A stretch of DNA of 63,596 bases, counting the filler, from Candidatus Aminicenantales bacterium (lineage in GTDB: Bacteria; Acidobacteriota; Aminicenantia; Aminicenantales; UBA4085), in assembly GCA_049515535.1 (NCBI GenBank). It is 4 parts of 4 records of this genome, joined end to end, with 100 filler letters (N's around TTAATTAATTAA, not from the genome) between each part and the next. Parts side by side here need not be neighbours in the genome. Positions count along the whole stretch, not along the records: positions 1 to 26,929 come from JBEKTZ010000018.1; 3 more parts are not named here. One strand, 5' to 3'. A program made the position numbers and the translations under genes. Positions within the stretch are counted from its first letter, which is position 1; each line of letters begins with the position of its first letter. The notes beneath the pieces were generated by a model, which saw only the letters and a program-made list of their open reading frames with translations, ran no database searches and was not told the origin of the DNA. Below, in pieces: positions 1-63,596 of this stretch.

Positions 1-103
1 CCCCCTCAGGGGGTCAGCGAAGCGCCGAGGGGGGAGCTTGACTCCCCCCTGGAAGTATCCCGTCTCAAGGAGATATTGGATAAGGAACTTGAGAGACGGG
101 ATA

Positions 104-3100
104 CTAGGTTCGGGCGAATCGGAAACGGACCGTGATTTTCGTCCCCTTTTTTCCCTCGCTCGCGATCTCGATCGATCCCTGATGGTCCTCGATGATTTTT
201 TTGGCGATGGGAAGGCCGAGTCCCGTCCCGACGTCCTTGGTCGAAAAATAAGGTTCGAAAATCCTGTCCAGGATATCCTTTTCGATGCCCGCGCCCGTGT
301 CTTCGATCTCGACGACCAGCAGACCCGGCCGGCCGGCCAGACGCACTCCGATTTCCCCCTTGCCGCGGATGGATTCGATGGCGTTGGTCAGAATGTTGCG
401 CAGGGCGATCTTCAGCTTGGCCCGGTCGCCCTCGAACCGGAAATCAGCGCCTTCGAACGCCACCCGGATTTGGATCCGTTCCGCCAACAGCTTTCGGTAG
501 GGATCGACCGTTTCCCGGACGAGGTCGTCGAAGCCGAACGGCTCTCTCCGAATGACGGCCTCTCTTGAGATCTCCAGGAATTCCTGGGCGATCCGGCGGA
601 GATTTTCGACTTCGCTGTTGATGTAGGAAATGGACTCCTTGAGCGCGACACCGAAGTCGCTCCCCTTGTCTTCATAGACACGCAGAAGGTGTTCGGCCGA
701 AAGCTGGATCGGCGTCAACGGGTTCTTGATCTCGTGGGCGACCTTGCGGGCCATCTCGGCCCAGGCGGCCTTTTTCCCCAGGTCCGCCAATTCCTGCTGA
801 TGGTCTTTGAGGTTGGCGATCATCGCGTTGAAGCCGTCGATCAGCGTTTTCATTTCGTCCCGCGATTTATATTCGATGGCGAAATCCAGGTTGCCGAGGC
901 TGGCTTCTTTCGTTCCGGCGAGTAGCTTATGGATGGGGTTGACGATCATGGCCCCGATGCCGCGCGCGAGGACGATGACCGTGGCGACGAAAAAGATTGA
1001 AATGAAAAGGAAAAATTCGACGAGCTCCTGGGTGGCGCCGGAGATCTCCTCTTGTTCGAAAGGAAAGGGAAGCGAGATCATGAGACGGGGACCGAGCGAT
1101 GCGTAAGGGACGGTCAGGGTCTGGAACGAGAAATTGCCGATGTTCCGTTTCTGCGTGTAAAAGGGATTGTTTTCGAACTGGAGCTTGTAATAGATCTCGC
1201 CGTCGATCAGCTCCGGAAAGAGGCCCTGATCGAAAAATTCGCTCCGGCTCGATGAGACGAGCCGTCCTTCCCGGTACAGGTTGACGTCGTTCGCGATCGC
1301 CGTGCTGATCCAGAGCATGAGGTCTTCGGGAGGCGTTTGGGCCTCGACTTTGTCCTGGCGCTGGATGTAGTAAATATAATCGTCCATCACGTTGCGGGCC
1401 ATACTGGCGTGAATTTCCGCTTTTTCGATGAATTGCTGGGTGAAGATGCGGGTGAAAAAGCTCCGGGAGAAAAACGTGAACAGAAAGAGCGGGACGAACG
1501 ACACCGCGATGAACGAGATATAGACGCGATTGGCGAATGACCAGAGAGGATGCTGGCCTTTCTTCCGGGCATGGATGAGATAAACGAGAGTGATCGGCGC
1601 CAGGAGAATCGCGACGTACAGGAAGAGAAGCTTGAAGAAATCGATGGCCTTTTGAACGAAACCCTTTTCCGGAGAGAAGAGGGCGTAGATGCGGTTTCCC
1701 GAAGGAAACGCATAGAGGCGGAACGCGCGGCCCTTGTCCGTAAACGTCGTCCAGCGGCCGCCGTCGTCGAGCGGGGAGGACAGCAGCTCGGGGGGCAGCC
1801 CCGTCGAGAGGTTGTTCGGATTGAACAGAAGTTTTCCTCTCGGATCGAAGACGGCCATCCGGATGTCGAAGGCGTTGAGCGATTGCAGCGAGTTGACGCG
1901 GAGAAGCTCGAAATAGGGGTTGGCGGAATAAAGGAACGGCAGCATGTCGTAATCGAGCGACAAATAGAAGACCGTCCGGCCGCGCTCCACGCCGTTCTCT
2001 ATCCAGTCTTTGAAGCCGAGAAGAAAGTCCTTTTCTTTGCCCATGAACGGAAGCGTCAGACGCTCGACCGTCCAATCCGGATGGGGCGAGGGGTCAATGG
2101 CGGCCCGAAAGATCTTGGGGACGTTCAACGAAAAACGGGAAAGCGTCGCCCCTTCCGCGTTCAGGATTTCCAGGCTCGAATACCAGTTGAACTTGGCCGC
2201 GAGCGTCTGCTTCCAGATGGCATGGGTCGGCTCCGGGACGCGTTCCGGGTTTTTCAAATAGGCGAGGAGGTCATGCTGTTGCTTGTCCAATTCCTGGAAG
2301 GATCGGTCGAGGATGAAGCGGGCCCAATCTTCTTGCGAGAGGATCGTGTTTTTCAAGAAGTTTTCGGTGAGGGAGCGCCCTCGCTCGGAAACGGCTTGAT
2401 GAAGGGTCCCATGGACGAAGAAGACGAGGGCCAAGGCCGTCGCCCATAGAAAAAATCGGCGAGTGGACTGGGGCCACGCTTGGGGAACGATTCCAGCCGG
2501 GCTTTTGAGGAGAGCGAAAATGAAGAGAACACATCCGGCGAGGCATAAGACGATGCTGATGTGGAGAACGAAAAATGTCCCCGAGAAGTCGAACTTGAGC
2601 AAATTCAGGCTGGCATTGAGGGCCAGGCGCGAAACGAGATTTTGAATTCCGAAAACGAGGGCGATGGAAAGGGATAAAACGAGGATCCGAACGGCCAAGA
2701 TGAAGCCAAAGGCCTTGGGAGGAACGATTTTACGTGCGTAGAACGAGAAAACAATGAACACGGCGAGCCAAGCGAGCGAGGTGAGAAAAATATCGCCCGG
2801 CGATTTGGTCAAGTTCCCCAGGGTGAAAAAACCGGCCGATGTCGGCGAGAAAAGCGGCATGGTCTGGATCGGTTCGAGCCGACTGATCGGAAAAAAGAGA
2901 AAGCGGAGCCCGGCGATGGCGGCCAGGATGGCCAGCCCGGGTCCGAGTTTTTGCTCCCGGCGAAAAGACGGCTGATGGAAAAGGAGGATCAATGCGCAAA
3001 CCAGGGCAAGGGCGAAAAAGACGCAGAAGCCTGAAAGGAAAAATTCTTTTTTAGACGACAAGGATGCCGCCAGGGTCAGAGAACGGAGCGAAACCGTCGC

Positions 3101-3910
3101 GAGGATCTGGTTGCGTTCGTTACGAAAGGGAAAAAAGAGCGACAGGACGTCTCCCTGCAGGCGAGGCTGGCCGATGTACTCGTCCTGATGGCGGGCGAGG
3201 TTTTTGTCGACCATGGAGACATCGTCCCGGAAATCCCAGTACTCGATGGAGCAATTCTTTCTCAGGCGGGGGCTGATGAAATGATAGTTATCGAGATACG
3301 GCGATTTGAACTCGGGAATGAAGGCCAGAAGGCGATAGAGGACGAGAAGAGTCTGGTCGTTCACCCAGTGAAGAGACACGAGATAAGATGACGCTTTGTA
3401 CTTGATGAGCAGCGTCTGTCCGAACTCCTGGAGAACGGAATCCGAAATTCCCCCGGGGACCGCCGCCTCCAAGTTTACGACATTGCCCAGCCAGAGCGTC
3501 AAACGTCCATCTCCGGTGTATGCGGCGATGCCCTCGACCTCCGGATCGAGGCCGAGGCCTTTGAACAGCTTGAACCGGGTTTCCGTCGTCTCCGGCCAGG
3601 ACTGTCCGGCCGCCCGGCGAAGCTTCTGGCTCTGATCTTTAAGGACGTCCGCGAATTCTTTTTTGATGGACTGAGCTTGGTCCCTGAGGGTGCCGAGGCT
3701 TTTGCCGTAATAATCGGCGGTCATGCGGCCGGGGAGAATAAAGGACAAAGCCAGCATCATGAGGGCCAATCCGGCCGCGCCGGCCAAAAACAGGGGCCAG
3801 ATCCCGTTTTTTCGGCGGCCGGGGCCCCGGGCTTTGCCTGGGGGTCCATTTCCGCCGTACTCGCCCGTCGATATAAGACGCGGGCGAGTATGGAGGATAC
3901 GGAAGGTCAT
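104..3910 (-). CDS. Large multi-TM sensor histidine kinase (NtrY-like; HAMP-HisKA-HATPase_c)
   Basis: 1268 aa ORF with many hydrophobic segments and a C-terminal H-box WAEMARKVAHEIKNPLTPIQL, N-box NILTNAIES, and G boxes DTGAGI and FSTKDVGTGLGL. Confidence 0.9.
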   Translation of the reverse strand: MTFRILHTRPRLISTGEYGGNGPPGKARGPGRRKNGIWPLFLAGAAGLALMMLALSFILPGRMTADYYGKSLGTLRDQAQSIKKEFADVLKDQSQKLRRAAGQSWPETTETRFKLFKGLGLDPEVEGIAAYTGDGRLTLWLGNVVNLEAAVPGGISDSVLQEFGQTLLIKYKASSYLVSLHWVNDQTLLVLYRLLAFIPEFKSPYLDNYHFISPRLRKNCSIEYWDFRDDVSMVDKNLARHQDEYIGQPRLQGDVLSLFFPFRNERNQILATVSLRSLTLAASLSSKKEFFLSGFCVFFALALVCALILLFHQPSFRREQKLGPGLAILAAIAGLRFLFFPISRLEPIQTMPLFSPTSAGFFTLGNLTKSPGDIFLTSLAWLAVFIVFSFYARKIVPPKAFGFILAVRILVLSLSIALVFGIQNLVSRLALNASLNLLKFDFSGTFFVLHISIVLCLAGCVLFIFALLKSPAGIVPQAWPQSTRRFFLWATALALVFFVHGTLHQAVSERGRSLTENFLKNTILSQEDWARFILDRSFQELDKQQHDLLAYLKNPERVPEPTHAIWKQTLAAKFNWYSSLEILNAEGATLSRFSLNVPKIFRAAIDPSPHPDWTVERLTLPFMGKEKDFLLGFKDWIENGVERGRTVFYLSLDYDMLPFLYSANPYFELLRVNSLQSLNAFDIRMAVFDPRGKLLFNPNNLSTGLPPELLSSPLDDGGRWTTFTDKGRAFRLYAFPSGNRIYALFSPEKGFVQKAIDFFKLLFLYVAILLAPITLVYLIHARKKGQHPLWSFANRVYISFIAVSFVPLFLFTFFSRSFFTRIFTQQFIEKAEIHASMARNVMDDYIYYIQRQDKVEAQTPPEDLMLWISTAIANDVNLYREGRLVSSSRSEFFDQGLFPELIDGEIYYKLQFENNPFYTQKRNIGNFSFQTLTVPYASLGPRLMISLPFPFEQEEISGATQELVEFFLFISIFFVATVIVLARGIGAMIVNPIHKLLAGTKEASLGNLDFAIEYKSRDEMKTLIDGFNAMIANLKDHQQELADLGKKAAWAEMARKVAHEIKNPLTPIQLSAEHLLRVYEDKGSDFGVALKESISYINSEVENLRRIAQEFLEISREAVIRREPFGFDDLVRETVDPYRKLLAERIQIRVAFEGADFRFEGDRAKLKIALRNILTNAIESIRGKGEIGVRLAGRPGLLVVEIEDTGAGIEKDILDRIFEPYFSTKDVGTGLGLPIAKKIIEDHQGSIEIASEGKKGTKITVRFRFART

Positions 3911-4335
3911 AATTTTTCAGCCTTGATTTCAGTGATCTTCCAGAAATCTCCGGCCCGCGACGCTCCCGGCGACCTCCGGATATAAAAAAAGATCAGGAAC
4001 ACGAATTGACTTTTATTCTTGTTCAGAAACGACCAGCGGGCCTTGAAAATAAAATGGTCCTTATCGGGCGAGCTTTGACCGTTCGACTCCGGGAAGAACT
4101 CAAAGGTCGTATAGGTCGAAAAGATATTCTGGAACAGAAAGAAAGATTGCTCGCGGGTGAGCTGATCCGAAAAGGATATGGGTTCCGGCAGCGAGATATT
4201 GATCGGCTGTTCCGCGGAAAAGAGCGGATAGAAGAGCCGGGGATTATTCTGAAGAAACGCTTTCTCGATATTCTCCGTTAAGGACGAACTCAAGGACAGA
4301 AAAAGAGAAAGGAGAACAAGTCCAAGCTGGGACAC
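3907..4335 (-). CDS. Hypothetical secreted protein
   Basis: 142 aa ORF with signal-like N-terminus; stop overlaps the kinase start by 4 bp (ATGA). Confidence 0.65.
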   Translation of the reverse strand: MSQLGLVLLSLFLSLSSSLTENIEKAFLQNNPRLFYPLFSAEQPINISLPEPISFSDQLTREQSFFLFQNIFSTYTTFEFFPESNGQSSPDKDHFIFKARWSFLNKNKSQFVFLIFFYIRRSPGASRAGDFWKITEIKAEKL

Positions 4336-4355
4336 TCAACATCCGAAGGAAGAGA

Positions 4356-4583
4356 TCAGGCTTTGTGTTCCTTGGTTTCCTCTTCGAGCTTCTTGGTTCG
4401 CGCCGCGTCCTTGATGCTGCTGATGCCCGCGATCAGGGCAATCAGGCCTCCGAAAAAAAGAACGGGGGGGATGAAACCGAGGACCACGCCTTTAAAAAAG
4501 TGCCACCAGAATTTCGGCAGGGCGAGGACGATTCCTCCGATCATTGCGATTAAACCGGCGATGATGGCTAGATACTTGCCCAT
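4356..4583 (-). CDS. Small 2-TM membrane protein
   Basis: 75 aa, two hydrophobic helices, GGAGG RBS upstream. Confidence 0.7.
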   Translation of the reverse strand: MGKYLAIIAGLIAMIGGIVLALPKFWWHFFKGVVLGFIPPVLFFGGLIALIAGISSIKDAARTKKLEEETKEHKA

Positions 4584-4724
4584 GAATGACCTCCCTTCCA
4601 GGTTTATTCTTTTACGCTCACTATTATAACAAAACGGACTTTGGGAAGCAAGCGCCGCTCGTCAACGACCCTCCGATTGCGTTACAATGGTCCGCGTCAC
4701 AATGTCCCTTGAAAAGAGGAGAAC

Positions 4725-5789
4725 GTGATGCGATCCCCACTTATTCGGAGAACGATGGTTTTGGCCCTGGCCGTTTTCGGCCTCTGCGCGGCCCTCGCGG
4801 CGGCGGAGGACGTGATGACGTTCGGGCCCCTCGCCGTGAAGCCGGGCGAAGTCCGTTCCGGATTTCTTCCGGTTCCCGAGAAAGACGGTTTCGGAACGGC
4901 CATTCCGCTGACCGTCATCCGCGGCGCGAAAAAGGGGAAGACCCTCGCCCTCGTGGCCGGCGTCCACGGTTCCGAGTATCCTCCCGTGCTCGCCCTCTAC
5001 CGGCTGAAGGACATGGTCGATCCCAAGACCCTGTCCGGGACTCTTGCCCTCGTCCATATCGCCAATCCGCCGTCGTTCAAAAAACGGACCATTTATTTCA
5101 CTCCCCCCGATGGAAAAAATTTGAACCGCGTCTTCCCCGGAGACCCGAACGGAACGTTGAGCCAGAGAATGGCCTATGTGCTGACCGAAGAGATCGTCAA
5201 GAAATGCGATGCGCTCGTCGACATGCACTGCGGCGATGCGAACGAGGCCCTCATGCCGTATGCCTATTGGATGATCAGCCCGCGCGAGGACCTCAATGCC
5301 CAGACCAGGGAGATGGCCCTGGCCTTCGGCTTAAAGCACATCATCATCGACACGACGCGAGGCCCGGATCCGACCGACTCCAAGTATCTCGGCAACACGG
5401 CCCTGACGCGGGGCAAGCCGGCGATCACGACCGAGGCCGGACTCCTGGGCCGGACGGATGAGGAATCGATCGTCCGGAACGTCCGGGGCGCCCAGAACGT
5501 CATGAGACTGTTCAAGATGATCGACGGGAAACCTTCGGTCCTTGCCGATCCGGTCTGGATCGACAAATACGAAGTCGTCAATTCAAATTTCGACGGGATT
5601 TTCAGCCCCATGGTCGAGATGAGCGCGATGGTCGCGGCGGGCCAGACGGTCGGAGTCGTGAAGGATTATCTGGGGGCGATCAAAGAAGAGGTCAAAGCGC
5701 CCTTTGCCGGCCTTATCCTGTACATCCTCGGCACCCCGCCCGCAAACAAAGGCGAGCCGCTGCTCGAGGTCGGACGGATCAAGAGATGA
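4725..5789 (+). CDS. M14-family succinylglutamate desuccinylase/aspartoacylase-like protein, secreted
   Basis: AGVHGSEY, NLNRVFPG and DMHCG motifs; signal peptide. Confidence 0.88.
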   Translation: MMRSPLIRRTMVLALAVFGLCAALAAAEDVMTFGPLAVKPGEVRSGFLPVPEKDGFGTAIPLTVIRGAKKGKTLALVAGVHGSEYPPVLALYRLKDMVDPKTLSGTLALVHIANPPSFKKRTIYFTPPDGKNLNRVFPGDPNGTLSQRMAYVLTEEIVKKCDALVDMHCGDANEALMPYAYWMISPREDLNAQTREMALAFGLKHIIIDTTRGPDPTDSKYLGNTALTRGKPAITTEAGLLGRTDEESIVRNVRGAQNVMRLFKMIDGKPSVLADPVWIDKYEVVNSNFDGIFSPMVEMSAMVAAGQTVGVVKDYLGAIKEEVKAPFAGLILYILGTPPANKGEPLLEVGRIKR

Positions 5790-5825
5790 TCTCGATCTCC
5801 TGAGAGTCCGGGGCGTCTTCTTCGA

Positions 5826-7514
5826 TCAGAGCCCCGTCCGGGATTTCTGGTAGACGATCTTTCCGCCCAGGACTGTGGCCAGCGCTTCCGTCGTCAGGAT
5901 TTCTTTCGGGTCGATCTTGAAAATATCTTTGGACAGGACCGTCATGTCGGCCAGTTTTCCGGGTTCGAGCGAACCTTTGGAGTTTTCCTCGAACGAGGCG
6001 TAGGCCGAACCGAGCGTGTAGAGCCGGACGGCCTCGACCATGGACAGTCTTTGGTCCGGGAACCAGCCGCCCTCGGGGTAGTCGAATTCGATGTTTTTGC
6101 GCGTCACGGCCGAATACAGTCCGCGCATCGGATCGAGCGGCTCGACGGGCCAGTCCGTGCCGAAGGCGATCTGAGCGCCGCTATTGAGCAGCGTTCTCCA
6201 TATGTAAGCGTTCTTGGACCGTTCCAGCCCCACGCGGGCTTCGCAGAAACGCATGTCCGTCGTGCAGTGCGTGGGCTGCATCGAGGCGATCACGCCCAGC
6301 TCCTTGAAGCGCTTGACGTCTTCCGGGATGATGATCTGGGCGTGCTCGATCCTGTGGCGCAGGTCTTTTTTCCCGAATTTCTTCTCGGCCCTTTCGATCG
6401 CGTTCAAAACCCAGTTGACTCCCTTGTCGCCGATGGCGTGCGTTCCTGTCTGATAGCCGTTCCGGTGGGCCTTTTCGATGAGCGCGTAGTAATCCTCCTC
6501 CTTGTACTGAGGCAGGCCGATTTTCAGCGGGTCGTCGGCGAACGGCGCGAACATGAGCGCCGTGCCTGAGCCGAGCGTCCCGTCGATGTAAGCCTTTTGG
6601 AAGCCGACCTTGACCATATCGTCTCCCTGACCCTGCTTGATCCCGAGCCGGATATATTCATCGAGCTGATCGATGGGGAGCCAGGCATAGACGCGAAGGG
6701 TCAGTTTGCCGTCGGCGTTAAGCTGCCTGAAAATCTCCAATTCCTGGAGGCTGGCCGACGTTTGGATGCCGGTGAGGCCGAGCTTGGCCGCGTGTTGCAG
6801 CCCGCGTTCGATGTCTTCTCTGAGCGAGGACTGCCGGATCGAGCGCTTGACTTTCAATAGTCCTGTGGCGGCTTCCTTCAGGATGCCTGTCGGCTCGCCG
6901 GTCGCGGGGTCTTTGGCAATTTCACCGCCGAACGGGTCTTTGGTGTCCTTGGTGATTCCGGACTGTCGCAGCGCCTCGCTGTTGATCCAGACCGAATGCC
7001 CGTCCACTCGGTGGATAACGACCGCGTTGGCCGGGGCGATCTTGTCCAAATCCTCTCGGCTCGGCCATTTTTGCCCGGGAAAAAGAGTGTGGTCATATTC
7101 GCTGCCGTTGACCGTCTCTCCCGGAGGGAGTTCCCTGATCTTGGCCGCGACCATCTCCTGGATTTTCTCGATCGACGAAACGCCGCGGAAGGTCAAGGAA
7201 GCCAGCGATCGCCCGCCGCTCGCGAAGTGAAGATGGGCGTCGATTAGCCCCGGGATGACGAGCTTCCCTTTGACGTCCAGAACGCTGGTCGTTGGGGTGA
7301 TGAATTTTCTGATCTCGCCGTTCGTGCCCACGGCGAGGATCCTTCCGTCCTTGATGGCGACGGCCTCGGCCAGTGGCTTTTTCGCGTCGAACGTGACGAC
7401 GTTGCCGTTGACGAGGACCTGGTCGGCCGTCGGCTGCGGCTGCTGCGCTCCGATAAAAAGCGCCGAGCCTATCCCTAAAACAAAAAACAAAGCGACGATG
7501 ATTCTTTTGCTCAT
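5826..7514 (-). CDS. Amidohydrolase 3 (YtcJ-like), secreted
   Basis: PGLIDAHLH, HAIGD, RHRIEHAQ and FGTDWPV motifs. Confidence 0.92.
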   Translation of the reverse strand: MSKRIIVALFFVLGIGSALFIGAQQPQPTADQVLVNGNVVTFDAKKPLAEAVAIKDGRILAVGTNGEIRKFITPTTSVLDVKGKLVIPGLIDAHLHFASGGRSLASLTFRGVSSIEKIQEMVAAKIRELPPGETVNGSEYDHTLFPGQKWPSREDLDKIAPANAVVIHRVDGHSVWINSEALRQSGITKDTKDPFGGEIAKDPATGEPTGILKEAATGLLKVKRSIRQSSLREDIERGLQHAAKLGLTGIQTSASLQELEIFRQLNADGKLTLRVYAWLPIDQLDEYIRLGIKQGQGDDMVKVGFQKAYIDGTLGSGTALMFAPFADDPLKIGLPQYKEEDYYALIEKAHRNGYQTGTHAIGDKGVNWVLNAIERAEKKFGKKDLRHRIEHAQIIIPEDVKRFKELGVIASMQPTHCTTDMRFCEARVGLERSKNAYIWRTLLNSGAQIAFGTDWPVEPLDPMRGLYSAVTRKNIEFDYPEGGWFPDQRLSMVEAVRLYTLGSAYASFEENSKGSLEPGKLADMTVLSKDIFKIDPKEILTTEALATVLGGKIVYQKSRTGL

Positions 7515-7539
7515 GGTGGCTCTATTTTAAAAGAATAAT

Positions 7540-7630
7540 GGGGTCGCGTCTACACTTTTCACTTTTTTCTCGGATCTATTTTTATTCATTGCCTTGCCGC
7601 AGGAAAAGTGAAAAGTGTAGACGCGACCCC
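7540..7630. repeat. Perfect 27-bp inverted repeat (REP doublet/REPIN-like)
   Basis: GGGGTCGCGTCTACACTTTTCACTTTT at 7540-7566 and its reverse complement at 7604-7630, between divergent genes. Confidence 0.8.
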
Positions 7631-7708
7631 GGTCTTGTTTTTCTTGCTTGATTTGCCGGGTCTTATCAACGAAAATGGGATTTCTCTGGAAGCTCCAGGA
7701 GACAAATC

Positions 7709-8845
7709 ATGGAAAAACTGTTGTTGATTCCCGGACCGAGTCCCGTCGTTCCGAGGATCCTGCGAAGCCTGGCCGAGCCGACCGTGTCTCATGTCAGCCC
7801 GGAAATGGCATCGGACTTGAGCGCGGCGCTGGGGAACTTGAAAAGGATCGTCTTCGGCGAGAACGCCGAACCGTTCATCATCGCCGGCGCCGGGACGCTG
7901 GCCATGGAAATCGCCCTGCTCAATGTCGTTTCGAAAACGGATCGGGTTCTGATTCTGTCCCAGGGATTTTTCGGCGACCGGATGGGCCAAATCTGCGAGA
8001 GCTTCGGAGTCGCTCATGACCTGATCCGGAGCCGGTGGGGGAGAGCCGTGCTTCCCGGGGAGCTGGCCGCGAAGATCGCCGAAAAAAAATACGACGTCGT
8101 TTTTTCGACCCATGTCGATACGGCGACGGGAGCTTGCGCGCCGATCGCGGAATACGGCCGGATTCTCAAGGACACGGGCATTCTTTATGTCGTGGACGGC
8201 GTCTGTGCCACGGGCGGCATCGAAGAGCGGCTGGACGATTGGAGCATCGACGTCATTTTCACGGCCGCACAAAAATGTTTCGGCGCTCCGCCGGGGCTGG
8301 CGATCCTCGTGTTTTCGGAACGGGCCATGGCCAAGAGAAAAAGCCTTCCTTCGATCCCGGCCTATTATTCGGACATCCTGCGCTGGCTGCCGGTCATGAA
8401 AGATCCGCTGAAATATTTCTCGACGCCCTGCGTCAACGAGATCCGGTCTTTTTGCGAGGCCACCAAAATCATGCTCGAAGAAGGCCTGCCGGCGCGTTTC
8501 GCGAGGCATCGGAAGACCGCGCGCGCGTTTCGGGACGCTCTATCCGCGCTCGGGTTTTCGTTTTTCACCGAAGAGCCGTTCCGCGCGGATACGCTTTCCG
8601 TCGTCCAATACCCGGCCGGCATCGATGATCAAGCGTTCCGGGTCGCCCTCAGCCGGAACGGAGTCGTCGTCGCCGGGGGGCTCGGAGAAACGGCGGGCAA
8701 GGTTTTCCGGATGGGCCACATGGGCAACTTGACCTCCGCCCAGATCATCTTCGCCTTGGAAGCCATGGAAATAACGCTCGGTTCGTTGAAATACGAATTC
8801 CCTCAGGGCGCCGGCATCCGGGCCGCCCAAAAAATTTTGTTTTGA
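7709..8845 (+). CDS. Class V PLP aminotransferase (alanine-glyoxylate/serine-pyruvate type)
   Basis: LLIPGP, HVDTATG, AAQKCFGAPPG and FRMGHMG motifs. Confidence 0.9.
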   Translation: MEKLLLIPGPSPVVPRILRSLAEPTVSHVSPEMASDLSAALGNLKRIVFGENAEPFIIAGAGTLAMEIALLNVVSKTDRVLILSQGFFGDRMGQICESFGVAHDLIRSRWGRAVLPGELAAKIAEKKYDVVFSTHVDTATGACAPIAEYGRILKDTGILYVVDGVCATGGIEERLDDWSIDVIFTAAQKCFGAPPGLAILVFSERAMAKRKSLPSIPAYYSDILRWLPVMKDPLKYFSTPCVNEIRSFCEATKIMLEEGLPARFARHRKTARAFRDALSALGFSFFTEEPFRADTLSVVQYPAGIDDQAFRVALSRNGVVVAGGLGETAGKVFRMGHMGNLTSAQIIFALEAMEITLGSLKYEFPQGAGIRAAQKILF

Positions 8846-8846
8846 C

Positions 8847-9920
8847 ATGAAAAGCGAAGTTTTTTTTATCGAGGCCAAGGCCGAGGAAGGGCCGGAGGTC
8901 ATTTCCCGCAAGGCTCAGCACGCCTTCCTCCGCCTCGGCTTTCATGATCTTCTCGAAAAAGAAGATTTCGTGGCCCTCAAGATCCATTTCGGCGAAAAGA
9001 ACAACACCGGGTACATCCAGCCGGCCTGGCTCCGCGGCATCATCGGCGAGATCCGGAAGAAAACGCCGCGCGCGTACCTGACGGATTCCAACACGTTGTA
9101 CGTGGGCTACCGGTCGAATTCCGTGGATCACATCCGCCTCGCCTGGAGCCACGGCTTCACCCCGGATGTCGTCGATATCCCGGTCATCATCGCCGACGGT
9201 CTGATCGGCCGGGACAAACATGAATCCCTTGGAACCCACGGCCGTATCGAAGCGGCGAAGATCAGCAGCGCGTTTTTGAACACAGACGCTTTCTTGGGCC
9301 TGACCCACGTCACGGGACACGTTCAGACCGGCATCGGCGCCGCCCTCAAGAATTTGGGCATGGGTTGCGCTTCCAGAGCGGGAAAACTCGACCAGCATTC
9401 CGTGGCCCATCCGCGGGTCACGGCCAAAGCCTGCCGCAATTGCGGCCTCTGCTTCGATTATTGTTCCGCGGGGGCCATCATCCAGGCCGAGGGACACGTC
9501 CTCATCGACGATAAAAAATGCATCGGCTGCGGGGAGTGTCTCGTCGTCTGCAAGTTCGGAGCGATCAAGCTGCGCTGGGACGAGGATTTCCAGCGCATCC
9601 AGGAAAAGATCGCCGAATACGCGTTTTATGTTCGGCGGATCTTCCGGGAGAAAATCGGTTTCCTGAATTTCCTCATTAAAATCACCAAGGATTGTGATTG
9701 CATGGCCCAGGACCAGGCCCGGATCGTCGAAGACATCGGCATCCTGGCCTCCAAGGATCCCGTCGCCATCGATAAGGCCTCGGCCGATCTCGTTCTCGGC
9801 CGGAGCGGAGGCCGGGATGTGTTCCGGGCCGGATACGACATCGACTGGTCCGGCCAACTCCGACACGGCGTCAAGATCGGGCTTGGTTCGATGGATTATA
9901 AATTGATCGAGCTGTCTTGA
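8847..9920 (+). CDS. DUF362 domain Fe-S protein with two 4Fe-4S motifs
   Basis: KIHFGE motif; CRNCGLC..C and CIGCGEC..C; DCDC. Confidence 0.88.
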   Translation: MKSEVFFIEAKAEEGPEVISRKAQHAFLRLGFHDLLEKEDFVALKIHFGEKNNTGYIQPAWLRGIIGEIRKKTPRAYLTDSNTLYVGYRSNSVDHIRLAWSHGFTPDVVDIPVIIADGLIGRDKHESLGTHGRIEAAKISSAFLNTDAFLGLTHVTGHVQTGIGAALKNLGMGCASRAGKLDQHSVAHPRVTAKACRNCGLCFDYCSAGAIIQAEGHVLIDDKKCIGCGECLVVCKFGAIKLRWDEDFQRIQEKIAEYAFYVRRIFREKIGFLNFLIKITKDCDCMAQDQARIVEDIGILASKDPVAIDKASADLVLGRSGGRDVFRAGYDIDWSGQLRHGVKIGLGSMDYKLIELS

Positions 9921-10657
9921 TGAAGGATTTCTTTCCCGGACCTCGGCCGCTGCGCCTCGATCACCTGGCGCTTCCCCCGGCCTGGCGGCTTCTCGTCCTG
10001 GCTCCCCACCCCGACGATTTCGAGGCCATGGGCGTGTCCTTGCGCTATCTCCGGGATCGCGGCCATGTCATTCATCTCCTCGTTCTCAGCTCCAGCGCTA
10101 ACGGCGTCGAGGATTCGTTCTGCCGGCCGCCGACGCCGGAAGCGAAAGCTTCCCTTCGCGAGGACGAACAGCGGGCCGGCTGCCGGTTTTTCGGCCTGCC
10201 CGAATCCCGTCTCGAATTTTTGAGGCTTCCCGTCGATTCGCCCGGCGGATTCATGATCGACGTTCCGGACAGCTTTGAGGGCGTCAAGAAACGCGCGGAA
10301 TGCTCCCGCCCCGACCTCTTTTTTCTTCCCTGCGGCAACGACACCAACAACGATCACAAGCTGACGTACCTTTGGTGGCGACGGCTGGCCGAAACTTGGC
10401 CGAAACCGGCGGCGGCTTTTCTCGTCCGCGATCCCAAGACGATCGAGATGCGGGATGATATCTATATGCCCTTCGATGAGGATGCGGCCCGCTGGAAGGC
10501 CGAGCTTTTGCGGTTCCACAAATCCCAGCAGCAGCGCAATCTGAACGTCCGGGGGCACGGATTCGATGAGCGGATCTTGAAGGTCAACCGGGACAACGCA
10601 TTCCGGTTGCGCATCACGGAACCGTACGCGGAAAGCTTCGCCCTGGAATTCCGTTAA
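9917..10657 (+). CDS. PIG-L family deacetylase
   Basis: LAPHPDD motif, R..EQ and D..NDH. Confidence 0.8.
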   Translation: MMKDFFPGPRPLRLDHLALPPAWRLLVLAPHPDDFEAMGVSLRYLRDRGHVIHLLVLSSSANGVEDSFCRPPTPEAKASLREDEQRAGCRFFGLPESRLEFLRLPVDSPGGFMIDVPDSFEGVKKRAECSRPDLFFLPCGNDTNNDHKLTYLWWRRLAETWPKPAAAFLVRDPKTIEMRDDIYMPFDEDAARWKAELLRFHKSQQQRNLNVRGHGFDERILKVNRDNAFRLRITEPYAESFALEFR

Positions 10658-10737
10658 ACGGTCGTCCTTCCATTGAAAAGATTGCGCGGAGGAGCGTCCT
10701 CTTTTTTTTCGCGGGAATTTGTCCAAGTCTTATCGCT

Positions 10738-11988
10738 TTATTGGAGATGGCGAAGCTTGGGGAAGAATATCCATAAGAGGCCGGCGTAGACCATCGTGAT
10801 GGAAGCACCGATTACGAGTGTCGCGGGTTCGCCGATTTTCGTCGCCATCCAGCCGACGATCAGCGCCCCGATGGGCATGGCCCCGAAAAAGACCAGCGAG
10901 TAAATGCTCATGACCCGGCCCCGCAGCGCGTCGGGGGTCAGGGTCTGGACGGACGCGTTGGCCATGTTGAAAATGAGAATGAGGGCGAAGCCGATCCCGA
11001 TGAGAAATAGGAAGGAAAACACTGGCCCGCGGATGAAGGAAAAAATGATCAGGAGGACGGGCAGCGCGAATGAGCCGAACGTGAGCAGTTTGCCCCGGAA
11101 CTTGAACCGGCCGAGCGAGGCGATCAGGAGCGCGCAGGCCAAGGCGCCGATGCCCCGGGCGGATTGGAGAAAACCGTTCGTCGTCGCGTTGCCGTGAAGA
11201 ATTTTCACGGCCCAGGCCGGCATGAGAATGGCGAAGGCCATCCCGAATGTGCTCACCACCCCGACCAGGCTGATGAGCGTCCGGATCATCGCATGCGTCA
11301 CCACGTAGTGTAAGCCTTCTTTTAAGTCGGCCAAAATGAAGCCGCGCCGGGCTTGCCCTTCCAGGGGCTTGAGTTTCATGGCCGAGAGTGCGGCGATGAC
11401 GGCGATGAAGGACAGGCCGTTGATCGTAAAACACCAAGCCGGGCCGAAAAGAGCGTAGGTTAATCCGCCGACGGCCGGGCCCAACGCGACTGAGGTGTTG
11501 AACATGGCCGAATTCAGGGCAATGGCATTGGTCATGTCGTCAGAGTGAACCAACTCCTGGACCATGGCCTGCCGGGCCGGAGCGTCGAACGCGTTCGCCG
11601 CGCCGAAACCGAAGGCGAGGACGATGATATGCCAGGGCCGAATCCAATGAGAAAAAGCCAGTCCAGCCGTGATGAAAGCCAGGGCCATCATGGCCGTCTG
11701 GGTCATGATCATCAATCGGCGGCGGGAAATGCGGTCGGCCACGACGCCGGCGTAGAGCATGAACAACCAAGTGGGCACGCCGCTGGCGAAGCCGACGAGT
11801 CCCAGGTAAGCCGGCGAGTGCGTCAACTCGAAAATTAAAAAACCCTGGGCCGTGGTTTGCATCCAGCTTCCGAACAGAGAGACCATTTGTCCCCAGAACC
11901 ACATCCGGTAGTTTGGATATTTCAAGGCCGTGAACGTCTGGCGCCAATTCATCCGGCCGTTGATCCTGCTTTTGATCCGCCCGCTCAT
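10738..11988 (-). CDS. MFS transporter (MFS_3/EntS-like)
   Basis: About 12 TM segments; GVVADRISRRR and PDALRGRVMS motifs. Confidence 0.9.
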   Translation of the reverse strand: MSGRIKSRINGRMNWRQTFTALKYPNYRMWFWGQMVSLFGSWMQTTAQGFLIFELTHSPAYLGLVGFASGVPTWLFMLYAGVVADRISRRRLMIMTQTAMMALAFITAGLAFSHWIRPWHIIVLAFGFGAANAFDAPARQAMVQELVHSDDMTNAIALNSAMFNTSVALGPAVGGLTYALFGPAWCFTINGLSFIAVIAALSAMKLKPLEGQARRGFILADLKEGLHYVVTHAMIRTLISLVGVVSTFGMAFAILMPAWAVKILHGNATTNGFLQSARGIGALACALLIASLGRFKFRGKLLTFGSFALPVLLIIFSFIRGPVFSFLFLIGIGFALILIFNMANASVQTLTPDALRGRVMSIYSLVFFGAMPIGALIVGWMATKIGEPATLVIGASITMVYAGLLWIFFPKLRHLQ

Positions 11989-12040
11989 TGTTGATATAGC
12001 CTTACCTTCGTTTCGCTCACGGGAATTTTTGTAAAATTTG

Positions 12041-12115
12041 TCGGGGAGGTGGGATTTGAACCCACGACCCCAGCGTCCCGAACGCTGTGCGCTAGCCAGG
12101 CTGCGCTACTCCCCG
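12041..12115 (-). tRNA. tRNA-Pro (anticodon CGG)
   Basis: Minus strand reads CGGGGAGTAGCGCAGCCTGGCTAGCGCA-CAGCG TT CGG GA CGCTG-GGGTCGTGGGTTCAAATCCCACCTCCCCGA; CCA is not encoded (followed by CAA). Confidence 0.95.
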
Positions 12116-12160
12116 AAAAAGGAAAGATATTATATCTGGATCCGGGCCAAGTTCAAAGTC

Positions 12161-12952
12161 CTATTTTTCAAGAACCTCGAACCGGGCCACATCGGGAGGA
12201 TCGAGCCTTGTCCATTTTCCCCACACGCCCGCGGCCTGCGCGCCAAGTTCCAGATGGAGCATGGCGATGCCGCAATCCAGCCGTTTAGGATACTTTTCGC
12301 TGTCTTTGGGGCCGTCCGCGCGGACCTTGATCGAGGTCGTGCCTGCGACGAATCGCCATGGCTGGCGGTTGGCCGCCGAGGGGGCCAACCGGGCGGCTTC
12401 CAGGGCTTTTTCCTGCCAGCGTTCGGCGATGGGTCCCTCCGCGATCTTGTCCAGGGGTTTTCGTTTGTGCGAACCGGCGAATGTCCGATAGAGCCTGTCC
12501 TTGACCGTCATTTCCCGTTCGGAATATCCGATGGGCGTGACGGCAAAAATCCGTTCGCCTTCGGCCAAGGCGAGGTGGTCTTTGACCGCGTCCGGCCGGA
12601 AAAAACCGCTGACCCAGCATGTCCCGAGTCCGAGCGTCGTCGCTTCGAGAATGACGCCTTCTCCCGTATAACCGAGGCCTTCAGCGACGTCCGGGGATGC
12701 CGAAGAACCGATGAAGGCGATGTACAAGGGCGCGCCCGTGATCTTTCCGTAATCGGCGAGGAGGCCGCGGAAAACGCGGTCGGGAGAGCGGCGGATGAAT
12801 TCCGCGCGGACGCCGGCGAACGGCCGGAATTCGCGGCAGATTTTTTCAAGACGGATGATCTTGTCTTCTTCCGGGGCTCTCGGGTGAAAACTCCGGCGGG
12901 ATTTCCGGATAAAAATCGCTTGATACCAAGATTCTGGCAGGCGGTTGTCCAT
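12161..12952 (-). CDS. Nitroreductase family protein
   Basis: RKSRRSF, LGLGTCWVSG and LAPSAANRQPWRF motifs. Confidence 0.88.
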   Translation of the reverse strand: MDNRLPESWYQAIFIRKSRRSFHPRAPEEDKIIRLEKICREFRPFAGVRAEFIRRSPDRVFRGLLADYGKITGAPLYIAFIGSSASPDVAEGLGYTGEGVILEATTLGLGTCWVSGFFRPDAVKDHLALAEGERIFAVTPIGYSEREMTVKDRLYRTFAGSHKRKPLDKIAEGPIAERWQEKALEAARLAPSAANRQPWRFVAGTTSIKVRADGPKDSEKYPKRLDCGIAMLHLELGAQAAGVWGKWTRLDPPDVARFEVLEK

Positions 12953-13103
12953 GGCCGCATTATATCAAAAAACGGACCCCTTACGCTTTTTCATGGAACG
13001 GCAGAGCATCCGCTTTCCTCCGAAACTGCGAGCACGGGATCCTGAATTTCGGTATAATGGAGAGCCCGAAATCCAAACCGGGATACTCTAGGCGAGTTTA
13101 ATA

Positions 13104-15812
13104 ATGAAAAATTGGTGGCACCTCGATATTCAAGAAGCAGCCCGGGTCCTGAAGACCGACCTGGTCCAGGGACTTGCGGACGCCGAAATCAAGGCCCGCT
13201 TGTCGCACTACGGTTTTAATCAGCTCTGCGAACAGAAAGCATACCATCCGCTCAAGCTCTTCCTTGAACAGTTCAAGGATTTCATTATCTGGGTCCTGAT
13301 CGGCGCGGCGCTCGTCTCGGGATTTCTTCAGGAATGGGTGGACGCGCTGGCCATTATCGCCATCATCATTCTCAACGCGATTCTCGGGTTCATCCAGGAG
13401 CATCGCGCCGAGAAATCTTTGCTGGCGCTGAAAAAAATGGCCTCGCCGTTCTCCCGGGCGGTCCGCGGCGGCTTCCGGGCCTCGGTGCCTTCGGCCGGCC
13501 TCGTGCCCGGCGATTTGATCGAGCTCGAAGCCGGCGACCACGTCCCGGCCGACGGCCGGATCACCTGGCACACGCCCAACTTCGCCGTGCAGGAAGCCGG
13601 CCTGACGGGAGAATCCGTCCCCGTTTTGAAAACCGCTCTGGAGCTCGAGGAGCCGGACGTTCCGCTCGCGGAACGGGCGAATATCGTCTATATGGGAACG
13701 GCGGTCGTCTCCGGCAAGGCCCGGGCCCTGGTCGTCGAGACCGGGATGCGGACTGAACTCGGCCGGATCGCCGGCATGATCCAGTCGATCACGCGCGAAA
13801 CCACCCCCCTCCAGAAAAAGCTCGAGCAGTTCGGCAAATGGATCGTCTATCTCTGTTTCGTCCTCGTCGCCCTCGTCTTCGTCATGGGTTTGCTCCGCGG
13901 GTTCAAGGTCCTCGACATGTTTCTGACGGCGGTCAGCCTGGCCGTGGCCGCGATCCCGGAAGGGCTTCCGGCCGTCGTCACGATCGCCCTGGCCCTGGGC
14001 GTGCAGAGGATGATCCGGCGGCACGTCCTCATCCGCAAGCTGCCGTCGGTGGAAACGCTGGGCTGCGCGACCGTCATCTGCACGGACAAGACCGGGACGC
14101 TGACGAAGAACGAAATGACCGTCCGGGCGATTCTGACGATGGGCGGAACTTATGATGTGACCGGCGCCGGATATGAGCCCAAAGGCGGATTTATGACGGG
14201 CGGCGTTCCCGTCGATCCGAGAGCGCATCCGGATCTCATGGCTTGTTTGAGAGCCGGCGTCCTTTGCAACGGCGCCGAGCTTCTAGAGGATGGCGGAGCG
14301 ACCGGGATTCTCGGCGACCCCACCGAAGGCGCGATCCTATGCGCCGCGGCCAAGGCCGGCCTGTGGAAAGGCCCATTGACGTCCGCGGCGCCGTTCGTCG
14401 AGGAAATCCCGTTCGACGCCGAGCGGAAGCGCATGACGATCGTCCGCCGGGATCCGGAAACCAACGCTTTTGTCGCTTATGTCAAGGGCGCTCCGGACAT
14501 CCTTCTGCCGCATTGCGCGAGGGTCGCGGACGACGACGGCGACCGGCCTCTGGGCCCGGACGACTTGAGTCGTATCCTCGAAATGAACGATCGCCTGGCG
14601 GGCCGGGCGCTTCGCGTTCTGGCAGTGGCCTACCGGGTCTTTGATCGCGAACCGGAAGAATACCAGGCCGCGCGAATCGAAGAGGATCTGACGTTCGCCG
14701 GATTGATCGCCATGATCGATCCGCCGCGAGAGGAAGTCAAGGCGGCCATCGACAAGTGCCGGACGTCCGGCATCAAGACCGTCATGATCACCGGCGACCA
14801 CAAGAACACGGCCGTGGCCGTCGCCCGCGAGCTCGGATTTTTCGACGAGGGCGCTCTGGCCATGACCGGCGAAGAGCTGGACCAAATGAGCGAGGCGGAT
14901 TTCGAGCGCGGCGTGGTGCGGACGACCGTTTACGCCCGCGTTTCGCCCGAGCACAAACTGAAGGTCGTCCGAGCCTGGCGCAAAAGGGGCGACGTCGTGG
15001 CGATGACGGGGGACGGCGTCAACGATGCCCCGGCCGTGAAGGAAGCCGATATCGGCGTGGCCATGGGCATCACCGGCACGGACGTCACCAAAGAAGTCTC
15101 GGACATGATCATTACCGACGACAATTTCGCCTCGATCGTCGCGGCGGTCGAGGAGGGGCGCGGGATCTACGATAATATCAAGAAGTTCATTCATTACCTT
15201 CTCTCCTGCAACTCCGGCGAGATCTTGGTCATGTTCGCGGCTTCGCTTTTCGGACTGCCCGTTCCGTTGCTCCCGATTCAGATCTTGTGGGTGAATCTCG
15301 TGACGGACGGACTGCCCGCCCTGGCGTTGGGCATGGACCCGGTCGAGAAGAACGTCATGAACCGCCCGCCGCGGCCGACGGATGAAGCTGTGATCACGCG
15401 CGCGCGGATGAAGCTGATCCTCATCCAAGGCGTTTTCATCGCGATCTGCAGCCTCGCGGCCTTTTGTTTTGTCTTGTTCGTGGAGCACGAAGACATCGAC
15501 CGGGCCCGGACCGCCGCGCTGTTCGCCATGACCTGCAGCGAGCTCTTCCACGCTTTGAACTGCCGGAGCCAGACCGAATCCCTGTTCAAGATCGGCTTTT
15601 TCAAAAATATGAAGCTCCTGGCCGCCTGCGGAGCGTCTCTCGGGCTGCAGATTTTGATCAATTACCTGCCTTTCACGCAGAGAATTTTCAAAGTCAAGGC
15701 GCTTGGGGCGCTGGACATGCTCGTCCTGCTGATCATTTCATCTCTGCCCTTATGGGGCATGGAGCTGGCCAAACTCGTTCATCGCCGGGTCCGCTGGCTC
15801 CCCCAAACATGA
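13104..15812 (+). CDS. P-type cation (Ca2+) transporting ATPase, type IIA
   Basis: TGES, IPEGL, DKTGTLT and MTGDGVNDAPA motifs. Confidence 0.95.
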   Translation: MKNWWHLDIQEAARVLKTDLVQGLADAEIKARLSHYGFNQLCEQKAYHPLKLFLEQFKDFIIWVLIGAALVSGFLQEWVDALAIIAIIILNAILGFIQEHRAEKSLLALKKMASPFSRAVRGGFRASVPSAGLVPGDLIELEAGDHVPADGRITWHTPNFAVQEAGLTGESVPVLKTALELEEPDVPLAERANIVYMGTAVVSGKARALVVETGMRTELGRIAGMIQSITRETTPLQKKLEQFGKWIVYLCFVLVALVFVMGLLRGFKVLDMFLTAVSLAVAAIPEGLPAVVTIALALGVQRMIRRHVLIRKLPSVETLGCATVICTDKTGTLTKNEMTVRAILTMGGTYDVTGAGYEPKGGFMTGGVPVDPRAHPDLMACLRAGVLCNGAELLEDGGATGILGDPTEGAILCAAAKAGLWKGPLTSAAPFVEEIPFDAERKRMTIVRRDPETNAFVAYVKGAPDILLPHCARVADDDGDRPLGPDDLSRILEMNDRLAGRALRVLAVAYRVFDREPEEYQAARIEEDLTFAGLIAMIDPPREEVKAAIDKCRTSGIKTVMITGDHKNTAVAVARELGFFDEGALAMTGEELDQMSEADFERGVVRTTVYARVSPEHKLKVVRAWRKRGDVVAMTGDGVNDAPAVKEADIGVAMGITGTDVTKEVSDMIITDDNFASIVAAVEEGRGIYDNIKKFIHYLLSCNSGEILVMFAASLFGLPVPLLPIQILWVNLVTDGLPALALGMDPVEKNVMNRPPRPTDEAVITRARMKLILIQGVFIAICSLAAFCFVLFVEHEDIDRARTAALFAMTCSELFHALNCRSQTESLFKIGFFKNMKLLAACGASLGLQILINYLPFTQRIFKVKALGALDMLVLLIISSLPLWGMELAKLVHRRVRWLPQT

Positions 15813-15834
15813 GCGTAAGGTTGGATGTCCCATC

Positions 15835-17694
15835 ATGATCGTCGTCGACAATCTCAGCAAGCGATACGGAGAACAGGCCCTCTTCGAGAACATCAGTTTT
15901 AAGATCAACCGCAAGGAGCGAATCGGCCTGGTCGGGCGAAACGGCCACGGCAAGACGACGCTTTTCCGGCTGATCGTCGGCCTTGAAGAGCCGGATTCAG
16001 GCTCCATCGCCGTTCCCCGGAACTACCGGATCGGCTATGTCGAACAGCAGCTGGATTTCGCCGAAACCTCGGTCTTCAAAGAGGCCCAGCGCGGCCTTCC
16101 TCCGGATGCGCACGATCAACTCTGGCGCGTCGAAAAGATTTTGTCCGGGCTCGGCTTCAGGCCGAAAGATTTCGACCTGCACCCGGCCGAACTTTCCGGC
16201 GGTTTCCAGGTCCGACTGAACCTGACCAAGATCCTCCTCGCGGATTACAATATGCTCCTTCTCGACGAGCCGAACAACTATCTCGACATCACGTCCATCC
16301 GCTGGCTCGAACGGTTTCTCCTGAACTGGCCGGGCGAGCTCCTTTTGGTCACCCACGACCGGAGTTTCATGGACAAGGTCGTCACGCACACGCTGGCCAT
16401 CCATCGGCGGAAGGTCAAAAAGATCGAGGGCGATACGTCCAAGCTCTACGACCAGATCGCCATGGAGGAAGAAACCTACGAGAAAACTCGAATCAACGAC
16501 GAGCGGAAGCGGAAAGAGATCCAGGGATTCATCGACAGGTTCCACGCCAGCGCCCAGCTGACCGGGCTCGTCGAGTCGCGGAAAAAGACCCTGGCCAAGA
16601 TGGTGAAGAAAGAGAAGCTCGAGAAGCTCAAGTCCCTCGAGTTCGGGTTCGCCTACAAACCGTTCCACGGCAAGTATATGATGAGCGTGGACGAACTGTC
16701 GTTCGGTTACGAGCCGGACCGGCTGTTGATCCGGGATTTCGGCATCACCATCGGAGCCAAGGATCGCGTCTTCGTCATTGGGAAGAACGGCCGCGGGAAA
16801 ACGACGTTGCTCAAACTCCTGGCCGGGGTCCTGGAGCCCGGCGCTGGAAAAATCTCAAGCCCGTTGGCCGTGGCCCCCGGATATTTCGAGCAAACCAACG
16901 TCCAAAGCCTGAGCGACAACAACACGGTGCTCGAGGAGATCGGCTCGGCGGCGGCCGACATCGAGCCCTCTAAGGCCCGCTATCTCAGCGGCCTCATGAT
17001 GTTCGAAGGGAACAACGCCCTCAAAAAGATCAGTGTTCTTTCCGGCGGCGAAAAAAGCCGGGTCCTGCTTGGGAAGCTGATCGCCACGCCGCTCAACCTT
17101 CTCCTCCTTGACGAGCCGACCAACCACCTGGACATGGAATCCAGCGACGCCCTGCTGGCGGCCATCGATAACTTCGACGGCGCTGTGGTCATGGTGACGC
17201 ACAACGAGATGTTCCTCGACGCGCTGGCGGAGCGATTGATCGTCTTCCAGGACACTGGCATCTCGATGTTCGAAGGCGGCTACGAGCGTTTTCTGGAGAA
17301 AGTCGGATGGGAGGGAGAGGACGCTCGCCCGCAGAAAAAAACCGGCAGGAAGACGATCGAGACAAGCCTGGAAAAACTCGGCAAGAAAGAGCTGCGCAAG
17401 GTCCGGACCGATCTCCTCGTTGAGCGCGCGGCCGTTCTCAAGCCGCTGGAGAATAAGATGCGGGAGCTCGAGAAGGCCCTGGAGGGAACCGAGAACGAAA
17501 CCAACCGCTTGACCCAGGAGATCGTCGAGGCCTCACGGGCCGGGGAGGGCGCCCGCATCGGAGAAATGTCGAAGACCGTCCATCAGCTGCGCAAGATGAT
17601 CGATGTCTATCTCGAGGATCTCGAGCCGCTGCTCCAGGAATTCGAAGAGAAAAAAGCCGAATACGACCGAAGGCTGGCCGAAATTCCTGAATAG
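15835..17694 (+). CDS. ABC-F family ATPase
   Basis: Two ABC domains (GRNGHGKTT, GKNGRGKTT, LSGG, LLLDEP), no TM segments, C-terminal coiled coil. Confidence 0.92.
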   Translation: MIVVDNLSKRYGEQALFENISFKINRKERIGLVGRNGHGKTTLFRLIVGLEEPDSGSIAVPRNYRIGYVEQQLDFAETSVFKEAQRGLPPDAHDQLWRVEKILSGLGFRPKDFDLHPAELSGGFQVRLNLTKILLADYNMLLLDEPNNYLDITSIRWLERFLLNWPGELLLVTHDRSFMDKVVTHTLAIHRRKVKKIEGDTSKLYDQIAMEEETYEKTRINDERKRKEIQGFIDRFHASAQLTGLVESRKKTLAKMVKKEKLEKLKSLEFGFAYKPFHGKYMMSVDELSFGYEPDRLLIRDFGITIGAKDRVFVIGKNGRGKTTLLKLLAGVLEPGAGKISSPLAVAPGYFEQTNVQSLSDNNTVLEEIGSAAADIEPSKARYLSGLMMFEGNNALKKISVLSGGEKSRVLLGKLIATPLNLLLLDEPTNHLDMESSDALLAAIDNFDGAVVMVTHNEMFLDALAERLIVFQDTGISMFEGGYERFLEKVGWEGEDARPQKKTGRKTIETSLEKLGKKELRKVRTDLLVERAAVLKPLENKMRELEKALEGTENETNRLTQEIVEASRAGEGARIGEMSKTVHQLRKMIDVYLEDLEPLLQEFEEKKAEYDRRLAEIPE

Positions 17695-17723
17695 CGGGCC
17701 GTCCGGAGTCCGCTCCGGCGGGT

Positions 17724-17915
17724 CTATTTCTTCTTGTCGCCGTACCAGACGCCGGCGGCCATGTATTCTTTCGGCGAGAATTCCTCGATCCAGATCCGGA
17801 TCGTTTCGAGCGGCGCTCCGATCGACTCGTTGACGGCTTTCGTGACGGCGGTCAGGAGCGCTTTTTTCTGTTCGTCGGTCCGCCCTTCTAGCAAATGGAT
17901 TTCGATGAGTGGCAT
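17724..17915 (-). CDS. 4-oxalocrotonate tautomerase family protein
   Basis: MPLIEIHLLEGRTDEQK with catalytic Pro1; GGAG RBS. Confidence 0.9.
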   Translation of the reverse strand: MPLIEIHLLEGRTDEQKKALLTAVTKAVNESIGAPLETIRIWIEEFSPKEYMAAGVWYGDKKK

Positions 17916-18208
17916 GGGCATCTCCTTTGAAACAATCCTCCGCCGGGTGGAGGCGGAGGGATCATTGTAACATCCCGCGGCATCCGGGCAAAGTTCCCTT
18001 TAATTTGCGGATGGCGAATTGGAAGGTGTTGTTCATAGCGCTCGGCAGGTTTGTTGAGGAGGGACTTGGCGGATTTTGCACGGAACTTGCAATTGCCGAA
18101 AGTGAACGCCTGAAAGTGCTAACAGCCAAGGCTAACTGCATTGAAAGCGCAACAGAGCAAAGTCGGCTGCAACCCGGTATCAGCCCGCCGCCTTGCCAAT
18201 TGCCTAGC

Positions 18209-19441
18209 CTATGCCTTATACAGGTGTTTGGGTTCCCGAACATTTCTCAATTGTATTCCCAGTTGTGCCTCTAGCCGATCAATGCCAGCATGCTTCAGTT
18301 CAGCTTCAATTGTTGTCGTCATGAGCAGCTTGTTGTTGCTCTTGACACCAAATCGCGCTATTCTCGTAAGCGCGTGTAAAGCTGCCTTATCAATAGTTCC
18401 GAGTATGAAATTCAATCCCGGCTCTGACAAGTCTGGTGCAGGTCCCGTCTTCATCTCCAAGGCGCCTCTGTAAGCAGGGCTATCTAGGGTGTCTGCCTTG
18501 TCGGGGGGTTCATCGCTATCCGACACAAGAATAGTGGAGGTTTGAAGCATGGGTTTTGTCATCATGCTGAAACCGTCGTAAGTTAATCTGCCAGTATGAT
18601 GCCGTGCATGCAGGCAGTTCTCCGCTATCAACAATACCAACCTGGTAAGCTTTATCAGCCCTTCTCCAACTATCTTTCTATCAGAAAGGTTTTGAGGAAG
18701 TAGAGGAAGTAAGCGAGGGCTGGTCTTGGAGTGAAAAATCGCGCACCGAATATATACATATATTTGCTTGTAGATATCCGCAACGACATCTGATGTTGTT
18801 GGTGCGAAGACTCCTATTAGGGGAATCCTGCTGTTGGCTATTCTCAGAGCGCGCCTAAGCCACCGGCCTTCACTTTCGGACTTGAGTCTTGGGGCAACAT
18901 ATTCCAGGAGCGATTCAAATGCCAAGTACATGTTGCGAAAAGCATCAAAGAGGTCATCAGTCACCTGTGAAAGGCGGAAATATCTGAAGCTTTCGTGGTA
19001 GATGACTTGTGGTGGGGCTGTCCGTGGGACGACATTCCCGTCTTTATCGGTTTCAATAATTTCTATCGGGCCTCCTACTGTAACCGACCAATTGAAGACT
19101 GAGACGACTCTCAATACTTGGCCGGATGGCTCGCGCCACCAGATAAGATTCTCGTCCAGAGCATTGCGAGTAGAAAGATATGCTTTGCCTTGCACTGATA
19201 GAAGGTCGAGGGCCTGTTGAACTACCTCGTGCGACTCATTGAAGGCATCTGTTGCAGTGGTTGCGCCTTTGATGCGAGCAATGACATATGGATTATTCTT
19301 GAGGACTTCAACTTCTCGATCAGGCGAAATAGCAATGATTTCGTTTACATCACACTTCTGCGCGAGCAGATATGCTGCCCCGGAGTCGAAAGGGGAGTCT
19401 TTATCTGCGATTTGAGCGTTTGCTAGAGTTGCCATCATCAA
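18209..19441 (-). CDS. Cassette 8: hypothetical protein, HEPN/MauJ-ApeA-like C-terminal domain
   Basis: 410 aa; YLAFESLLE helix followed by an Rx4H motif (RCAIFH). Confidence 0.55.
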   Translation of the reverse strand: MMMATLANAQIADKDSPFDSGAAYLLAQKCDVNEIIAISPDREVEVLKNNPYVIARIKGATTATDAFNESHEVVQQALDLLSVQGKAYLSTRNALDENLIWWREPSGQVLRVVSVFNWSVTVGGPIEIIETDKDGNVVPRTAPPQVIYHESFRYFRLSQVTDDLFDAFRNMYLAFESLLEYVAPRLKSESEGRWLRRALRIANSRIPLIGVFAPTTSDVVADIYKQIYVYIRCAIFHSKTSPRLLPLLPQNLSDRKIVGEGLIKLTRLVLLIAENCLHARHHTGRLTYDGFSMMTKPMLQTSTILVSDSDEPPDKADTLDSPAYRGALEMKTGPAPDLSEPGLNFILGTIDKAALHALTRIARFGVKSNNKLLMTTTIEAELKHAGIDRLEAQLGIQLRNVREPKHLYKA

Positions 19442-19469
19442 TTCGCTTTTGCTGTAATACTTGGTTGAC

Positions 19470-19504
19470 CGCTAAGGCGGGATAGCCTCCAGGGCTTGTT
19501 AGCT
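19470..19504 (-). other. Internally deleted attC (35 bp)
   Basis: Minus strand AGCTAAC AAGCCCTGGAGGCTATCCCGC CTTAGCG: R'' intact and contains the upstream stop, R' has G>C, stem is missing. Confidence 0.6.
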
Positions 19505-19879
19505 GTTACTTTCATTGTCGGCCTCAACGCTGCCGCTCTGTTCGCGATGGGGCTCAAGATCCTTGAGCAGAGCCTTTGCATCCGCGGCATCTTCGCGATC
19601 AACCTGGAACTCGGCTGGGCCTCCAAAGTGGGTGCTGCCCTTGCCGAAAAGGTTTTGTGCCGCTTCGTTTCGCACAAGGAAGCGTGTCCCCGCTGACTGC
19701 AGCAGCGACTTCGCCAGCGCGATGCGTCCCGCGTCGGCGCACTTGAACACGGTCACAAGCTCGGCTGGTCGCGACCAACGCGGCTTGGCTGGTTTCGATT
19801 CGTCCGCCAAGGCGACCAAACAGTCGGAACACTGCGTGAACCCTGGCCGATACTCCACTCCGCACTTTGGACAAATCAT
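19499..19879 (-). CDS. Cassette 7: zinc-ribbon + DUF2007 (PII-like) protein
   Basis: CPKC..Y..GF..CSDC...L followed by ALAKSLLQSAG..F.V and V..EDAA.AKALL. Confidence 0.75.
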   Translation of the reverse strand: MICPKCGVEYRPGFTQCSDCLVALADESKPAKPRWSRPAELVTVFKCADAGRIALAKSLLQSAGTRFLVRNEAAQNLFGKGSTHFGGPAEFQVDREDAADAKALLKDLEPHREQSGSVEADNESNS

Positions 19880-19904
19880 CTTGCTCCTCCTACCTGATGG
19901 TCAC

Positions 19905-20029
19905 AGCTAACGCCTCCGCATCAGCCGCCGCCGGGCCAGCAAGATATATCACATCATACAGCATCTTCGGGGGCAAAGTGTGCCCGAAAAACCGGCTGGT
20001 AGGCGGTCGGCTGTATGCGGTTGTTAGCC
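19905..20029 (-). other. attC site (125 bp)
   Basis: Minus strand GGCTAAC AACCGCATACAGCCGAC...CGGCTGATGCGGAGGC GTTAGCT. Confidence 0.9.
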
Positions 20030-20076
20030 CGCCGGTGATTAGCCAGTACCTTTGTTTGCAAAAACGTATCTCGTTA

Positions 20077-21030
20077 CTAATCAAGCCTGCCGGAATACCG
20101 GTATATCAGATAGTATCCTTCCCTATTTTCATTCAACAGATCAACTATCCACTTTTCTGCATTCGAATAATAGACTTGATGTTGTGCTTTACCGGCTGTC
20201 CTTCGATTGATTTCGGTCACAACTTCAGGAGTTGTGATGAAGAAACCTTGCTTTAAATTATACCGAGACATTACCAGAGCAATATCTTTGGATATAGGAA
20301 AGCTTATCTCTACGTAAGGTTTGTTAATATCTGGAGAAAAAACAGGATCATCACTTGTGATGAAACCATACCTTTCCGGGGCAATGAAGAATTGCCACGT
20401 CATACTGGAGAGTATTTTAGGTACTTCTAAGGGAGACTTCATCACCAAACTTTTGAGTGGTATTTCAGTATTAATAGGCACGTTCTCTTTGTAATACTCT
20501 AACTCTTGCTCCCGTTCGCTGCGAAGTTTCGAAATCCTGGCTAATCGAGTTACATCGGCTTTATCTGTTCTGGCTTCCTCAAAATCAAGCCATTGAACCA
20601 TCCAAGAAGAGATAGACTGAAAAACATTAGGCCAATTCTTCTCAAACCTCTCTTTTCGTTTTGGGACACGTTTATACATGAGATACACATATGAAGCGAA
20701 AGTTTCTTTCTCGTGATCGGTTATCATCTCCTGCCGCCGGAGTTTTTTAAAGATGGGATCAGCAGGTCTCTCTAATTTCTCAAGCTCATTTTCGTATGTG
20801 TCGAAATCAATTGTGCCGTCCCTTTTCATGAACGCATAATGGTCTTTTTCCGCGCCTACTAGCTTGATTGTGCGTCTGTACGGGTTATGGTGTCTTTTAC
20901 GTCCAGGATTATAAGATTTGCCTCTTTCATATACCCAAATAAAAGGGCTTTTTTCTGCTTCGATGAATCCTTTTTGGTAAAGTTTCGGGAGAAAATGATG
21001 GTTATGTTTAAGCTGTGATTCGTTTTGCAT
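20077..21030 (-). CDS. Cassette 6: DUF4238 domain protein
   Basis: N-terminal HHFLPKLYQKGF and FITSDDPV motifs; AT-rich. Confidence 0.8.
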   Translation of the reverse strand: MQNESQLKHNHHFLPKLYQKGFIEAEKSPFIWVYERGKSYNPGRKRHHNPYRRTIKLVGAEKDHYAFMKRDGTIDFDTYENELEKLERPADPIFKKLRRQEMITDHEKETFASYVYLMYKRVPKRKERFEKNWPNVFQSISSWMVQWLDFEEARTDKADVTRLARISKLRSEREQELEYYKENVPINTEIPLKSLVMKSPLEVPKILSSMTWQFFIAPERYGFITSDDPVFSPDINKPYVEISFPISKDIALVMSRYNLKQGFFITTPEVVTEINRRTAGKAQHQVYYSNAEKWIVDLLNENREGYYLIYRYSGRLD

Positions 21031-21061
21031 CAGAGAAACGCATACCTTTACCGACTCAGCG

Positions 21062-21308
21062 AGCTAACAATGTTTATATGGATCCATATAAATATCCAAA
21101 GATGGCATCAAGTGCCGTATAAGATGCCGGAGAATCCGGCATTCTTTCAGGTCTATATGCCATGTCTCTAAATATCCCCCCGTTAACACAAATGTAGATT
21201 ATCACTCTGATTCGAAAGATGTCAATTTTTTATGATTTGGGAGGGGCGGAAGACCGCGACTGAAGGCTCTGAAAATGGGCAAGATTCTTAAATGGCTTGG
21301 CAAAGTTC
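21062..21308 (-). promoter_or_regulatory. Internal copy of attI-like site plus Pc-like promoter module
   Basis: Minus strand TTGACA-N16-GATAAT, then ...CCATATAAAC ATT GTTAGCT; highly similar to 26719-26928. Confidence 0.75.
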
Positions 21309-21313
21309 TTTTT

Positions 21314-21358
21314 AGTCAGCGGACGCCGAAGGCGGTCCGCTGGATTGAAGGGTTAGAC
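21314..21358 (-). other. Truncated attC (R'', L'' and hairpin present; R' replaced)
   Basis: Minus strand GTCTAAC CCTTCAATCCAGCGGACCGCCTTCGGCGTCCGCTGACT, then switches to the attI/Pc module. Confidence 0.75.
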
Positions 21359-21440
21359 TTCGGGGACTCTGAGGAAGTTCCTCGATTTCTGGCTCTTGCA
21401 CACAACCATGGCGCTTTACGAAGGAAATCTCTCGAGAACA

Positions 21441-22274
21441 TTACAGCACCGCATATAGAATGTTAGTTCGCTTCGGTACTGGGAGGTCTCCTGGGCGCTG
21501 CCGAAAGTACCGCGCCTCAGCCTCTGCGGTTGAAAGGAACTCCACTTTGGAAAAGCCGGTGCAACGCAGTTTTGCTTCGAGCGCATCAGGCTCGAAGTAA
21601 CTCACCCAAGGTTCGCCAACGCTTGCGGCGCGCTGAGCAAGTGGCGAAGGAGAGTCGTCGGGCGGCGGCGCGAATGTAAGCACTATCTCGCTGCCCGCCG
21701 GAAACATTGCGACGGACCGGAGCACAGCATCAATGGCGTCTTCTTTGAGGTACATCGTCACACCCAGCCAGGAGAAGAAGGTCGGCTCGTCCATCGAGAC
21801 ATGATACCTAAGCAGGCCATCATGCAACGATTCGTGTTCAAAGTCGATGTTGGCGAAGACTGCGTTCTCAGGCATTGCGAAGCCCGCTGCGGCAAGATGG
21901 GAACGTTTCAAAGCTTGTGTCTCTGGATGGTCGACTTCGAGAATCTTCAATGTCTGCGCCCATGGAGGTTGCCTGAGCGCAAAGGTATCGAAGCCTGCCC
22001 CGAGGATGACATACTGCGTAATTCCGCGAAGAACCGCAACGGCGAGCCGGTCCTCGGCGAACCGCGAACGCAGAACTACATGAGCGCGCAATACAAGACT
22101 TTCGGGAGTTCGATAGTGATCCGCCGTATCTTTGATCCGCTGTAAGGCAACCGGTCCAAGCAGTGACAATGCAACCGGATCATCAAGGATCCGCGGCTGT
22201 GTTTCAAACAACTGATGCGCGGCCCGCAGGTATGCGGTTCCTAGCGCCGTGCGACTCGCTTTATGATCGGAGAT
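21441..22274 (-). CDS. Cassette 5: class I SAM-dependent methyltransferase (LCM/TIGR00027 family); apparent ATC start
   Basis: ASRTALGTAYLRAAH, QYVILGAGFDT, EVDHP and WLGVTMYL motifs; the conserved N-terminus lies upstream of the ORF-track start. Confidence 0.85.
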   Translation of the reverse strand: MSDHKASRTALGTAYLRAAHQLFETQPRILDDPVALSLLGPVALQRIKDTADHYRTPESLVLRAHVVLRSRFAEDRLAVAVLRGITQYVILGAGFDTFALRQPPWAQTLKILEVDHPETQALKRSHLAAAGFAMPENAVFANIDFEHESLHDGLLRYHVSMDEPTFFSWLGVTMYLKEDAIDAVLRSVAMFPAGSEIVLTFAPPPDDSPSPLAQRAASVGEPWVSYFEPDALEAKLRCTGFSKVEFLSTAEAEARYFRQRPGDLPVPKRTNILYAVL

Positions 22275-22306
22275 CGTGTGAAGCTCCCATCAGGTTTTGG
22301 ACTGAG

Positions 22307-22366
22307 GTCTAACGTTCGGCATCAGCGGCGGCGCGCAGCGCCGTCCGCTGCATGCCGTTGTTAGGC
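22307..22366 (-). other. attC site (60 bp)
   Basis: Minus strand GCCTAAC AACGGCATGCAGCGGACGGCGCTGCGCGCCGCCGCTGATGCCGAAC GTTAGAC. Confidence 0.93.
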
Positions 22367-22376
22367 GAAGTACATT

Positions 22377-23369
22377 CTAGCGTCCCAGCTCAACTTCTCT
22401 TCCATCCTTTAGTGTCACTCTACCTTTCCCTCGCAGATAGACGTAGCCGACACCTGGCACCATGACAAAAGTGAGCCGGTTCGATTTGTCATCCTCGCTA
22501 ATGAAGGTGTAGATGTCGCCTTTCATGTCGAGTTCAACACGGCCCTTGAACCGGTGGAGGCAAAAGTTCCCAAAGGCGAAAGGCTGATTGTTTACAATAG
22601 GCATTGCATCACCGGGGAATTCCATCTGAACGTTTAACGAGCCTTTACCGGTCTGGACCAGTGTCATGCTGCCAGGCAACCCACCCTGGGGCATGATTTC
22701 TTTGATAACAAATCTCTCTCCCACTCCCTTGTTTCGTATCTCTTGAACGAGGGCCTGCTCTGACTTCGGCAGGTCGGACTCGGCCACCTTATCTTTCTCT
22801 TGCAGAGTTCCGGTGTTTTGAGGGCTTTCTTGTGCGGGTCCTTCGTTCCGCTTCTCTGTGCCGTCGAGGAGTTCAAGACCTTGATTGCCAATTGTGGCAC
22901 CGCCATTGCGATACTGCTGTCCAAGAAACGAGGTCCATTGGCCAGTTTCGAATCGTAGCTTGGACCCGACGCCGATGATTCCGCCCTCGATGTCGATCTG
23001 GTCACCAGGCTTCTCCATCACCAGAAGGTACAGTTCGGTCCCGATTCTGATGGGCAGTTTGTTATCTAGGGACGCATCTGTCGAATACGTCAGCATTTGG
23101 TTGCCCGGCCGTGCCATGAAATCCCGGCCGATGGAGAGGGTTCCGGTCATATTGTTTCTAAAGGTCTTACCTCTAACTTCCGCCGTGTCTACCACTTGAT
23201 GAATGAGGCAGAGTGTCTTGGCAGTGTTCCCTAAGATTTGAGCCTCCGTCAGAGCCGTGGGGTTGTCCCCTGGTCGCATGTCTGTTGCGCTCAAGCCTTG
23301 TGCCATCGCATTGCCGGAGCAGATTACAGTGAATGCGACGATTGCCGTCCAACGTAATCTCGTAGTCAT
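22377..23369 (-). CDS. Cassette 4: secreted hypothetical protein
   Basis: 330 aa; signal peptide ending AMA; strong AGGAGG RBS. Confidence 0.75.
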   Translation of the reverse strand: MTTRLRWTAIVAFTVICSGNAMAQGLSATDMRPGDNPTALTEAQILGNTAKTLCLIHQVVDTAEVRGKTFRNNMTGTLSIGRDFMARPGNQMLTYSTDASLDNKLPIRIGTELYLLVMEKPGDQIDIEGGIIGVGSKLRFETGQWTSFLGQQYRNGGATIGNQGLELLDGTEKRNEGPAQESPQNTGTLQEKDKVAESDLPKSEQALVQEIRNKGVGERFVIKEIMPQGGLPGSMTLVQTGKGSLNVQMEFPGDAMPIVNNQPFAFGNFCLHRFKGRVELDMKGDIYTFISEDDKSNRLTFVMVPGVGYVYLRGKGRVTLKDGREVELGR

Positions 23370-23385
23370 GTTGCTTCCTCCTTTC

Positions 23386-23442
23386 GCCTAACGTATGCCT
23401 CAGCGGTGGCGGCACGCCATCCGCTGCAGGCAATGGTTAGCG
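23386..23442 (-). other. attC site (57 bp)
   Basis: Minus strand CGCTAAC CATTGCCTGCAGCGGATGGCGTGCCGCCACCGCTGAGGCATAC GTTAGGC. Confidence 0.92.
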
Positions 23443-23444
23443 AT

Positions 23445-24023
23445 TCATCTTACCCAGACGCAGAACGGTTCCTTCATTCGTGCGACCGCAACAATTTCAC
23501 GATAACGAGACTTCATTCTTTGTGGGTGAGTTCGTGATTCTCTTCGGACAGCACAGACGGTCGAGCAACCGAGTATAAACTTGAGGGGAGCATGAATGTC
23601 TGAATATTCACTGTACTCCCAAAGGTCCAGCACGCCACTTACATTTGCAGTTAGCGTGTCGAACACGAGAGCGGTAGCGCCAGTATCCAATTTGCCCGTT
23701 ACGGGACTGAGACCGACAGGAAGCCGATGCCACAGTGCCCTATCATGGGAGTATTCCTTGGCTGCCTCTGCCTCTATCGTTGGACGAGCGCCACCTTTGG
23801 TTGCTGGCTCAATGAATATCATGTATCCCGGAGATGTCGAGCACATCTTCTGAACATGAGCAGGCCGAGCTTTTGGTGACCGGACAAGCCAGAAGGTTTT
23901 CCCTGTTTGTTCTATGTCTGATATCTTTCTGTCGAAGATGAAATTGGCTCCTTCACCGGCGTGTTCTCCCATCACGCTGATCACGCACTGCGAACTGGCC
24001 AATGCTTCTTTTAGTTCGGTCAT
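23445..24023 (-). CDS. Cassette 3: hypothetical protein
   Basis: 192 aa ORF that fills the space between two attC sites. Confidence 0.75.
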   Translation of the reverse strand: MTELKEALASSQCVISVMGEHAGEGANFIFDRKISDIEQTGKTFWLVRSPKARPAHVQKMCSTSPGYMIFIEPATKGGARPTIEAEAAKEYSHDRALWHRLPVGLSPVTGKLDTGATALVFDTLTANVSGVLDLWEYSEYSDIHAPLKFILGCSTVCAVRRESRTHPQRMKSRYREIVAVARMKEPFCVWVR

Positions 24024-24037
24024 GCTTCTCTCTTGGT

Positions 24038-24095
24038 CGCTAACGTTGCGGCTCAGTGGCCGGCGAAGCCGGTCCGTTGAAGCCGGTGGTTAGGC
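24038..24095 (-). other. attC site (58 bp)
   Basis: Minus strand GCCTAAC CACCGGCTTCAACGGACCGGCTTCGCCGGCCACTGAGCCGCAAC GTTAGCG; upstream gene stop lies within R''. Confidence 0.92.
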
Positions 24096-24938
24096 CTGTT
24101 CGTCGAGTTGTTTGAGCGATTTACCACCCTCAGTTTTCCACACGATAAGTCCGTTTGCGCTCCCGCCGTGTATGACAGCCGCCGCCGCAGATGGGCTGGA
24201 GAACTCCGCATCCCTGGTGAAGACCAAGAAGCCGTCCTTTTCGGTGAGCACGCCCTCGGCGATGAGTTGTTTGCGCTGGGCCATGACATAGGGATAGTTC
24301 TCGGCAGATGGCCGCTCCTCCAAGACGGCGGTAGAGCCCTGGAATATGACGAAACCGTTCGCTGCACGTTGGCCTCGCCCCTTGGCGCCCTTGATACGGC
24401 AGTAGAGCACGCCCCCGGGCTGAGCTTTCGCAGCGGGTTGAGCGATCGGCGTAAGGATATCGGAACCGAGGACGGGGAGCAGCTGCCGAATTCGGGCCAG
24501 GAATACCTCCATATCCTCACGGTCTGATTCGGGAAGCTTTGAGCCGCCAGCCTGATTCTGTTCGAGTGTGAACCTGTTGATCTGAGCGGCTTCGGCGAGG
24601 AGCCGGTTCTCGAGATATCTCACATGGGCCTTGGTCAAGTTCTCGTCCTTGCTGACGAAGACGATGGCCGAAACCCAGAACTCCTTTGTCTTGTGTTGCT
24701 TGAGTCGCTCGCGAATGATCTCCGCCTCGCCAATGTAAGCGCGCGGTGCGTTGGTAAGAGGGTCGTTGCCAATGAGTATGTAGACGCCGGCCTTGTCGAG
24801 TTCCTCGCGAGCCAGAAGCTCATCCAGTTCAGTGCGGGGAGCGGCGACAGCCTTTCCGGTCCAGTTAGAGATCTCGGCAGTGCGTAGGCTTTTCGCGTCT
24901 CCGCGTGGAAGGAAGAGTCTGATAGTTGCCGATGTCAT
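24090..24938 (-). CDS. Cassette 2: GIY-YIG nuclease + DUF4357
   Basis: GVYILIG...AYIGEAE...RLKQH; C-terminal FSSPSAAAAVIHGGSANGLIVWK. Confidence 0.88.
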   Translation of the reverse strand: MTSATIRLFLPRGDAKSLRTAEISNWTGKAVAAPRTELDELLAREELDKAGVYILIGNDPLTNAPRAYIGEAEIIRERLKQHKTKEFWVSAIVFVSKDENLTKAHVRYLENRLLAEAAQINRFTLEQNQAGGSKLPESDREDMEVFLARIRQLLPVLGSDILTPIAQPAAKAQPGGVLYCRIKGAKGRGQRAANGFVIFQGSTAVLEERPSAENYPYVMAQRKQLIAEGVLTEKDGFLVFTRDAEFSSPSAAAAVIHGGSANGLIVWKTEGGKSLKQLDEQA

Positions 24939-24951
24939 GTGCGCTCCATAG

Positions 24952-25022
24952 GCCTAACGATCGCGTTGTGCCTCCGAGTGCCCGTTGCTGGCACGAGGTA
25001 AGGCACCAAGGCGTTGTTGGCA
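24952..25022 (-). other. attC site (71 bp)
   Basis: Minus strand TGCCAAC AACGCCTTGGTGCC...GGCACAACGCGATC GTTAGGC. Confidence 0.85.
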
Positions 25023-25024
25023 CG

Positions 25025-26695
25025 TCATTCTCTTTCAGCGAGTGACCAAACTGAACTTGGTCCCCGGCCCGAACGCTTTGCATACGACGCAGACTTCAGA
25101 AACTGACTCGTCTGGGATGTCTGCTTGAACCCAAGATGAGCCTTGATGTCCGCGTTACTGGCGCTTCCGTGCCGAGCCAAGTACTTGTATAATTCAACAT
25201 GCTTCGAACTCGCGGATGTGACACGGAATGCCTTCGTAACCTTGAACAGGTTAGACCATGCTGGCTTGATCCGAACAAAGACACCCGAACGAGTGCCGCA
25301 GAGTTCCACACAGTCCAGCTTCGCGACGGCTGTCTCGACTGCTTGCCATGGCGCATTTGTAGCTTTGGCAAGTTGCTTGGTCAATGTCTGAACTGAAGCT
25401 GAGCCGGTCTCATATACCGAATTGAGGATCAACAGCTCAGGGATGCCGTAGTTGGCGCCTTGGTCCGTAGCAAGAACGAAGATGCCCGGTCGGAAGTACT
25501 CCCCTTGCATCGCGACTTCCATGGTCTCTCCCTTCTCAACGAATGAGGGGAAAGCCCGGCCATACCGGAGTGAGTTGACGCTCATACGGAGCACGCCCAT
25601 GCCAGCCCTGTCAACTAGGTGGTACTCCATAAGCATTCTGGCCAGCGCCTTGTTGCGGTGTCTGGGTTCGTGCTTGGCTATGTTGTCTGATGTGACGCCA
25701 CCGTAAAACGACCCCGGGCTTGTGATGACCATGCGATCCCCAGTGAAATTCACCGAAACCATTCCATCCGCCGAATAATCGCGGTGAACCAATGCATTCA
25801 GAAAGGCTTCATGGAACGCGATTCTGTCCAGAAGTTGAATCGAATACTGCCTTCCCTCATAATCCAGCGGTAGGATACGGTTGCACGCATCGAAGTGGGC
25901 CTTGCCTCGTTTGATCGTCTCCCATAGGCAGTCCTGCCATACGTCATTTATCTCCAACTTGCCCGCCGCTGTTTTCCGACTAAATCTGTACTCGTAGATT
26001 CCCAATAGGCGTGAGATCTCATGCACGTTGCCGAGAAACAGGAGACCGCTCTTCGTAATGACACCGTTGTGGGTGGCCCCGATGGCCTCCAAGAAACCTG
26101 TTCTCTCGATCTCTGGAAGATTGCGCCGTTTGGCGAAATCAACGAAAGCTTCTTCGACAGCGATAGCGTTTAGTGCGATGGAAGGATTCGCATCCAGAAG
26201 TTCGGAGCTCCAATCGTAATCTTGCAGACTTTTGACGGCGTGCTCAATCTCGTCTGGCATCATAGGACGGCTGGATTTGCCGTCGCGGATACAGACCTTG
26301 CCACTTGTCGTTGCAACAAGAGAGTCGCGACGGCGGGGAATGTTGATGAGGAGATAGTCTTTCCCCCCGTGCTTGATCTCGGTCAGTTCAAGATCAAGCG
26401 ATGGTCTCAGTTTTCCACGCAGTCGCTCGCGAGTGGTGTGTAGGTCCACTCGCACAAAGCCTGCAAGTTGGTCATGCCACATCCCGTGCGTGACATTGCT
26501 GCTGTCCCGGACGCCAACCAGGACAATGCCGCCTTTGTGGTTTGCGAGAGCTGATATTTCCTCCGCGAGATCTTTCGCGTTGTGGAGTGCATCTTCGGAT
26601 GAGTAATGCTTGAATTCAACGGTGTCTGACTCAAGGGCTTCGCTCGGTTCCTGTCCTAGTCTGTCAAGCAGTTTCGTACACTGCGCTGAGTTCAT
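25025..26695 (-). CDS. Cassette 1: Schlafen/AlbA_2 + HATPase_c_4 + wHTH protein
   Basis: ESDTVEFK, SALANHKGG.VLVGVRD, EAFLNALVHRDY, RN..LA and DRAGMGV motifs. Confidence 0.85.
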   Translation of the reverse strand: MNSAQCTKLLDRLGQEPSEALESDTVEFKHYSSEDALHNAKDLAEEISALANHKGGIVLVGVRDSSNVTHGMWHDQLAGFVRVDLHTTRERLRGKLRPSLDLELTEIKHGGKDYLLINIPRRRDSLVATTSGKVCIRDGKSSRPMMPDEIEHAVKSLQDYDWSSELLDANPSIALNAIAVEEAFVDFAKRRNLPEIERTGFLEAIGATHNGVITKSGLLFLGNVHEISRLLGIYEYRFSRKTAAGKLEINDVWQDCLWETIKRGKAHFDACNRILPLDYEGRQYSIQLLDRIAFHEAFLNALVHRDYSADGMVSVNFTGDRMVITSPGSFYGGVTSDNIAKHEPRHRNKALARMLMEYHLVDRAGMGVLRMSVNSLRYGRAFPSFVEKGETMEVAMQGEYFRPGIFVLATDQGANYGIPELLILNSVYETGSASVQTLTKQLAKATNAPWQAVETAVAKLDCVELCGTRSGVFVRIKPAWSNLFKVTKAFRVTSASSKHVELYKYLARHGSASNADIKAHLGFKQTSQTSQFLKSASYAKRSGRGPSSVWSLAERE

Positions 26696-26718
26696 TGTGT
26701 TTCCCCATGCTTTCTGAG

Positions 26719-26929
26719 TGCTAACAATGTTTATATGGATCCATATAAAAACCCAAAGATGGCATCAAGTGCCGCATAAGATGCCGGAGAATCCGGCATC
26801 CTTTAACACAAATGCAGATTATCACTCTGATTCGAAAGATGTCAATTTTTTATAATTCGGGAGGGGCGAAAGACCGTGAATGAAGGCTCTGAAAATGGAT
26901 AAGATTTTTAAATGGCTTGGCAAAGTTCC
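26719..26929 (-). promoter_or_regulatory. attI-like site plus Pc-like promoter at the head of the array
   Basis: Minus strand TTGACATCTTTCGAATCAGAGTGATAAT, then TTTATATGGATCCATATAAAC ATT GTTAGCA; L/R spacing resembles attI1 (TAAAAC AAA GTT). Confidence 0.78.
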
Positions 26930-27029
26930 NNNNNNNNNNNNNNNNNNNNNNNNNNNNNNNNNNNNNNNNNNNNTTAATTAATTAANNNNNNNNNNNNNNN
27001 NNNNNNNNNNNNNNNNNNNNNNNNNNNNN
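26930..27029. other. Artificial contig spacer (N-TTAATTAATTAA-N)
   Basis: N runs flanking a six-frame-stop linker; same at 52042-52161 and 62010-62109. Confidence 0.95.
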
Positions 27030-27030
27030 C

Positions 27031-28722
27031 CTTAAAAGCGTCGGCGCTCGGGGCGAGGGCGTCGGAAGCATCCTCAAAAGCCAAATCGACGAGCTGAGCC
27101 GGAATATCTCTCGAGGCATCGGATTGTCGGAGAGTAAAATCGCGCTGGCGGCTCCAGCCGGAATCATCGCTCTCACGACGAATTCCATTGAGGCCTATCA
27201 ATATTTTCTGCGGGGCCGCGACGATTACGAAAAATTTTTCTTTCCGGACGCTCAAAAATTCCTGAAGAAGGCCGTCGAACTCGACCCGACATTTGCCGTG
27301 GCTTACCTCTATCTGGCCAGAGCCGACGGAGAATTACGGGATTATAAGGGCCGGGACGAGGCTTATGAGAGAGCTAAAAAATATTCTATGAAAGTCACGG
27401 AGAAAGAGCGCCTTTATATAGAAGCTGCATATGCTAGCGTTGTCGAAAAGAGCCCCGAGAAAAGATTCCGTATTCTCTCCGAATTAGTCAAAAAATATCC
27501 TGAAGAAAAATATGCGCACTACGATCTGGCCTTGTATTATGAAGGTCGGAGACAATATCGGGAGGCGATCGAAGAGAACAACAAGGCCATCGCCTTGGAC
27601 CCGAATTTCGGATCTGCCCTCAATCAAGCCGCCTATGACTATACAAGCTTGGGCGATATTGAGAAAGCTATCGAATACTTCGGGCGCTATGCATCCGTCA
27701 ATCCCGGACTCCCCAATCCCATCGACTCCATCGCCGAGCTTTATTTACGCATGGGAAAGCTGGATGAGGCCATTGCGAAATATAAGGAAGCGTTGGCTAT
27801 CAAGCCAGACTTCTATAGCTCCTGCGTAGGACTGGCCTATAGTTATGCTTTGAAAGAAAATTATCCGGAAACGATCGCTTGGGTCGATCAATTGATCGAG
27901 CGAAGTCCGGATTCGGCAAAATGGGCAGGATCCTGGCTCAAAGCCTACTTTGATTATTTCTTCGGCCGATGGGATCGATCTCTGGCGGAATATCTTGCCT
28001 TGAAAAAACAGTCCGAGAAAGAGGGCGCTGCGTATACCGTCGCAACAGTGGCTTGGATCACCGGATATCTTTATTCGGATCTCCGGCAGTTCGATATGGC
28101 CCGGGAAAGCGACCAAAAATGGAATGATTATAATTCCGCGCAGAATCCGTCTTATAAGGCTTCAAATTCCGCGGATAAAAGTTACGCGCTTGGATGGGTC
28201 GATTTGAAACAAGGATGGATAGAGGGCGCAAAAGCAAGGCTGGCCGAGATCAAGCCTCTCCTGCCTAACCTCGATTCCTCCAGGAAAAAATCGGGGGCAT
28301 TTTATTATGATTTGCTGAACGCGGAGGTTCTGTTGGCGGAAGGCTCCATCGATGGAGCGATCGCCCAGGCCGAGAAAATCGTTCTCCCGGATCCTCCGAT
28401 GATGGATATCGCAAGCATCGTCACCACGAACCAGCCTTTTTTGAAAGACGTCTTGGCCCGGGCTTATTGGAAAAAGGGGGAATTGGACAAGGCCATCGCA
28501 GAATACAGGCGTCTGACGACCATCGATCCTACAAACCAGCTCCGCTTCCTCATTCATCCGCTGTATCATTATCGGCTCGGCCGGGTCTATGAAGAAAAAG
28601 GCGATAAGGCCGAAGCGCGGGAAGAGTATCAGAAATTTCTTGAATTTTGGAAGGACGCCGACCCCGGCCTGCCCGAAGTCGAAGATGCCCAAAAACGCCT
28701 GGCCGGGCTGAAAACGCCGTAA
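27031..28722 (+). CDS. 5'-truncated TPR protein; C-terminal part of a Ser/Thr kinase-TPR paralogue
   Basis: Frame open from the contig start; TPR repeats; C-terminus YQKFLEFWKDADPGLPEVEDA matches 48170-51277. Confidence 0.85.
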   Translation, partial: LKSVGARGEGVGSILKSQIDELSRNISRGIGLSESKIALAAPAGIIALTTNSIEAYQYFLRGRDDYEKFFFPDAQKFLKKAVELDPTFAVAYLYLARADGELRDYKGRDEAYERAKKYSMKVTEKERLYIEAAYASVVEKSPEKRFRILSELVKKYPEEKYAHYDLALYYEGRRQYREAIEENNKAIALDPNFGSALNQAAYDYTSLGDIEKAIEYFGRYASVNPGLPNPIDSIAELYLRMGKLDEAIAKYKEALAIKPDFYSSCVGLAYSYALKENYPETIAWVDQLIERSPDSAKWAGSWLKAYFDYFFGRWDRSLAEYLALKKQSEKEGAAYTVATVAWITGYLYSDLRQFDMARESDQKWNDYNSAQNPSYKASNSADKSYALGWVDLKQGWIEGAKARLAEIKPLLPNLDSSRKKSGAFYYDLLNAEVLLAEGSIDGAIAQAEKIVLPDPPMMDIASIVTTNQPFLKDVLARAYWKKGELDKAIAEYRRLTTIDPTNQLRFLIHPLYHYRLGRVYEEKGDKAEAREEYQKFLEFWKDADPGLPEVEDAQKRLAGLKTP

Positions 28723-28782
28723 ATCCTCGTCTCGGCGATTCTATCATCGCCAACTCCATTCTCGCTCTCCCTGACGATCACC

Positions 28783-29040
28783 ATCCCGGGGCAAGTCGTC
28801 TCGGGGCTGAAGAGAGCGGCGCTGGGCGGCTGATAATCGATTTCTGGATATAATTTCTGGACCTTTGGGGCAAGTCGTCTCGGGAAAGAGCGGCGCTGGC
28901 GGCTGAATCTCATCTTCAAGACGTGGTTTCAGGATGTCCCGGGCAAGGAGGAGAGGGGGGAAGACAGAGAGCGACGCTGGCGGCTGAATATTTAATTTCT
29001 GGACGTGGCTTCAGGACATCCTGCGGCAAGGGGGGAAAAG
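28783..29040 (+). repeat. Cluster 1 of ~77-bp tandem repeat family (3 units + partial)
   Basis: GGCAAG anchors at 28790, 28869, 28942, 29025; consensus GGGCAAGTCGTC(TC/GA)GGGG-purine tract-GCGGCGCYGGCGGCTGAWTATCGATTTCTGGACGTGATTTCAGRACATCCC. Confidence 0.9.
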
Positions 29041-29140
29041 CGGATTTTCGATGACTATAGAGCGCATTTTTTGCTAAGCCTTGACAACCGATAAATTAAA
29101 GGAGATAAAATATTTTAGGATTAATCATCGGAGGAAAAAA

Positions 29141-29473
29141 ATGAACGAATACCCGGAGATGGTAACGTGTTTGCCACAAGCAGACATCGCATTCAAAGGT
29201 CTTCAAGGATGGATTTTCCAAGGCAAAGATCAACAGATCGTCTTTATGCAAATCGAGCCAATTGGAAAGGTGACGGAACACGCCCATAGAGCCCAATTCG
29301 GAATGGTCCTCGACGGAGAGATGAGCCTAGCCATAGGAGGCGTAACGAGAATATATCGGAAGGGGGATACGTATTTCATCCCAAAGGGCGTGCCTCATTC
29401 GGCAGTATTTCATTCGAAAGTATTTGTCGTTGATTTCTTTGACGAGCCAGCGAGATATAAGGAAAAATCCTGA
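29141..29473 (+). CDS. Cupin domain protein
   Basis: EHAH..QFG.V..G..., GD.YFIP.GVPH; GGAGG RBS. Confidence 0.85.
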   Translation: MNEYPEMVTCLPQADIAFKGLQGWIFQGKDQQIVFMQIEPIGKVTEHAHRAQFGMVLDGEMSLAIGGVTRIYRKGDTYFIPKGVPHSAVFHSKVFVVDFFDEPARYKEKS

Positions 29474-29529
29474 TAAAGTTGGCGATTTTCCAGGAAGTGA
29501 TCAGAGAAGGTGGAGGCAAAGGAGCTGAT

Positions 29530-29762
29530 AGAAGCGGCGGCATCGTATGGATTTCTATATATGGTTTAGGAGCAATCCAGGTAAGTCGTCGAGGGGAAAA
29601 GAAAGAGAGCGCTGGCGGCTGAATATCGATTTCTGGACGTAATTTCAGGATATCCCGGGCAAGTCGTCGAGGGGTAAGAGAGCGGCGTCGGCGGCTTAAT
29701 ATCGATTAGAAGACGTGATTTCAGAACATCCTGGGCAAGTCGGAGGAAAGAAAGAGGGAGGA
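29530..29762 (+). repeat. Cluster 2 of tandem repeat family
   Basis: Anchors at 29580, 29658, 29734. Confidence 0.9.
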
Positions 29763-30298
29763 TTGAAAATCCGATTGCTTTTCATGACGGATAATGTCGA
29801 GAAGAGCAGAAAGTCTATCGTCTTTTGTGGGATTTTACGGTCGCCCGTGAAACACATCTGTCCGGACGGCATCCTTGGCGGCCATCTACTGTTGTTGACT
29901 TCAATCCGCAGCCGGGAATATACTTTTCTTGTAACGAGCGGAACCGATTCCGAGCTTAGCGGGAGGGAAAGTCGCGTAACGGGGAAAAACGATCTTTTTA
30001 TTCCATAGACTTTTTAGCTCACTTTTGGCAAAAAGCGGGAAAAATAATTGTCACCGGAGGGAAATTATAGTTATCCTCAGAAAGCGCAAAATGTTTCTTG
30101 AAAAATCGATGAAGATCCTTTATATAAGAATAATCATTGCAGTCATCCTTGTTTTTGGAATTGGAATCTTTTTTTAGAGAGGGGTTGTTGGCTAGAGGGA
30201 TAAACGTCGAAATAGCCCGGGCCACGGAGTTGCCCTCATTTTTGGCTTTCAAGGGCCGCAATGAAATGACAAGTGTCTTTTAAAAGTAGGATTGAATA

Positions 30299-31129
30299 AT
30301 GAACAAAAAAAATTGCTTATGGAAGAAAATAACTGCGATTCTATGCGTTTTAGCCCTTAGCGGATGTGTAACCAAATATCCCATCAAATATGAGCTTATA
30401 CCGCCGAAAGTCGTTGTTTCCAATACGAAAATCCCCTTAAATGTTCAACTGGCCAGGTTCTCTGATGTTCGTCCCGCAGAGGAAAGAACCGGGCTGAGCA
30501 GGGAAACTCCTCTGTTTACATCTCAGGGCGGCCAGGGTTACACTATCGATAAGGGATTCAACGGCCTTGTCGCCGAAGAGATTTCGAAAATGGTGGTGGA
30601 ACATTTAAGATTCTCCGGGGTTTTCGACAGCATCTCGCTGGCATCATTCGCGTCGGAGGAAATATCGGACTCGATGTTGGATGCCCTACATGAAAAAGGA
30701 GTGGACGCGGTTATTCTGGGAGAGTTGAATCATTTCTATGGATACTATCAATATCACCCCGGGTTGTATTGGCTTTACGGCATTTCTTTGAGTTTCGTCA
30801 GCGCACTTCTCTTGAACTTTTTCTTTCCGTCAGAGACAATACGATATATCCTGTGTTGGCCACCTGGATTTGCTCTCGGAAATTATCTAGAATCTTTGCA
30901 CAAACGAGATATCAGATACTCCACTCAACTTTCTCTCAAAATGATCAGGACATCGAATCGCGAAGCTCTCTGGGAAGGCGTTTTTAATGTCTCCAGGCAG
31001 TTGTACGATAAAATGCCCGGCCTGCTTAGTTGGATGTCGAAAAGATACGAGGTTGCGGTCAGCTCTTTGAGGGAAGTCGTCAATAATATTGTCACGAATC
31101 TGGTCTCTGCGGGAATTAAAATCAACTAA
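30299..31129 (+). CDS. Putative lipoprotein
   Basis: LALSG|C lipobox; internal hydrophobic segment; lower GC. Confidence 0.7.
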   Translation: MNKKNCLWKKITAILCVLALSGCVTKYPIKYELIPPKVVVSNTKIPLNVQLARFSDVRPAEERTGLSRETPLFTSQGGQGYTIDKGFNGLVAEEISKMVVEHLRFSGVFDSISLASFASEEISDSMLDALHEKGVDAVILGELNHFYGYYQYHPGLYWLYGISLSFVSALLLNFFFPSETIRYILCWPPGFALGNYLESLHKRDIRYSTQLSLKMIRTSNREALWEGVFNVSRQLYDKMPGLLSWMSKRYEVAVSSLREVVNNIVTNLVSAGIKIN

Positions 31130-31387
31130 AGGGCAAATAAAGCGCAGGCGCTAGCCATAATCCGTCGTATTTTTTTGCATTATTCTAAAATCACTCAAAT
31201 GAGGATTTATACTTTTCGTTGATTAAATATTCGAAATATTTATCAATAGATTACGAGCTCCTTTTTATCTTCCTCCCCTTATCCGGCCCAATCTCAATCA
31301 TCCTAGAGTGCTGGAGTTCAAGAAAGATGAGCAAAGCTTTCTTTTAGCTCGCGATCGACATGGCCATTTTCCAGCACGAGAAATCAA

Positions 31388-31642
31388 GAACAAGTCGTCT
31401 CGGGGAAGAGCGGCGCCAGCGGCTGATTATCTGATTATCGATGGTTTCGGAACATCTCGGGCAAGTCGTCGAGTGGGCTGGAGAGAGCGGCGCCGGTGGC
31501 TGATTATCGATTTATAGATGTGATGTCAGAACGTCATTGGCAAGTCGTCGAGGGGGGAAGAAATATCGACGGCATCTGATTATCGATTTATTGTGGAATT
31601 TTCAAGACGTCCTTGGGCAAGAAGGAGAAAGGGGGGAAGAAC
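31388..31642 (+). repeat. Cluster 3 of tandem repeat family
   Basis: Anchors at 31389, 31460, 31539, 31616. Confidence 0.9.
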
Positions 31643-31891
31643 AATTTAGTTATGGATTCCCATGCTAAAAGCGGAAAGATTCATGTTGCTCAGAAGCGGA
31701 AATATTCATGTTGCTTTGACATATCTAAAGCTGGCCTTGACATCTTTTTGAGTCGTGATTTACAATTCCCCACGATGTTAGGATGGGCAAATGGGGGTAA
31801 AGATGCTCACTTGTCCGGCGCAGACGAAAAGGAAATGCTTTGCTTATCCATTGCCCTAGCAACTTACTGACAATTCTGGGGGAGGACTAAA

Positions 31892-34831
31892 ATGAGTGTT
31901 TGTAAAAAACTTCAGATGCCGTGGTTCTTGTCGGTTTTGGTGGTCACGCTCTGCGTGGCTGCCGCAACTCCGCAGGTTGCTCAAAACGCCGCCCAAATTG
32001 ACTCTGCGGCGCAGGCGCAAGCTAAGTCCTTGTCGCTTGCGCAGGCAATGCCCGTCGATCCGCAAATTACCATAGGCAAGCTCCCCAATGGGCTCCGCTA
32101 TTACATCCGGACAAATAAATTACCTGAGAAACGGGCGGAGCTGCGTCTTGCGGTGAACGCGGGCTCCGTGCTCGAGGACAACGACCAACTCGGCCTTGCG
32201 CACATGGTCGAACACATGTCTTTCAATGGCACGAAACATTTCGAGAAGCAGCAGATTGTCAATTTCATGGAGTCGATTGGGATGCGCTTCGGCCCCAGCC
32301 TGAACGCATTCACGAGCTTCGACGAAACGGTCTACATGCTTACGATTCCAACCGACAAGCCGGAGCTGATGGACAAGGCGTTTCTGGTTCTCGAGGACTG
32401 GGCGCAGAACCTCTCCTTCGATCCGACTGAGATCGACAAGGAGCGCGGCGTCATAGTCGAAGAATGGCGGCTGGGCCGGGGCGCTAACGCCAGGATGCAG
32501 GACAAGCAGTTTCCAATCCTGTTCAAGGGCTCCCGCTACGCCGATCGTCTTCCTATCGGCAAAAAGGAAACCATCGAGACGTTCAAGCACGATGTGCTCA
32601 AGCGGTTCTATAAGGACTGGTACCGGCCGGACCTGATGGCCGTAATCGCCGTCGGAGACTTCGACAAGGCCGCTGTAGAGGGCCTCATTAAGCAACATTT
32701 CGAGTCGATTCCGGCGGCGAATGTTCCCAGGCTGCGGCCAACGTACAATGTCCCCGACCATCCAGAGACCCTATACGCGGTCGCTACGGACAAAGAAGCA
32801 ACCATGACGTCAATCTCCGTTTACAACAAGATGCCACTGCGCGAGCAGGGTACCGTGGGAGTCTACCGGCAGATGATCTTGGACCGGCTCGCTGCCGGCA
32901 TGCTTAGCCGCCGACTATCTGACATGACTCAAAAGCCGGACGCCCCCTTTGTCATGGCCGGCGCAGGCCGGTCGATTTTTGTCCGCACGAAGGAAGCGGC
33001 GATGCTGTACGCGATCCCCAAGGAGGGCGGCATCGAGCGTGCGTTGGACGCGCTCTTGACAGAGGCGGCCAGGGTTGCACGGTTTGGCTTTACTGCGACG
33101 GAGTTCGAGCGCGAGAAGCTGCAAGCGTTGCGGACATACGAGCGGTATTACGCCGAGAAGGACAAACAAGAGTCCGCGGTCCTGGCTGCCGAGTTCATCC
33201 GGAATTTCACGCAGAACGAACCGTTGCCCGGCCCCGCTCTGGAATATGCCCTCTATCAGCGGTTTCTACCCGAGATCACGATCGATGAGGTCAACAAAGT
33301 TGCAAAGGACTGGATGAGTGAATCGAGCCGGGTTGTGGTCGTAAGCGCTCCTGAGAAGGACGGCGTGACCGTGCCGGACGAAACGAAGCTTGCGGCCGTG
33401 GTTAAGGGCGTCGGGACAAAGGAGATTGCCGCGTATGTTGACACCGTCGCCAACCAGGCACTCCTCGACAAAATGCCTGAGCCGGGGAAGATTGTAAAAA
33501 CCACCTCCAAGGAAGCGTTCGGCATCACGGAGTGGGATCTCTCGAACGGCGTGAAAGTCGTGCTCAAGCCGACAATATACAAGCAGGACGAGATTGTGTT
33601 CCGTGCGTTCAGTCCCGGTGGCTATCAGCTTGCGAGCGACCAGGACTTTATTCCTGCGAGAACCGCCGCCCAGGTGATGTCCGTCACGGGTGTGGGCAAA
33701 TTCAGCGCGATCGATCTCCGGAAGATGCTTGCCGGCAAGATTGCGTCCGTGGGAGCACTGATATCTGAGATGGAAGAAGGGTTGAGCGGAAGCGGCTCGC
33801 CGAAAGACCTAGAGACGATGTTTCAGCTTATCTATCTGAGGTTCACACAACCGCGTGCGGACCAGGGGGCCTTTGCTGCGCACATCGCCCAAGGGAAGAC
33901 GATCCTGGCCAACCAGCAGAGGAGCCCCGAATGGGCGTTCAACGAGACGCTGCAGAGGACCCTGACGCAGGACCACCCTCGAGCGCGCCCGATGACGGCT
34001 GAAATGATCGACCAGATGGATCTCGACAAATCGCTCGCCTTCTACAAGGACCGGTTCGCCGATGCCGGCGACTTTACCTTCGTGTTCGTAGGGAGCTTCA
34101 CCGTGGAGATGATAAAACCGTTTGTCGAACGGTATCTCGCGTCGTTGCCCGCCCTGCACCGGAACGAAACCTGGAAGGACGTGGGAATCCGACCGCCGAA
34201 AGGCGTGGTCGAGAAGACCGTCCTGAAGGGCATTGAGCCCAAGAGCCAGGCGGCCGTCTTCTTCACTGGACCGTTCCAGTACGATCAAGAGCATCGCGTT
34301 GCGATCCGAGCCTTGAGCATGATCTTGGAGACGAGGCTTCGTGAGGTGCTGCGTGAAGATCTGAGCGGGACTTACGGCGTCAGCGTATCGTCAAATTACA
34401 CAAAGATCCCGACCGAGACGTACACCTTCCCGATCCAATTTGGCTGCAATCCGCAGCGCACGCAGGAACTGGTCAAGGTCATTTTCCAGGAGATCGAGAA
34501 TCTGAAGAAAAACGGTCCCAGCGAGAAACAGGTCAGCGACGTAAGGGCGCAGCTAATTCGGGATTTTGAAACGAACATGCAGCAGAACAGTTATCTGTTG
34601 AGCCAGATCTATCTCCGGTACCAGTTCCCGGAGGATCTCGGGAAATTTTTCGGTCTGCCCGAATACTACAAGACCCTGAATGCAAAGATAATTTGGGATG
34701 CGGCCCGCACGTATCTCAACACGGATAACTATGTGAAGGTCTTGCTGCTGCCGGAGGTAAAGTCCGCGGCTCGCTCTGTCGAAAGAGATCGGGACGATGA
34801 GCCGGCCATCGAACAGCGACCGGCCGCCTGA
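31892..34831 (+). CDS. pqqL: M16 zinc protease (PqqL-like), secreted
   Basis: GKLPNGLRYYI, GLAHMVEHMSFNGT (HxxEH), NAFTSFDETVY, LSNGVKVVLKPT. Confidence 0.88.
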   Translation: MSVCKKLQMPWFLSVLVVTLCVAAATPQVAQNAAQIDSAAQAQAKSLSLAQAMPVDPQITIGKLPNGLRYYIRTNKLPEKRAELRLAVNAGSVLEDNDQLGLAHMVEHMSFNGTKHFEKQQIVNFMESIGMRFGPSLNAFTSFDETVYMLTIPTDKPELMDKAFLVLEDWAQNLSFDPTEIDKERGVIVEEWRLGRGANARMQDKQFPILFKGSRYADRLPIGKKETIETFKHDVLKRFYKDWYRPDLMAVIAVGDFDKAAVEGLIKQHFESIPAANVPRLRPTYNVPDHPETLYAVATDKEATMTSISVYNKMPLREQGTVGVYRQMILDRLAAGMLSRRLSDMTQKPDAPFVMAGAGRSIFVRTKEAAMLYAIPKEGGIERALDALLTEAARVARFGFTATEFEREKLQALRTYERYYAEKDKQESAVLAAEFIRNFTQNEPLPGPALEYALYQRFLPEITIDEVNKVAKDWMSESSRVVVVSAPEKDGVTVPDETKLAAVVKGVGTKEIAAYVDTVANQALLDKMPEPGKIVKTTSKEAFGITEWDLSNGVKVVLKPTIYKQDEIVFRAFSPGGYQLASDQDFIPARTAAQVMSVTGVGKFSAIDLRKMLAGKIASVGALISEMEEGLSGSGSPKDLETMFQLIYLRFTQPRADQGAFAAHIAQGKTILANQQRSPEWAFNETLQRTLTQDHPRARPMTAEMIDQMDLDKSLAFYKDRFADAGDFTFVFVGSFTVEMIKPFVERYLASLPALHRNETWKDVGIRPPKGVVEKTVLKGIEPKSQAAVFFTGPFQYDQEHRVAIRALSMILETRLREVLREDLSGTYGVSVSSNYTKIPTETYTFPIQFGCNPQRTQELVKVIFQEIENLKKNGPSEKQVSDVRAQLIRDFETNMQQNSYLLSQIYLRYQFPEDLGKFFGLPEYYKTLNAKIIWDAARTYLNTDNYVKVLLLPEVKSAARSVERDRDDEPAIEQRPAA

Positions 34832-34849
34832 AGATAACAAAAGCAGGGA

Positions 34850-35105
34850 TCGGGGATTGCCAAAGCAGAAGATCTTGCCCGTCAGCTTATTATCGGTCAC
34901 GTCGAAAAACCCTAAAGTCGCGACGAACACCTTGCCGCCGTAGAGGACCAGAGTCGGTGCCGAGAACATGCTGTCCAGAGCGGAGAGTCCGCGAGACCAG
35001 ATCGGCTTCGCGTCGACGGCTCTGATGCATGTTACGATGCTGTCTCGGCCTTTTATCCATTTTGAAGACCCAAAGTCAGTTTTCGCGGCAACCCCGATTT
35101 GGACA
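34850..35105 (-). pseudogene. 3' fragment of a PQQ-repeat beta-propeller gene
   Basis: Open frame ...VTCIRAVDAKPIWS...SAPTLVLYGGKVFVATL...GKIFCFG running back into repeat cluster 4 with no upstream gene start. Confidence 0.5.
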
Positions 35106-35280
35106 GAGAGGAAAGGGGGAAGGGGAAATCGGCGGCTGATTATTGATTTTTAAATGAAGTTCCAGAACATCCCGGGCAAGTCGGAGGGGGGGAAGACAGA
35201 GGGCGGCGCCAGGCGGCTAATTAGAGATTTCTGGAAATAACTTCAGGAAACCGAGGGCAATTCGGAGAGGGGGAAGAATT
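35101..35280 (+). repeat. Cluster 4 of tandem repeat family
   Basis: GGCGGCTGATTATTGATTT...; anchors at 35175 and 35256. Confidence 0.85.
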
Positions 35281-35366
35281 CTCACTATAAAGAATGAAAT
35301 GAAACCTCGAGTTGACAAATTAGAAAATAGATTTATGCTTAGAATGAACACAAAGGAGAGAGGGTA

Positions 35367-35642
35367 ATGAAATCTAAGTTTTGGGCGCCGGCTATAGGCT
35401 GCGCTTTTATATCTTTCATCATTTTATGGATCGCGATAGAGGAAATCTTCTCCTCGATTCCTCCTTCCCGTGTCCATGTCTTGGGTTACCAAGTGGCTGG
35501 CATCCTCGCTTTCGTAGGAATAGCGGGAATCGCCATAGGGATCAAAATCTTGAAAAAGAGGCAACTGCTTGCTGCCGGGCTGATTGGCTTCTTTCTTGTT
35601 CCTGTTGTCATTGCGATTATAGTCTTCATTTTTGGCCCTTAA
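35367..35642 (+). CDS. Small 3-TM membrane protein
   Basis: 91 aa hydrophobic ORF; TTGACA-N16-TATGCT promoter at about 35312; RBS present. Confidence 0.7.
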   Translation: MKSKFWAPAIGCAFISFIILWIAIEEIFSSIPPSRVHVLGYQVAGILAFVGIAGIAIGIKILKKRQLLAAGLIGFFLVPVVIAIIVFIFGP

Positions 35643-35734
35643 TTCTATTAATGACAAGGGTACTTTAATAGATTTTCAACTACCTTGTGATCGTTCCACA
35701 TCCAGCCTCTCGGGCGCTAACGATTAACATTTTT

Positions 35735-35845
35735 GGCAAGTCGTCTCGGGGAAGCGGCGCTGGGCGGCTGAATATTGATTAGAAGACGTGATTTCATAGC
35801 GACTAGGGCGAACGAACGGCGGCTGGGCGGATGATTATGAATCTA
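35735..35845 (+). repeat. Cluster 5 of tandem repeat family
   Basis: GGCAAGTCGTCTCGGGGAAGCGGCGCTGGGCGGCTGAATATTGATT... Confidence 0.85.
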
Positions 35846-35978
35846 TTGACATTAGTCTTTGGCCGGGGATATCATTTTTTCGCGAGGGAGGTTGATGCGC
35901 TCTCAAGCGAGGATGGGCCGTCAGGTGTGCGCATAATCAGTGGAGAGTGGCTCGCCCGCTTGAAACGATGAGGTGATC

Positions 35979-36608
35979 ATGGCTTCCCACAGGAAATACT
36001 TCCCGGCGGCAGGACTGGACTGGGCTTTGCCCATCTACGATCCGTTGGCCAAGCTGCTGGGCGGTGACGCGATCTGGAGTGCGTTTGTTGAGCGGATGGA
36101 GCTTGCGCCCGGCCAGCGCTTCCTCGATATCGGTTGCGGTACCGGCACTTTGGCCGTGCTCATCCAGCAGCTTCATCCAGGCGTCGCCGTCGTCGGACTC
36201 GATCCCGATCCCAGGGTGCTCGTCCGCGCAGCACGCAAAGCCGAGTGCGCCGGCGTTGAGGTCCACTTCGACCGGGGTTTTTCGGACCAACTTCCCTATG
36301 CCGACGCCTCCTTCGACCGCGTGTTCTGCAACATTTTCAGCCTTCTTCCGCACGAGGAGAAAGAAACAACGCTCGGCGAAGTGCGCCGCGTGCTGAGGCC
36401 CGGCGGCTCGTTTCATCTCGTCGATATGGTGAAGGCGCCCTCCGGTTTCTCTTTCTGGCGTCTGTTTAAGCGCACCCAGCGTTTTGAGTTCTGCACTGAG
36501 GAGCAAATTTTCGACCTGATGCGTGAAGCCGGGCTAACTGACCCGAGAAAAACCGGCGAATACAAGGTGTGGTTTTGGCCCTTCGTCAACTACCAGGCCT
36601 CTCGATAA
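35979..36608 (+). CDS. Class I SAM-dependent methyltransferase (UbiE-like)
   Basis: LDIGCGTG, LPYADASFDRV and RRVLRPGG motifs. Confidence 0.88.
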   Translation: MASHRKYFPAAGLDWALPIYDPLAKLLGGDAIWSAFVERMELAPGQRFLDIGCGTGTLAVLIQQLHPGVAVVGLDPDPRVLVRAARKAECAGVEVHFDRGFSDQLPYADASFDRVFCNIFSLLPHEEKETTLGEVRRVLRPGGSFHLVDMVKAPSGFSFWRLFKRTQRFEFCTEEQIFDLMREAGLTDPRKTGEYKVWFWPFVNYQASR

Positions 36609-36643
36609 TCTGCGACCGGGCCGGTACGCTCCACGGGCCCACC

Positions 36644-36670
36644 GAAGGGAAAGCGGCGCCGGGCGGCTGT
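36644..36670 (+). repeat. Partial unit of tandem repeat family (cluster 6)
   Basis: GAAGGGAAAGCGGCGCCGGGCGGCTG. Confidence 0.6.
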
Positions 36671-36695
36671 GTCCTCTAGAAAGTGGTAAATCCCC

Positions 36696-37325
36696 CTATG
36701 CCTCTATGACATATCGGTTGTTGCAGCAGTCGTCCCCCTGCATGAGGGTCTTCGTCCGGATCATGCGCATCTTAGGATTGAAAGCTTTGGCCGACCCAAA
36801 ATCCGCGTAGCAGGAGAGGATGTAGCCGAGGTCGCCGGCGCTGAAGTCGCGGTAGGTCTTGGCCCAAAGACATTCGGTGACCTTGATTTCGAACGCCTGC
36901 GGCGTGTCCTCGATGATTTGGAACGTCAGCACGTTCTGATAGAAACTGTCGGGCTTGCGGAAGTTCTGGGTATACGTCGCCAGGTCATTCTTGCCCGCCT
37001 TCTTAGGGAATTCCGTCTTTTGTTGTTTTTTAGGCAGGTCAATAATGCGCTTTATCATCTCATGCAATTTCTCGCGCCCGATTTCTGTTTCGAGGCCTCT
37101 CCAGATCGTGATGGGAGCGACATAGGCTACAATGAAAACCTCTGCGAAGCTCAATCCCGAGTCCGCGAGAAACTTGTGCTTTTGGCCCGCGGCTTTGGCC
37201 TTTTGCTCTGCCTGGAACGCGCGAAGCAGGCATGGTGCTCCAAAGCACAACAGTGCGCCTCCGGGCAAGGCGGTCTTGAGAAAGGACCTCCGGCCGGACA
37301 GTAGCTGTGATTCGAGACTGTTCAT
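36696..37325 (-). CDS. L-2-amino-thiazoline-4-carboxylate hydrolase-like protein with Tat signal
   Basis: GRRSFLK twin-arginine signal; VTECLWA, C..D, RTKTLMQGDDCC motifs. Confidence 0.75.
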   Translation of the reverse strand: MNSLESQLLSGRRSFLKTALPGGALLCFGAPCLLRAFQAEQKAKAAGQKHKFLADSGLSFAEVFIVAYVAPITIWRGLETEIGREKLHEMIKRIIDLPKKQQKTEFPKKAGKNDLATYTQNFRKPDSFYQNVLTFQIIEDTPQAFEIKVTECLWAKTYRDFSAGDLGYILSCYADFGSAKAFNPKMRMIRTKTLMQGDDCCNNRYVIEA

Positions 37326-37469
37326 CGGAACCTCCTCTGCTTTCCCCCGAGTTATATGTTCAATATAGGCAGCGGAGTTGTGTCTGTCAACCAAGTTTAA
37401 TTTTCTTCTCGCAAGTGTGTTGGGGCAACGTGAATATTTCCGCTATGTCAATAGGCTATGATCTTTCAT

Positions 37470-37610
37470 GAGAAGGCGCCGGGCGGGTGAATATTGATTT
37501 ATAGACGTGGATGAAGGTTCTGTTGGGCAAGTCATCGAGGGGAAACGGCGTCGGCGGCTGATATTCGATATCATGAAATGCCGCGGAAATAAGTCAAGAA
37601 GCGGCGAGGC
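37470..37610 (+). repeat. Cluster 7 of tandem repeat family
   Basis: AGAAGGCGCCGGGCGGGTGAATATTGATTTATAGACGTG...GGGCAAGTCATCGAGGGG. Confidence 0.8.
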
Positions 37611-37723
37611 AATTGATTTTAAGAGGAAAAGGACATATCTTATGGTTTATGAATTTCGATGATGAAGCGGGGGGACAGAAACGAAATGGAAAAAACGAGG
37701 CCGACACCCCGGAGAGGAAACTC

Positions 37724-39070
37724 ATGAATGAAAAATTCCGGTCGCTGATCTTTTGGGGCGCTTGGGCCGTAGGAGCGGTGATGTTTTTGGCCCAGATCGT
37801 TTCTGCTGGGCAAGAAAAATGGAAGGGCCAGATCTATCTGCTTAAGGGGGATGCGGGGACGATCGAGTTTACGCGAGAGAACGCGCGCATTACAGGGAAA
37901 ATCATCATCGCCCGAGGGGAGTATGTTTTCGAAACGCCGATTTATGGGCAGTGGCAGCAAAACGAGATCGTCTTAAGGCGTGCCCTCTCCGAAACAAGCT
38001 CCCAACCGTTCAAGGGCACCGTAACTTTCGTGGATGCGAAACACGTCAAGATGGAGGGCCAGTTTGCGGCGGGTTTTAGCGGAAGTTGGACGTGCGAATG
38101 CGAACTGCTGGAAACCATTGATGCCGGCAAAGCCCCGGGGAAAGAGAGACGGGAAAAGCCGGTCTCTCCAATAACGGGACGCTCGAAAGTCGTTGAAATC
38201 ACCCCTCGGACGCAGCCAAGAGTCATTCTCGATTTTGTGGACAAAGCCTCCAAGGCCAAATGGACGAACGCCTGGCTTGAACTCGGATTTCCGGGAGATC
38301 CGGCCGACAATAAAGGATATGCCCGCCTGGTGGATCAAGCGCGGCTGGAAGACGGAAAAGTCTATCCCCGCGCCCTGGAGACCCATCCCCATCGGAAGCC
38401 TCGGGGCATGATCACCGGCCGCTATTCGGACGTAACGATTCCCGCGTCCGGAGCCGAGCTGCGATCCGGGATCGGATTTTTCGAAGACGCGACGGGTACC
38501 GATGGCGTCTATTTTGAAGTCCGCTGCGAATTCCAGAATTATACGGGAGTTCCCGTGAGGCGAGAATATTTCAAAACGTACGACAAATTCGTGGTCGCAG
38601 ACTTCAGCCAGGATCTCTCCCGCTTCAAGGGATTGAAGGGAATGATCATTCTTTCGGTCAATGCCGGTAAAAAATCGGCCGATCAGGATCGAGCGGTATG
38701 GATGGAACCTAAATTGATGTCTCTCGAGAAAGAGCCCAAATTCGCGACATTTGTGGGAGGCGCTGTCGGCTCGAACCGCAATGGGAATCAATTGACGAAT
38801 GCGTGGGGTGGAAAATCAGGTCAACTCTTCGGAAATATCGTTCTGTATTTACTGTTCGCCAATGTCGATAACACGTATTCGGTGGGTATCGAGTCTTATC
38901 AAGGCGATAATTTTGTGGGGGCCAAAGATCTGGGGACCGTCAACTCAGGGCGCCAGGAAATTTGGGAAACCCTCCAAAGAACCGTGCCGGGAGAATGGCG
39001 CGAGCGGATTATCTTCAACGGGACCTATGTCGGAGACCTCAGGTATACGATCTCGAAGGTCGGCGAATAG
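37724..39070 (+). CDS. Secreted protein with an NPCBM/NEW2-like carbohydrate-binding domain
   Basis: Signal peptide; LEDGKVY..LETHP, IGF..DA..TDGV.FEV and D.AVW.EPKL patterns. Confidence 0.6.
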
Positions 39071-39185
39071 GTCGCCGGAAAAGGACTGAATAATATGAAG
39101 ACTCAAACCAACCTCCGTTTGCGTGGACGCGAGGGGGCCGCCGTTTTCGTTCTTATCGTCCTGCTGTCTGTCGTCGCTCACACCA

Positions 39186-39335
39186 CGGCGCCGCCCTGTG
39201 GCGAGCTCGAACAGAATGACACCGAGCGAGAAGATGTCCGCACGGTGATCGACGGGTCCGCCTTCGGCCTGCTCGGGCGCCATGTAGGCCACGGTGCCGA
39301 CGACACCGCCCGGCGCCCCGCCGCTCTCTACCGAG
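39186..39335 (-). pseudogene. Ser/Thr kinase fragment (subdomains VIII-IX)
   Basis: [37 protein letters not shown] with no flanking kinase sequence. Confidence 0.75.
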
Positions 39336-39338
39336 GGT

Positions 39339-40241
39339 TCACTTGCGCTTGATGTTGGGGACGACCGTGCCCACCGTGACGTTTCCGCTCTGGGCGCTCG
39401 CCAGCGGCAGCGCCGTGCCGAACAGGGCAGTTCCAACCCAGTCGATCTTGATGCGGATAATGCCTGCCACATCCGCCGGCAGCTTCCAGTCGTAGCTTCC
39501 GTTGGTCACCGATCCATAGTTCTGGGGTGCCGGAACATCAGCGACAGCCGACCAGGACTGGCCGCCGTTGGTGGAATAGGAGATCTTCACGACCCCGCCG
39601 CCGGTCCACACCGCCCAGCCAATTTTCTGGACGCTTCCCTTGGCCCATTTTGCGTTCGGACCAGGGACCGACATCGCCAGCAGGGAGTCGGGCAGTTGCA
39701 CTGCGGCCTTCCAGACCCGGCAGCAGATTCCCTCGGCGTCGTATCCTGCCGGTATGTTCGGACTCAAGGAGTAGAAATGGTCCCGGTAGAGTCTCGATCC
39801 GGCGTTGTTCTTATGCCCCCGAACGAACCGGTACAGGGGAACGGTTTCCGGAATCTCCTTGTCGGCCGGGACAACGTGAGCCGCGATGCCCTCCGCCACG
39901 AAATAGGGATCGTTCAACAGGTTGGCCCGTTCTGCCGCGCTGGTCGTGTACACATGGTCGGCACGCATGTCGGCGTAGAAGCGGTACAGCGGCACGGTGT
40001 ACTGCCGGGCGGCGGGAGAAACAAAGCCCTCCACACCTTCGAAAACCCACGAATTCATCAGCCCCGGGTTGCCGGTCGAGTAGAAATGCACCTGCGCATC
40101 CTCCGGATAGGTGAGGTAGTAGCGGTTGAAAGCCTCGGCCGTCACCGTTTGAGCCGAAGCCGCCGCGACGGCCACGAAACACAGGAACGCGGCCAGCGCA
40201 CAAAGCCGCACTGCGCCACTCTCGCTCGGGAACTTCTTCAT
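39339..40241 (-). CDS. Secreted protein with DUF5648-like repeats and a C-terminal beta-sandwich
   Basis: Signal peptide; VPLYRFY..DHVYTTS..E and VPLYRF..DHFYS repeats; [12 protein letters not shown]...NGSYDWKLP. Confidence 0.65.
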
Positions 40242-40589
40242 CGGAATCCCTCCCCTGCTTTTGTTTGATATTTTTTTGATAAGATATTGCCTTCTATGGG
40301 GGGAAGTATAGGAGGGCTGTTTTTGCCTGTCAAGGGATATTTTGCCAGGAGTTCTCCCAATAATTATGGCGAAAAGAGCTATCGCTGGCCGGTTAATACG
40401 CGAAGCTTCGTCCGCAAATGGCGAGACAAAGCATCGAATTGATTTTGGAGAAAAGAGTGGACAAACTAAAGGAAGAGGAAAAATCGAAAAATGAACAGTT
40501 GATCCAGATCCAGAAAGAACTTCGTCGGTATGAAACCGCCCTCGAATCGCTGAGAAAAGATATTCCTTCACGGAAGAGAAGAGGAAAGG

Positions 40590-41049
40590 AAGAAACAATC
40601 CATCCGTTTCTCGACGGCAACGGTCGAATCGGTCGGCTTCTCATTGCCCTGCAGCTGCATCACGGCGGAGTCTTGGCGCAGCCTTTGCTTTACCTCAGCT
40701 TGTATTTCAAACAACACCGAGACGAGTATTATCGTTTGCTCGATTTGGTGCGGACCGATGGAGACTGGAAAGCTTGGCTCGACTTTTTCTTGGAGGCGTA
40801 GAGCAGACCGCAAATGGCGCGGTCCAAACCGCCCAGAGGCTCGTCCAGACCTTTAAAGAAGACGCGGACCGCATCCGTGATTTAGGACGGACCGCGATCA
40901 CTTCCATGCGCGTGTTCGACTCCTTGCGTTCACGTCCGATCTTGTCCTTGAAGGAGGCCTGCAAGCGCACCGGACTTTCATTTCCCGCAGCTGCTAACGG
41001 CATGAATAATCTCGTTCGCTTGGGCATCGTGAAAATGGTCCAGACATGA
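40590..41049 (+). pseudogene. Fic-domain gene remnant (5'-truncated, frameshifted)
   Basis: ETIHPFLDGNGRIGRLL; 1-nt loss at about 40795 (FFLE-GVEQTA) giving TAG; HTH tail truncated just before repeat cluster 8. Confidence 0.8.
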
Positions 41050-41060
41050 TGTGAGTTTTT

Positions 41061-41170
41061 AACATTCCGGGCAAGTCGTCTCGGGGAAGAGAGAGCGGCG
41101 CGGGCGGCTTATTAATGATTTCAAGACGTGGCTTCGGAACATCCCTGGGCGAGGCGGAGAAGAGGGCGGC
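41061..41170 (+). repeat. Cluster 8 of tandem repeat family
   Basis: CCGGGCAAGTCGTCTCGGGGAAGAGAGAGCGGCGCGGGCGGCTTATTAATGATTTC... Confidence 0.85.
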
Positions 41171-41430
41171 TCGGAATTGGGACGCTATTTATTGAACCCG
41201 GCAGCCCCCGGGAGAACGGATACGTGGAGTCGTTTATCGGGAAGCTGAGGGATGAATTATTGAATGGAGAGATTTTTGAAAAGCTTTTGGAGGCTAGGGT
41301 GTTGATTGAAGCCTAGAGATGGGAATATAACCAGCATAGGTCTCATAGCTCTCTGGGCTATAAGACTCCCGCGCCGGAGACCTTAAAGCTTGAAAATCTC
41401 ACTTCCGGGGCGGTACAGGGACATAGAATT
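41168..41430 (+). mobile_element. IS3-family transposase remnant (integrase core C-terminus)
   Basis: TLFIEPGSP(R)ENGYVESF.GKLRDELLN.E.F..L.EA..LIE*R.EYN..R.HSSLGY.TPA with an internal stop. Confidence 0.85.
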
Positions 41431-41450
41431 GTTTAGTATTCTCCCGGGCC

Positions 41451-41951
41451 CTACAGCTCTTGATTTTTCCAAGCCCCCGTGTATTTTGCATTGCCTCTGC
41501 ATTCTTGAAGAACAAGGTGGCAGATTTTCATTCCTGGTATTAGCCATATTTTATTTGGTCCGGCATTGTAAATTTCCAGAACCTGCCTGTTTGAAATCCC
41601 CGGAGCTATGAATGGAGCAGTCACATGACTCATTAGTCCGATTCGGGCGAATCTTGAGCGCGAGTTCAGCCATCCGCACAAGTCCTCAGGGAGGGTAATC
41701 CTCTCTTTTGTGATCCCGAGCACTAGTTCCCCGGGCTCTAATAGGTAGCCAGTATTCATATCAACAAGGTCAGTCAGCGTTCTATAGTCGATATCTCCTT
41801 GCGTAATATGCTGGTTGGCTTTGAAGATCCGTACTTGATTATCTAGAGTCAGATCAATTGAGGCAGGACCTACGGCATTCTCGTCATACGGTTCTATTCT
41901 TATTCTACCGTTCATAATCTGATTAAGTATTTCAGATTTTGCGAGAATCAT
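41451..41951 (-). CDS. dcd: dCTP deaminase
   Basis: GPASIDLTL, LEPGELVLGITKE, SRSRFARIGL, LEIYN and G.KIC motifs. Confidence 0.85.
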   Translation of the reverse strand: MILAKSEILNQIMNGRIRIEPYDENAVGPASIDLTLDNQVRIFKANQHITQGDIDYRTLTDLVDMNTGYLLEPGELVLGITKERITLPEDLCGWLNSRSRFARIGLMSHVTAPFIAPGISNRQVLEIYNAGPNKIWLIPGMKICHLVLQECRGNAKYTGAWKNQEL

Positions 41952-42129
41952 TTTGAACGCTCCTTAAAGATCATCGTTGCGACTCCCGGCAATTGCCAAT
42001 CTAAACCTCTCCGCTCATCAGTTGTTTAAGTCCATAGAATTCAGCAAGATGGCTTCGCCTTGCCACGCTCGGTACCGTGACCTGCCTCCACTTAGTGTAC
42101 CACCTGTGAAGTGAAAGTTCCAGGCTCGG

Positions 42130-42272
42130 GAGCTGGCGGCTGATTAATGATTTATGGACTTGGTTTCAGAACATCAAGTCCTTGAGAAAGACAGAGAGAA
42201 GGCGCCGGCGGCTGAATATCGATTTCTGGATATTCTTTCAGGACACCCAGGGCAAGGAGGAGAAGGGGTAGA
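42130..42272 (+). repeat. Cluster 9 of tandem repeat family
   Basis: GGCGCCGGCGGCTGAATATCGATTTCTGGATATTCTTTCAGGACACCCAGGGCAAGG. Confidence 0.85.
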
Positions 42273-42299
42273 AAAACAGAAGCTCAGCAGCTTCGTAAG

Positions 42300-42590
42300 C
42301 TATCTGTCGATCGCTTTTATCTTTGAAGCGATGGTGGCCTCTTTGTCCAGGCGGTGGTCGATTCTTAGGACGATATGGATGCGCTGGGCTCCCATCCCGA
42401 CCAGCGTTTCGTCGGCGCGGCCGATGATCTCGAAAAGCGCTTTCAGGTCAGGAGCTTCGATGGTCGTGGACATCCCGCCGGTCACGCTTCGCAGGCCCGA
42501 GGCCTCGATGATACGGATGACTTCCTTAACATAGCGGCTGACCGAGGAACCTTCGCTTGTCGGAAAGACGGCCAGTTCGGCGATAATCAT
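42300..42590 (-). CDS. MTH1187-family thiamine-binding protein
   Basis: MIIAELAVFP..GSSVSRYV...MSTTIE...R....RID.R.DK. Confidence 0.85.
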   Translation of the reverse strand: MIIAELAVFPTSEGSSVSRYVKEVIRIIEASGLRSVTGGMSTTIEAPDLKALFEIIGRADETLVGMGAQRIHIVLRIDHRLDKEATIASKIKAIDR

Positions 42591-42664
42591 GATAATCTAT
42601 GTGTTTATCAGCTTAATTCTATAACAGAGGCGCAATCTTTTCAAATGGTAATATTGTTTTCAAT

Positions 42665-42850
42665 CGTGCTTTCAGAACATCTTCGGCAAGTCGCCTCGGA
42701 GAAGAAAGAGGAGCGAAGCCGGGCGGCTGAATATCGATTAATAGACGTAATTTCATCTCAGGGCAAGTCGCCTCGGGGCAAGAGAGCGGCGCCGGGCGGC
42801 TTACTATCTGGCGAAATTTAAGAACATCCGGGCAAAGAGGAGAGCGGAAG
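42665..42850 (+). repeat. Cluster 10 of tandem repeat family
   Basis: Anchors at 42685, 42762, 42831. Confidence 0.88.
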
Positions 42851-42913
42851 GCGAATTGACGCTTCCTCGATTCTTTGATAATCTTGAGCCACACCTGATT
42901 GAAGGGGTCAGTA

Positions 42914-45397
42914 GTGACCGTCAAATGCCCGAAATGCCATTCTGAGAATTCTGAGACCAAGCAGTTCTGCGGAGATTGCGGCACCCCGCTTCCCTCCTCC
43001 AAAGAATTTCCTTTCTCTCAAACTGAGACGCTTCAGATGCCTATCAATGAATTGACCACCGGCTCGATATTTGCCGGCCGATACCAGATCATCGAAGAGA
43101 TGGGCCATGGCGGCATGGGCAAAGTCTATAAAGCGCTCGATACGGAAATCAAAGAAAAGATTGCCATCAAGCTCCTCAAGCCCGAAATCGCCGCCGACGC
43201 GGAGACCATCGAGCGATTCAGAAATGAGCTGAAATTCGCCCGCAAGATCCGGCATACGAACGTCTGCCAGATGTTCGACCTTGCCAAGAGCGAAAGCACG
43301 TATTACATCACCATGGAGTTCGTCCAGGGCGAGGACTTGAAGAGGCTGATCCGGAAAATGGGGCGATTGAGCGCCGGGCAAGCGATATCGATCGGCCGCC
43401 AGGTGTGTGAGGGGCTGGCCGAGGCGCATAAGCTGGGCGTCGTCCACCGCGACCTCAAGCCTCAGAACATCATGCTCGATGAGGACGGCCATGCCCGGAT
43501 CATGGATTTCGGCATCGCCCGGTCCATCAAGGCCAAAGGGATCACCGGTGCCGGCGTGATAATCGGGACACCGGAATATATGTCGCCGGAGCAGGTCGAG
43601 GGAAAAGACACGGACCAGCGCTCAGATATTTATTCGCTGGGAATCGTCTTATACGAGATGGTCACTGGGCGCGTCCCTTTTAAAGGCGATACGCCGTTCA
43701 CGGTCGGGATCAAGCACAAAAGCGAAATGCCGAAAAATCCCAGGGACCTCAATGCCCAAATCCCCGAAGACCTGGGCCGGCTGATCTTGAAATGCCTGGC
43801 CAAGGATAAAGACAAGCGCTACCAGAGCGCGGACAACGTGGCCGCGGGTCTAGCTCAAATCGAAAAGGCGCTTCCGACCACGGAAAAGCTCATTCCCAAA
43901 AGAAAGCCGAGAGTTGGGAAAGGCGAAGGAGCGGAGGGGAAAAAATACCTTCTTTATGGGGCCATCTTCGTCTTGGCGGTTTTGGTCGTTGCCGCCGGAA
44001 TCTTCTTGTTCAGGGGAAGGGGCAGGGCGATCACTTCCATTGCCGTCATGCCCTTCGGCTTTACGGGCGGCGGCCCAGATGCGGAATACTTGGCCGAAGG
44101 CATGACCGAAAGCATCATCGGCAACCTCTCCCAACTTCCCGGCCTGAAAAAGGTCATCGCCCGAAGTTCGGTCTTTCATTACAAGGGCAAAGAGATTATT
44201 CCCAAGGACGTCGGCCAGGAGCTCGGCGTGGACGCGATCCTGATCAGCCGGATGAATCAGCGCGGAGACGAGCTTTCGATCAATGTCGAGCTCGTCAACA
44301 CGTCGGATAACAGCCGCATCTGGGGCCATCAGTATAAGAAGAAAGCCGCGGAGGCCTTCGATTTCCAGCAGGAAATTTCGAACTCCATCGCCGAAAATCT
44401 TCGACTGAAGCTCACGGGCCAGGACATCCAGCGGATCGCCAAACGCTCCACGACGAGCCCGGAAGCCTACCAGGCCTATGTTCGAGGCCGGTTTTTCTGG
44501 AACAAACGGACGGAGGAAGGGCTGAAAACGGCCATCGAATATTTCAAACAGGCCGCCGAGAAAGACCCGAATTATGCGCTGGCCTATGCCGGCCTGGCTG
44601 ATTCGTATTCGACTCTCCCTCAATACAGCTCGTTCCCGCCGAAAGAAGCCTTCGAAAAAGCGAGAGCGGCCGTGGCCAGAGCCCTGGAATTGGATGACCG
44701 GATCGCCGAAGCGCACACGGCCTTGGCCGATATTCTTACGTACGAGGATTGGGATTGGGAGGGGGCCGAGAAGGAGTTCAAACGGGCCATCGAGCTCAAT
44801 CCCAACTACGCGACGGCCCATCATTGGTATGCCTTTATTCTGATGTTCATGGGCAGATTCGAGAAATCCATCGAACAGATCGGCCAGGCTCAGGAACTGG
44901 ACCCCTTATCGCTCATCATCAACGCGAATATGGGATTGATGCGCTATTACGCCCGCCGCTATGACGACGCGATCGGGTATTATCGCCGGGCGCTCGAGAT
45001 GGATCCGAATTTTGGCGAGATCCATTGGTATCTCGGGATGGCCTATGGCCAAAAAGGGCTCTTCGAAGAGACCGTCCAAGAGATGCAAAAGGCGGCGACC
45101 CTTTCCGGGGGGTTTCCCAAGCATCTGGCCTCCCTCGCCCATGCGTATGTCCTGGCCGGGAAGAAAGACGACGCCGTCAAAATAGCCAGGGATCTCGATC
45201 AAAGAGGAGAAGGAAAGTATAAAATGGCGGCTTATTATGCCGCCTTGGGCAATAAAGATCGTGCCTTTGAGTGCCTGGAAGAAGCTTATAAAGAGCGGTC
45301 GTCGGAAATTACGATCCTCAAGGTCGATCCCGCCCTCGACAGCCTTCGCCCGGACCCTCGTTTCAAAGCCCTGCTCAAGAAGATGAACTTCGAGTAG
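42914..45397 (+). CDS. Membrane Ser/Thr protein kinase: Zn-ribbon, kinase, TM, TolB-like and TPR
   Basis: CPKC..N....FCGDCG; G.GGMG.VY, HRDLKPQN, DFG, GTPEYMSPE; SIAVMPF; TPR repeats; GTG start. Confidence 0.92.
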   Translation: MTVKCPKCHSENSETKQFCGDCGTPLPSSKEFPFSQTETLQMPINELTTGSIFAGRYQIIEEMGHGGMGKVYKALDTEIKEKIAIKLLKPEIAADAETIERFRNELKFARKIRHTNVCQMFDLAKSESTYYITMEFVQGEDLKRLIRKMGRLSAGQAISIGRQVCEGLAEAHKLGVVHRDLKPQNIMLDEDGHARIMDFGIARSIKAKGITGAGVIIGTPEYMSPEQVEGKDTDQRSDIYSLGIVLYEMVTGRVPFKGDTPFTVGIKHKSEMPKNPRDLNAQIPEDLGRLILKCLAKDKDKRYQSADNVAAGLAQIEKALPTTEKLIPKRKPRVGKGEGAEGKKYLLYGAIFVLAVLVVAAGIFLFRGRGRAITSIAVMPFGFTGGGPDAEYLAEGMTESIIGNLSQLPGLKKVIARSSVFHYKGKEIIPKDVGQELGVDAILISRMNQRGDELSINVELVNTSDNSRIWGHQYKKKAAEAFDFQQEISNSIAENLRLKLTGQDIQRIAKRSTTSPEAYQAYVRGRFFWNKRTEEGLKTAIEYFKQAAEKDPNYALAYAGLADSYSTLPQYSSFPPKEAFEKARAAVARALELDDRIAEAHTALADILTYEDWDWEGAEKEFKRAIELNPNYATAHHWYAFILMFMGRFEKSIEQIGQAQELDPLSLIINANMGLMRYYARRYDDAIGYYRRALEMDPNFGEIHWYLGMAYGQKGLFEETVQEMQKAATLSGGFPKHLASLAHAYVLAGKKDDAVKIARDLDQRGEGKYKMAAYYAALGNKDRAFECLEEAYKERSSEITILKVDPALDSLRPDPRFKALLKKMNFE

Positions 45398-45572
45398 AAT
45401 TCGGCGCGAATCCATAATAGGCGAAGAAGGCATTTGGGAAAAATGAGACGACGAAATTTTTTCGGCGCTCTATCCGGCAGCCTCGTATCCTTAGAAAGCC
45501 TTTTTCATTCAGGGAAGACGATGAGTATCTTTAATGAAAATGTCGATCCATCCATGCCGCGCTGCATATTCG

Positions 45573-45600
45573 GGAACCTTTGCCGGCTCAAAAGGTATAA
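45573..45600 (+). promoter_or_regulatory. Putative ECF sigma (autoregulatory) promoter
   Basis: GGAACC-N16-GTATAA immediately upstream of the ECF sigma gene. Confidence 0.45.
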
Positions 45601-45629
45601 TAATATAGAGGCGAAAAATAACAGAATTC

Positions 45630-46181
45630 ATGGATGACCGGTTGCTCATCGAACAGTCCGCTCAAAGTAACACAAACGCCTTTAAACTCCTTGTTCTTCG
45701 TTACCAGCGGATGATTTTTTCTTATCTGAGAAATTTTCTGCTTCCGATGCAGGTCCAGGAGGATCTAGCCCAGGAAACATTCATGAGGGCCTACAGGAAT
45801 ATCACTGACTTTGATTCCGAAAAGGGGCCTTCCTTCTCGACATGGCTCATCACGATTGCCCGCAACCTGGCCATCAACGAAATGGCGAAGATGAGGCGAA
45901 GGAAGGCGCATTCTGGCGGATTCAGGGATGAAAATCATGGAAGGAATGAAAAAAGCCCTCAGGAAATCCTGGAACAACGCCATTTTAAATCCCGAATTCA
46001 CGACGCGATAAGTCGGCTGCCGGAAAAATTTCATACAGCGGTGGTCCTTTCCTACTTTGATGAGCTTTCGCTCGAAGAAATCGCGGGGATCGAAAATTGT
46101 CCCGTGGGAACTGTCAAATCTCGTGTCTTCCGGGGAAAACAGATCTTGAGACAAATTCTTGAAAGCGAGAATGTACTATGA
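45630..46181 (+). CDS. ECF sigma-70 factor
   Basis: AF..LV.RYQ, EDLAQETF, FSTWL.TIARN and EIA....PVGTVKSR motifs. Confidence 0.92.
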   Translation: MDDRLLIEQSAQSNTNAFKLLVLRYQRMIFSYLRNFLLPMQVQEDLAQETFMRAYRNITDFDSEKGPSFSTWLITIARNLAINEMAKMRRRKAHSGGFRDENHGRNEKSPQEILEQRHFKSRIHDAISRLPEKFHTAVVLSYFDELSLEEIAGIENCPVGTVKSRVFRGKQILRQILESENVL

Positions 46182-46555
46182 GTGATCCTCAGCGTCCCTG
46201 CCACCTGATTCAAGAGGATATTGCTTGGGCCAGAGGACTGAGCCCGGAGGACCAAAAACACGTTCTTTCCTGCAGCGCCTGTTCTGAAACCGCGGCTCGG
46301 TTCGAGGAGTTGGATTCCCTTGTCCGAAATGTGATGGGAGCGGATGTCCCAAACGGCTTCGCGGACAGGGTGGTTGTACAAATAGAAGCAGAAAAACGCA
46401 GAGGAGACAGCTTTTTCGCACGGCGGCGGCCTTTCTTGGAAAGGATATTCTTTTCGAGAGCTGTCCAATGGGCGCTCGTGGGAATCGGCTCGGCTTTCGG
46501 CCTGTTTAAAATTCTCAGATTCTTCGCCGGGGTGTTGATTCATGCATCTCTATAG
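46178..46555 (+). CDS. Putative zinc-binding anti-sigma factor
   Basis: H...C..C (HVLSCSAC), P.GFADRV and a C-terminal TM; overlaps the sigma gene by 4 bp. Confidence 0.75.
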   Translation: MSDPQRPCHLIQEDIAWARGLSPEDQKHVLSCSACSETAARFEELDSLVRNVMGADVPNGFADRVVVQIEAEKRRGDSFFARRRPFLERIFFSRAVQWALVGIGSAFGLFKILRFFAGVLIHASL

Positions 46556-46644
46556 CTTAGACAACCCGTCTGATTCAGAGCTGAAGGGAGTACGGCCCGT
46601 AAGATTAGACCGGGGGGAAAATGTGATTGTCCCGAGGAAAAGGA

Positions 46645-47592
46645 ATGGAAGAGAAAAAAGATAAATTCCGGGAAAGAAAACCTCTATTCGCCGTGGCCCT
46701 GTCCTTCCTTTTGACTGGTCTGGGCCAAGTCTACAACGGAAAACTGCGGAAAGGGATTCTCTTCTTTCTGGCCTCGTTCATCCTGCCCTTTCTCTTCTTC
46801 CAATTGAGTGTTCTGTGGCCCGGTCAGATACTAATGGTTTTTTTGGTCCTGTCCTTAGCGGCGAGCCTTGGCATATTTATTTGGGCTGCTCGAGATGCTT
46901 GGAAGCAAGCCAGAAGAATGGAAAAGAACTACAGGTTGAAAGTCTATAATAGGCTCACGGTCTACATCCTCCTCGTTATTGTATTGAATCTATTCACTTC
47001 CGGACTAATCGTGAATGGGCGGAAAATTTGCTTTTTCGCTCTCCCTTATCGAATGCAAACGGGAAGCATGGCGCCTGCTCTCCTTCCCGGAGATTGGATC
47101 ATAGTAGATAAGAGGATAGATCACGCGTCGAAAAACCTTGGCCTGAAAAGAGGGGAATTGGTGGTTTTTAAGTATCCCCGAAACAAGAAAATAGATTTTA
47201 TTAAAAGGGTCATCGGCCTTCCAGGAGATGAAATCGAATTGAGAGGGATGGAGCTTTACGTCAACGGAAAAAAATGGACAGCTCAAGAGGTGCCTCAGCT
47301 CGAAGAGAGACGGGATGAAAATATCAAGACGGGAACAATCGCTTTCTATGAAAAAGGCGACTCTGGGAATTATATCGTCTATTATCTTCAGGGGGCGGCA
47401 AGACAGGATTTGAGCGTTTCTGTACCGGAGGGCTACTGTTTTGTCCTCGGTGACAATCGTGATAACAGCGCAGATTCACGTCATTGGGGCAACGTCCCTC
47501 TCGATGATATTGTCTCCAGGGCTAGGCTGGTCTACTTTTCCATTGCTCCTGAGGGGGGAGTCCGATGGGGCCGGATCGGAAAGGTTCTGTAG
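46645..47592 (+). CDS. lepB: Signal peptidase I with N-terminal TM extension
   Basis: GSMAP.L..GD, FIKRVIGLPGD and GDNRDNS.DSR.WG motifs. Confidence 0.9.
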   Translation: MEEKKDKFRERKPLFAVALSFLLTGLGQVYNGKLRKGILFFLASFILPFLFFQLSVLWPGQILMVFLVLSLAASLGIFIWAARDAWKQARRMEKNYRLKVYNRLTVYILLVIVLNLFTSGLIVNGRKICFFALPYRMQTGSMAPALLPGDWIIVDKRIDHASKNLGLKRGELVVFKYPRNKKIDFIKRVIGLPGDEIELRGMELYVNGKKWTAQEVPQLEERRDENIKTGTIAFYEKGDSGNYIVYYLQGAARQDLSVSVPEGYCFVLGDNRDNSADSRHWGNVPLDDIVSRARLVYFSIAPEGGVRWGRIGKVL

Positions 47593-47921
47593 CGGAAGAC
47601 ACATGGTTCAGCCCGAGAGGCTGTCTCTCAACGGCTCTGATATGGCCAAGCTTGAGAAGAATAGAAAGGGACATGAATAAAAAGGAAAACAAGTTTGTGG
47701 GAATTTCTATTTGAGTTATTTTTAGAATTCTTAAGTTTAATTGGTCTGAAGAAAAAAGGGATCATCAAAAGATCATCCTGAGAAAGTCCTCACGCTCTGG
47801 AAGGATACTGATCCATTAAAATTAGGGAGGGAAGAGTGAAGAAATCACATGTTACCGGCATTTATGAAACGGAGAAAATCGAAAAGCTTATTACTGGGAT
47901 TGAAGAAGCATAAGGCGGATA

Positions 47922-48110
47922 GGGCGGGAGAGATAGTGGCGTCGGTGGTTGATTACTGATTTCTGGATATAATTTCAGGACACTCAGAGGCAAGTCGTCT
48001 CGGTGCAAGAGAGCGGCGCTGTGCGGTCGAATATCGATTTCGAGACGCGGTTTCAGGATACCCCGGGCAAGTCGAAGAGAGGAGAAAAGGGGCTAAGGAG
48101 GGGGGAGAGC
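47922..48110 (+). repeat. Cluster 11 of tandem repeat family
   Basis: Anchors at 47989 and 48066. Confidence 0.88.
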
Positions 48111-48169
48111 GAATTGACGCTCTCTCGATTCTTTGATACTCTTTAGCCATCCTTTTGAGGGGATAAGCC

Positions 48170-51100
48170 GTGGCCGTCACATGCCCGAAATGCCATTCCG
48201 ATAACCCCGAGACGCTTAAATTCTGCGGGGAGTGCGGCACGCACCTCTCCTCGCTCAAAGATATCCATCCCGAAGTCACGGAAACCATTCAAACGCCGAT
48301 TAAAGAGCTGACCACGGGCTCCACTTTCGCGGGCCGCTACCAGATTGTCGAAGAATTAGGCCATGGAGGGATGGGCACGGTGTACAAAGTCTTTGATATT
48401 GAAATCAAAGAGAAGATCGCCTTGAAGCTCCTGAGACCCGAAGTCGCCGCGGACGAGGACACCATCGAGCGGTTCCGCAATGAAATGAAGCTGGCCCGGA
48501 AAATCGGCCATAAATACGTCTGCCGGATGTATGACCTGGGAAGGGCGGAAGAAACCTACTTCATCACCATGGAATATGTCCCCGGCGAGGACCTGAAGAG
48601 CTTTATCAGGAGGTCGGGACAGCTGACGATCGGGAAGGCCGTCTATGTGGCCCGGCAGGTGTGTGAAGGGTTGGCCGAGGCTCACCGGCTGGGCGTCGTC
48701 CACCGGGATTTGAAGCCTCAGAACATCATGATCGACCGGGAGGGAAATGCCCGGATCATGGATTTCGGCATCGCCCGCTCGCTAAAGGCCAAGGGGATTA
48801 CGGGTGCCGGGGTGATGATCGGCACTCCCGAGTACATGTCGCCGGAGCAGGCGGAGGTCAAGGACGTCGACCAGCGGTCGGATATCTATTCGTTCGGGGT
48901 GATCCTTTATGAAATGCTTGTCGGCCGGGTGCCTTTTGAGGGGGAGACGCTGCTCGGCATCGCCATGAAGCACAAGAGCCAGCCGCCGCAGAATCCCAAG
49001 GAGCTCAATCCTCAAATTCCTGATGACCTCAATCGTATGGTCCTGAAATGCCTGGAGAAAAGCAAAGAGAAGAGATACCAGCGCGCCGAAGATATGCTGT
49101 CGGATATCGGAAAGATCGAGAAGGAGATTCCCACTACGGACAGGGTGATACCCAAACACAAAGGCTTTACCTCCAAGCAGATCACCGTCACCGTTGGCGT
49201 TAAGAGGCTGCTTCTCCCGGCGTTGATTTTTTTCCTGGTGGTTGCCGCAGGATTGATCTTATGGCGTGTCTTGCCCAAGAAACGCGCTGCCCCGCCGCCG
49301 TCGGGCAAGCCTTCGCTGGTCGTGATGTATTTCAAGAACAACACGGGCGATGCGAAGCTGGATCACTGGCGAGTCGCCATTTCCGACTTGCTTATCACGG
49401 ACCTGTCTCAATCGAAGTATCTCAAGGTTCTGAGCTCGGACAAGCTCTTCAATATCCTCAGCGAGATGCGCCAGGCCGACGCCAAAAACTTCACTTCGAA
49501 AGTCTTGAACGATGTCGCGGCGCGCGGCGGCGTCGCCAATGTCCTGGTCGGGAGCTATGCCAAAGCCGGCGAAAATTTCCGGATCGATGTCACTCTCCAG
49601 AAGGCCGGCAGCGGCGAGCTCGTGAGTTCCGAACGGGCGGACGGCAAAGGGGAGGACGGCATTTTTTCCATGGTCGATGACCTGACCAGAAAACTCAAGG
49701 CGGACCTGAAGCTCTCCTCGACCGAGCTCGCCTCGGATATCGACAAAAGCCTTAAACAGATTACGACGTCCTCTCCGGAGGCGTTCAAGTTTTATAGCGA
49801 AGGACGCCGGCTGAACGACGAGCAGGAGTATCGGCAAAGCATCGAAATAATGAAAAAAGCGATTTCCATCGACCCGGATTTCGCCATGGCTTATCGGTCG
49901 ATGGCGATGTCGTTATCCGACCTCAATTATTACTCGGAAAGCCGGGCGGCCCTCCAAAAGGCCTTTGAATTGAGGGCTCGCCTCTCGGACCGGGAGCGAT
50001 ACACCATCGAAGGGGATTTCTGCCGGGAATCGGAAAAATCCTACGGACAAGCGGTTGAGGCCTATCAAAAACTCTTGGAGCTCTACCCGGACGACGATAT
50101 CGGAATCACGAATTTGGGAATTCTCTATATCAATCTCGAGGAGTGGGATAAAGCCATCGAGCTCTATGAACGCGAGTTTCGCGCTAACCCGGAAGATATT
50201 TGGCCCTATCTGAACGTCGAATGCTATTTGGCCAAGGGAGATTATGAAAAAGCGAAAAGTCTGTTGGGTGGTTATATCCGGACCTTTAAAGATCATTACA
50301 TGATTCGCCTTTGGCTGGCCGCCATCGCTTTAATTCAAAACCAATATGACCAAGCACTCAGCGAGATGGAGCGGGTAGCGGTTTTGAATCCGTCCACCGT
50401 CTACAATCCCATGGCCAAGGGAATGATTTTTCAGGTTTCGAACCGCCTGCCTGACGCGGAAATGGAATACAAAAAATTGCTCGGCTTCGAAGAAAAGGTC
50501 GCTCACCTGATGAGCAAGAGTTATTTGGGATTGCTTTATTTGGAACAGGGAAGGTTCAAAGCTGCGGAAGAGCAATTCCGGGAAGGCCTCGAGCTGGCCG
50601 AGAAATATACGGATCGCGGCTGGGCCGCGGATTTCCATCTGCGCTTGACCCATCTCTATTTGGGGATGGGACGAGCCCGTCAAGCTTTGGAGGAAAGCGA
50701 TAAGGCCCTTCGGGAGGCCGTGGACATAACCAGTCTCGCCCGGCAGCGGGAGGCTTTCCTGCTCCGCGGTTTCGCCGAACTCGAGTTGGGATTGACAGGC
50801 GAGGCCCAGAAAACGGCCTCCGACTTGAAGGCGCTGGTGGATTCGGGATCCAATAAAAAAGCGATCCGGTATTATGACCTGCTTATGGGAACCATCGCTT
50901 TGAAAAAAGGACGCCCTTCCGAAGCCGTTGAGAATCTTGAGAGGGCTGCCGCTTCACTGCCCTTTCAATACGATGAGAATAATGACCAGGTCGTGTTTCT
51001 CGATGCTCTAGCCTCGGCGTATTCAAAAAAAGGCGATCTCGGCGCGGCCCGCGATGATTACGAGAAGATCCTCCCGCTGACGTGGGGACGATTGATTTAT

Positions 51101-51277
51101 AGCGATATCTTTGCCAGGAGCTTCTATCAGCTGGGGAAGATCTGGGAGCAACAGGGAGATAAAGCCAAAGCCTGCGAGAATTATCAGAAATTTCTGGACC
51201 TCTGGAAGGATGCCGACCCCGGCCGGCCCGAAGTCGCGGACGCCAGGAAGAGGATGGAGGAGCTGAAAACGCTGTAA
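48170..51277 (+). CDS. Membrane Ser/Thr protein kinase: Zn-ribbon, kinase, TM, TolB-like and long TPR
   Basis: Kinase motifs nearly identical to 42914-45397; TPR tail like 27031-28722. Confidence 0.92.
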   Translation: MAVTCPKCHSDNPETLKFCGECGTHLSSLKDIHPEVTETIQTPIKELTTGSTFAGRYQIVEELGHGGMGTVYKVFDIEIKEKIALKLLRPEVAADEDTIERFRNEMKLARKIGHKYVCRMYDLGRAEETYFITMEYVPGEDLKSFIRRSGQLTIGKAVYVARQVCEGLAEAHRLGVVHRDLKPQNIMIDREGNARIMDFGIARSLKAKGITGAGVMIGTPEYMSPEQAEVKDVDQRSDIYSFGVILYEMLVGRVPFEGETLLGIAMKHKSQPPQNPKELNPQIPDDLNRMVLKCLEKSKEKRYQRAEDMLSDIGKIEKEIPTTDRVIPKHKGFTSKQITVTVGVKRLLLPALIFFLVVAAGLILWRVLPKKRAAPPPSGKPSLVVMYFKNNTGDAKLDHWRVAISDLLITDLSQSKYLKVLSSDKLFNILSEMRQADAKNFTSKVLNDVAARGGVANVLVGSYAKAGENFRIDVTLQKAGSGELVSSERADGKGEDGIFSMVDDLTRKLKADLKLSSTELASDIDKSLKQITTSSPEAFKFYSEGRRLNDEQEYRQSIEIMKKAISIDPDFAMAYRSMAMSLSDLNYYSESRAALQKAFELRARLSDRERYTIEGDFCRESEKSYGQAVEAYQKLLELYPDDDIGITNLGILYINLEEWDKAIELYEREFRANPEDIWPYLNVECYLAKGDYEKAKSLLGGYIRTFKDHYMIRLWLAAIALIQNQYDQALSEMERVAVLNPSTVYNPMAKGMIFQVSNRLPDAEMEYKKLLGFEEKVAHLMSKSYLGLLYLEQGRFKAAEEQFREGLELAEKYTDRGWAADFHLRLTHLYLGMGRARQALEESDKALREAVDITSLARQREAFLLRGFAELELGLTGEAQKTASDLKALVDSGSNKKAIRYYDLLMGTIALKKGRPSEAVENLERAAASLPFQYDENNDQVVFLDALASAYSKKGDLGAARDDYEKILPLTWGRLIYSDIFARSFYQLGKIWEQQGDKAKACENYQKFLDLWKDADPGRPEVADARKRMEELKTL

Positions 51278-51384
51278 ATCCCCTGAACTTTTTTCCTGAA
51301 AAGAAGGGAATCAGAAAAAATCATGGTATGGTCTCAGCGATTCTATAATCGCCATCTCCATCGTCTCGCTCTTCTTGACGATCA

Positions 51385-51520
51385 ACATCCCTGGGCAAGT
51401 CGTCGAGGGTGAAAAAAAGGCGCCGGCGGCTGATGATCGATTTCTGGATATAGTTTCGGGAGACCCAGGGCAAGGAGGAGAGGGAGAAGGGGAAAGGGTA
51501 AAGGGAAAGCGGGAGGAGGG
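51385..51520 (+). repeat. Cluster 12 of tandem repeat family
   Basis: Anchors at 51394 and 51469, followed by a long polypurine tract. Confidence 0.88.
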
Positions 51521-51667
51521 AGTTGAACCGGATGGCGATGTTTGAAGCCTTGCCAAAAGGGCTTAGGTAAAATATTATAAGACTCGGAACCTGTAACCTA
51601 AGAAGTCAGCGCGCGAGCACGAAACCGCCTGAGGATAAATAACCAACTCATAACGGAGGAATATTTT

Positions 51668-51938
51668 ATGAAGATTATTGTTTTTAACGGGAGTCCGCGA
51701 AAAGCTTGGAATACCGCCACGCTCTTAAATAAGGCACTGGAAGGCGCAGCTTCGCAAGGAGCGGAAACGGAACTCATCCAACTTTATGATCTCAATTATA
51801 AAGGTTGTAAGAGTTGCTTTGATTGCAAAATGAAGAATGGCAAAAGTTATGGCAAGTGCGCCGAAAACGATGACTTAACACCCATTCTGGGCAGAATTGA
51901 AGAAGTGGGCGGCATAATCCTAGGTTCACCCATCTACC
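51668..51938 (+). pseudogene. Flavodoxin/iron-sulfur flavoprotein gene interrupted by an IS
   Basis: NGSPRK..NT, KGCKSCFDCK...C, ILGSPIY; homology ends at the CTAG at 51938. Confidence 0.8.
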
Positions 51939-52041
51939 TAGTGTATTGTCTCATAAATAAGTTGCATATATAGTCGATCTGCTGTATCATGGGCATAATG
52001 GAGGTGCCCATGAAAACAGGCCGGCCCAAAAAAATGAACAT
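51939..52041 (+). mobile_element. IS630-family element, left end and transposase start (cut by contig end)
   Basis: Starts at a CTAG/TA target; GGAGG RBS, then ATG at 52010 encoding MKTGRPKKMNIALTKEE. Confidence 0.7.
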
Positions 52042-52161
52042 CGCTCTGACGAAGGAGGAGCNNNNNNNNNNNNNNNNNNNNNNNNNNNNNNNNNNNNNNN
52101 NNNNNTTAATTAATTAANNNNNNNNNNNNNNNNNNNNNNNNNNNNNNNNNNNNNNNNNNNN

Positions 52162-52231
52162 CGACAAGGACCTGATCAGCTACAACGGCATGTTCATCCG
52201 CGGTCCCAGAGCCGGCATCTCCGGTTCTTAA
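52162..52231 (+). CDS. 3' end of a second pilin gene copy
   Basis: 52162-52288 is identical to 54341-54467. Confidence 0.8.
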
Positions 52232-52260
52232 GACCTAGCTCAAATCTGATCCCCAGCCAA

Positions 52261-52299
52261 GGGCGATCCGAGACGGCTCGGATCGCCCTTTTTCTTTTA
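52261..52299 (+). terminator. Rho-independent terminator
   Basis: GGGCGATCCGAG-ACGG-CTCGGATCGCCC followed by a T tract. Confidence 0.85.
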
Positions 52300-52536
52300 T
52301 TCTCACGATCCTCCGGGTCGATCGAGAATCCCGGAAACGTTTTCCCCTGATCTCTCTTCCGGAAAATCTTCACGGTGGAGCTTTATTCTTTATGTAACAA
52401 CGGATTCCATCGTTGCATCGGGGGGACCAAAATGAGCCACGGAACCCGCGTTCCCTTATCTTAAGCGATCCTGCTGTGATATAATCATTCTATAAAGCGG
52501 CCGCTTTCATCGCCGATGATAAGGAAGGAGCAGCTG

Positions 52537-53064
52537 ATGAATAAAGATCGCCAGGGCTTCACCCTTCTTGAAATGGTCATCGTCGTCACGATCATCGCCC
52601 TTCTTTTATGGACCGTAGCGCCGCGCTATTTTGAAAGCGTCCAAGAAGCAAAACAGACGATGACGATGAAGGATATCAGTGTTCTGGCCGATGCGTGTTA
52701 CAAATACATCCTGGACAACGATGAAGCTCCTCCGCAGGCGGGCCCTCTCACCCCGAACAGCCCCTTCGTCAAAGCGATCGCCGCGAAATATCTCACGGAA
52801 TGCCCCCTGACGGATAAATGGAAAAATCCCCTGGTGATCTATACGGGCCTGGCGGCTGCCGGTCAGCTTGGGATTTCTTCCGATAAAGCCAGGAAAGAGG
52901 ATTTTTTGATCATTTCTTATGGGCACGACAATAAACCGGACGAAGGATTCCAGTACAACCCGGAAAACCCGGACGCCGGGAAGTATAAAGTCGCCAATAA
53001 AGACGATTTCAATAATGATATCATCAATTTCAACCGCCTGTGGATTCGCGCTCCGTTGAAATGA
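52537..53064 (+). CDS. Type IV pilin/GspG-like protein
   Basis: QG|FTLLEMVIVV prepilin motif; DKW.NP and IISYG.D. Confidence 0.85.
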   Translation: MNKDRQGFTLLEMVIVVTIIALLLWTVAPRYFESVQEAKQTMTMKDISVLADACYKYILDNDEAPPQAGPLTPNSPFVKAIAAKYLTECPLTDKWKNPLVIYTGLAAAGQLGISSDKARKEDFLIISYGHDNKPDEGFQYNPENPDAGKYKVANKDDFNNDIINFNRLWIRAPLK

Positions 53065-53067
53065 TCA

Positions 53068-53517
53068 TCAACGGGGAACGATTTTCAAGCAGACATAAAT
53101 TTCGTAAACCATGAGAGCGAAATAAACCCAGAGTACGAGATAGATCGCGGACCGGATTTTAATGACTTTAAAAATTCTGAAATTCTTGTGAATCAGTAAA
53201 AATAACAGGCATGTCAGGCTGATTGCCATTTTCACGATGGGCGCGAGATAGGGCCCCTTCTCCATCAGAAAGCGCATCAAGGCATTGAACTCGGATCCGC
53301 CGAACTTGATGATCCGATTGGTCAGGAAGATGTCGAGAAAGCAACAGAATATGATCACGGCACAGAGGAGAAGATCCTGTTTTTCAAATTTGTCGACGTA
53401 GTAGTCGAAGGCTTCTTCGGCGCGTCTGGCCTTTTTTCTTCGGCCGAAAAACGTGAAACGGCTGAGGGGTTTTGTCGGCGCCCGCCGACGATCCCGGCTT
53501 GATCGCAGATCTTCCAT
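53068..53517 (-). CDS. DUF5658-like membrane protein
   Basis: DRR..PT...GRR...RR...YYVD, LD..LT...GGSEFN.LM. Confidence 0.7.
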   Translation of the reverse strand: MEDLRSSRDRRRAPTKPLSRFTFFGRRKKARRAEEAFDYYVDKFEKQDLLLCAVIIFCCFLDIFLTNRIIKFGGSEFNALMRFLMEKGPYLAPIVKMAISLTCLLFLLIHKNFRIFKVIKIRSAIYLVLWVYFALMVYEIYVCLKIVPR

Positions 53518-53679
53518 TAGGACTCGGGGGATAGACGCTGATTGACATTTCTCGAGGGCATTGAAATCTTTTTGAGTCTGTTCGATTCGCCGTCCATGAC
53601 CGAAATATATATGCCCTCTAAGGGGAGGTGTCAAGACTTTAAAGGCCTCTTCAGCATGAGCATCCCCTCACCTCAAAGA

Positions 53680-53806
53680 TGACAATAATTGTCACATGGT
53701 GACATAATATGTTAACATTTATTGTCATGGTTTTATCTAAAAAATTTAGTATAATGTTTAATATCAATTAGTTATATGTCTTGTTTAACTTGGCATGATG
53801 ATTGCA
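53680..53806 (+). promoter_or_regulatory. Sigma54 promoter with IHF site and three palindromic UAS
   Basis: TGACA-N5-TGTCA-type sites at 53680, 53700, 53713; IHF TATCAA-N4-TTA at 53762-53774; TGGCAT-N5-TTGCA at 53791-53806. Confidence 0.85.
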
Positions 53807-53882
53807 TATATATAGAGTGTAATGCAATTTCAAAAGCTCCTTGTTGGAAGATAAAGCGACAACAAGGGGAGGAGGTTTTAAA

Positions 53883-54410
53883 ATGCTTAAAAGACAAAAG
53901 GGTTTCACGTTGATCGAACTACTCATCGTGGTCGCGATCATCGGAATCCTGGCCGCCCTGCTCATCCCCAACGCCGCCAACGCCCTGCAGAAAGCCAAGG
54001 TGAGAGGCACCCAGAAGGATCTCAGCACCATCGCCACGTGGATCCAGGATTACATCACGGACAAGGCCACCCCGTTCGTCAACAACGGCGCCGTTTCGAC
54101 GGCCATGAACACGGCCCTGGTCCCGATGTACACCAAGGTTCTCCCCACCAAAGATCAGTGGGGCACCGGGTTCATGATCTACACGGGCACCAACGTCAAC
54201 AGCAACTACGGGATTTCGGGAGGCGCGGTGGACGATTTCCTCGTCGCTTCCTACGGACGCGGCGGCGCGCTCGAGAGCTGGACGTACAATACGGCCACTC
54301 CTGAGGCCGGCCTGTACTCCATCTCCACTTCGGCCGACTTCGACAAGGACCTGATCAGCTACAACGGCATGTTCATCCGCGGTCCCAGAGCCGGCATCTC
54401 CGGTTCTTAA
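53883..54410 (+). CDS. Major type IV pilin (GspG-like head)
   Basis: QKG|FTLIELLIVVAIIGILAALLIP; strong codon bias; GGAGG RBS; sigma54 promoter and terminator. Confidence 0.9.
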   Translation: MLKRQKGFTLIELLIVVAIIGILAALLIPNAANALQKAKVRGTQKDLSTIATWIQDYITDKATPFVNNGAVSTAMNTALVPMYTKVLPTKDQWGTGFMIYTGTNVNSNYGISGGAVDDFLVASYGRGGALESWTYNTATPEAGLYSISTSADFDKDLISYNGMFIRGPRAGISGS

Positions 54411-54439
54411 GACCTAGCTCAAATCTGATCCCCAGCCAA

Positions 54440-54476
54440 GGGCGATCCGAGACGGCTCGGATCGCCCCTTTTTTTT
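54440..54476 (+). terminator. Rho-independent terminator
   Basis: Same hairpin as 52261 followed by a T tract. Confidence 0.85.
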
Positions 54477-54619
54477 GGTCCGACAAAGAGCGGCCCATTC
54501 CCCCCGTTATCGAAACGCCCGAAAATCTCAATCTTCCGGCGAGGCTTGGGACCTTACGGCACTTTCGGGATCGGATCGGTTCGTGCCGGTCCTCGTGTTT
54601 TATAGTATAATTTCCGTCC

Positions 54620-55336
54620 ATGAAGGTCCGGACGCTTTTTCTCTTTTCCCTGTACATCGTCCTGGTCGTTTGTCTTGTCCCGTTTTTATTGTTCTGCATG
54701 CTGTTCGGAATCCGCGAGCCCCTGTACGCTATCGGCAAATGGGCGATGCGCCTGTCGCGAAGAATTCTCGGGCTCGAGCTGGAAGTCAAGGGGTTAGAGG
54801 CCGTGGATCGAAAGATGTCGTATGTCTTCATGGCCAACCATCTCAGCTTTATCGACGGGCCGCTGCTTTTCACCCTCATTCCGCAGAACGTCCGGGTCAT
54901 CCTGAAGAAAGTGATCTTTCGCCTTCCCGTGCTCGGACTCGGCATGAAACATGTCGGGTTCGTGCCCGTCGACAGGAAAGGAACCAGCGGCGGACAGGCA
55001 AGCATCAGCCGCGCGGTCCGACAGATCAAAGAGCGCGGGTATTCTTTTTTGATTTTTCCGGAAGGCACACGGAGCCTGGACGGGACCATGGGCCGATTCA
55101 GGCGCGGGGGATTTTACCTAGCCTTGGAAAGCGGATCTCCGATCTTGCCTATCGTCATCCAGGGCACGTTCGAGACGATGCCGAAAGGCGAGTTTTTCGT
55201 GAAAAAGGGGCGCGTCCGCGTCATTTTCCAACGGCCTATCCCGGTCCAGGGTTATGATTTCGATCATTTGCCCGATCTGATGGACAGGGTCCGCCTGGCC
55301 ATCGCGGCCTCCGCGGTCCTCTTGGAGGAGAAATGA
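54620..55336 (+). CDS. plsC: 1-acyl-sn-glycerol-3-phosphate acyltransferase
   Basis: NHLSFID (HX4D) and IFPEGTRS motifs. Confidence 0.88.
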   Translation: MKVRTLFLFSLYIVLVVCLVPFLLFCMLFGIREPLYAIGKWAMRLSRRILGLELEVKGLEAVDRKMSYVFMANHLSFIDGPLLFTLIPQNVRVILKKVIFRLPVLGLGMKHVGFVPVDRKGTSGGQASISRAVRQIKERGYSFLIFPEGTRSLDGTMGRFRRGGFYLALESGSPILPIVIQGTFETMPKGEFFVKKGRVRVIFQRPIPVQGYDFDHLPDLMDRVRLAIAASAVLLEEK

Positions 55337-55896
55337 TGTATGGACCTATCGTCGATGAATGTCACCGTCTTTTGGAGCGGGCCTTGGCGGAGCGCGGCGA
55401 CGTTTTGAATGAAGCGGTTGCAAGCTGCGTGACGAGCCTGAAGGCCGGCCGCAAGATCCTGGCCTTCGGCAACGGAGGGAGCGCGGCCGAGGCCCAGCAT
55501 TTCACGGCCGAGCTGGTGAATAGATTCAAAAAGGCGCGGCCCGCGCTCCGGGCCGTTTCCCTCGCGACCGACATTTCGGTCTTGACGTCGATTGGCAACG
55601 ACGCGTCGTTCGACTCCATTTTCAGCCGGCAGATCGAGGCTCTGGGCGACGCGGGGGATGTCGTCCTCGCCTTGTCGACGAGCGGCCGGTCACCCAACGT
55701 CTTGAAGGGACTGATGGCCGCGCGGGAGAAAAAGATAGTGACGATCGGCTTGACCGGGAAAGGCGGAGGGAAAATGGCGGCCCTCTGCGATCATCTCCTC
55801 GACGTCCCGTCCTCCGATACGCCGCGCGTCCAGGAAGTCCACCTCGTGTTTCTCCATATTATCGCCGGGGAGATCGAGACGCGGATTTTTCTTTAA
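55333..55896 (+). CDS. gmhA: D-sedoheptulose-7-phosphate isomerase
   Basis: GNGGSAAEAQH, LSTSG.SPN and RVQEVH motifs. Confidence 0.92.
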   Translation: MMYGPIVDECHRLLERALAERGDVLNEAVASCVTSLKAGRKILAFGNGGSAAEAQHFTAELVNRFKKARPALRAVSLATDISVLTSIGNDASFDSIFSRQIEALGDAGDVVLALSTSGRSPNVLKGLMAAREKKIVTIGLTGKGGGKMAALCDHLLDVPSSDTPRVQEVHLVFLHIIAGEIETRIFL

Positions 55897-55900
55897 CCCT

Positions 55901-58240
55901 TTACCTTGGACCCACGATCTCTTTGATCTTTTCCACTCCCGCCACGCCGCTGTTAAAAAGATAGAAGGCCGCGCTCCCGAGGAGCCGCTGATAAAAGGTT
56001 TTTTGCAGAGACAGACGCTCCTCGGTCGTCAGGAGAAGATGCGGGTTGAAGAACGGATGGGGCTTGCCCGCGTTGACGCTTTTCAAGAAACCCGGGCTCT
56101 CCCCGGATTCGAGGATCCGGAGGGCTTCATCGGGGCCGAGCTCGACGGCGCCGGGCGAGATCGCGTCGTTGCGAAGAATAAAGACCCAGCGCACGGTCGT
56201 TCGTCGGGCGCAGCCGGCCGGGCCTCCGATCCAGTTCGGATCGAGCATGGCCTGGCCTTCTTTGGCCGCCTTGTAGCAGAACGGGGAGCCGCGGTCGAGC
56301 CGGCAATCTTCTCCCCGGAGACATTCGGCGTTCGCGCAATCCTCTTTGCGGGTCACGATATTTTCGCACTTGCTGCCGTCGAAAAGAGCGGCGAGCCGCG
56401 GAAAAAGCTCCGCGGCGTTCGTCGGCATATAGACTTTCCGTTCGACGTTGTCGGCGAGAGCCGCTTTTCCGGAGGTGCGGACGAAGACGGTGTCGCTCGA
56501 ATGAAAACGGAATATCGGGTCGCGGAGGAGGCCGAAAAAGAGCTCGGTCTTGTTCGTCCCGGGGGGACCGATGAGGACGATCCCGTTCCCTCCCGCATCC
56601 ACGGACATGCCGCGGACGGGATGGACGCCGAACAGACGCTCGGACACGTCGGCCACGAGCCCGATGGCCAGGCTCCTCAAAGGACCGTAATTATCGCAGT
56701 TGACGATGACGCCGGTTTTTGTGTCGGAGTTGTAGAACGCGCGGGGCTCGCGGCCCGGGATGCCGTCGACGGCATAGATGATCCCGTGCGGCTCGAGGTC
56801 GGAATCGAGCTGGGCGGGAAACCAGTTCTCCATCCAGAAATCATTGAGATGGGAGACGTTCGTCCGGAGCTGAACGATCACGCCGTTGATGTTGGCGTTC
56901 CACTCGAAATAGTTCTCGGGGGTCAAGTGGCCCTGGACCTCGGCCACCAGGCCGTCGCGGACCTTGTCCGTGATCAAGGCATCCGTGGGGATGGATTTTT
57001 TGACGCGCGTGACGGCGTTGGAGAGGGCCACGCGTTTGGCTTTCTTCGCCGGTTTGAGCTGGGCGAGCGCCGCGGCGATCCGCTCCATCCCTTTTTCCAG
57101 ATTTTCCATGGATGTCGCGTATGAGAGCCGGATGTAATCGTCGGCGCCGAACGAATCGCCGGGCACGATAGCCACCCGGGCTTCCTTGAGCAGATAATAG
57201 GCCAAGCCGTAGGAATTGCGGATCGGTGCGCCGTTGAACTCCTTGTCGTAGTAGGCCTTCACGTTGGGGAAGAGGTAGAAGGCGCCCTGCGGTTTGAAGC
57301 ACGATACGTGCGGCATCGCCTGGACCTTCATCAGGCAGTAGTTCCGGCGGCGCTGGAATTCGGCGACCATTTTGGCCAGGTCGAACTGGGGGCCGGCAAG
57401 AGCTTCGAGGCTGGCTTTCTGCGAAATCGAGACCGGGTTCGACGTCGTGTGGCTCTGGATCTTGGACATTCCGTTGATCACGTCGGCCGGACCGGCGGTG
57501 TAGCCGATCCGCCACCCGGTCATGGAATACGACTTGGATACGCCGTTGATGACGATCGTCTTTTTCTTGATGTCCTCGCCCAGCGAGGCGAAGCTCGTGA
57601 ACTTGAAGCCGTCGTAGACGAGCTTCTCGTAGATCTCGTCGGCAATGACATAGATGTCTTCCTTGCGGACGATATCGGCCAGGGTTTCAAGCTGGGCTTT
57701 CGTGTATACCCCCCCCGTCGGATTGGACGGCGAATTGAGAATGACGGCCTTCGTCGCGGGCGTGATATGGGCCTTGAGCTCGTCGGCGGTCAGCACGAAG
57801 CCGTCCTCTTCCTTGGTCGGGACGATGACGGATTTTCCTTTGGCCAGTTGGACGAGATGCGGATACGTCACCCAGAACGGCGCGGGAATGATGACCTCAT
57901 CGTTGTCGTTGACGATGGCCTGAATGGCGTGGAAGAGCGAGCTCTTTGCCCCCGTGGATACGATGATCTCGTTCGGGGCGTAGGTCAGGCCGTGATCCTC
58001 CTTGATTCTGGCGATGATGGCCTTTTTGAGGGCCGGCGTGCCTTCGTTTTCGGTGTACTTGGTGAAGTTTTCCTGAATGGCTTTGATGCCGGCGGCCTTG
58101 ACGTTCTCGGGCGTGAAAAAATCCGGCTCGCCGATGCTGAGGTCGACGACATCGATCCCCTCGGCCCGCATGGCTTTGGCCTTGGCCGCGATCTTGAGCG
58201 TCGGCGAGGCGCCGATTTGGTTGGCTTTTTCTGAGATCAT
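55901..58240 (-). CDS. Class I/II (aspartate) aminotransferase fused to a PEPCK/HprK-like P-loop domain
   Basis: N-terminal ~400 aa: GEPDF, NSPSNPTG, DEIY, SKSYSMTGWRIG; C-terminal ~380 aa: GIVLIGPPGTNKT and a Cys cluster. Confidence 0.85.
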   Translation of the reverse strand: MISEKANQIGASPTLKIAAKAKAMRAEGIDVVDLSIGEPDFFTPENVKAAGIKAIQENFTKYTENEGTPALKKAIIARIKEDHGLTYAPNEIIVSTGAKSSLFHAIQAIVNDNDEVIIPAPFWVTYPHLVQLAKGKSVIVPTKEEDGFVLTADELKAHITPATKAVILNSPSNPTGGVYTKAQLETLADIVRKEDIYVIADEIYEKLVYDGFKFTSFASLGEDIKKKTIVINGVSKSYSMTGWRIGYTAGPADVINGMSKIQSHTTSNPVSISQKASLEALAGPQFDLAKMVAEFQRRRNYCLMKVQAMPHVSCFKPQGAFYLFPNVKAYYDKEFNGAPIRNSYGLAYYLLKEARVAIVPGDSFGADDYIRLSYATSMENLEKGMERIAAALAQLKPAKKAKRVALSNAVTRVKKSIPTDALITDKVRDGLVAEVQGHLTPENYFEWNANINGVIVQLRTNVSHLNDFWMENWFPAQLDSDLEPHGIIYAVDGIPGREPRAFYNSDTKTGVIVNCDNYGPLRSLAIGLVADVSERLFGVHPVRGMSVDAGGNGIVLIGPPGTNKTELFFGLLRDPIFRFHSSDTVFVRTSGKAALADNVERKVYMPTNAAELFPRLAALFDGSKCENIVTRKEDCANAECLRGEDCRLDRGSPFCYKAAKEGQAMLDPNWIGGPAGCARRTTVRWVFILRNDAISPGAVELGPDEALRILESGESPGFLKSVNAGKPHPFFNPHLLLTTEERLSLQKTFYQRLLGSAAFYLFNSGVAGVEKIKEIVGPR

Positions 58241-58268
58241 GATGGCCCCTTCTTCCCGCAGCCGCGCG

Positions 58269-59675
58269 TTATTTTCCGGTTTTGTCTTCGGGGGAAAGCT
58301 TGTCCTTGAGGAATTTCCTCAGGTCCGCGCCGGTGAGCGATTTCACGACTTCGGGCATCTGGGCCAGGATTTCGGCGACTTGGGCCGTGATCCTCGTCGT
58401 GCCGAGGCTCTTGTCACCGCCGACGACAATGATCTTGTCGACCTTGGAGAGCGGCTCCGATATGGCCTTGGCCACGTCGGGAAGAACCTTCAGGTACATT
58501 TCCAGCACGGCGGCATCGTTGTATTTTTCCCAGGCGTGGGCCTTTTTGAGCATGGCTTCGGCCTCGGCGCCGCCTTTTCCCTTGATGTTTTCCGCTTCGG
58601 CCTGGCCTTCGAGTTTCAGGGCCGTGGCTTTTCCTCGGGCTTCGGCCTGGATGCGGTATTCCTCGGCTTCGGCTTCGGCCTTGATCTGGTATTTCCGGGC
58701 GTCCGAAGGCTTCAGGACGTTGGCGTCGAGCTCTTTTTCCCGGCGCTGGATCTCGAGGTCCTCGATCTTGATGGCCTGCTCTTTTTCCACGATCCGGACC
58801 TTGGCTTCTTCCTTTTTCAACTCCTGGCCGAGCTTGTGGCGCTCGAGCTCATAGGAAAAGTCCGCCTGAGCCTTCTTCGTGTTGACAAAAACCTGGGACT
58901 CGGCCTTCTTCGCTTCGTTATCCCATTCGGCTTTGGCGATCTGCGCTTCGGCCTGGAGGCGGGCCACTTCCCCTTCTTTGCGCGCCTGGGATGATCGGAT
59001 GATGGCGTCTTTCTGGCTTTCGGCCTCGGCGATGGTCGCCTCGCGCTTGGCCGCGGAAATCAACGGCTTGCTCAGGGCTTCGATATATCCCTGGGGGTCG
59101 CTGAATTCCTTGAGGGAAAAGGACAGGAGGCTCAATCCCATTTTCGAAAAATCTTCGAGCGCCGCGGCCGCGACCTTCTTGTCGAATTCCCCGCGGCCCC
59201 GGTATATGTCCTCGACCGTCATCGTGCCGATGATTTCGCGCATTTTGCCTTCGAGCACGTTCATCGCCACGTCGCGGATGCCGTCCTTGCCGATTCCGAG
59301 GAACTGCTCGGCGGCGATGCGGATCGCCGTGTCCGAGGAATCCACTTTGACCTGGGCCGTGGCGTCGGCCAAGATGGGAACGCCGCCGTGGGTCAGGACA
59401 TCGGAGGTCTTGATCGAGATCGAGATGACCTCCATGGGCAGGACGTCCACCGTTTCCAGAAAGGGCATGACGAACATTCCGCCGCCCAGCCGGTAGCGGT
59501 AGCCGACCTTGTGCTTCGTCCCGTCGCTGGCCGTGATGGTCCTTTTGCGGCCGGAAATGATCAGGGCTTCATTGGGACCGACCTTCTTGTACTGTTTGGC
59601 GATGATGATAAAGACGATGACAAGAACGACGATGATGACACCGACCGGAATCAGCCACGAAAAAAGCGAACTCAT
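58269..59675 (-). CDS. Flotillin/SPFH domain protein
   Basis: N-terminal [33 protein letters not shown] and an AE-rich coiled coil. Confidence 0.92.
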
Positions 59676-59778
59676 GGGGACCTCCTTGGATAATGGCTTC
59701 CCGAAAGGATTGCGAATCGCATAACTTATTAAAAAGAAATATATTAAAAGATATTCTCGACTAAAGTCAAGTCGGCCC

Positions 59779-59899
59779 TAGTACAGTTTCCAAGACGAGG
59801 GGTACACGATACCCTGTCCCCATCTGATGAATCCCCACGAAGCTGATCATTTCATCGCTTCCCATGGGGACAGGGAATCATGTCCCCGAAACTGGACTA
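59779..59899. repeat. Imperfect long inverted repeat (REP doublet-like)
   Basis: TAGTACAGTTTC...GGGGTACACGATACCCTGTCCCCAT paired with ATGGGGACAGGGAATCATGTCCCCGAAACTGGACTA. Confidence 0.7.
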
Positions 59900-59910
59900 C
59901 GGTCAGGGCC

Positions 59911-60597
59911 CTATTTAAAAAATTTATAACGGAACATGTGGAATATGGCGGCCACGCCGTCTTTCCAGCCGATCTTCTTGCCTTCCGTGTAGTCGCGCCC
60001 CGAATAGGAGATCGGGACCTCGAAGATCCGGCATTTGAGCTTGGCGACCTTGATCGTGACTTCGGGTTCGAACCCGAAACGGTCGGATTTCAAGCGGATT
60101 CGCGTCAACACGTCTTTTTTGAAAACCTTGTAGCAGGTTTCCATATCGGTCAGGTTCAGATTGGAGAGGATGTTGCAGAACGTGGTGAGCATCCTGTTCG
60201 CGACATAATGCCAGAAGAACAGTACCCGGTGGGGACCGCTGAGAAAGCGGGAGCCGTAGACCACGTCGGCCCGGCCGTCCAGGATGGGGGCCAGGAGCGC
60301 GGGATATTCCCGGGGGTCGTACTCGAGATCGGCGTCCTGGATGAGGACGATATCGCCCTGGGCTTTTTCGAAGCCCGTCCGGAGAGCGGCGCCCTTGCCC
60401 ATATTCTTCGGATGCAAGAAGACTTTGACCCGCGGGTCATCGAGCTTTCCAAGGATATCGCGCGTGCCGTCCCCGGAAAAATCGTCCACGACGACCAGTT
60501 CCTTTTCGAAGCCCGCATCCACCGAAAGGACGCGGGCGATGATCTCGCGGATGGTGTCTTTTTCGTTATAGACGGGCATCACGATCGAGAGTTTCAT
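59911..60597 (-). CDS. GT2 glycosyltransferase (DPM1-like)
   Basis: SIVMPVYNE, DD.S.DGT, QDADLEYDP and TDMETCYK motifs. Confidence 0.92.
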   Translation of the reverse strand: MKLSIVMPVYNEKDTIREIIARVLSVDAGFEKELVVVDDFSGDGTRDILGKLDDPRVKVFLHPKNMGKGAALRTGFEKAQGDIVLIQDADLEYDPREYPALLAPILDGRADVVYGSRFLSGPHRVLFFWHYVANRMLTTFCNILSNLNLTDMETCYKVFKKDVLTRIRLKSDRFGFEPEVTIKVAKLKCRIFEVPISYSGRDYTEGKKIGWKDGVAAIFHMFRYKFFK

Positions 60598-60613
60598 GGG
60601 GTTTCCTCAGACT

Positions 60614-61555
60614 TCAATTCCGCATCCCGAGCTTTTCCCTGAAGTAGGCGATGGTCCGGGCCAGCCCTTCCTCCAGGGGCACCTTGGGCTCCCATCCCAG
60701 CTTTTCCCTGGCCAGGGAGATGTCCGGCCGGCGCCGGACCGGGTCGTCGGAAGGAAGGGGCTTATGGATGATACGGGATTTGCTTTTCGTGAGCTTGATG
60801 ACTTTCTCGGCGAGCTCGGAGATCGTGAATTCTCCCGGATTGCCGAGGTTGACCGGGCCGATGAATCCGTCCTGCTCCATCATCAGGAGGAGACCTTCGA
60901 TCAGGTCCGCGACATAACAGAACGATCGCGTCTGGCTTCCGTCTCCATAAACGGTGATCGGCTCGGCCCGCAGCGCCTGGACGATGAAGTTGCTGACGAC
61001 GCGGCCGTCGTCGATGGCCATCCGCGGGCCGTAAGTGTTGAAGATCCGGACGATGCGGATGTCCACTTTGTTCTGGCGGTGGTAATCCATCATAAGGGTC
61101 TCGGCCACCCGTTTGCCCTCGTCATAACAACTGCGCACGCCGATCGTGTTCACGTTTCCCCAGTAGGTCTCGGGCTGGGGATGAACTTTGGCGTCTCCGT
61201 AGATCTCGGATGTGGAGGCGAGAAGGATGCGGCGCTTGATGCGCTTGGCCAGGCCGAGCATGTTGATGGTGCCCATGACGTTCGTTTTGACCGTCTTGAT
61301 CGGATTTTGCTGGTAGTGGATCGGCGAAGCCGGACAAGCCAGATGGAAGATCCGGTCCACTTCGATGAAAAGGGGATGGATGACGTCGTGGCGGATGAAC
61401 TCGAAATAGGGATGGGCGATGAACGGACGGATGTTGTCCTTGTAGCCCGAGAAAAAATTATCGATGCAGACGACGTCGGAGCCCTTATCCAGAAGATGTT
61501 CGCAGAGATGGCTTCCCAGAAAGCCGGCCCCGCCCGTGACCAGAACCCGGTTCAA
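60614..61555 (-). CDS. UDP-glucuronate decarboxylase (UXS) family
   Basis: [33 protein letters not shown] and RIFNTYGP motifs. Confidence 0.92.
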
Positions 61556-61588
61556 TGTCGCAGCTCCTTCGTCGTTTTCATTCTCTTC

Positions 61589-62009
61589 CTTCTATGATGG
61601 CGAAACGCAAGCCCCCTTTCATTCTTTCTTTTATTCTTCATCGCTGCCTCGGTCTTTTGAACCACCCTTCTATCCGCGCCCTGAAGCGCACCGTAGCATT
61701 CGATCTCGGCTCCTAAACCTATTTCTGAACGCGACCCTCGCAGGTCCGTTAAGGAAGACTCTAGGCAGCCGATGTTTTCATGTCCGGGATATATTCCCTC
61801 TTCTCGGTGAGCACGCGATAAATGATAGTCAGCAATCGACGAGCTACGGCGATCTTGGCCACGTTCGGTCCTTTCCGTTTGGTCAGCCGATTGTATAAGA
61901 CTCTCAACCCAAGGTCCTTTTTGATCGCCGGATAGACCGCTTCCAGGGCTGCCCACCTCAGCCAGGCGCTCCCCTGCTTGGTGATTCGACCGTGATATGT
62001 CCGCTCTCC
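61589..62009 (-). mobile_element. IS110-family (IS1111-type) element: transposase C-terminus (61761-62009) plus ~170-bp 3' non-coding end
   Basis: Minus frame GERTYHGRITKQGSAWLRWAALEA...KG.NVAKIAVARRLL.IIY.VL; end reads CTTGCGTTTCGCCATCATAGAAG. Confidence 0.85.
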
Positions 62010-62111
62010 NNNNNNNNNNNNNNNNNNNNNNNNNNNNNNNNNNNNNNNNNNNNTTAATTAATTAANNNNNNNNNNNNNNNNNNNNNNNNNNNNNNNNNNN
62101 NNNNNNNNNCG

Positions 62112-63110
62112 ACCTATGCCCTCGTCGTTTTCATCCTCGCCCCGCTTGTCATCCTGACCGGGCTGGCCCTGTCCCCCGCCATAGGCGGGCGTTTTCCCTG
62201 GTATCCTCGTCTGTTTCATGGTCGGCAATCTGCTCGAAGCCTTCACCTTCTCTCCCTGGCCGCATTCCTGATCTTCATCATCATCCATGTCACCCTCGTT
62301 GGCATTGTGCATTTCAAGAAGGCAATGGCCCACATCGTCCTCGGCCTGGAAAATCACCGTGAAGCATTGTCGATTGTTTTGGGGCTGTTCGCGCTCGGAA
62401 TCGTCGTAGTCGTACAGGTCGGGGCGACATTGTGGTCACAACATAACCCTCGAGGCGTGCAGCGACTCACGGGTCGATTTATTAGCTCGTTCACGCGCTT
62501 TTTCTTTTATGGCCTGCGGTCGCGGCAGGCCTATCGGAAAGCGGAGATCTCCCCATATTTCTGGACGAACGGATATCCTCCGGTGACACGCGAGTGGGAG
62601 GAGGCCGCCCGTCATAACTTCGCTAATTATCGACTGGAAATAAAGGGCCTGGTCGAACGTCCGCTGTCTCTTTCGCGGGAGGATCTGCGGGCCATGCCGG
62701 AGGAGACCAATATCACGGAGCATTGTTGCATTCAGGGGTGGTCCGGAATTGCCGAATGGACCGGGGTCCCGGTTCGAGATATTCTGGCGCGGTGCTGCCC
62801 GGTCCCGGGGGCTCGTTATCTGGTCTTTCACTCCTTCCAAACCGATGAGAAAGGGCGTGAATACTACGAACTGCTGGAGCTGACCGAGGCCTATTACCCT
62901 CAAACCATTCTGTCTTACGCGATGAACGGGGAGCCGCTATCGGTGGCACATGGGGCGCCGCTTCGCTTGCGCATGGAGACGAAGCTCGGGTTCAAGATGG
63001 TGAAATGGCTGAAGTCCATCGAGTTGGTCGAGGGCTACAAGGCGATGGGGGAAGGCCAGGGCGGATACCGTGAAGATACACAATTCTATGATATCGAGGC
63101 GCAAATCTGA
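62112..63110 (+). CDS. Molybdopterin oxidoreductase (MsrP/sulfite oxidase family) fused to cytochrome b; 5'-truncated
   Basis: LTGLALSP, RQSARSLH, HCCIQGWS, HGAPLRLR and GFKMVKW motifs. Confidence 0.85.
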   Translation, partial: TYALVVFILAPLVILTGLALSPAIGGRFPWYPRLFHGRQSARSLHLLSLAAFLIFIIIHVTLVGIVHFKKAMAHIVLGLENHREALSIVLGLFALGIVVVVQVGATLWSQHNPRGVQRLTGRFISSFTRFFFYGLRSRQAYRKAEISPYFWTNGYPPVTREWEEAARHNFANYRLEIKGLVERPLSLSREDLRAMPEETNITEHCCIQGWSGIAEWTGVPVRDILARCCPVPGARYLVFHSFQTDEKGREYYELLELTEAYYPQTILSYAMNGEPLSVAHGAPLRLRMETKLGFKMVKWLKSIELVEGYKAMGEGQGGYREDTQFYDIEAQI

Positions 63111-63294
63111 TAACCATCATTTCTGATCACAGGCAGGAGCGCTTTTTCCTAGTTGCCGCGAAGTTCCAGCTTCTCAACCCGCAGTTCTTGGGAAGTCGAT
63201 CGCTTTTTCTTTTGCCAGACGGCAGAAATCACGGCTTCTGCTTTTGGCGTGAGTATTGTCTAAGCGGAAAGAGCCTCCGGCGCCGGCTGGACCG

Positions 63295-63596
63295 TCAGCT
63301 TTTTCCGTAGACGGGGATAGGGGCCCCGCTCGTAACGGAGAAGTTGTCCGAAATCAAGCAGAGCAGGACGGACGCGAGCTCTTCAGGCCTCACCCAGTTG
63401 GAAAAATCGGCGGTCGGGAGATTCTTCCGGTTCTCCGGCGTGTCGATCGTGCCGGGCAGGATACAGTTGGCAGTGATATTGAACTTCTTCATTTCTTCGG
63501 CGATAATCTCCGTTAGGACCACTACTCCGGCTTTGGAGACAGCGTACGCTCCCGCTTTCGTGCGACCTTTTTTCTCTATCGCCGGCCGCGCCGCAA
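63295..63596 (-). CDS. Short-chain dehydrogenase/reductase, 3' part
   Basis: Y..SKAG, NCILPGTIDTPENR and SGA.IPVYG motifs. Confidence 0.8.
   Translation of the reverse strand, partial: AARPAIEKKGRTKAGAYAVSKAGVVVLTEIIAEEMKKFNITANCILPGTIDTPENRKNLPTADFSNWVRPEELASVLLCLISDNFSVTSGAPIPVYGKS

Follow-up and report, generated by a model that had tools for sequence, protein, structure and literature searches.

Integrons have been described as immobile platforms with one attI that move cargo (PMC12444791, PMC3607928). Closest to the element analyzed here are the delta-attI-type cassettes, which, as presented in PMC12901181, lie inside an array and are bounded downstream by attI sequence instead of an attC. 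They contain up to 244 bp of attI2 and in one instance a complete attI1, and IntI1 excises them and inserts the one tested. The same source reports that attC-gene-partial-attI2 cassettes are excised by IntI1 in vivo, that an attI1-gene-partial-attI1 cassette is inserted by IntI1, and that attI1-aadB-attI1 is excised by IntI1 at 100% (PMC12901181). A second related group are the reverse or inverted-integrase integrons of Treponema and others, in which, according to PMC3607928, PMC4889954, PMC6557892, and PMC7691350, intI lies on the cassette strand and points towards an attI that is located behind the intI stop codon and has L, R, and two direct-repeat-like boxes. They are described with one attI each (PMC3607928) and with Pc between intI and attI (PMC7691350).

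Gene-less promoter cassettes, as portrayed in PMC11014356 and PMC6557892, are short, restart transcription inside the array, end in an attC, and are not derived from a platform. CALIN elements and integrons with inactivated intI contain cassettes without a nearby intact intI, which was lost by deletion (PMC4889954, PMC12444791). Group IIC-attC introns and IS1111-attC elements, as described in PMC3001079, interrupt attC sites and can supply a promoter. In the open papers searched, no platform was described as moving in the manner of a cassette.

The window, i.e. the whole stretch of DNA analyzed, comprises 63,596 nucleotides, filler included, from the 3.45-Mb genome of a Candidatus Aminicenantales bacterium (GCA_049515535.1, here G000), and its first contig, C18, carries a cassette array on the minus strand. 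An earlier note had described 21062-21308 as a diverged copy of 26719-26928 with about 37 extra bp. The repeat was recovered: in the two copies, B and A, 196 of 210 paired positions are identical, interrupted by one 37-nt gap, and the match has a blastn E of about 1e-66 within the genome. The extra sequence has to be read the other way round, because, judged by sequence comparison, the difference is a deletion in copy A, which lacks most of copy B's intI stub sequence (the same 37 nt), and not an insertion in copy B. Both copies have the 3′ end CATATAA-ACATT-GTTAGC, with R boxes at 21068-21062 and 26725-26719. The features of the array and of both copies are as follows.

26930..27029, no strand: artificial N/linker spacer, the DNA beyond being another, unrelated contig (window layout, genome match)
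26719..26929, minus strand: copy A with upstream region, predicted promoter 26845-26816, intI start GTG 26809-26807, and attI with crossover after G 26725 (repeat alignment; attI HMM, E 9.5e-9)
24958..26724, minus strand: cassette 1 behind attI A, 556-aa Schlafen/AlbA_2 + HATPase_c_4 protein, attC 25022-24952 (ORF, Pfam, attC finder)
24044..24957, minus strand: cassette 2, 282-aa DUF4357 protein, attC 24095-24038 (ORF, Pfam, attC finder)
23392..24043, minus strand: cassette 3, 192-aa protein without Pfam match, attC 23442-23386 (ORF, attC finder, fold)
22313..23391, minus strand: cassette 4, 330-aa protein without Pfam match, attC 22366-22307 (ORF, attC finder, fold)
21359..22312, minus strand: body of cassette 5, SAM-dependent methyltransferase (LCM / TIGR00027), bounded downstream by attI B and not by a whole attC (profile match)
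21314..21358, minus strand: left three quarters of the cassette 5 attC, R'' 21358-21352, L'' 21346-21339, L' 21320-21314, no spacer and no R'
21315..21321, minus strand: 7-bp microhomology CGCTGAC between the attC L' box and the end of the unit leader, putative deletion junction (alignment; also in locus L159 and run X3)
21226..21313, minus strand: region upstream of the promoter in copy B, homologous to the full-length platform units L192 and L174 (alignment to L192)
21196..21225, minus strand: putative intI promoter of copy B, -35 TTGACA 21225-21220, -10 GATAAT (spacer 16) or TAATCT 21201-21196 (spacer 18) (consensus scan, comparison)
21156..21189, minus strand: two intI stubs of copy B, GTG 21189-21187 plus about 8 codons, fused to about 10 nt near codon 284 (alignment)
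21062..21155, minus strand: attI of copy B, direct-repeat-like box 21123-21115, palindrome 21091-21074, L box 21080-21074, R box 21068-21062 (HMM, E 3.5e-8)
19911..21067, minus strand: first cassette behind attI B, 317-aa DUF4238 protein, attC 20029-19905 (ORF, Pfam, attC finder)
18124..19910, minus strand: two more cassettes, 126-aa DUF2007-like and 410-aa MauJ-like protein (both below the Pfam cut-off), degenerate attC (ORF, Pfam)
17987..18123, minus strand: decayed leader copy (about 75% identical) and array end, running from G|TTAGCAC into the promoter of the host tautomerase gene (alignment)

The junction at which the cassette 5 attC enters copy B is biological and not an assembly artefact, because a separate assembly of run X1 (which may be the source reads) has a contig that spans it with 0 differences, a contig of run X3 spans it with 13 differences, and locus L159 shows the same half-attC/module fusion.

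Both copies contain TTGACA-N16-GATAAT pointing into the cassettes, as the earlier note had seen, on the minus strand at 21225-21198 (B) and 26845-26818 (A). These are the two best (11/12) of nine promoter-like sites in 17700-26929, a region for which a shuffle control gave 7.5 sites of 9/12 or better. The assignment as a classical Pc failed, since the predicted promoter corresponds to the intI promoter of an integron of the same orientation, with the intI start 6 nt past the -10 region. Of 44 distinct promoter copies, 37 have an ATG or GTG at this distance downstream of the -10 hexamer (TAnnnT); in full platforms this codon is the start of the 344-aa IntI. TAnnnT at spacer 18 is retained in all 44 copies and the spacer-16 hexamer lacks its last T in three; most copies were collected via a pattern fixing GATAATC, the informative positions being those three variants and the final T. 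The -10 region TAATCT (spacer 18) thus appears to fit the variants better than GATAAT (spacer 16), and we infer a leaderless intI promoter with a -10 region TAnnnT. Only because intI is deleted could this putative promoter serve the cassettes. It was the sole promoter found in the module by the consensus scan, most of the intI-attI spacer being deleted, and after the intI deletion about 90-160 nt separate it from the attI crossover in the two window copies. Longer intI stubs with the same junction occur in G008, L178, L173, and L167. No integron integrase above the TIGR02249 cut-off was found in G000 (94% complete, 32 contigs), which contains fragments only. A frame of 41 codons that opens at the intI start and closes in the R box (21189-21064, minus strand) was rejected as a conserved feature, being present in just 5 of 34 modules. 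A LexA-type motif was absent from the modules and also from the upstream regions of lexA and recA. Just before the lexA start on contig C20 of G000 (L273) there is a 12-bp direct repeat, a possible operator, of which no copy was seen by eye in the modules.

For the 3′ part of the module we used an attI HMM trained solely on 28 sites behind full-length intI genes of other genomes. Such a conserved site lies 164-186 nt past the intI stop codon in 28 of 31 loci examined and consists of an upstream box, a palindrome with L, five nucleotides, and then G|TT; right after the GTT the sequences diverge. The model finds both window copies, which bears out the attI-type L/R ending claimed for them. In copy B the crossover follows G 21068 and the L box lies inside the palindrome; the 3′ end resembles the attI1 core as given in PMC12901181. 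By homology, this part of the module is an attI complete with its upstream boxes, and the whole module an internally deleted platform of a reverse integron, composed of intI promoter, intI stubs, and complete attI. The further genomic copies that had been suspected exist: G000 has six attI sites at E<1e-5, both window copies included, and the next HMM match has an E of 0.5. In comparisons of the module with phages there was no match, and with plasmids the attC arm alone was matched.

In relatives, a larger unit starts at an attC crossover and runs leader-promoter-(intI)-attI, with the module as its 3′ portion. We collected ten such units, two in G000, two in one G008 contig, and six among 38 metagenome loci, leaving out L175, L185, and L188 (identical to G000 in the parts compared) and L167 and L168 (which begin in the same repeat). 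Each unit is preceded by a different attC-like sequence at the crossover position, two of these being called by our own finder and the others by eye, and the junctions read G|TTAGC (5), G|TTTGC (1), A|TTAGC (1), G|TTCAGG (2), and G|TCAGG (1). Mean identity is at least 0.93 in the 60 nt after the anchor motif and at most 0.33 from about 30 nt upstream outwards. Related downstream cassettes were found in 0 of 45 pairs of units and related upstream ones in 1 of 45. The leader of copy A, which lies on contig C4 past the end of the window's contig, is about 120 nt long, starts with TTAGCAC, and includes a 25-codon fragment with weak similarity (E 0.01) to the N-terminal end of a hypothetical protein of 364 aa. 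For the two readings given in the earlier note, fused platforms with loss of intI or a portable attI-promoter unit, this means that intI loss and portability stand, with units at two separate G000 loci (C1 and C4/C18); replacement of half an attC as the norm does not agree with the ten other units, where a whole attC and a leader of about 120 nt precede the module.

Within L192 and L174 the unit includes an intact IntI frame (486 and 484 bits, TIGR02249 cut-off 265), so that the adjacency of module and intI which the note proposed looking for in relatives was found; the rest of the ten units carry intI remnants of varied length. Full-length homologues above the cut-off that point towards attI and cassettes are present in L192, L174, L166, and L056, and G042 and G009 contain full platforms with promoter, intI, attI, and cassettes all on one strand. 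L166 and G042 have a full platform behind one common attC and a toxin-antitoxin-like pair (labelled by eye). Among 61 related, mostly incomplete assemblies, 3 contain an over-cut-off integron integrase, 14 an attI site, and 7 at least three sites, and over-cut-off IntI occurs in just one of these seven. The whole-genome search used a sequence-only model that included both window copies, whose own scores in it are therefore not independent. Of 80 loci with a related IntI, 23 have a same-strand attC downstream of intI; outside the lineage, a same-strand attC-like site within 1 kb upstream of intI was found at 1 of 80 loci, and weakly, and no full platform was found in mid-array.

In the closed genome G047 there are nine attI sites at E<=0.01, and a single array of about 30 kb holds seven of these. 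In this genome a second leader family forms five units, all starting with G|TTAGG, 308-976 nt long and with differing intI deletions; among their 10 pairs, none has related downstream neighbours and one has related upstream neighbours. L043 (G047:C1 2520936) and L192 share the same cassette after attI despite different leader families, i.e. cassettes are common across platforms. More short attI-terminated segments were noticed at L050 ~7930-7780, G047:C1 ~2532980-2532790, and L057 ~6830-6750, where an attC is followed by a partial attI within 60-130 nt or lies almost directly before the promoter. Many other copies of the module stand at the head of arrays in backbone DNA, and their left ends vary. 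One backbone position, beside an ECF sigma factor-like gene (by eye), carries a head platform in several genomes (L003, L053, L016, L164, L181, L183, L184), with differing intI deletions and attI types.

Like delta-attI cassettes, cassette 5 plus module (22312-21068), the ten leader units, and the five G047 units all extend from an upstream att crossover to a downstream attI-derived site. As described in PMC12901181, delta-attI cassettes differ in carrying a resistance gene and mostly 14-18 nt of attI fused at R'', whereas here the attI is complete and is fused at L' in copy B and located behind a leader in the others. The unit further differs by its intI promoter, whole or deleted intI, and conserved leaders, and by up to seven recurrences in one chromosomal array. 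By analogy, it may work like the delta-attI class without being a typical member. The module's family agrees with reverse integrons in orientation and attI; the window contains only intI stubs, and the intact intI of a reverse integron has no counterpart in G000. In contrast to reverse integrons, the arrays here have many attI sites each, most of the spacer is deleted, and the intI promoter abuts attI. Compared to promoter cassettes, with their attC end and measured promoter activity, the unit ends in attI and also brings a new insertion site, its promoter being a predicted one. With five attC sites called by our own finder and no full intI, the window part of the array formally falls under CALIN, but platform remnants are repeated and interspersed in it and do not form a single decayed head. 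Before filtering, the finder made about 25 weak calls in every 150 kb of backbone, and degenerate sites escaped it.

We lean towards the reading that the platform acts like a cassette that ends in attI and is moved by IntI. This reading draws on observations, namely the composition and homology of the unit, its repeated position at an att crossover, its unrelated neighbours, and the full-length units, and it takes the segment between attC crossover and attI crossover to be an IntI substrate. At the start, a reverse-integron platform would have ended up within an array, directly after a truncated cassette gene. Everything between the upstream attC crossover and the attI crossover of that platform would then have the form of a cassette, composed of leader, promoter, intI or its remnant, and attI. 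IntI would excise it by attC x attI recombination to give a circle with attI as its only site, and this circle could insert at other attC or attI crossovers, two routes that would be indistinguishable afterwards. Every inserted attI could accept new cassettes. Later deletion of intI, often and at varying end points, would place the promoter beside attI, reading into the following cassettes. The high rate of attI x attI excision may be why arrays with several attI sites persist mainly where intact intI is missing. Copy B would be a unit that has lost its leader together with R', by which the methyltransferase cassette would have become an attI-terminated cassette. As the G000 assembly has no intact intI, the system would now be frozen or worked in trans.

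Several observations stand against movement by IntI. One leader/promoter is paired with three attI types, indicating that copies recombine, and a Y-type unit of G008 and the X-type unit L173 are sisters by promoter region (99/98), in a tree with support for just 2 of its 12 inner branches and little resolution otherwise. One upstream cassette distinguishes L174 from L192, so that ordinary turnover alone could change neighbours. Of the 10 junctions, 3 are shortened, another has an A in place of the G, and a further one is G|TTTGC. Among the matches listed, from assembled contigs only, there was no unit circle or excision joint leading from attI back to the upstream attC crossover.

A more far-reaching form of the reading we can offer only tentatively, with slightly more doubt than belief. 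In it, the reverse integrons of this lineage would be self-mobilising: their own integrase would excise the whole platform (promoter-intI-attI) as an attI-bearing circle, which would insert at attC sites in further arrays and could become the seed of new integrons in the chromosome. An array would then be a chain of sub-integrons, each with promoter and insertion point, and selection would favour repeated deletion of intI, since an active integrase would cut out all that lies between two attI sites.

The most serious alternative, which we regard as rather unlikely, is tandem fusion and amplification. One ancient fusion would have placed a platform after a truncated cassette, homologous recombination between platform repeats would have copied and moved [platform-cassettes-attC-leader] blocks, neighbours in common would have disappeared through ordinary attC x attC excision and insertion at attI, and the unit would never have been an IntI substrate. 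Mosaic leader/attI combinations, the exchange between L159 and L176, the one-cassette upstream difference between L174 and L192, cassettes duplicated almost identically in the G047 array (1098 and 607 nt), and the single related upstream pair in G047 all speak for this alternative, and the G|TT boundary is expected here too, the leader being a cassette start. It is harder to reconcile with the near absence of common neighbours (downstream in 0/45 and 0/10 pairs, upstream in 1/45 and 1/10), even between units 2-6 kb apart in one array. Moreover, the G047 duplications of more than 250 nt never span a whole unit with both flanks, and units about 85-95% alike over short stretches would be poor substrates for homologous recombination. 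Homologous recombination with turnover and movement by IntI may both be acting.

A second alternative concerns the copy B junction only. The cassette 5 attC is intact up to L' and then enters the module, as reported in the earlier note: R'', L'', and L' are present, R' is absent, and in the bottom strand the L arm folds and R'' stays unpaired, whereas full folding is seen for three neighbouring attC sites. Over 42 nt, the left arm of the cassette 5 site shows 95% identity to the attC of aacA34, and the latter continues into the GTT core where the cassette 5 attC enters the module. In 7 of the 10 units, CGCTGAC followed by the upstream region stands at the leader end. Copy B therewith probably lost its leader and the R' upstream of it by deletion between two CGCTGAC repeats, an event that would yield exactly its structure. 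The methyltransferase cassette was found in none of the others among 339 genomes of the class (E<=1e-30), nor was the pre-deletion state. Alternatively, IntI itself could have made the junction by aberrant recombination at the attC L' box, so that methyltransferase gene and module would be a primary attI-terminated cassette; this would be compatible with the platform moving as a cassette. The position of the junction within L', an integrase-binding box, fits this proposal, and aberrant L-box x R'' recombination has been proposed in PMC12901181 as the origin of delta-attI1. We consider it improbable, since the crossover lies away from the GTT/AAC triplet and since the presence of CGCTGAC at the matching place in the leaders allows a simple deletion to explain the junction. 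L159 shares its upstream part with copy B and 754 nt downstream with L176, so that its different first cassette is no proof that attI B was used.

That the module is the end of an attC-targeting IS (IS1111-attC) or of a group IIC-attC intron with an outward promoter is barely credible: both kinds insert in attC and the introns give downstream cassettes internal promoters, but as described in PMC3001079 they have an enzyme of their own, lie antisense, and are unrelated to intI, whereas here a scan of 17500-27000 gave no Rfam match at E<=1, the module has no ORF as large as a transposase or reverse transcriptase, no ribozyme domain, and no transposase, the attC does not resume past it, and homology of all its parts to intI flanks and stubs refutes this identity.

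The repeat suggests that the supposedly fixed integron platform has itself been copied and moved in these bacteria. If true, a platform acting as its own cassette would be a transposon-free route for integrons to multiply and spread, would remove the limit of expression to the first cassettes, and would give many integrase-less arrays one origin. The full-length units with an intact IntI frame (L192, L174) make the prediction directly testable. As described in PMC4889954, IntegronFinder detects attI by exact match for classes 1-3 only, so that an internal attI of such kind is invisible to standard annotation. If the recombination alternative were right, the locus would still be an unusual multi-attI array, mainly a picture of decay.

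The array as a whole extends beyond the window. C18 ends inside copy A and overlaps contig C4 of G000 by 127 nt, and this overlap shows more cassettes and a head platform beyond, so that copy A is internal and not the primary platform. Via C4, the order is TonB_C gene, head platform, DUF4185 cassette, methyltransferase cassette, two-gene cassette, attC, and leader, followed by copy A, five cassettes, copy B, three cassettes, decayed leader, and tautomerase gene. The head platform on C4, the third platform of the array, consists of promoter, intI with internal deletion, and attI. In 6 of 9 loci examined in relatives (8 listed), the TonB_C (TonB-type) gene stands next to the tautomerase gene, and the whole array is therefore one inserted locus. 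Its left end corresponds to the 3′ part of the unit, starting partway through the unit's upstream region (G000:C4 ~3935-3185), and its right end to the unit's leader; the two parts do not overlap and stand in permuted order. Head platform and terminal leader might thus have been left by an integrated permuted circle, which this one case, with a remnant about 75% identical, no more than suggests.

The C4-C18 join may skip a piece. A gap is possible there because in run X1 the leader region is covered about twice as deeply as its flanks (67 versus about 31) and because the 11.6-kb contig L168 begins in the same repeat, that of copy A. The unique part of L168 is absent from G000, and its positions 1-4593 contain two more modules and, after an attC, a type I restriction-modification-like gene (by eye). 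L168 is possibly the missing middle of the window's array, between C4 and C18.

Further observations concern the cargo and surroundings of the array. The Schlafen/AlbA_2 + HATPase_c_4 protein of cassette 1 (25025-26695, minus strand) has a possible defence function. Between the TonB_C gene and the head promoter there is a long inverted repeat with an AT-rich centre (REP-/MITE-like; G000:C4 ~4030-3942, L001). The two-gene cassette (G000:C4 931-327, L001) has promoter-like hexamers of its own; its first gene, by eye a RelE/HigB-type toxin gene without Pfam match, has a premature stop at codon 67, and its second gene is HTH antitoxin-like.

What the first reader, a model, noticed from the sequence alone, without database searches (positions are those of the whole stretch)
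28783..51520. Repeat-punctuated gene array: about 12 co-oriented clusters of a ~77-bp tandem repeat separate unrelated cargo genes (candidate new gene-capture platform)
Seen in sequence: most intergenic regions of this 23-kb stretch carry 1-3+ units of GGGCAAGTCGTC(TC/GA)GGGG-[variable A/G tract]-GCGGCGCYGGCGGCTGAWTATCGATTTCTGGACGTGATTTCAGRACATCCC, with a period of 69-83 bp. All are on the + strand regardless of gene orientation, and I saw none in the other three contig pieces. The cargo between clusters is functionally unrelated and varies in composition (cupin, AT-rich lipoprotein, PqqL, methyltransferase, Tat hydrolase, dcd, thiamine-binding protein, ECF/LepB unit, three kinase-TPR genes). 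The repeats lack attC RYYYAAC/GTTRRRY boxes, CRISPR-like unique spacers and REP-like strong hairpins. Inference: a cassette-like array in which direct repeats serve as recombination or insertion sites, analogous in role to integron attC, pdif or Neisseria dRS3/NIME arrays but with a sequence I do not recognise.
Basis: partly seen in the sequence, partly recalled or inferred. Interest (0 to 1): 0.88.

Follow-up and report, generated by a model that had tools for sequence, protein, structure and literature searches.

The report
One-directional IS-derived repeat in flexible genome
The repeats are real: an old, non-coding 77-base repeat family of Aminicenantes bacteria, partly descended from the tail of a transposon gene, that always points the same way along a chromosome arm and fills the gaps between horizontally exchanged genes, but no integron-like capture machinery was found.

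Summary
The window holds 21 units in 11 clusters (28791-51466), all on the + strand, on one contig (C19). The genome has 53-54 units, confined to C19, the first 60 kb of C6, the first 6 kb of C8 and two on C3. Strand is uniform within every contig.

What it is:
- It is not a structured RNA, a hairpin, an attC site or a promoter.
- The 17-nt junction motif and the DNA 5' of many clusters descend from the 3' end of an IS21-family istB gene.
- Units are old (mean pairwise identity 0.67).
- The family was found only in Aminicenantes. In 34 of 34 independent metagenome loci with two or more units, all units share one strand. The top strand lies on the leading strand at 9 of 10 loci in closed genomes.

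Context: the island is a mosaic. A control region is colinear in 5 of 5 relatives, whereas island segments match scattered places, many at 84-97% identity.

Against a cassette platform:
- No recombinase lies in the island.
- Segment ends are not enriched at repeats (14/34 against 46% expected).
- A near-identical strain from another sample has the same gene order.

Best reading is a NIME-like polar repeat of the flexible genome. In one relative it is the programmed target of an IS110-family element. The mechanism that sets the polarity is unresolved.

The parts
28731..29039 (+). Cluster 1: decayed istB 3' remnant (from about 28731), then 3 units (28791-28864, 28870-28939, 28958-29021) and a purine tail
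   Evidence: nhmmer; extended model hit C19 1702-1833; flank sequence
29583..29760 (+). Cluster 2: 2 units (29583-29655, 29659-29731) plus the terminal GGGCAAG and purine tail; a paralogous copy lies on C8
31329..31640 (+). Cluster 3: degenerate (type B) istB remnant, then 3 units (31391-31456, 31461-31535, 31540-31612)
35129..35270 (+). Cluster 4: 2 units (the first 5'-partial). A near-identical strain in run X2 carries about 180 extra bases of units here
35670..35796 (+). Cluster 5: istB remnant plus 1 unit lacking its 3' end
37474..37579 (+). Cluster 6: 2 partial, degenerate units
40981..41165 (+). Cluster 7: remnant plus 1 unit (41071-41144) plus tail
42129..42275 (+). Cluster 8: 2 units (the first partial) plus an AAGGAGG-type tail
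42686..42829 (+). Cluster 9: 2 units, upstream of the kinase gene's own promoter-like region
47926..48090 (+). Cluster 10: 2 units, upstream of the second kinase promoter-like region
51331..51515 (+). Cluster 11: istB remnant plus 1 unit (51395-51466) plus a long purine tail
27124..28722 (+). Cargo: TPR C-terminal part of a kinase-TPR gene, cut by the contig start
   Evidence: Pfam
29081..29473 (+). Cargo: cupin
   Evidence: Pfam
31892..34831 (+). Cargo: M16 (PqqL-like) peptidase
   Evidence: Pfam
35973..37394 (.). Cargo: methyltransferase (+, 35973-36608) and ATC hydrolase (-, 36696-37394)
   Evidence: Pfam
41451..41951 (-). Cargo: dCTP deaminase, antisense to both flanking clusters
   Evidence: Pfam
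42300..42590 (-). Cargo: thiamine-binding protein family, antisense to both flanking clusters
   Evidence: Pfam
42899..45397 (+). Cargo: zinc-ribbon Ser/Thr kinase-TPR
   Evidence: Pfam
45548..47640 (+). Cargo: ECF sigma, putative anti-sigma and S26 signal peptidase; 94% nucleotide identity to two places in G013 (another genus)
48170..51277 (+). Cargo: second Ser/Thr kinase-TPR
   Evidence: Pfam

Best explanation
The element is an old, non-coding, strictly one-directional DNA repeat family that was found only in Aminicenantes. One unit of about 77 bp has three parts. The first is a GC-rich junction motif of about 17 nt (..AACATCCCGGGCAAGTCG..), which corresponds to the last conserved codons (I-N-I-x-G-K/N-S) of an IS21-family istB gene. 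The second is a purine tract of variable length. The third is a conserved AT-rich core (GGCGGCTGAWTATCGATTTCTGGA..TTTCAGRACA). A cluster is a decayed istB 3' fragment, then 0 to 5 units, then a last junction motif with a purine tail.

The family sits in intergenic DNA of the flexible, horizontally exchanged part of the genome, often beside expanded Ser/Thr-kinase paralogues. It acts at the DNA level, not as RNA. My committed reading is that it works like the Neisseria intergenic mosaic elements. It is dispersed, conserved homology between otherwise unrelated gene modules. Direct copies recombine, which changes unit number and duplicates, deletes or swaps the modules between them. Its junction motif also serves as a landing site for site-specific mobile elements.

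Shown: anatomy, origin, age, polarity, distribution, mosaic context, unit-number change between strains, and programmed IS110 targeting in G013. Inferred: that recombination between repeats shapes the array. Unresolved: why all copies face the same way. The two candidate causes are orientation-preserving integration at a resident copy and a replication-linked constraint. It is not an integron-like system with its own integrase.
For: Anatomy and origin:
- In relative locus L025 the DNA 5' of the unit translates to ..LTSNRSFSQWNEIFGDTVIATAILDRILHHSTTINIKGKS.., which matches Pfam IstB_IS21 positions 186-235 of 238 at E = 3e-18. The frame runs into the unit and stops at the TGA of GGCGGCTGA.
- This fragment is 76-83% identical to intact IstB open frames of 259-302 aa in relatives.
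- G000's own clusters carry weaker remnants by tblastn: C8 1096-1007 (E = 3e-5), C3 243842-243931 (E = 0.003), C6 52200-52259 (E = 1.7) and C19 8643-8738 (E = 4.3). C6 19287-19349 (E = 1e-4) is a remnant with no unit beside it. A DNA model also extends from the units into the remnants.
- With the intact IS as query, nhmmer hits beside units start at IS positions 1981-2012 and five of the six end at the junction motif, about position 2115.

Not RNA, hairpin or promoter:
- RNAalifold on 38 units gives -0.99 (forward) and 0.0 (reverse).
- All 8 of 8 unit strands fold worse than shuffles as DNA, with z from +0.55 to +2.68.
- None of 16 promoter-like sites lies on the + strand within a unit. One - strand site (37597-37570) overlaps the degenerate units of cluster 6. 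The promoter-like sites upstream of cargo genes lie between repeat and start codon.
- Rfam finds nothing.

Age: mean pairwise identity is 0.67, with adjacent units at 0.69 (12 pairs) and all others at 0.67 (691 pairs); the maximum is 0.86.

Distribution:
- 15 of 40 relatives have 1-7 matches.
- The 24-nt core gives 4 exact hits in 185,579 species genomes. Two record titles name Aminicenantes and two do not, although two of the four contigs have the lengths of relatives' contigs held here.
- It gives 65 metagenome loci.

Polarity:
- Strand is uniform on all 4 G000 contigs.
- Of 50 independent metagenome loci, 34 have two or more hits and none has mixed strands; 28 have two or more separate clusters.
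- In closed genome G013, 6 of 6 loci have the top strand on the leading strand. This rests on dnaA at 3.72 Mb, GC skew of the expected sign at 9 of 9 sampled loci, and repeat positions. G026 gives 2 of 2 and G039 1 of 2.
- In G000 the unit strand is the strand of positive GC skew on C19, C6, C8 and C3.
- In metagenome loci, skew oriented by the repeat is +0.021, positive in 24 loci and negative in 12.

Mosaic context:
- The control region is colinear in 5 of 5 relatives; the island is not.
- Segments shared with other genera reach 93% (C6 989-5080, lying exactly between two clusters), 95% (C3 238387-243934, ending inside a cluster), 94% (window 45548-47640) and 96% (C6 48397-49204).

Unit-number change: 0 against 1 unit at the C3 locus in G013 against G000, and about 180 extra bases in strain X2.

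Landing site: 3 of 3 identical IS110-family copies in G013 sit at CATCAAGG|GCAAGT. Two variable segments in the element's right end match the two target halves exactly in G013 and G026 and partly in the other three of five variants compared, read by eye with no shuffle control.
Against: - No direct evidence that repeats recombine with each other. Ends of high-identity segments are not enriched at repeat-bearing gaps (14 of 34 against 26 of 57, p = 0.75).
- Units only 67% alike are poor substrates for RecA.
- An independent strain about 99% identical shows no cargo difference over 32061-42991. That is one well-covered sample, seen as contigs only.
- Homologous recombination alone does not predict the leading-strand bias.
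- Conservation across the unit is uneven, with columns ranging from 30% to 99%. This could mean a sequence-specific function that I have not identified. It could also come from subfamilies and from detection bias.
- The origin of the AT-rich core is unknown. It does not align significantly to the intact istB region: 430 of 500 shuffles scored as well.
- Intact IS21-like copies carry no unit.
Confidence: 0.45

Rival explanations
1. Cassette platform. The repeat is the attachment site of a site-specific recombinase encoded elsewhere. Circular gene modules carrying one repeat integrate at a resident repeat, Campbell-style. This builds an array of co-oriented repeats whatever the orientation of the cargo genes.
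For: - Absolute co-orientation, while coding DNA is split 101 kb on the repeat strand and 81 kb on the other.
- Modules of different origin sit side by side, many 84-97% identical to other genera.
- Module order differs between genomes. DUF2284-repeat is followed directly by the nitroreductase gene in G013, but by 5.3 kb of other genes in G000.
- Short, well-conserved blocks lie inside otherwise diverged units, as expected for protein-binding sites.
- The junction motif can be recognised by a recombinase, namely the IS110 element in G013.
Against: - No recombinase in or next to the island.
- Among neighbours in 50 metagenome loci, the only families found in more than two loci are Ser/Thr kinases (10 loci) and a beta-propeller protein (4 loci).
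- Segment ends are not enriched at repeats.
- Same cargo order in a near-identical strain.
- 1-5 tandem units with nothing between them are not expected of att sites.
- Campbell integration does not explain the leading-strand bias.
Confidence: 0.15
2. Selfish strand-specific mobile element. The repeat is or was a non-autonomous element copied into new sites by a mechanism tied to one DNA strand at the replication fork. Candidates are a single-strand or rolling-circle transposase, or reverse transcription of an RNA 3' end. Such mechanisms give a constant 3' end, a variable 5' end, head-to-tail multimers and one orientation per replichore.
For: - Leading-strand orientation at 9 of 10 loci in closed genomes.
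- A constant 3' end (junction motif plus purine tail) with 5' ends that start at different points of the istB remnant, at model positions 2 to 34 and beyond.
- Type B remnants share derived changes in three genera (G000, G013, G009), so they spread after decay as non-coding DNA.
- Truncated genes abut the repeat: an IS91 transposase N-terminal fragment 5' of it in G009 and a C-terminal fragment 3' of it in G032.
- IS91-family Y2 transposase matches occur in 25 of 41 genomes.
Against: - No hairpins, which IS200/IS605-type elements need.
- 14 loci around the best IS91-family (Y2_Tnp) matches have no unit within the flanks fetched, even at E <= 5.
- No simple insertion with both halves of one target gene was seen, and no target duplication.
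- All copies are old and no recent burst is visible.
- No source element carrying the AT-rich core was found.
Confidence: 0.2
3. Polar functional DNA site. The units or their G-rich purine tracts are bound by a host protein whose action depends on direction relative to replication. Candidates are an FtsK/SpoIIIE-guiding sequence or a fork barrier. Copies in the wrong orientation would then be selected against.
For: - The leading-strand bias described above.
- The most strand-skewed 8-mers in the repeat-masked genome are G-rich purine words (GAAGGGGA 162:64, AGGGGAGA 72:19). The relaxed word RRGGGGAR occurs 35 times on the top strand of clusters and 0 times on the bottom strand, in 24 of 33 clusters.
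- Uneven column conservation.
Against: - The exact top-skewed words occur in only 2-3 of 33 clusters each, and their enrichment follows trivially from the purine tract.
- No 8-mer from the conserved core is skewed genome-wide.
- The family is confined to islands rather than spread along replichores.
- An orthologous copy in G013 has decayed faster than the adjacent gene.
Confidence: 0.07
4. Cis-regulatory leader or small RNA. The units are transcribed and act on neighbouring genes, for example as protein-binding GGA motifs or as a ribosome-binding tail.
For: - The terminal copy often ends in AAGGAGG.
- Several clusters lie upstream of co-oriented genes.
Against: - Orientation ignores gene strand.
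- Distance to the next start codon ranges from about 35 to 570 nt.
- The promoter-like sites upstream of cargo genes lie downstream of the repeats.
- No conserved structure.
- The GGA is often GAA.
Confidence: 0.03

Closest known systems
Neisserial intergenic mosaic elements (NIME arrays: RS units flanked by 20-bp dRS3), as described in PMC1797815 (passages of sections 8, 9 and 12 read)
   Same: - Intergenic arrays of 50-150-bp units separated by a short conserved GC-richer motif.
- Arrays differ in unit number between genomes.
- They sit beside genes exchanged by recombination with foreign DNA.
[quoted passage not shown] Here the analogue is an IS110-family element at the junction motif in G013.
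[quoted passage not shown]
   Different: - dRS3 is an inverted repeat, and RS units belong to more than 100 families; here there is one unit family and a direct, non-palindromic junction.
- The strict single orientation and the leading-strand bias seen here are not features described in the passages I read.
- Different phylum.
- Here the junction motif derives from an IS21 istB gene.
Integron attC sites, such as the Vibrio cholerae repeats of chromosomal integrons (recalled, no call)
   Same: Co-oriented repeats of 57-141 bp between unrelated promoterless or self-expressed cargo genes in a long array.
   Different: - No imperfect inverted repeats or R/L boxes (0 of 66 cluster strands).
- Single strands fold worse than shuffles.
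- No IntI-type integrase nearby.
- Tandem units occur with no cargo between them.
- Cargo includes multi-gene modules on both strands.
Mycobacterial interspersed repetitive units, MIRU-VNTR (recalled, no call)
   Same: Intergenic direct tandem repeats of about 50-100 bp (a 77-bp class exists), with 1 to several copies per locus and a copy number that varies between strains.
   Different: - As I recall, MIRUs lie inside operons, follow the direction of the flanking genes and carry small overlapping reading frames.
- Here orientation ignores the genes and the period is not a multiple of three.
REP/BIME/REPIN and other hairpin repeats, including the hairpin families noted earlier in this same genome
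   Same: Short, multi-copy, intergenic and lineage-specific. They are also insertion targets for IS110-family elements. One example is ISPpu9 in REP sequences (PMC12288879; listing and start of abstract only).
   Different: Those elements are palindromic and occur in both orientations; this family has no hairpin on either strand and a single orientation.
IS21-family insertion sequences (IstA/IstB)
   Same: The junction motif and the 5' remnant are istB 3' coding sequence.
   Different: - The repeat lacks istA, most of istB and the IS terminal repeats.
- Intact copies end in two GGGTCAWTTTTC.ACGCCCA repeats and carry no unit.
- There is no inverted partner end, so it is not a MITE of this IS.

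Membership tests
Integron cassette array (attC) | attC with inverted R''/L''..L'/R' boxes (RYYYAAC..GTTRRRY) that folds as a single-strand hairpin | tested here: not met
   Boxes in 0 of 66 cluster strands. 8 of 8 unit strands fold worse than shuffles. No consensus structure.
Integron cassette array (attC) | IntI tyrosine recombinase and attI at one end of the array | tested here: not met
   11 PF00589 matches in G000, none in the island; the nearest is at C6:89106, 29 kb beyond the last unit. The MAG is 94% complete, so a copy on unassembled DNA cannot be excluded.
CRISPR array | Near-identical repeats of 24-48 bp separated by unique spacers of similar length | tested here: not met
   Units of 72-82 bp abut head to tail, are 60-86% alike and have no spacers.
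REP/BIME/REPIN, IS200/IS605-derived PATE | Palindromic hairpin unit | tested here: not met
MITE of an IS21-family element | Both terminal inverted repeats of the parent IS flanking a short core, with a target-site duplication | tested here: not met
   The parent right-end repeats are absent from units, and intact IS copies give no unit-model hit. No inverted copies exist anywhere. Target duplications were not systematically searched.
MIRU-like VNTR | Direct tandem intergenic units with strain-variable copy number | tested here: met
   1-3 units per cluster in G000 and up to 5 in metagenome locus L104. About 180 extra bases in strain X2. 0 against 1 unit at the C3/G013 locus.
MIRU-like VNTR | Orientation follows the flanking operon, with small ORFs overlapping the flanking stop and start codons (definition recalled) | tested here: not met
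   Repeats are + between - strand genes. The period is not a multiple of three.
NIME-like array | Arrays of units separated by a short conserved motif, variable in length, beside horizontally exchanged genes | tested here: met
NIME-like array | The short motif is an inverted repeat (dRS3), with many unit families | tested here: not met
   The junction motif is not palindromic, and there is one unit family with two subtypes.
Known RNA family (Rfam 15) | Match at gathering threshold | tested here: not met
   Only a tRNA at 12041-12115.

The most novel reading that the evidence does not exclude
The repeat is the attachment site of a previously unknown gene-module accretion system of Aminicenantes. 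A recombinase encoded in trans, possibly an RNA-guided IS110-type enzyme like the one already programmed for the junction motif in G013, would join circular modules to resident repeats in one orientation. This would build 90-kb arrays of horizontally exchanged genes, and a replication-linked step would fix the polarity. It would be a cassette platform unrelated to integrons.
Probability: 0.12. Interest if true: 0.85.

Novelty: new variant of a known kind. Interest (0 to 1): 0.58.

Why it matters
Interspersed intergenic repeats are known from many bacteria. This family combines features that I did not find described together:
- descent from a transposon helper gene;
- no secondary structure on either strand;
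- absolute single orientation in every multi-copy contig examined (4 of 4 G000 contigs, 34 of 34 metagenome loci);
- a bias to the leading strand;
- concentration in the horizontally exchanged part of the genome of an uncultured phylum.

It gives a marker for flexible-genome islands in Aminicenantes MAGs, which break at these repeats during assembly. It also gives a natural example of an RNA-guided IS110-type element retargeted to a host repeat. The polarity is a concrete puzzle whose solution would show either a new way of assembling gene arrays or a new strand-specific way of copying DNA.

Tried and rejected
- **Structured RNA or riboswitch.** Rfam gathering search, RNAalifold on both strands and mutual information. 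The last found only neighbouring-column and subtype linkage.
- **Promoter.** No + strand site inside a unit.
- **Chi-like or other skewed word from the conserved core.** None ranks high among 27,696 words.
- **Whole unit as a tandem duplication of istB codons.** Local alignment of the consensus to intact istB is no better than shuffles: 59 of 500 shuffles scored as well for the whole unit, 140 of 500 for the first half and 430 of 500 for the core.
- **IS110 as the general driver.** G000's own copies sit at other targets (..AAATAGG|..). Five IS variants have five different targets. Only the G013 variant targets the junction motif.
- **IS91-family element carrying the repeat at its ends.** 14 loci around the best matches give 0 hits.
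- **Segment ends enriched at repeats.** Not enriched.
- **tblastn with intact IstA/IstB on G000.** It finds only 2 short remnants in the island and one larger fragment at C3:92002-92316, far from any repeat.
- **Joints in Logan contigs that seem to skip between clusters.** Examples are 41091 to 42206 and 35191 to 42204. They have sides of 21-31 letters and extra letters between, so they are other unit copies, not deletions.
- **Low-depth runs X3-X5.** Too fragmentary to judge gene order.
- **Earlier notes of this scan.** No look-alike by sequence or by words.
- **Literature.** One search for Aminicenantes + repetitive + intergenic returned 1 irrelevant review. I ran no other search for prior description.

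Full report
**What the window is.** It is four contigs of one 3.45-Mb, 32-contig MAG joined by N/TTAATTAATTAA linkers: C18 (1-26929), C19 (27030-52061), C24 (52162-62009) and C29 (62110-63596). The finding covers nearly all of C19. Notes of this scan and two of the four record titles place the organism in Aminicenantes.

The repeat finder shows families of 8-15 copies, 60-78% alike, all in direct orientation between 28.8 and 51.5 kb. Iterated nhmmer over the whole genome converges on 53 hits:
- C19: 21 hits, all +.
- C6: 17 hits, all +, at positions 831-60448.
- C8: 13 hits, all -, at positions 394-5853.
- C3: 2 hits, both +.

The sequence-only covariance model R1, built from 30 units, finds 54. 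There are none on C18, C24 or C29. In the window there are 11 clusters of 1-3 units, and genome-wide there are 33 clusters. C8 starts and C19 starts both lie inside kinase paralogues, and the C8 repeats face the contig end. The three contigs could therefore form one island of about 90 kb; this is inference only.

Several genes are on the - strand. On C6 and C8 the cargo is likewise accessory: efflux systems, M28 peptidases, MazE/PIN and ParE toxin-antitoxin genes, nitroreductases, Band7/NfeD, radical SAM enzymes and kinases.

**Anatomy.** The aligned units read GGGCAAGTCGTC(GA/TC)GGGG, then a purine tract of variable length, then CGGCGCCGGCGGCTGAWTATCGATTTCTGGAYRTRRTTTCAGRACAYCCNGGGCAAG. The last copy of a cluster ends GGGCAAG followed by a purine tail, often GGAGGAG.., instead of TCGTC. 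Two subtypes exist, with linked variants in the 3' half.

**What it is not.**
- Rfam finds nothing.
- RNAalifold gives essentially no consensus structure on either strand.
- As single-stranded DNA, 8 of 8 unit strands fold worse than their shuffles.
- attC boxes are absent (0 of 66).
- None of 16 sigma-70-like sites lies on the + strand within a unit. One - strand site overlaps the degenerate units of cluster 6.
- Where a co-oriented gene follows, its promoter-like site lies between repeat and start codon.
- The distance from repeat to the next start codon ranges from about 35 to 570 nt.

**Origin.** In relatives, the DNA just 5' of a unit encodes the C-terminus of an IS21-family IstB.
- In L025 the frame reads ..LTSNRSFSQWNEIFGDTVIATAILDRILHHSTTINIKGKSERGKSRGEEGG*. 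It matches Pfam IstB_IS21 positions 186-235 of 238 at E = 3e-18. It runs into the unit, where GGC AAG TCG encodes G K S, and stops at the TGA of GGCGGCTGA.
- The fragment is 76-83% identical to intact IstB frames of 259-302 aa in other Aminicenantes.
- These belong to an element with IstA (rve, Mu-transposase C domain) and IstB.
- With that intact IS as query, nhmmer hits beside units start at IS positions 1981-2012. Five of the six end at about 2115, which is the junction motif.
- G000's own clusters carry weaker remnants. A degenerate type B shares derived changes in G000, G013 and G009. The remnant-plus-unit therefore spread after it had stopped coding.
- Intact IS copies end in two different terminal repeats and carry no unit.
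- The AT-rich core does not align to istB better than shuffles do, so its origin is unknown.

**Age.** Mean pairwise identity of 38 full units is 0.67. Tandem neighbours (0.69, 12 pairs) are no closer than all other pairs (0.67, 691 pairs), and the closest pair is 0.86. There is no recent burst and no concerted evolution.

**Distribution.**
- 15 of 40 relatives in the same order have 1-7 matches. Strict filters were used, and fragmented MAGs lose repeats.
- The 24-nt core occurs exactly in 4 of 185,579 species genomes. Two record titles name Aminicenantes and two do not, although two of the four contigs have the lengths of relatives' contigs held here.
- It occurs in 65 metagenome loci, where R1 finds 252 units.
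- After removing 10 duplicates and 4 loci that look like G000 itself, 50 independent loci (277 kb) hold 194 nhmmer hits in 111 clusters, with up to 5 abutting units.

**Polarity.**
- All four G000 contigs are uniform in strand.
- Of the 50 independent metagenome loci, 34 have two or more hits and none mixes strands; 28 have two or more separate clusters.
- Coding DNA in those loci is 101 kb on the repeat strand and 81 kb on the other, so gene direction does not explain the pattern.
- In the closed genome G013, dnaA lies at 3.72 Mb. GC skew of nine sampled stretches is positive from 0.37 to 1.36 Mb and negative from 1.84 to 2.64 Mb.
- The G013 repeat loci at 0.38, 0.455, 0.89 and 1.365 Mb are +, and those at 2.27 and 2.65 Mb are -. 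That is 6 of 6 on the leading strand.
- G026 gives 2 of 2 and G039 1 of 2, from dnaA position only.
- In G000 the unit strand is the strand of positive skew on all four contigs.
- Over the metagenome loci, skew oriented by the repeat is +0.021, positive in 24 and negative in 12.
- These numbers suggest a link to replication direction but do not prove it.

**Context: a mosaic island.**
- A control 20 kb of C18 is colinear in 5 of 5 relatives at 65-80% identity.
- The repeat-bearing 20 kb of C19 matches places scattered over the 4.3 Mb of G013.
- Many island segments are far more similar to other genera than the control is:

| Segment | Identity and match | Position relative to repeats |
|---|---|---|
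| Window 45548-47640 | 94% to two places in G013 | not at a repeat on the left |
| C6 989-5080 | 93% to G002 | lies exactly between two clusters |
| C6 7770-11098 | 93% and 91% | starts in a repeat-bearing gap |
| C6 42136-43050 | 92% | includes its repeat |
| C6 48397-49204 | 96% | no repeat at either end |
| C3 238387-243934 | 95% to G013 | ends inside the cluster, just after the junction motif |

- At the C3 locus, G013 has remnant-motif-tail with no unit, G000 has one unit, and the flanks beyond the tail differ.
- In G013, DUF2284-repeat is followed at once by a nitroreductase gene. In G000, 5.3 kb of other genes lie between them.
- A 2.9-kb duplication inside G013 ends exactly where a repeat's remnant begins.

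**Evidence against a repeat-bounded cassette system.**
- Repeats occupy 26 of 57 intergenic gaps of the island. Ends of high-identity segments fall in such gaps 14 of 34 times, which is no enrichment (p = 0.75).
- No tyrosine recombinase lies in the island, and no other recombinase was found among its proteins. IS debris of several families is present.
- In 50 metagenome loci the only neighbour families found in more than two loci are Ser/Thr kinases (10 loci) and a beta-propeller protein (4 loci). A Y2_Tnp (IS91-family) ORF family occurs in 2 loci.
- Contigs of an independent peat metagenome (X2, about 107-fold, about 99% identical) are colinear over 32061-40393, 40386-42117 and 42088-42991. 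They cross seven clusters and differ only by about 180 extra bases of units at 35097/35098.

**IS110 side finding.**
- In G013 a 1.3-kb IS110-family element (DEDD transposase, Pfam) has three identical copies. All three are inserted at CATCAAGG|GCAAGT, twice in istB remnants and once in a unit.
- I aligned the non-coding right ends of five variants. Two variable segments sit between invariant blocks, and they match each variant's own left target half and the reverse complement of its right half. In G013 these read CATCAAGG and GACTTGCC. The match is exact for G013 and G026 and partial for G008, G000 and G040, and I read it by eye with no shuffle control.
- This fits the published bridge-RNA mechanism (PMC11208160; listing and start of abstract seen).
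- G000's own copies target other sites, so this element does not explain the repeat's spread.
- It parallels Neisseria, where dRS3 motifs of NIME arrays are targets of a phage-encoded recombinase (PMC1797815, passages read).

**Reading.** The data fit best an ancient repeat that is carried along with gene modules in the flexible genome. Like NIMEs, it would offer conserved homology and a landing motif between unrelated genes. Integration of a circular module at a resident copy would explain co-orientation but not the leading-strand bias. A strand-specific copying mechanism would explain both, but no enzyme or source element was found. IS91-family elements are common (25 of 41 genomes), and fragments abut repeats in G009 and G032, yet the 14 loci around the best matches carry no unit. 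A polar host function is not excluded: the genome's most skewed 8-mers are G-rich purine words of the kind found in the tracts. That overlap is trivial, however, and an orthologous copy in G013 decays like neutral DNA.

**Prior description.** I found no earlier description in one literature search or in this scan's notes.

Noticed in passing
Relative G013: L028 5410-6730, L030 8603-7283, L067 4681-5978; right-end alignment A2: A 1.3-kb IS110-family element has three identical copies, all inserted at the repeat's junction motif CATCAAGG|GCAAGT. Two variable segments in its non-coding right end match the two target halves, exactly in two and partly in three of the five variants compared. This looks like a 3'-encoded guide (bridge-type) RNA.
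   Followed up: partly
Window 61589-62009 (C24 9428-9848, - strand); also C16 2-995 and C1 201874-203174: G000 has its own copies of the same IS110-family element (82-85% DNA identity to the G013 copy). Two of them end contigs. They are inserted at ..AAATAGG|.. targets, not at the repeat.
   Followed up: partly
Window 45548-47640: The ECF sigma, anti-sigma and S26 signal peptidase module is 94% identical at the DNA level to two places in G013 (a different genus), where a 2.9-kb segment is itself duplicated at 99%. This looks like a recently exchanged module.
   Followed up: partly
Window 42075-42131: A different repeat of about 50 nt just 5' of cluster 8 matches more than 15 places in G018 and several in G002 at 84-92% identity. 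Its identity was not examined.
   Followed up: no
Window about 41190-41300: Directly 3' of the unit at 41071-41144 the + strand reads ..PGSPRENGYVESFIGKLRDELLNGEI... By recall this resembles the C-terminal part of an IS3-family transposase. Not tested against Pfam.
   Followed up: no
Window 42830-42900 and 48064-48170; also C6 and C8, and G040 locus L009: The kinase-TPR paralogues share a conserved upstream region (GAATTGACGCTTCCTCGATTCTTTGATAATCTTGAGCC..) and a conserved 3' end encoding ..KDADPGLPEV.DA.KRL... G013 has more than 40 matches to the kinase domain. Fragments of the 3' end lie beside repeats in G013.
   Followed up: partly
Whole genome G000 (repeat-masked, oriented by GC skew): The most strand-skewed 8-mers are G-rich purine words: GAAGGGGA 162:64, AGGGGAGA 72:19 and GGGGGAGA 66:20. 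These are candidates for FtsK/SpoIIIE-type polar sequences, or a by-product of ribosome-binding sites together with gene-strand bias.
   Followed up: no
Window 21056-21308 vs 26713-26928 (C18); 52162-52297 vs 54341-54476 (C24): Two further two-copy direct repeats, at 92% and 99% identity, unrelated to the finding. The first contains a palindrome-rich stretch and may belong to the hairpin repeat families noted earlier in this genome.
   Followed up: no
Relatives: IS91-family (Y2_Tnp) transposase matches occur in 25 of 41 genomes of this order, with up to 12 per genome. Truncated fragments abut the repeat in G009 (L027 6100-6432) and G032 (C66 7958-8074).
   Followed up: partly
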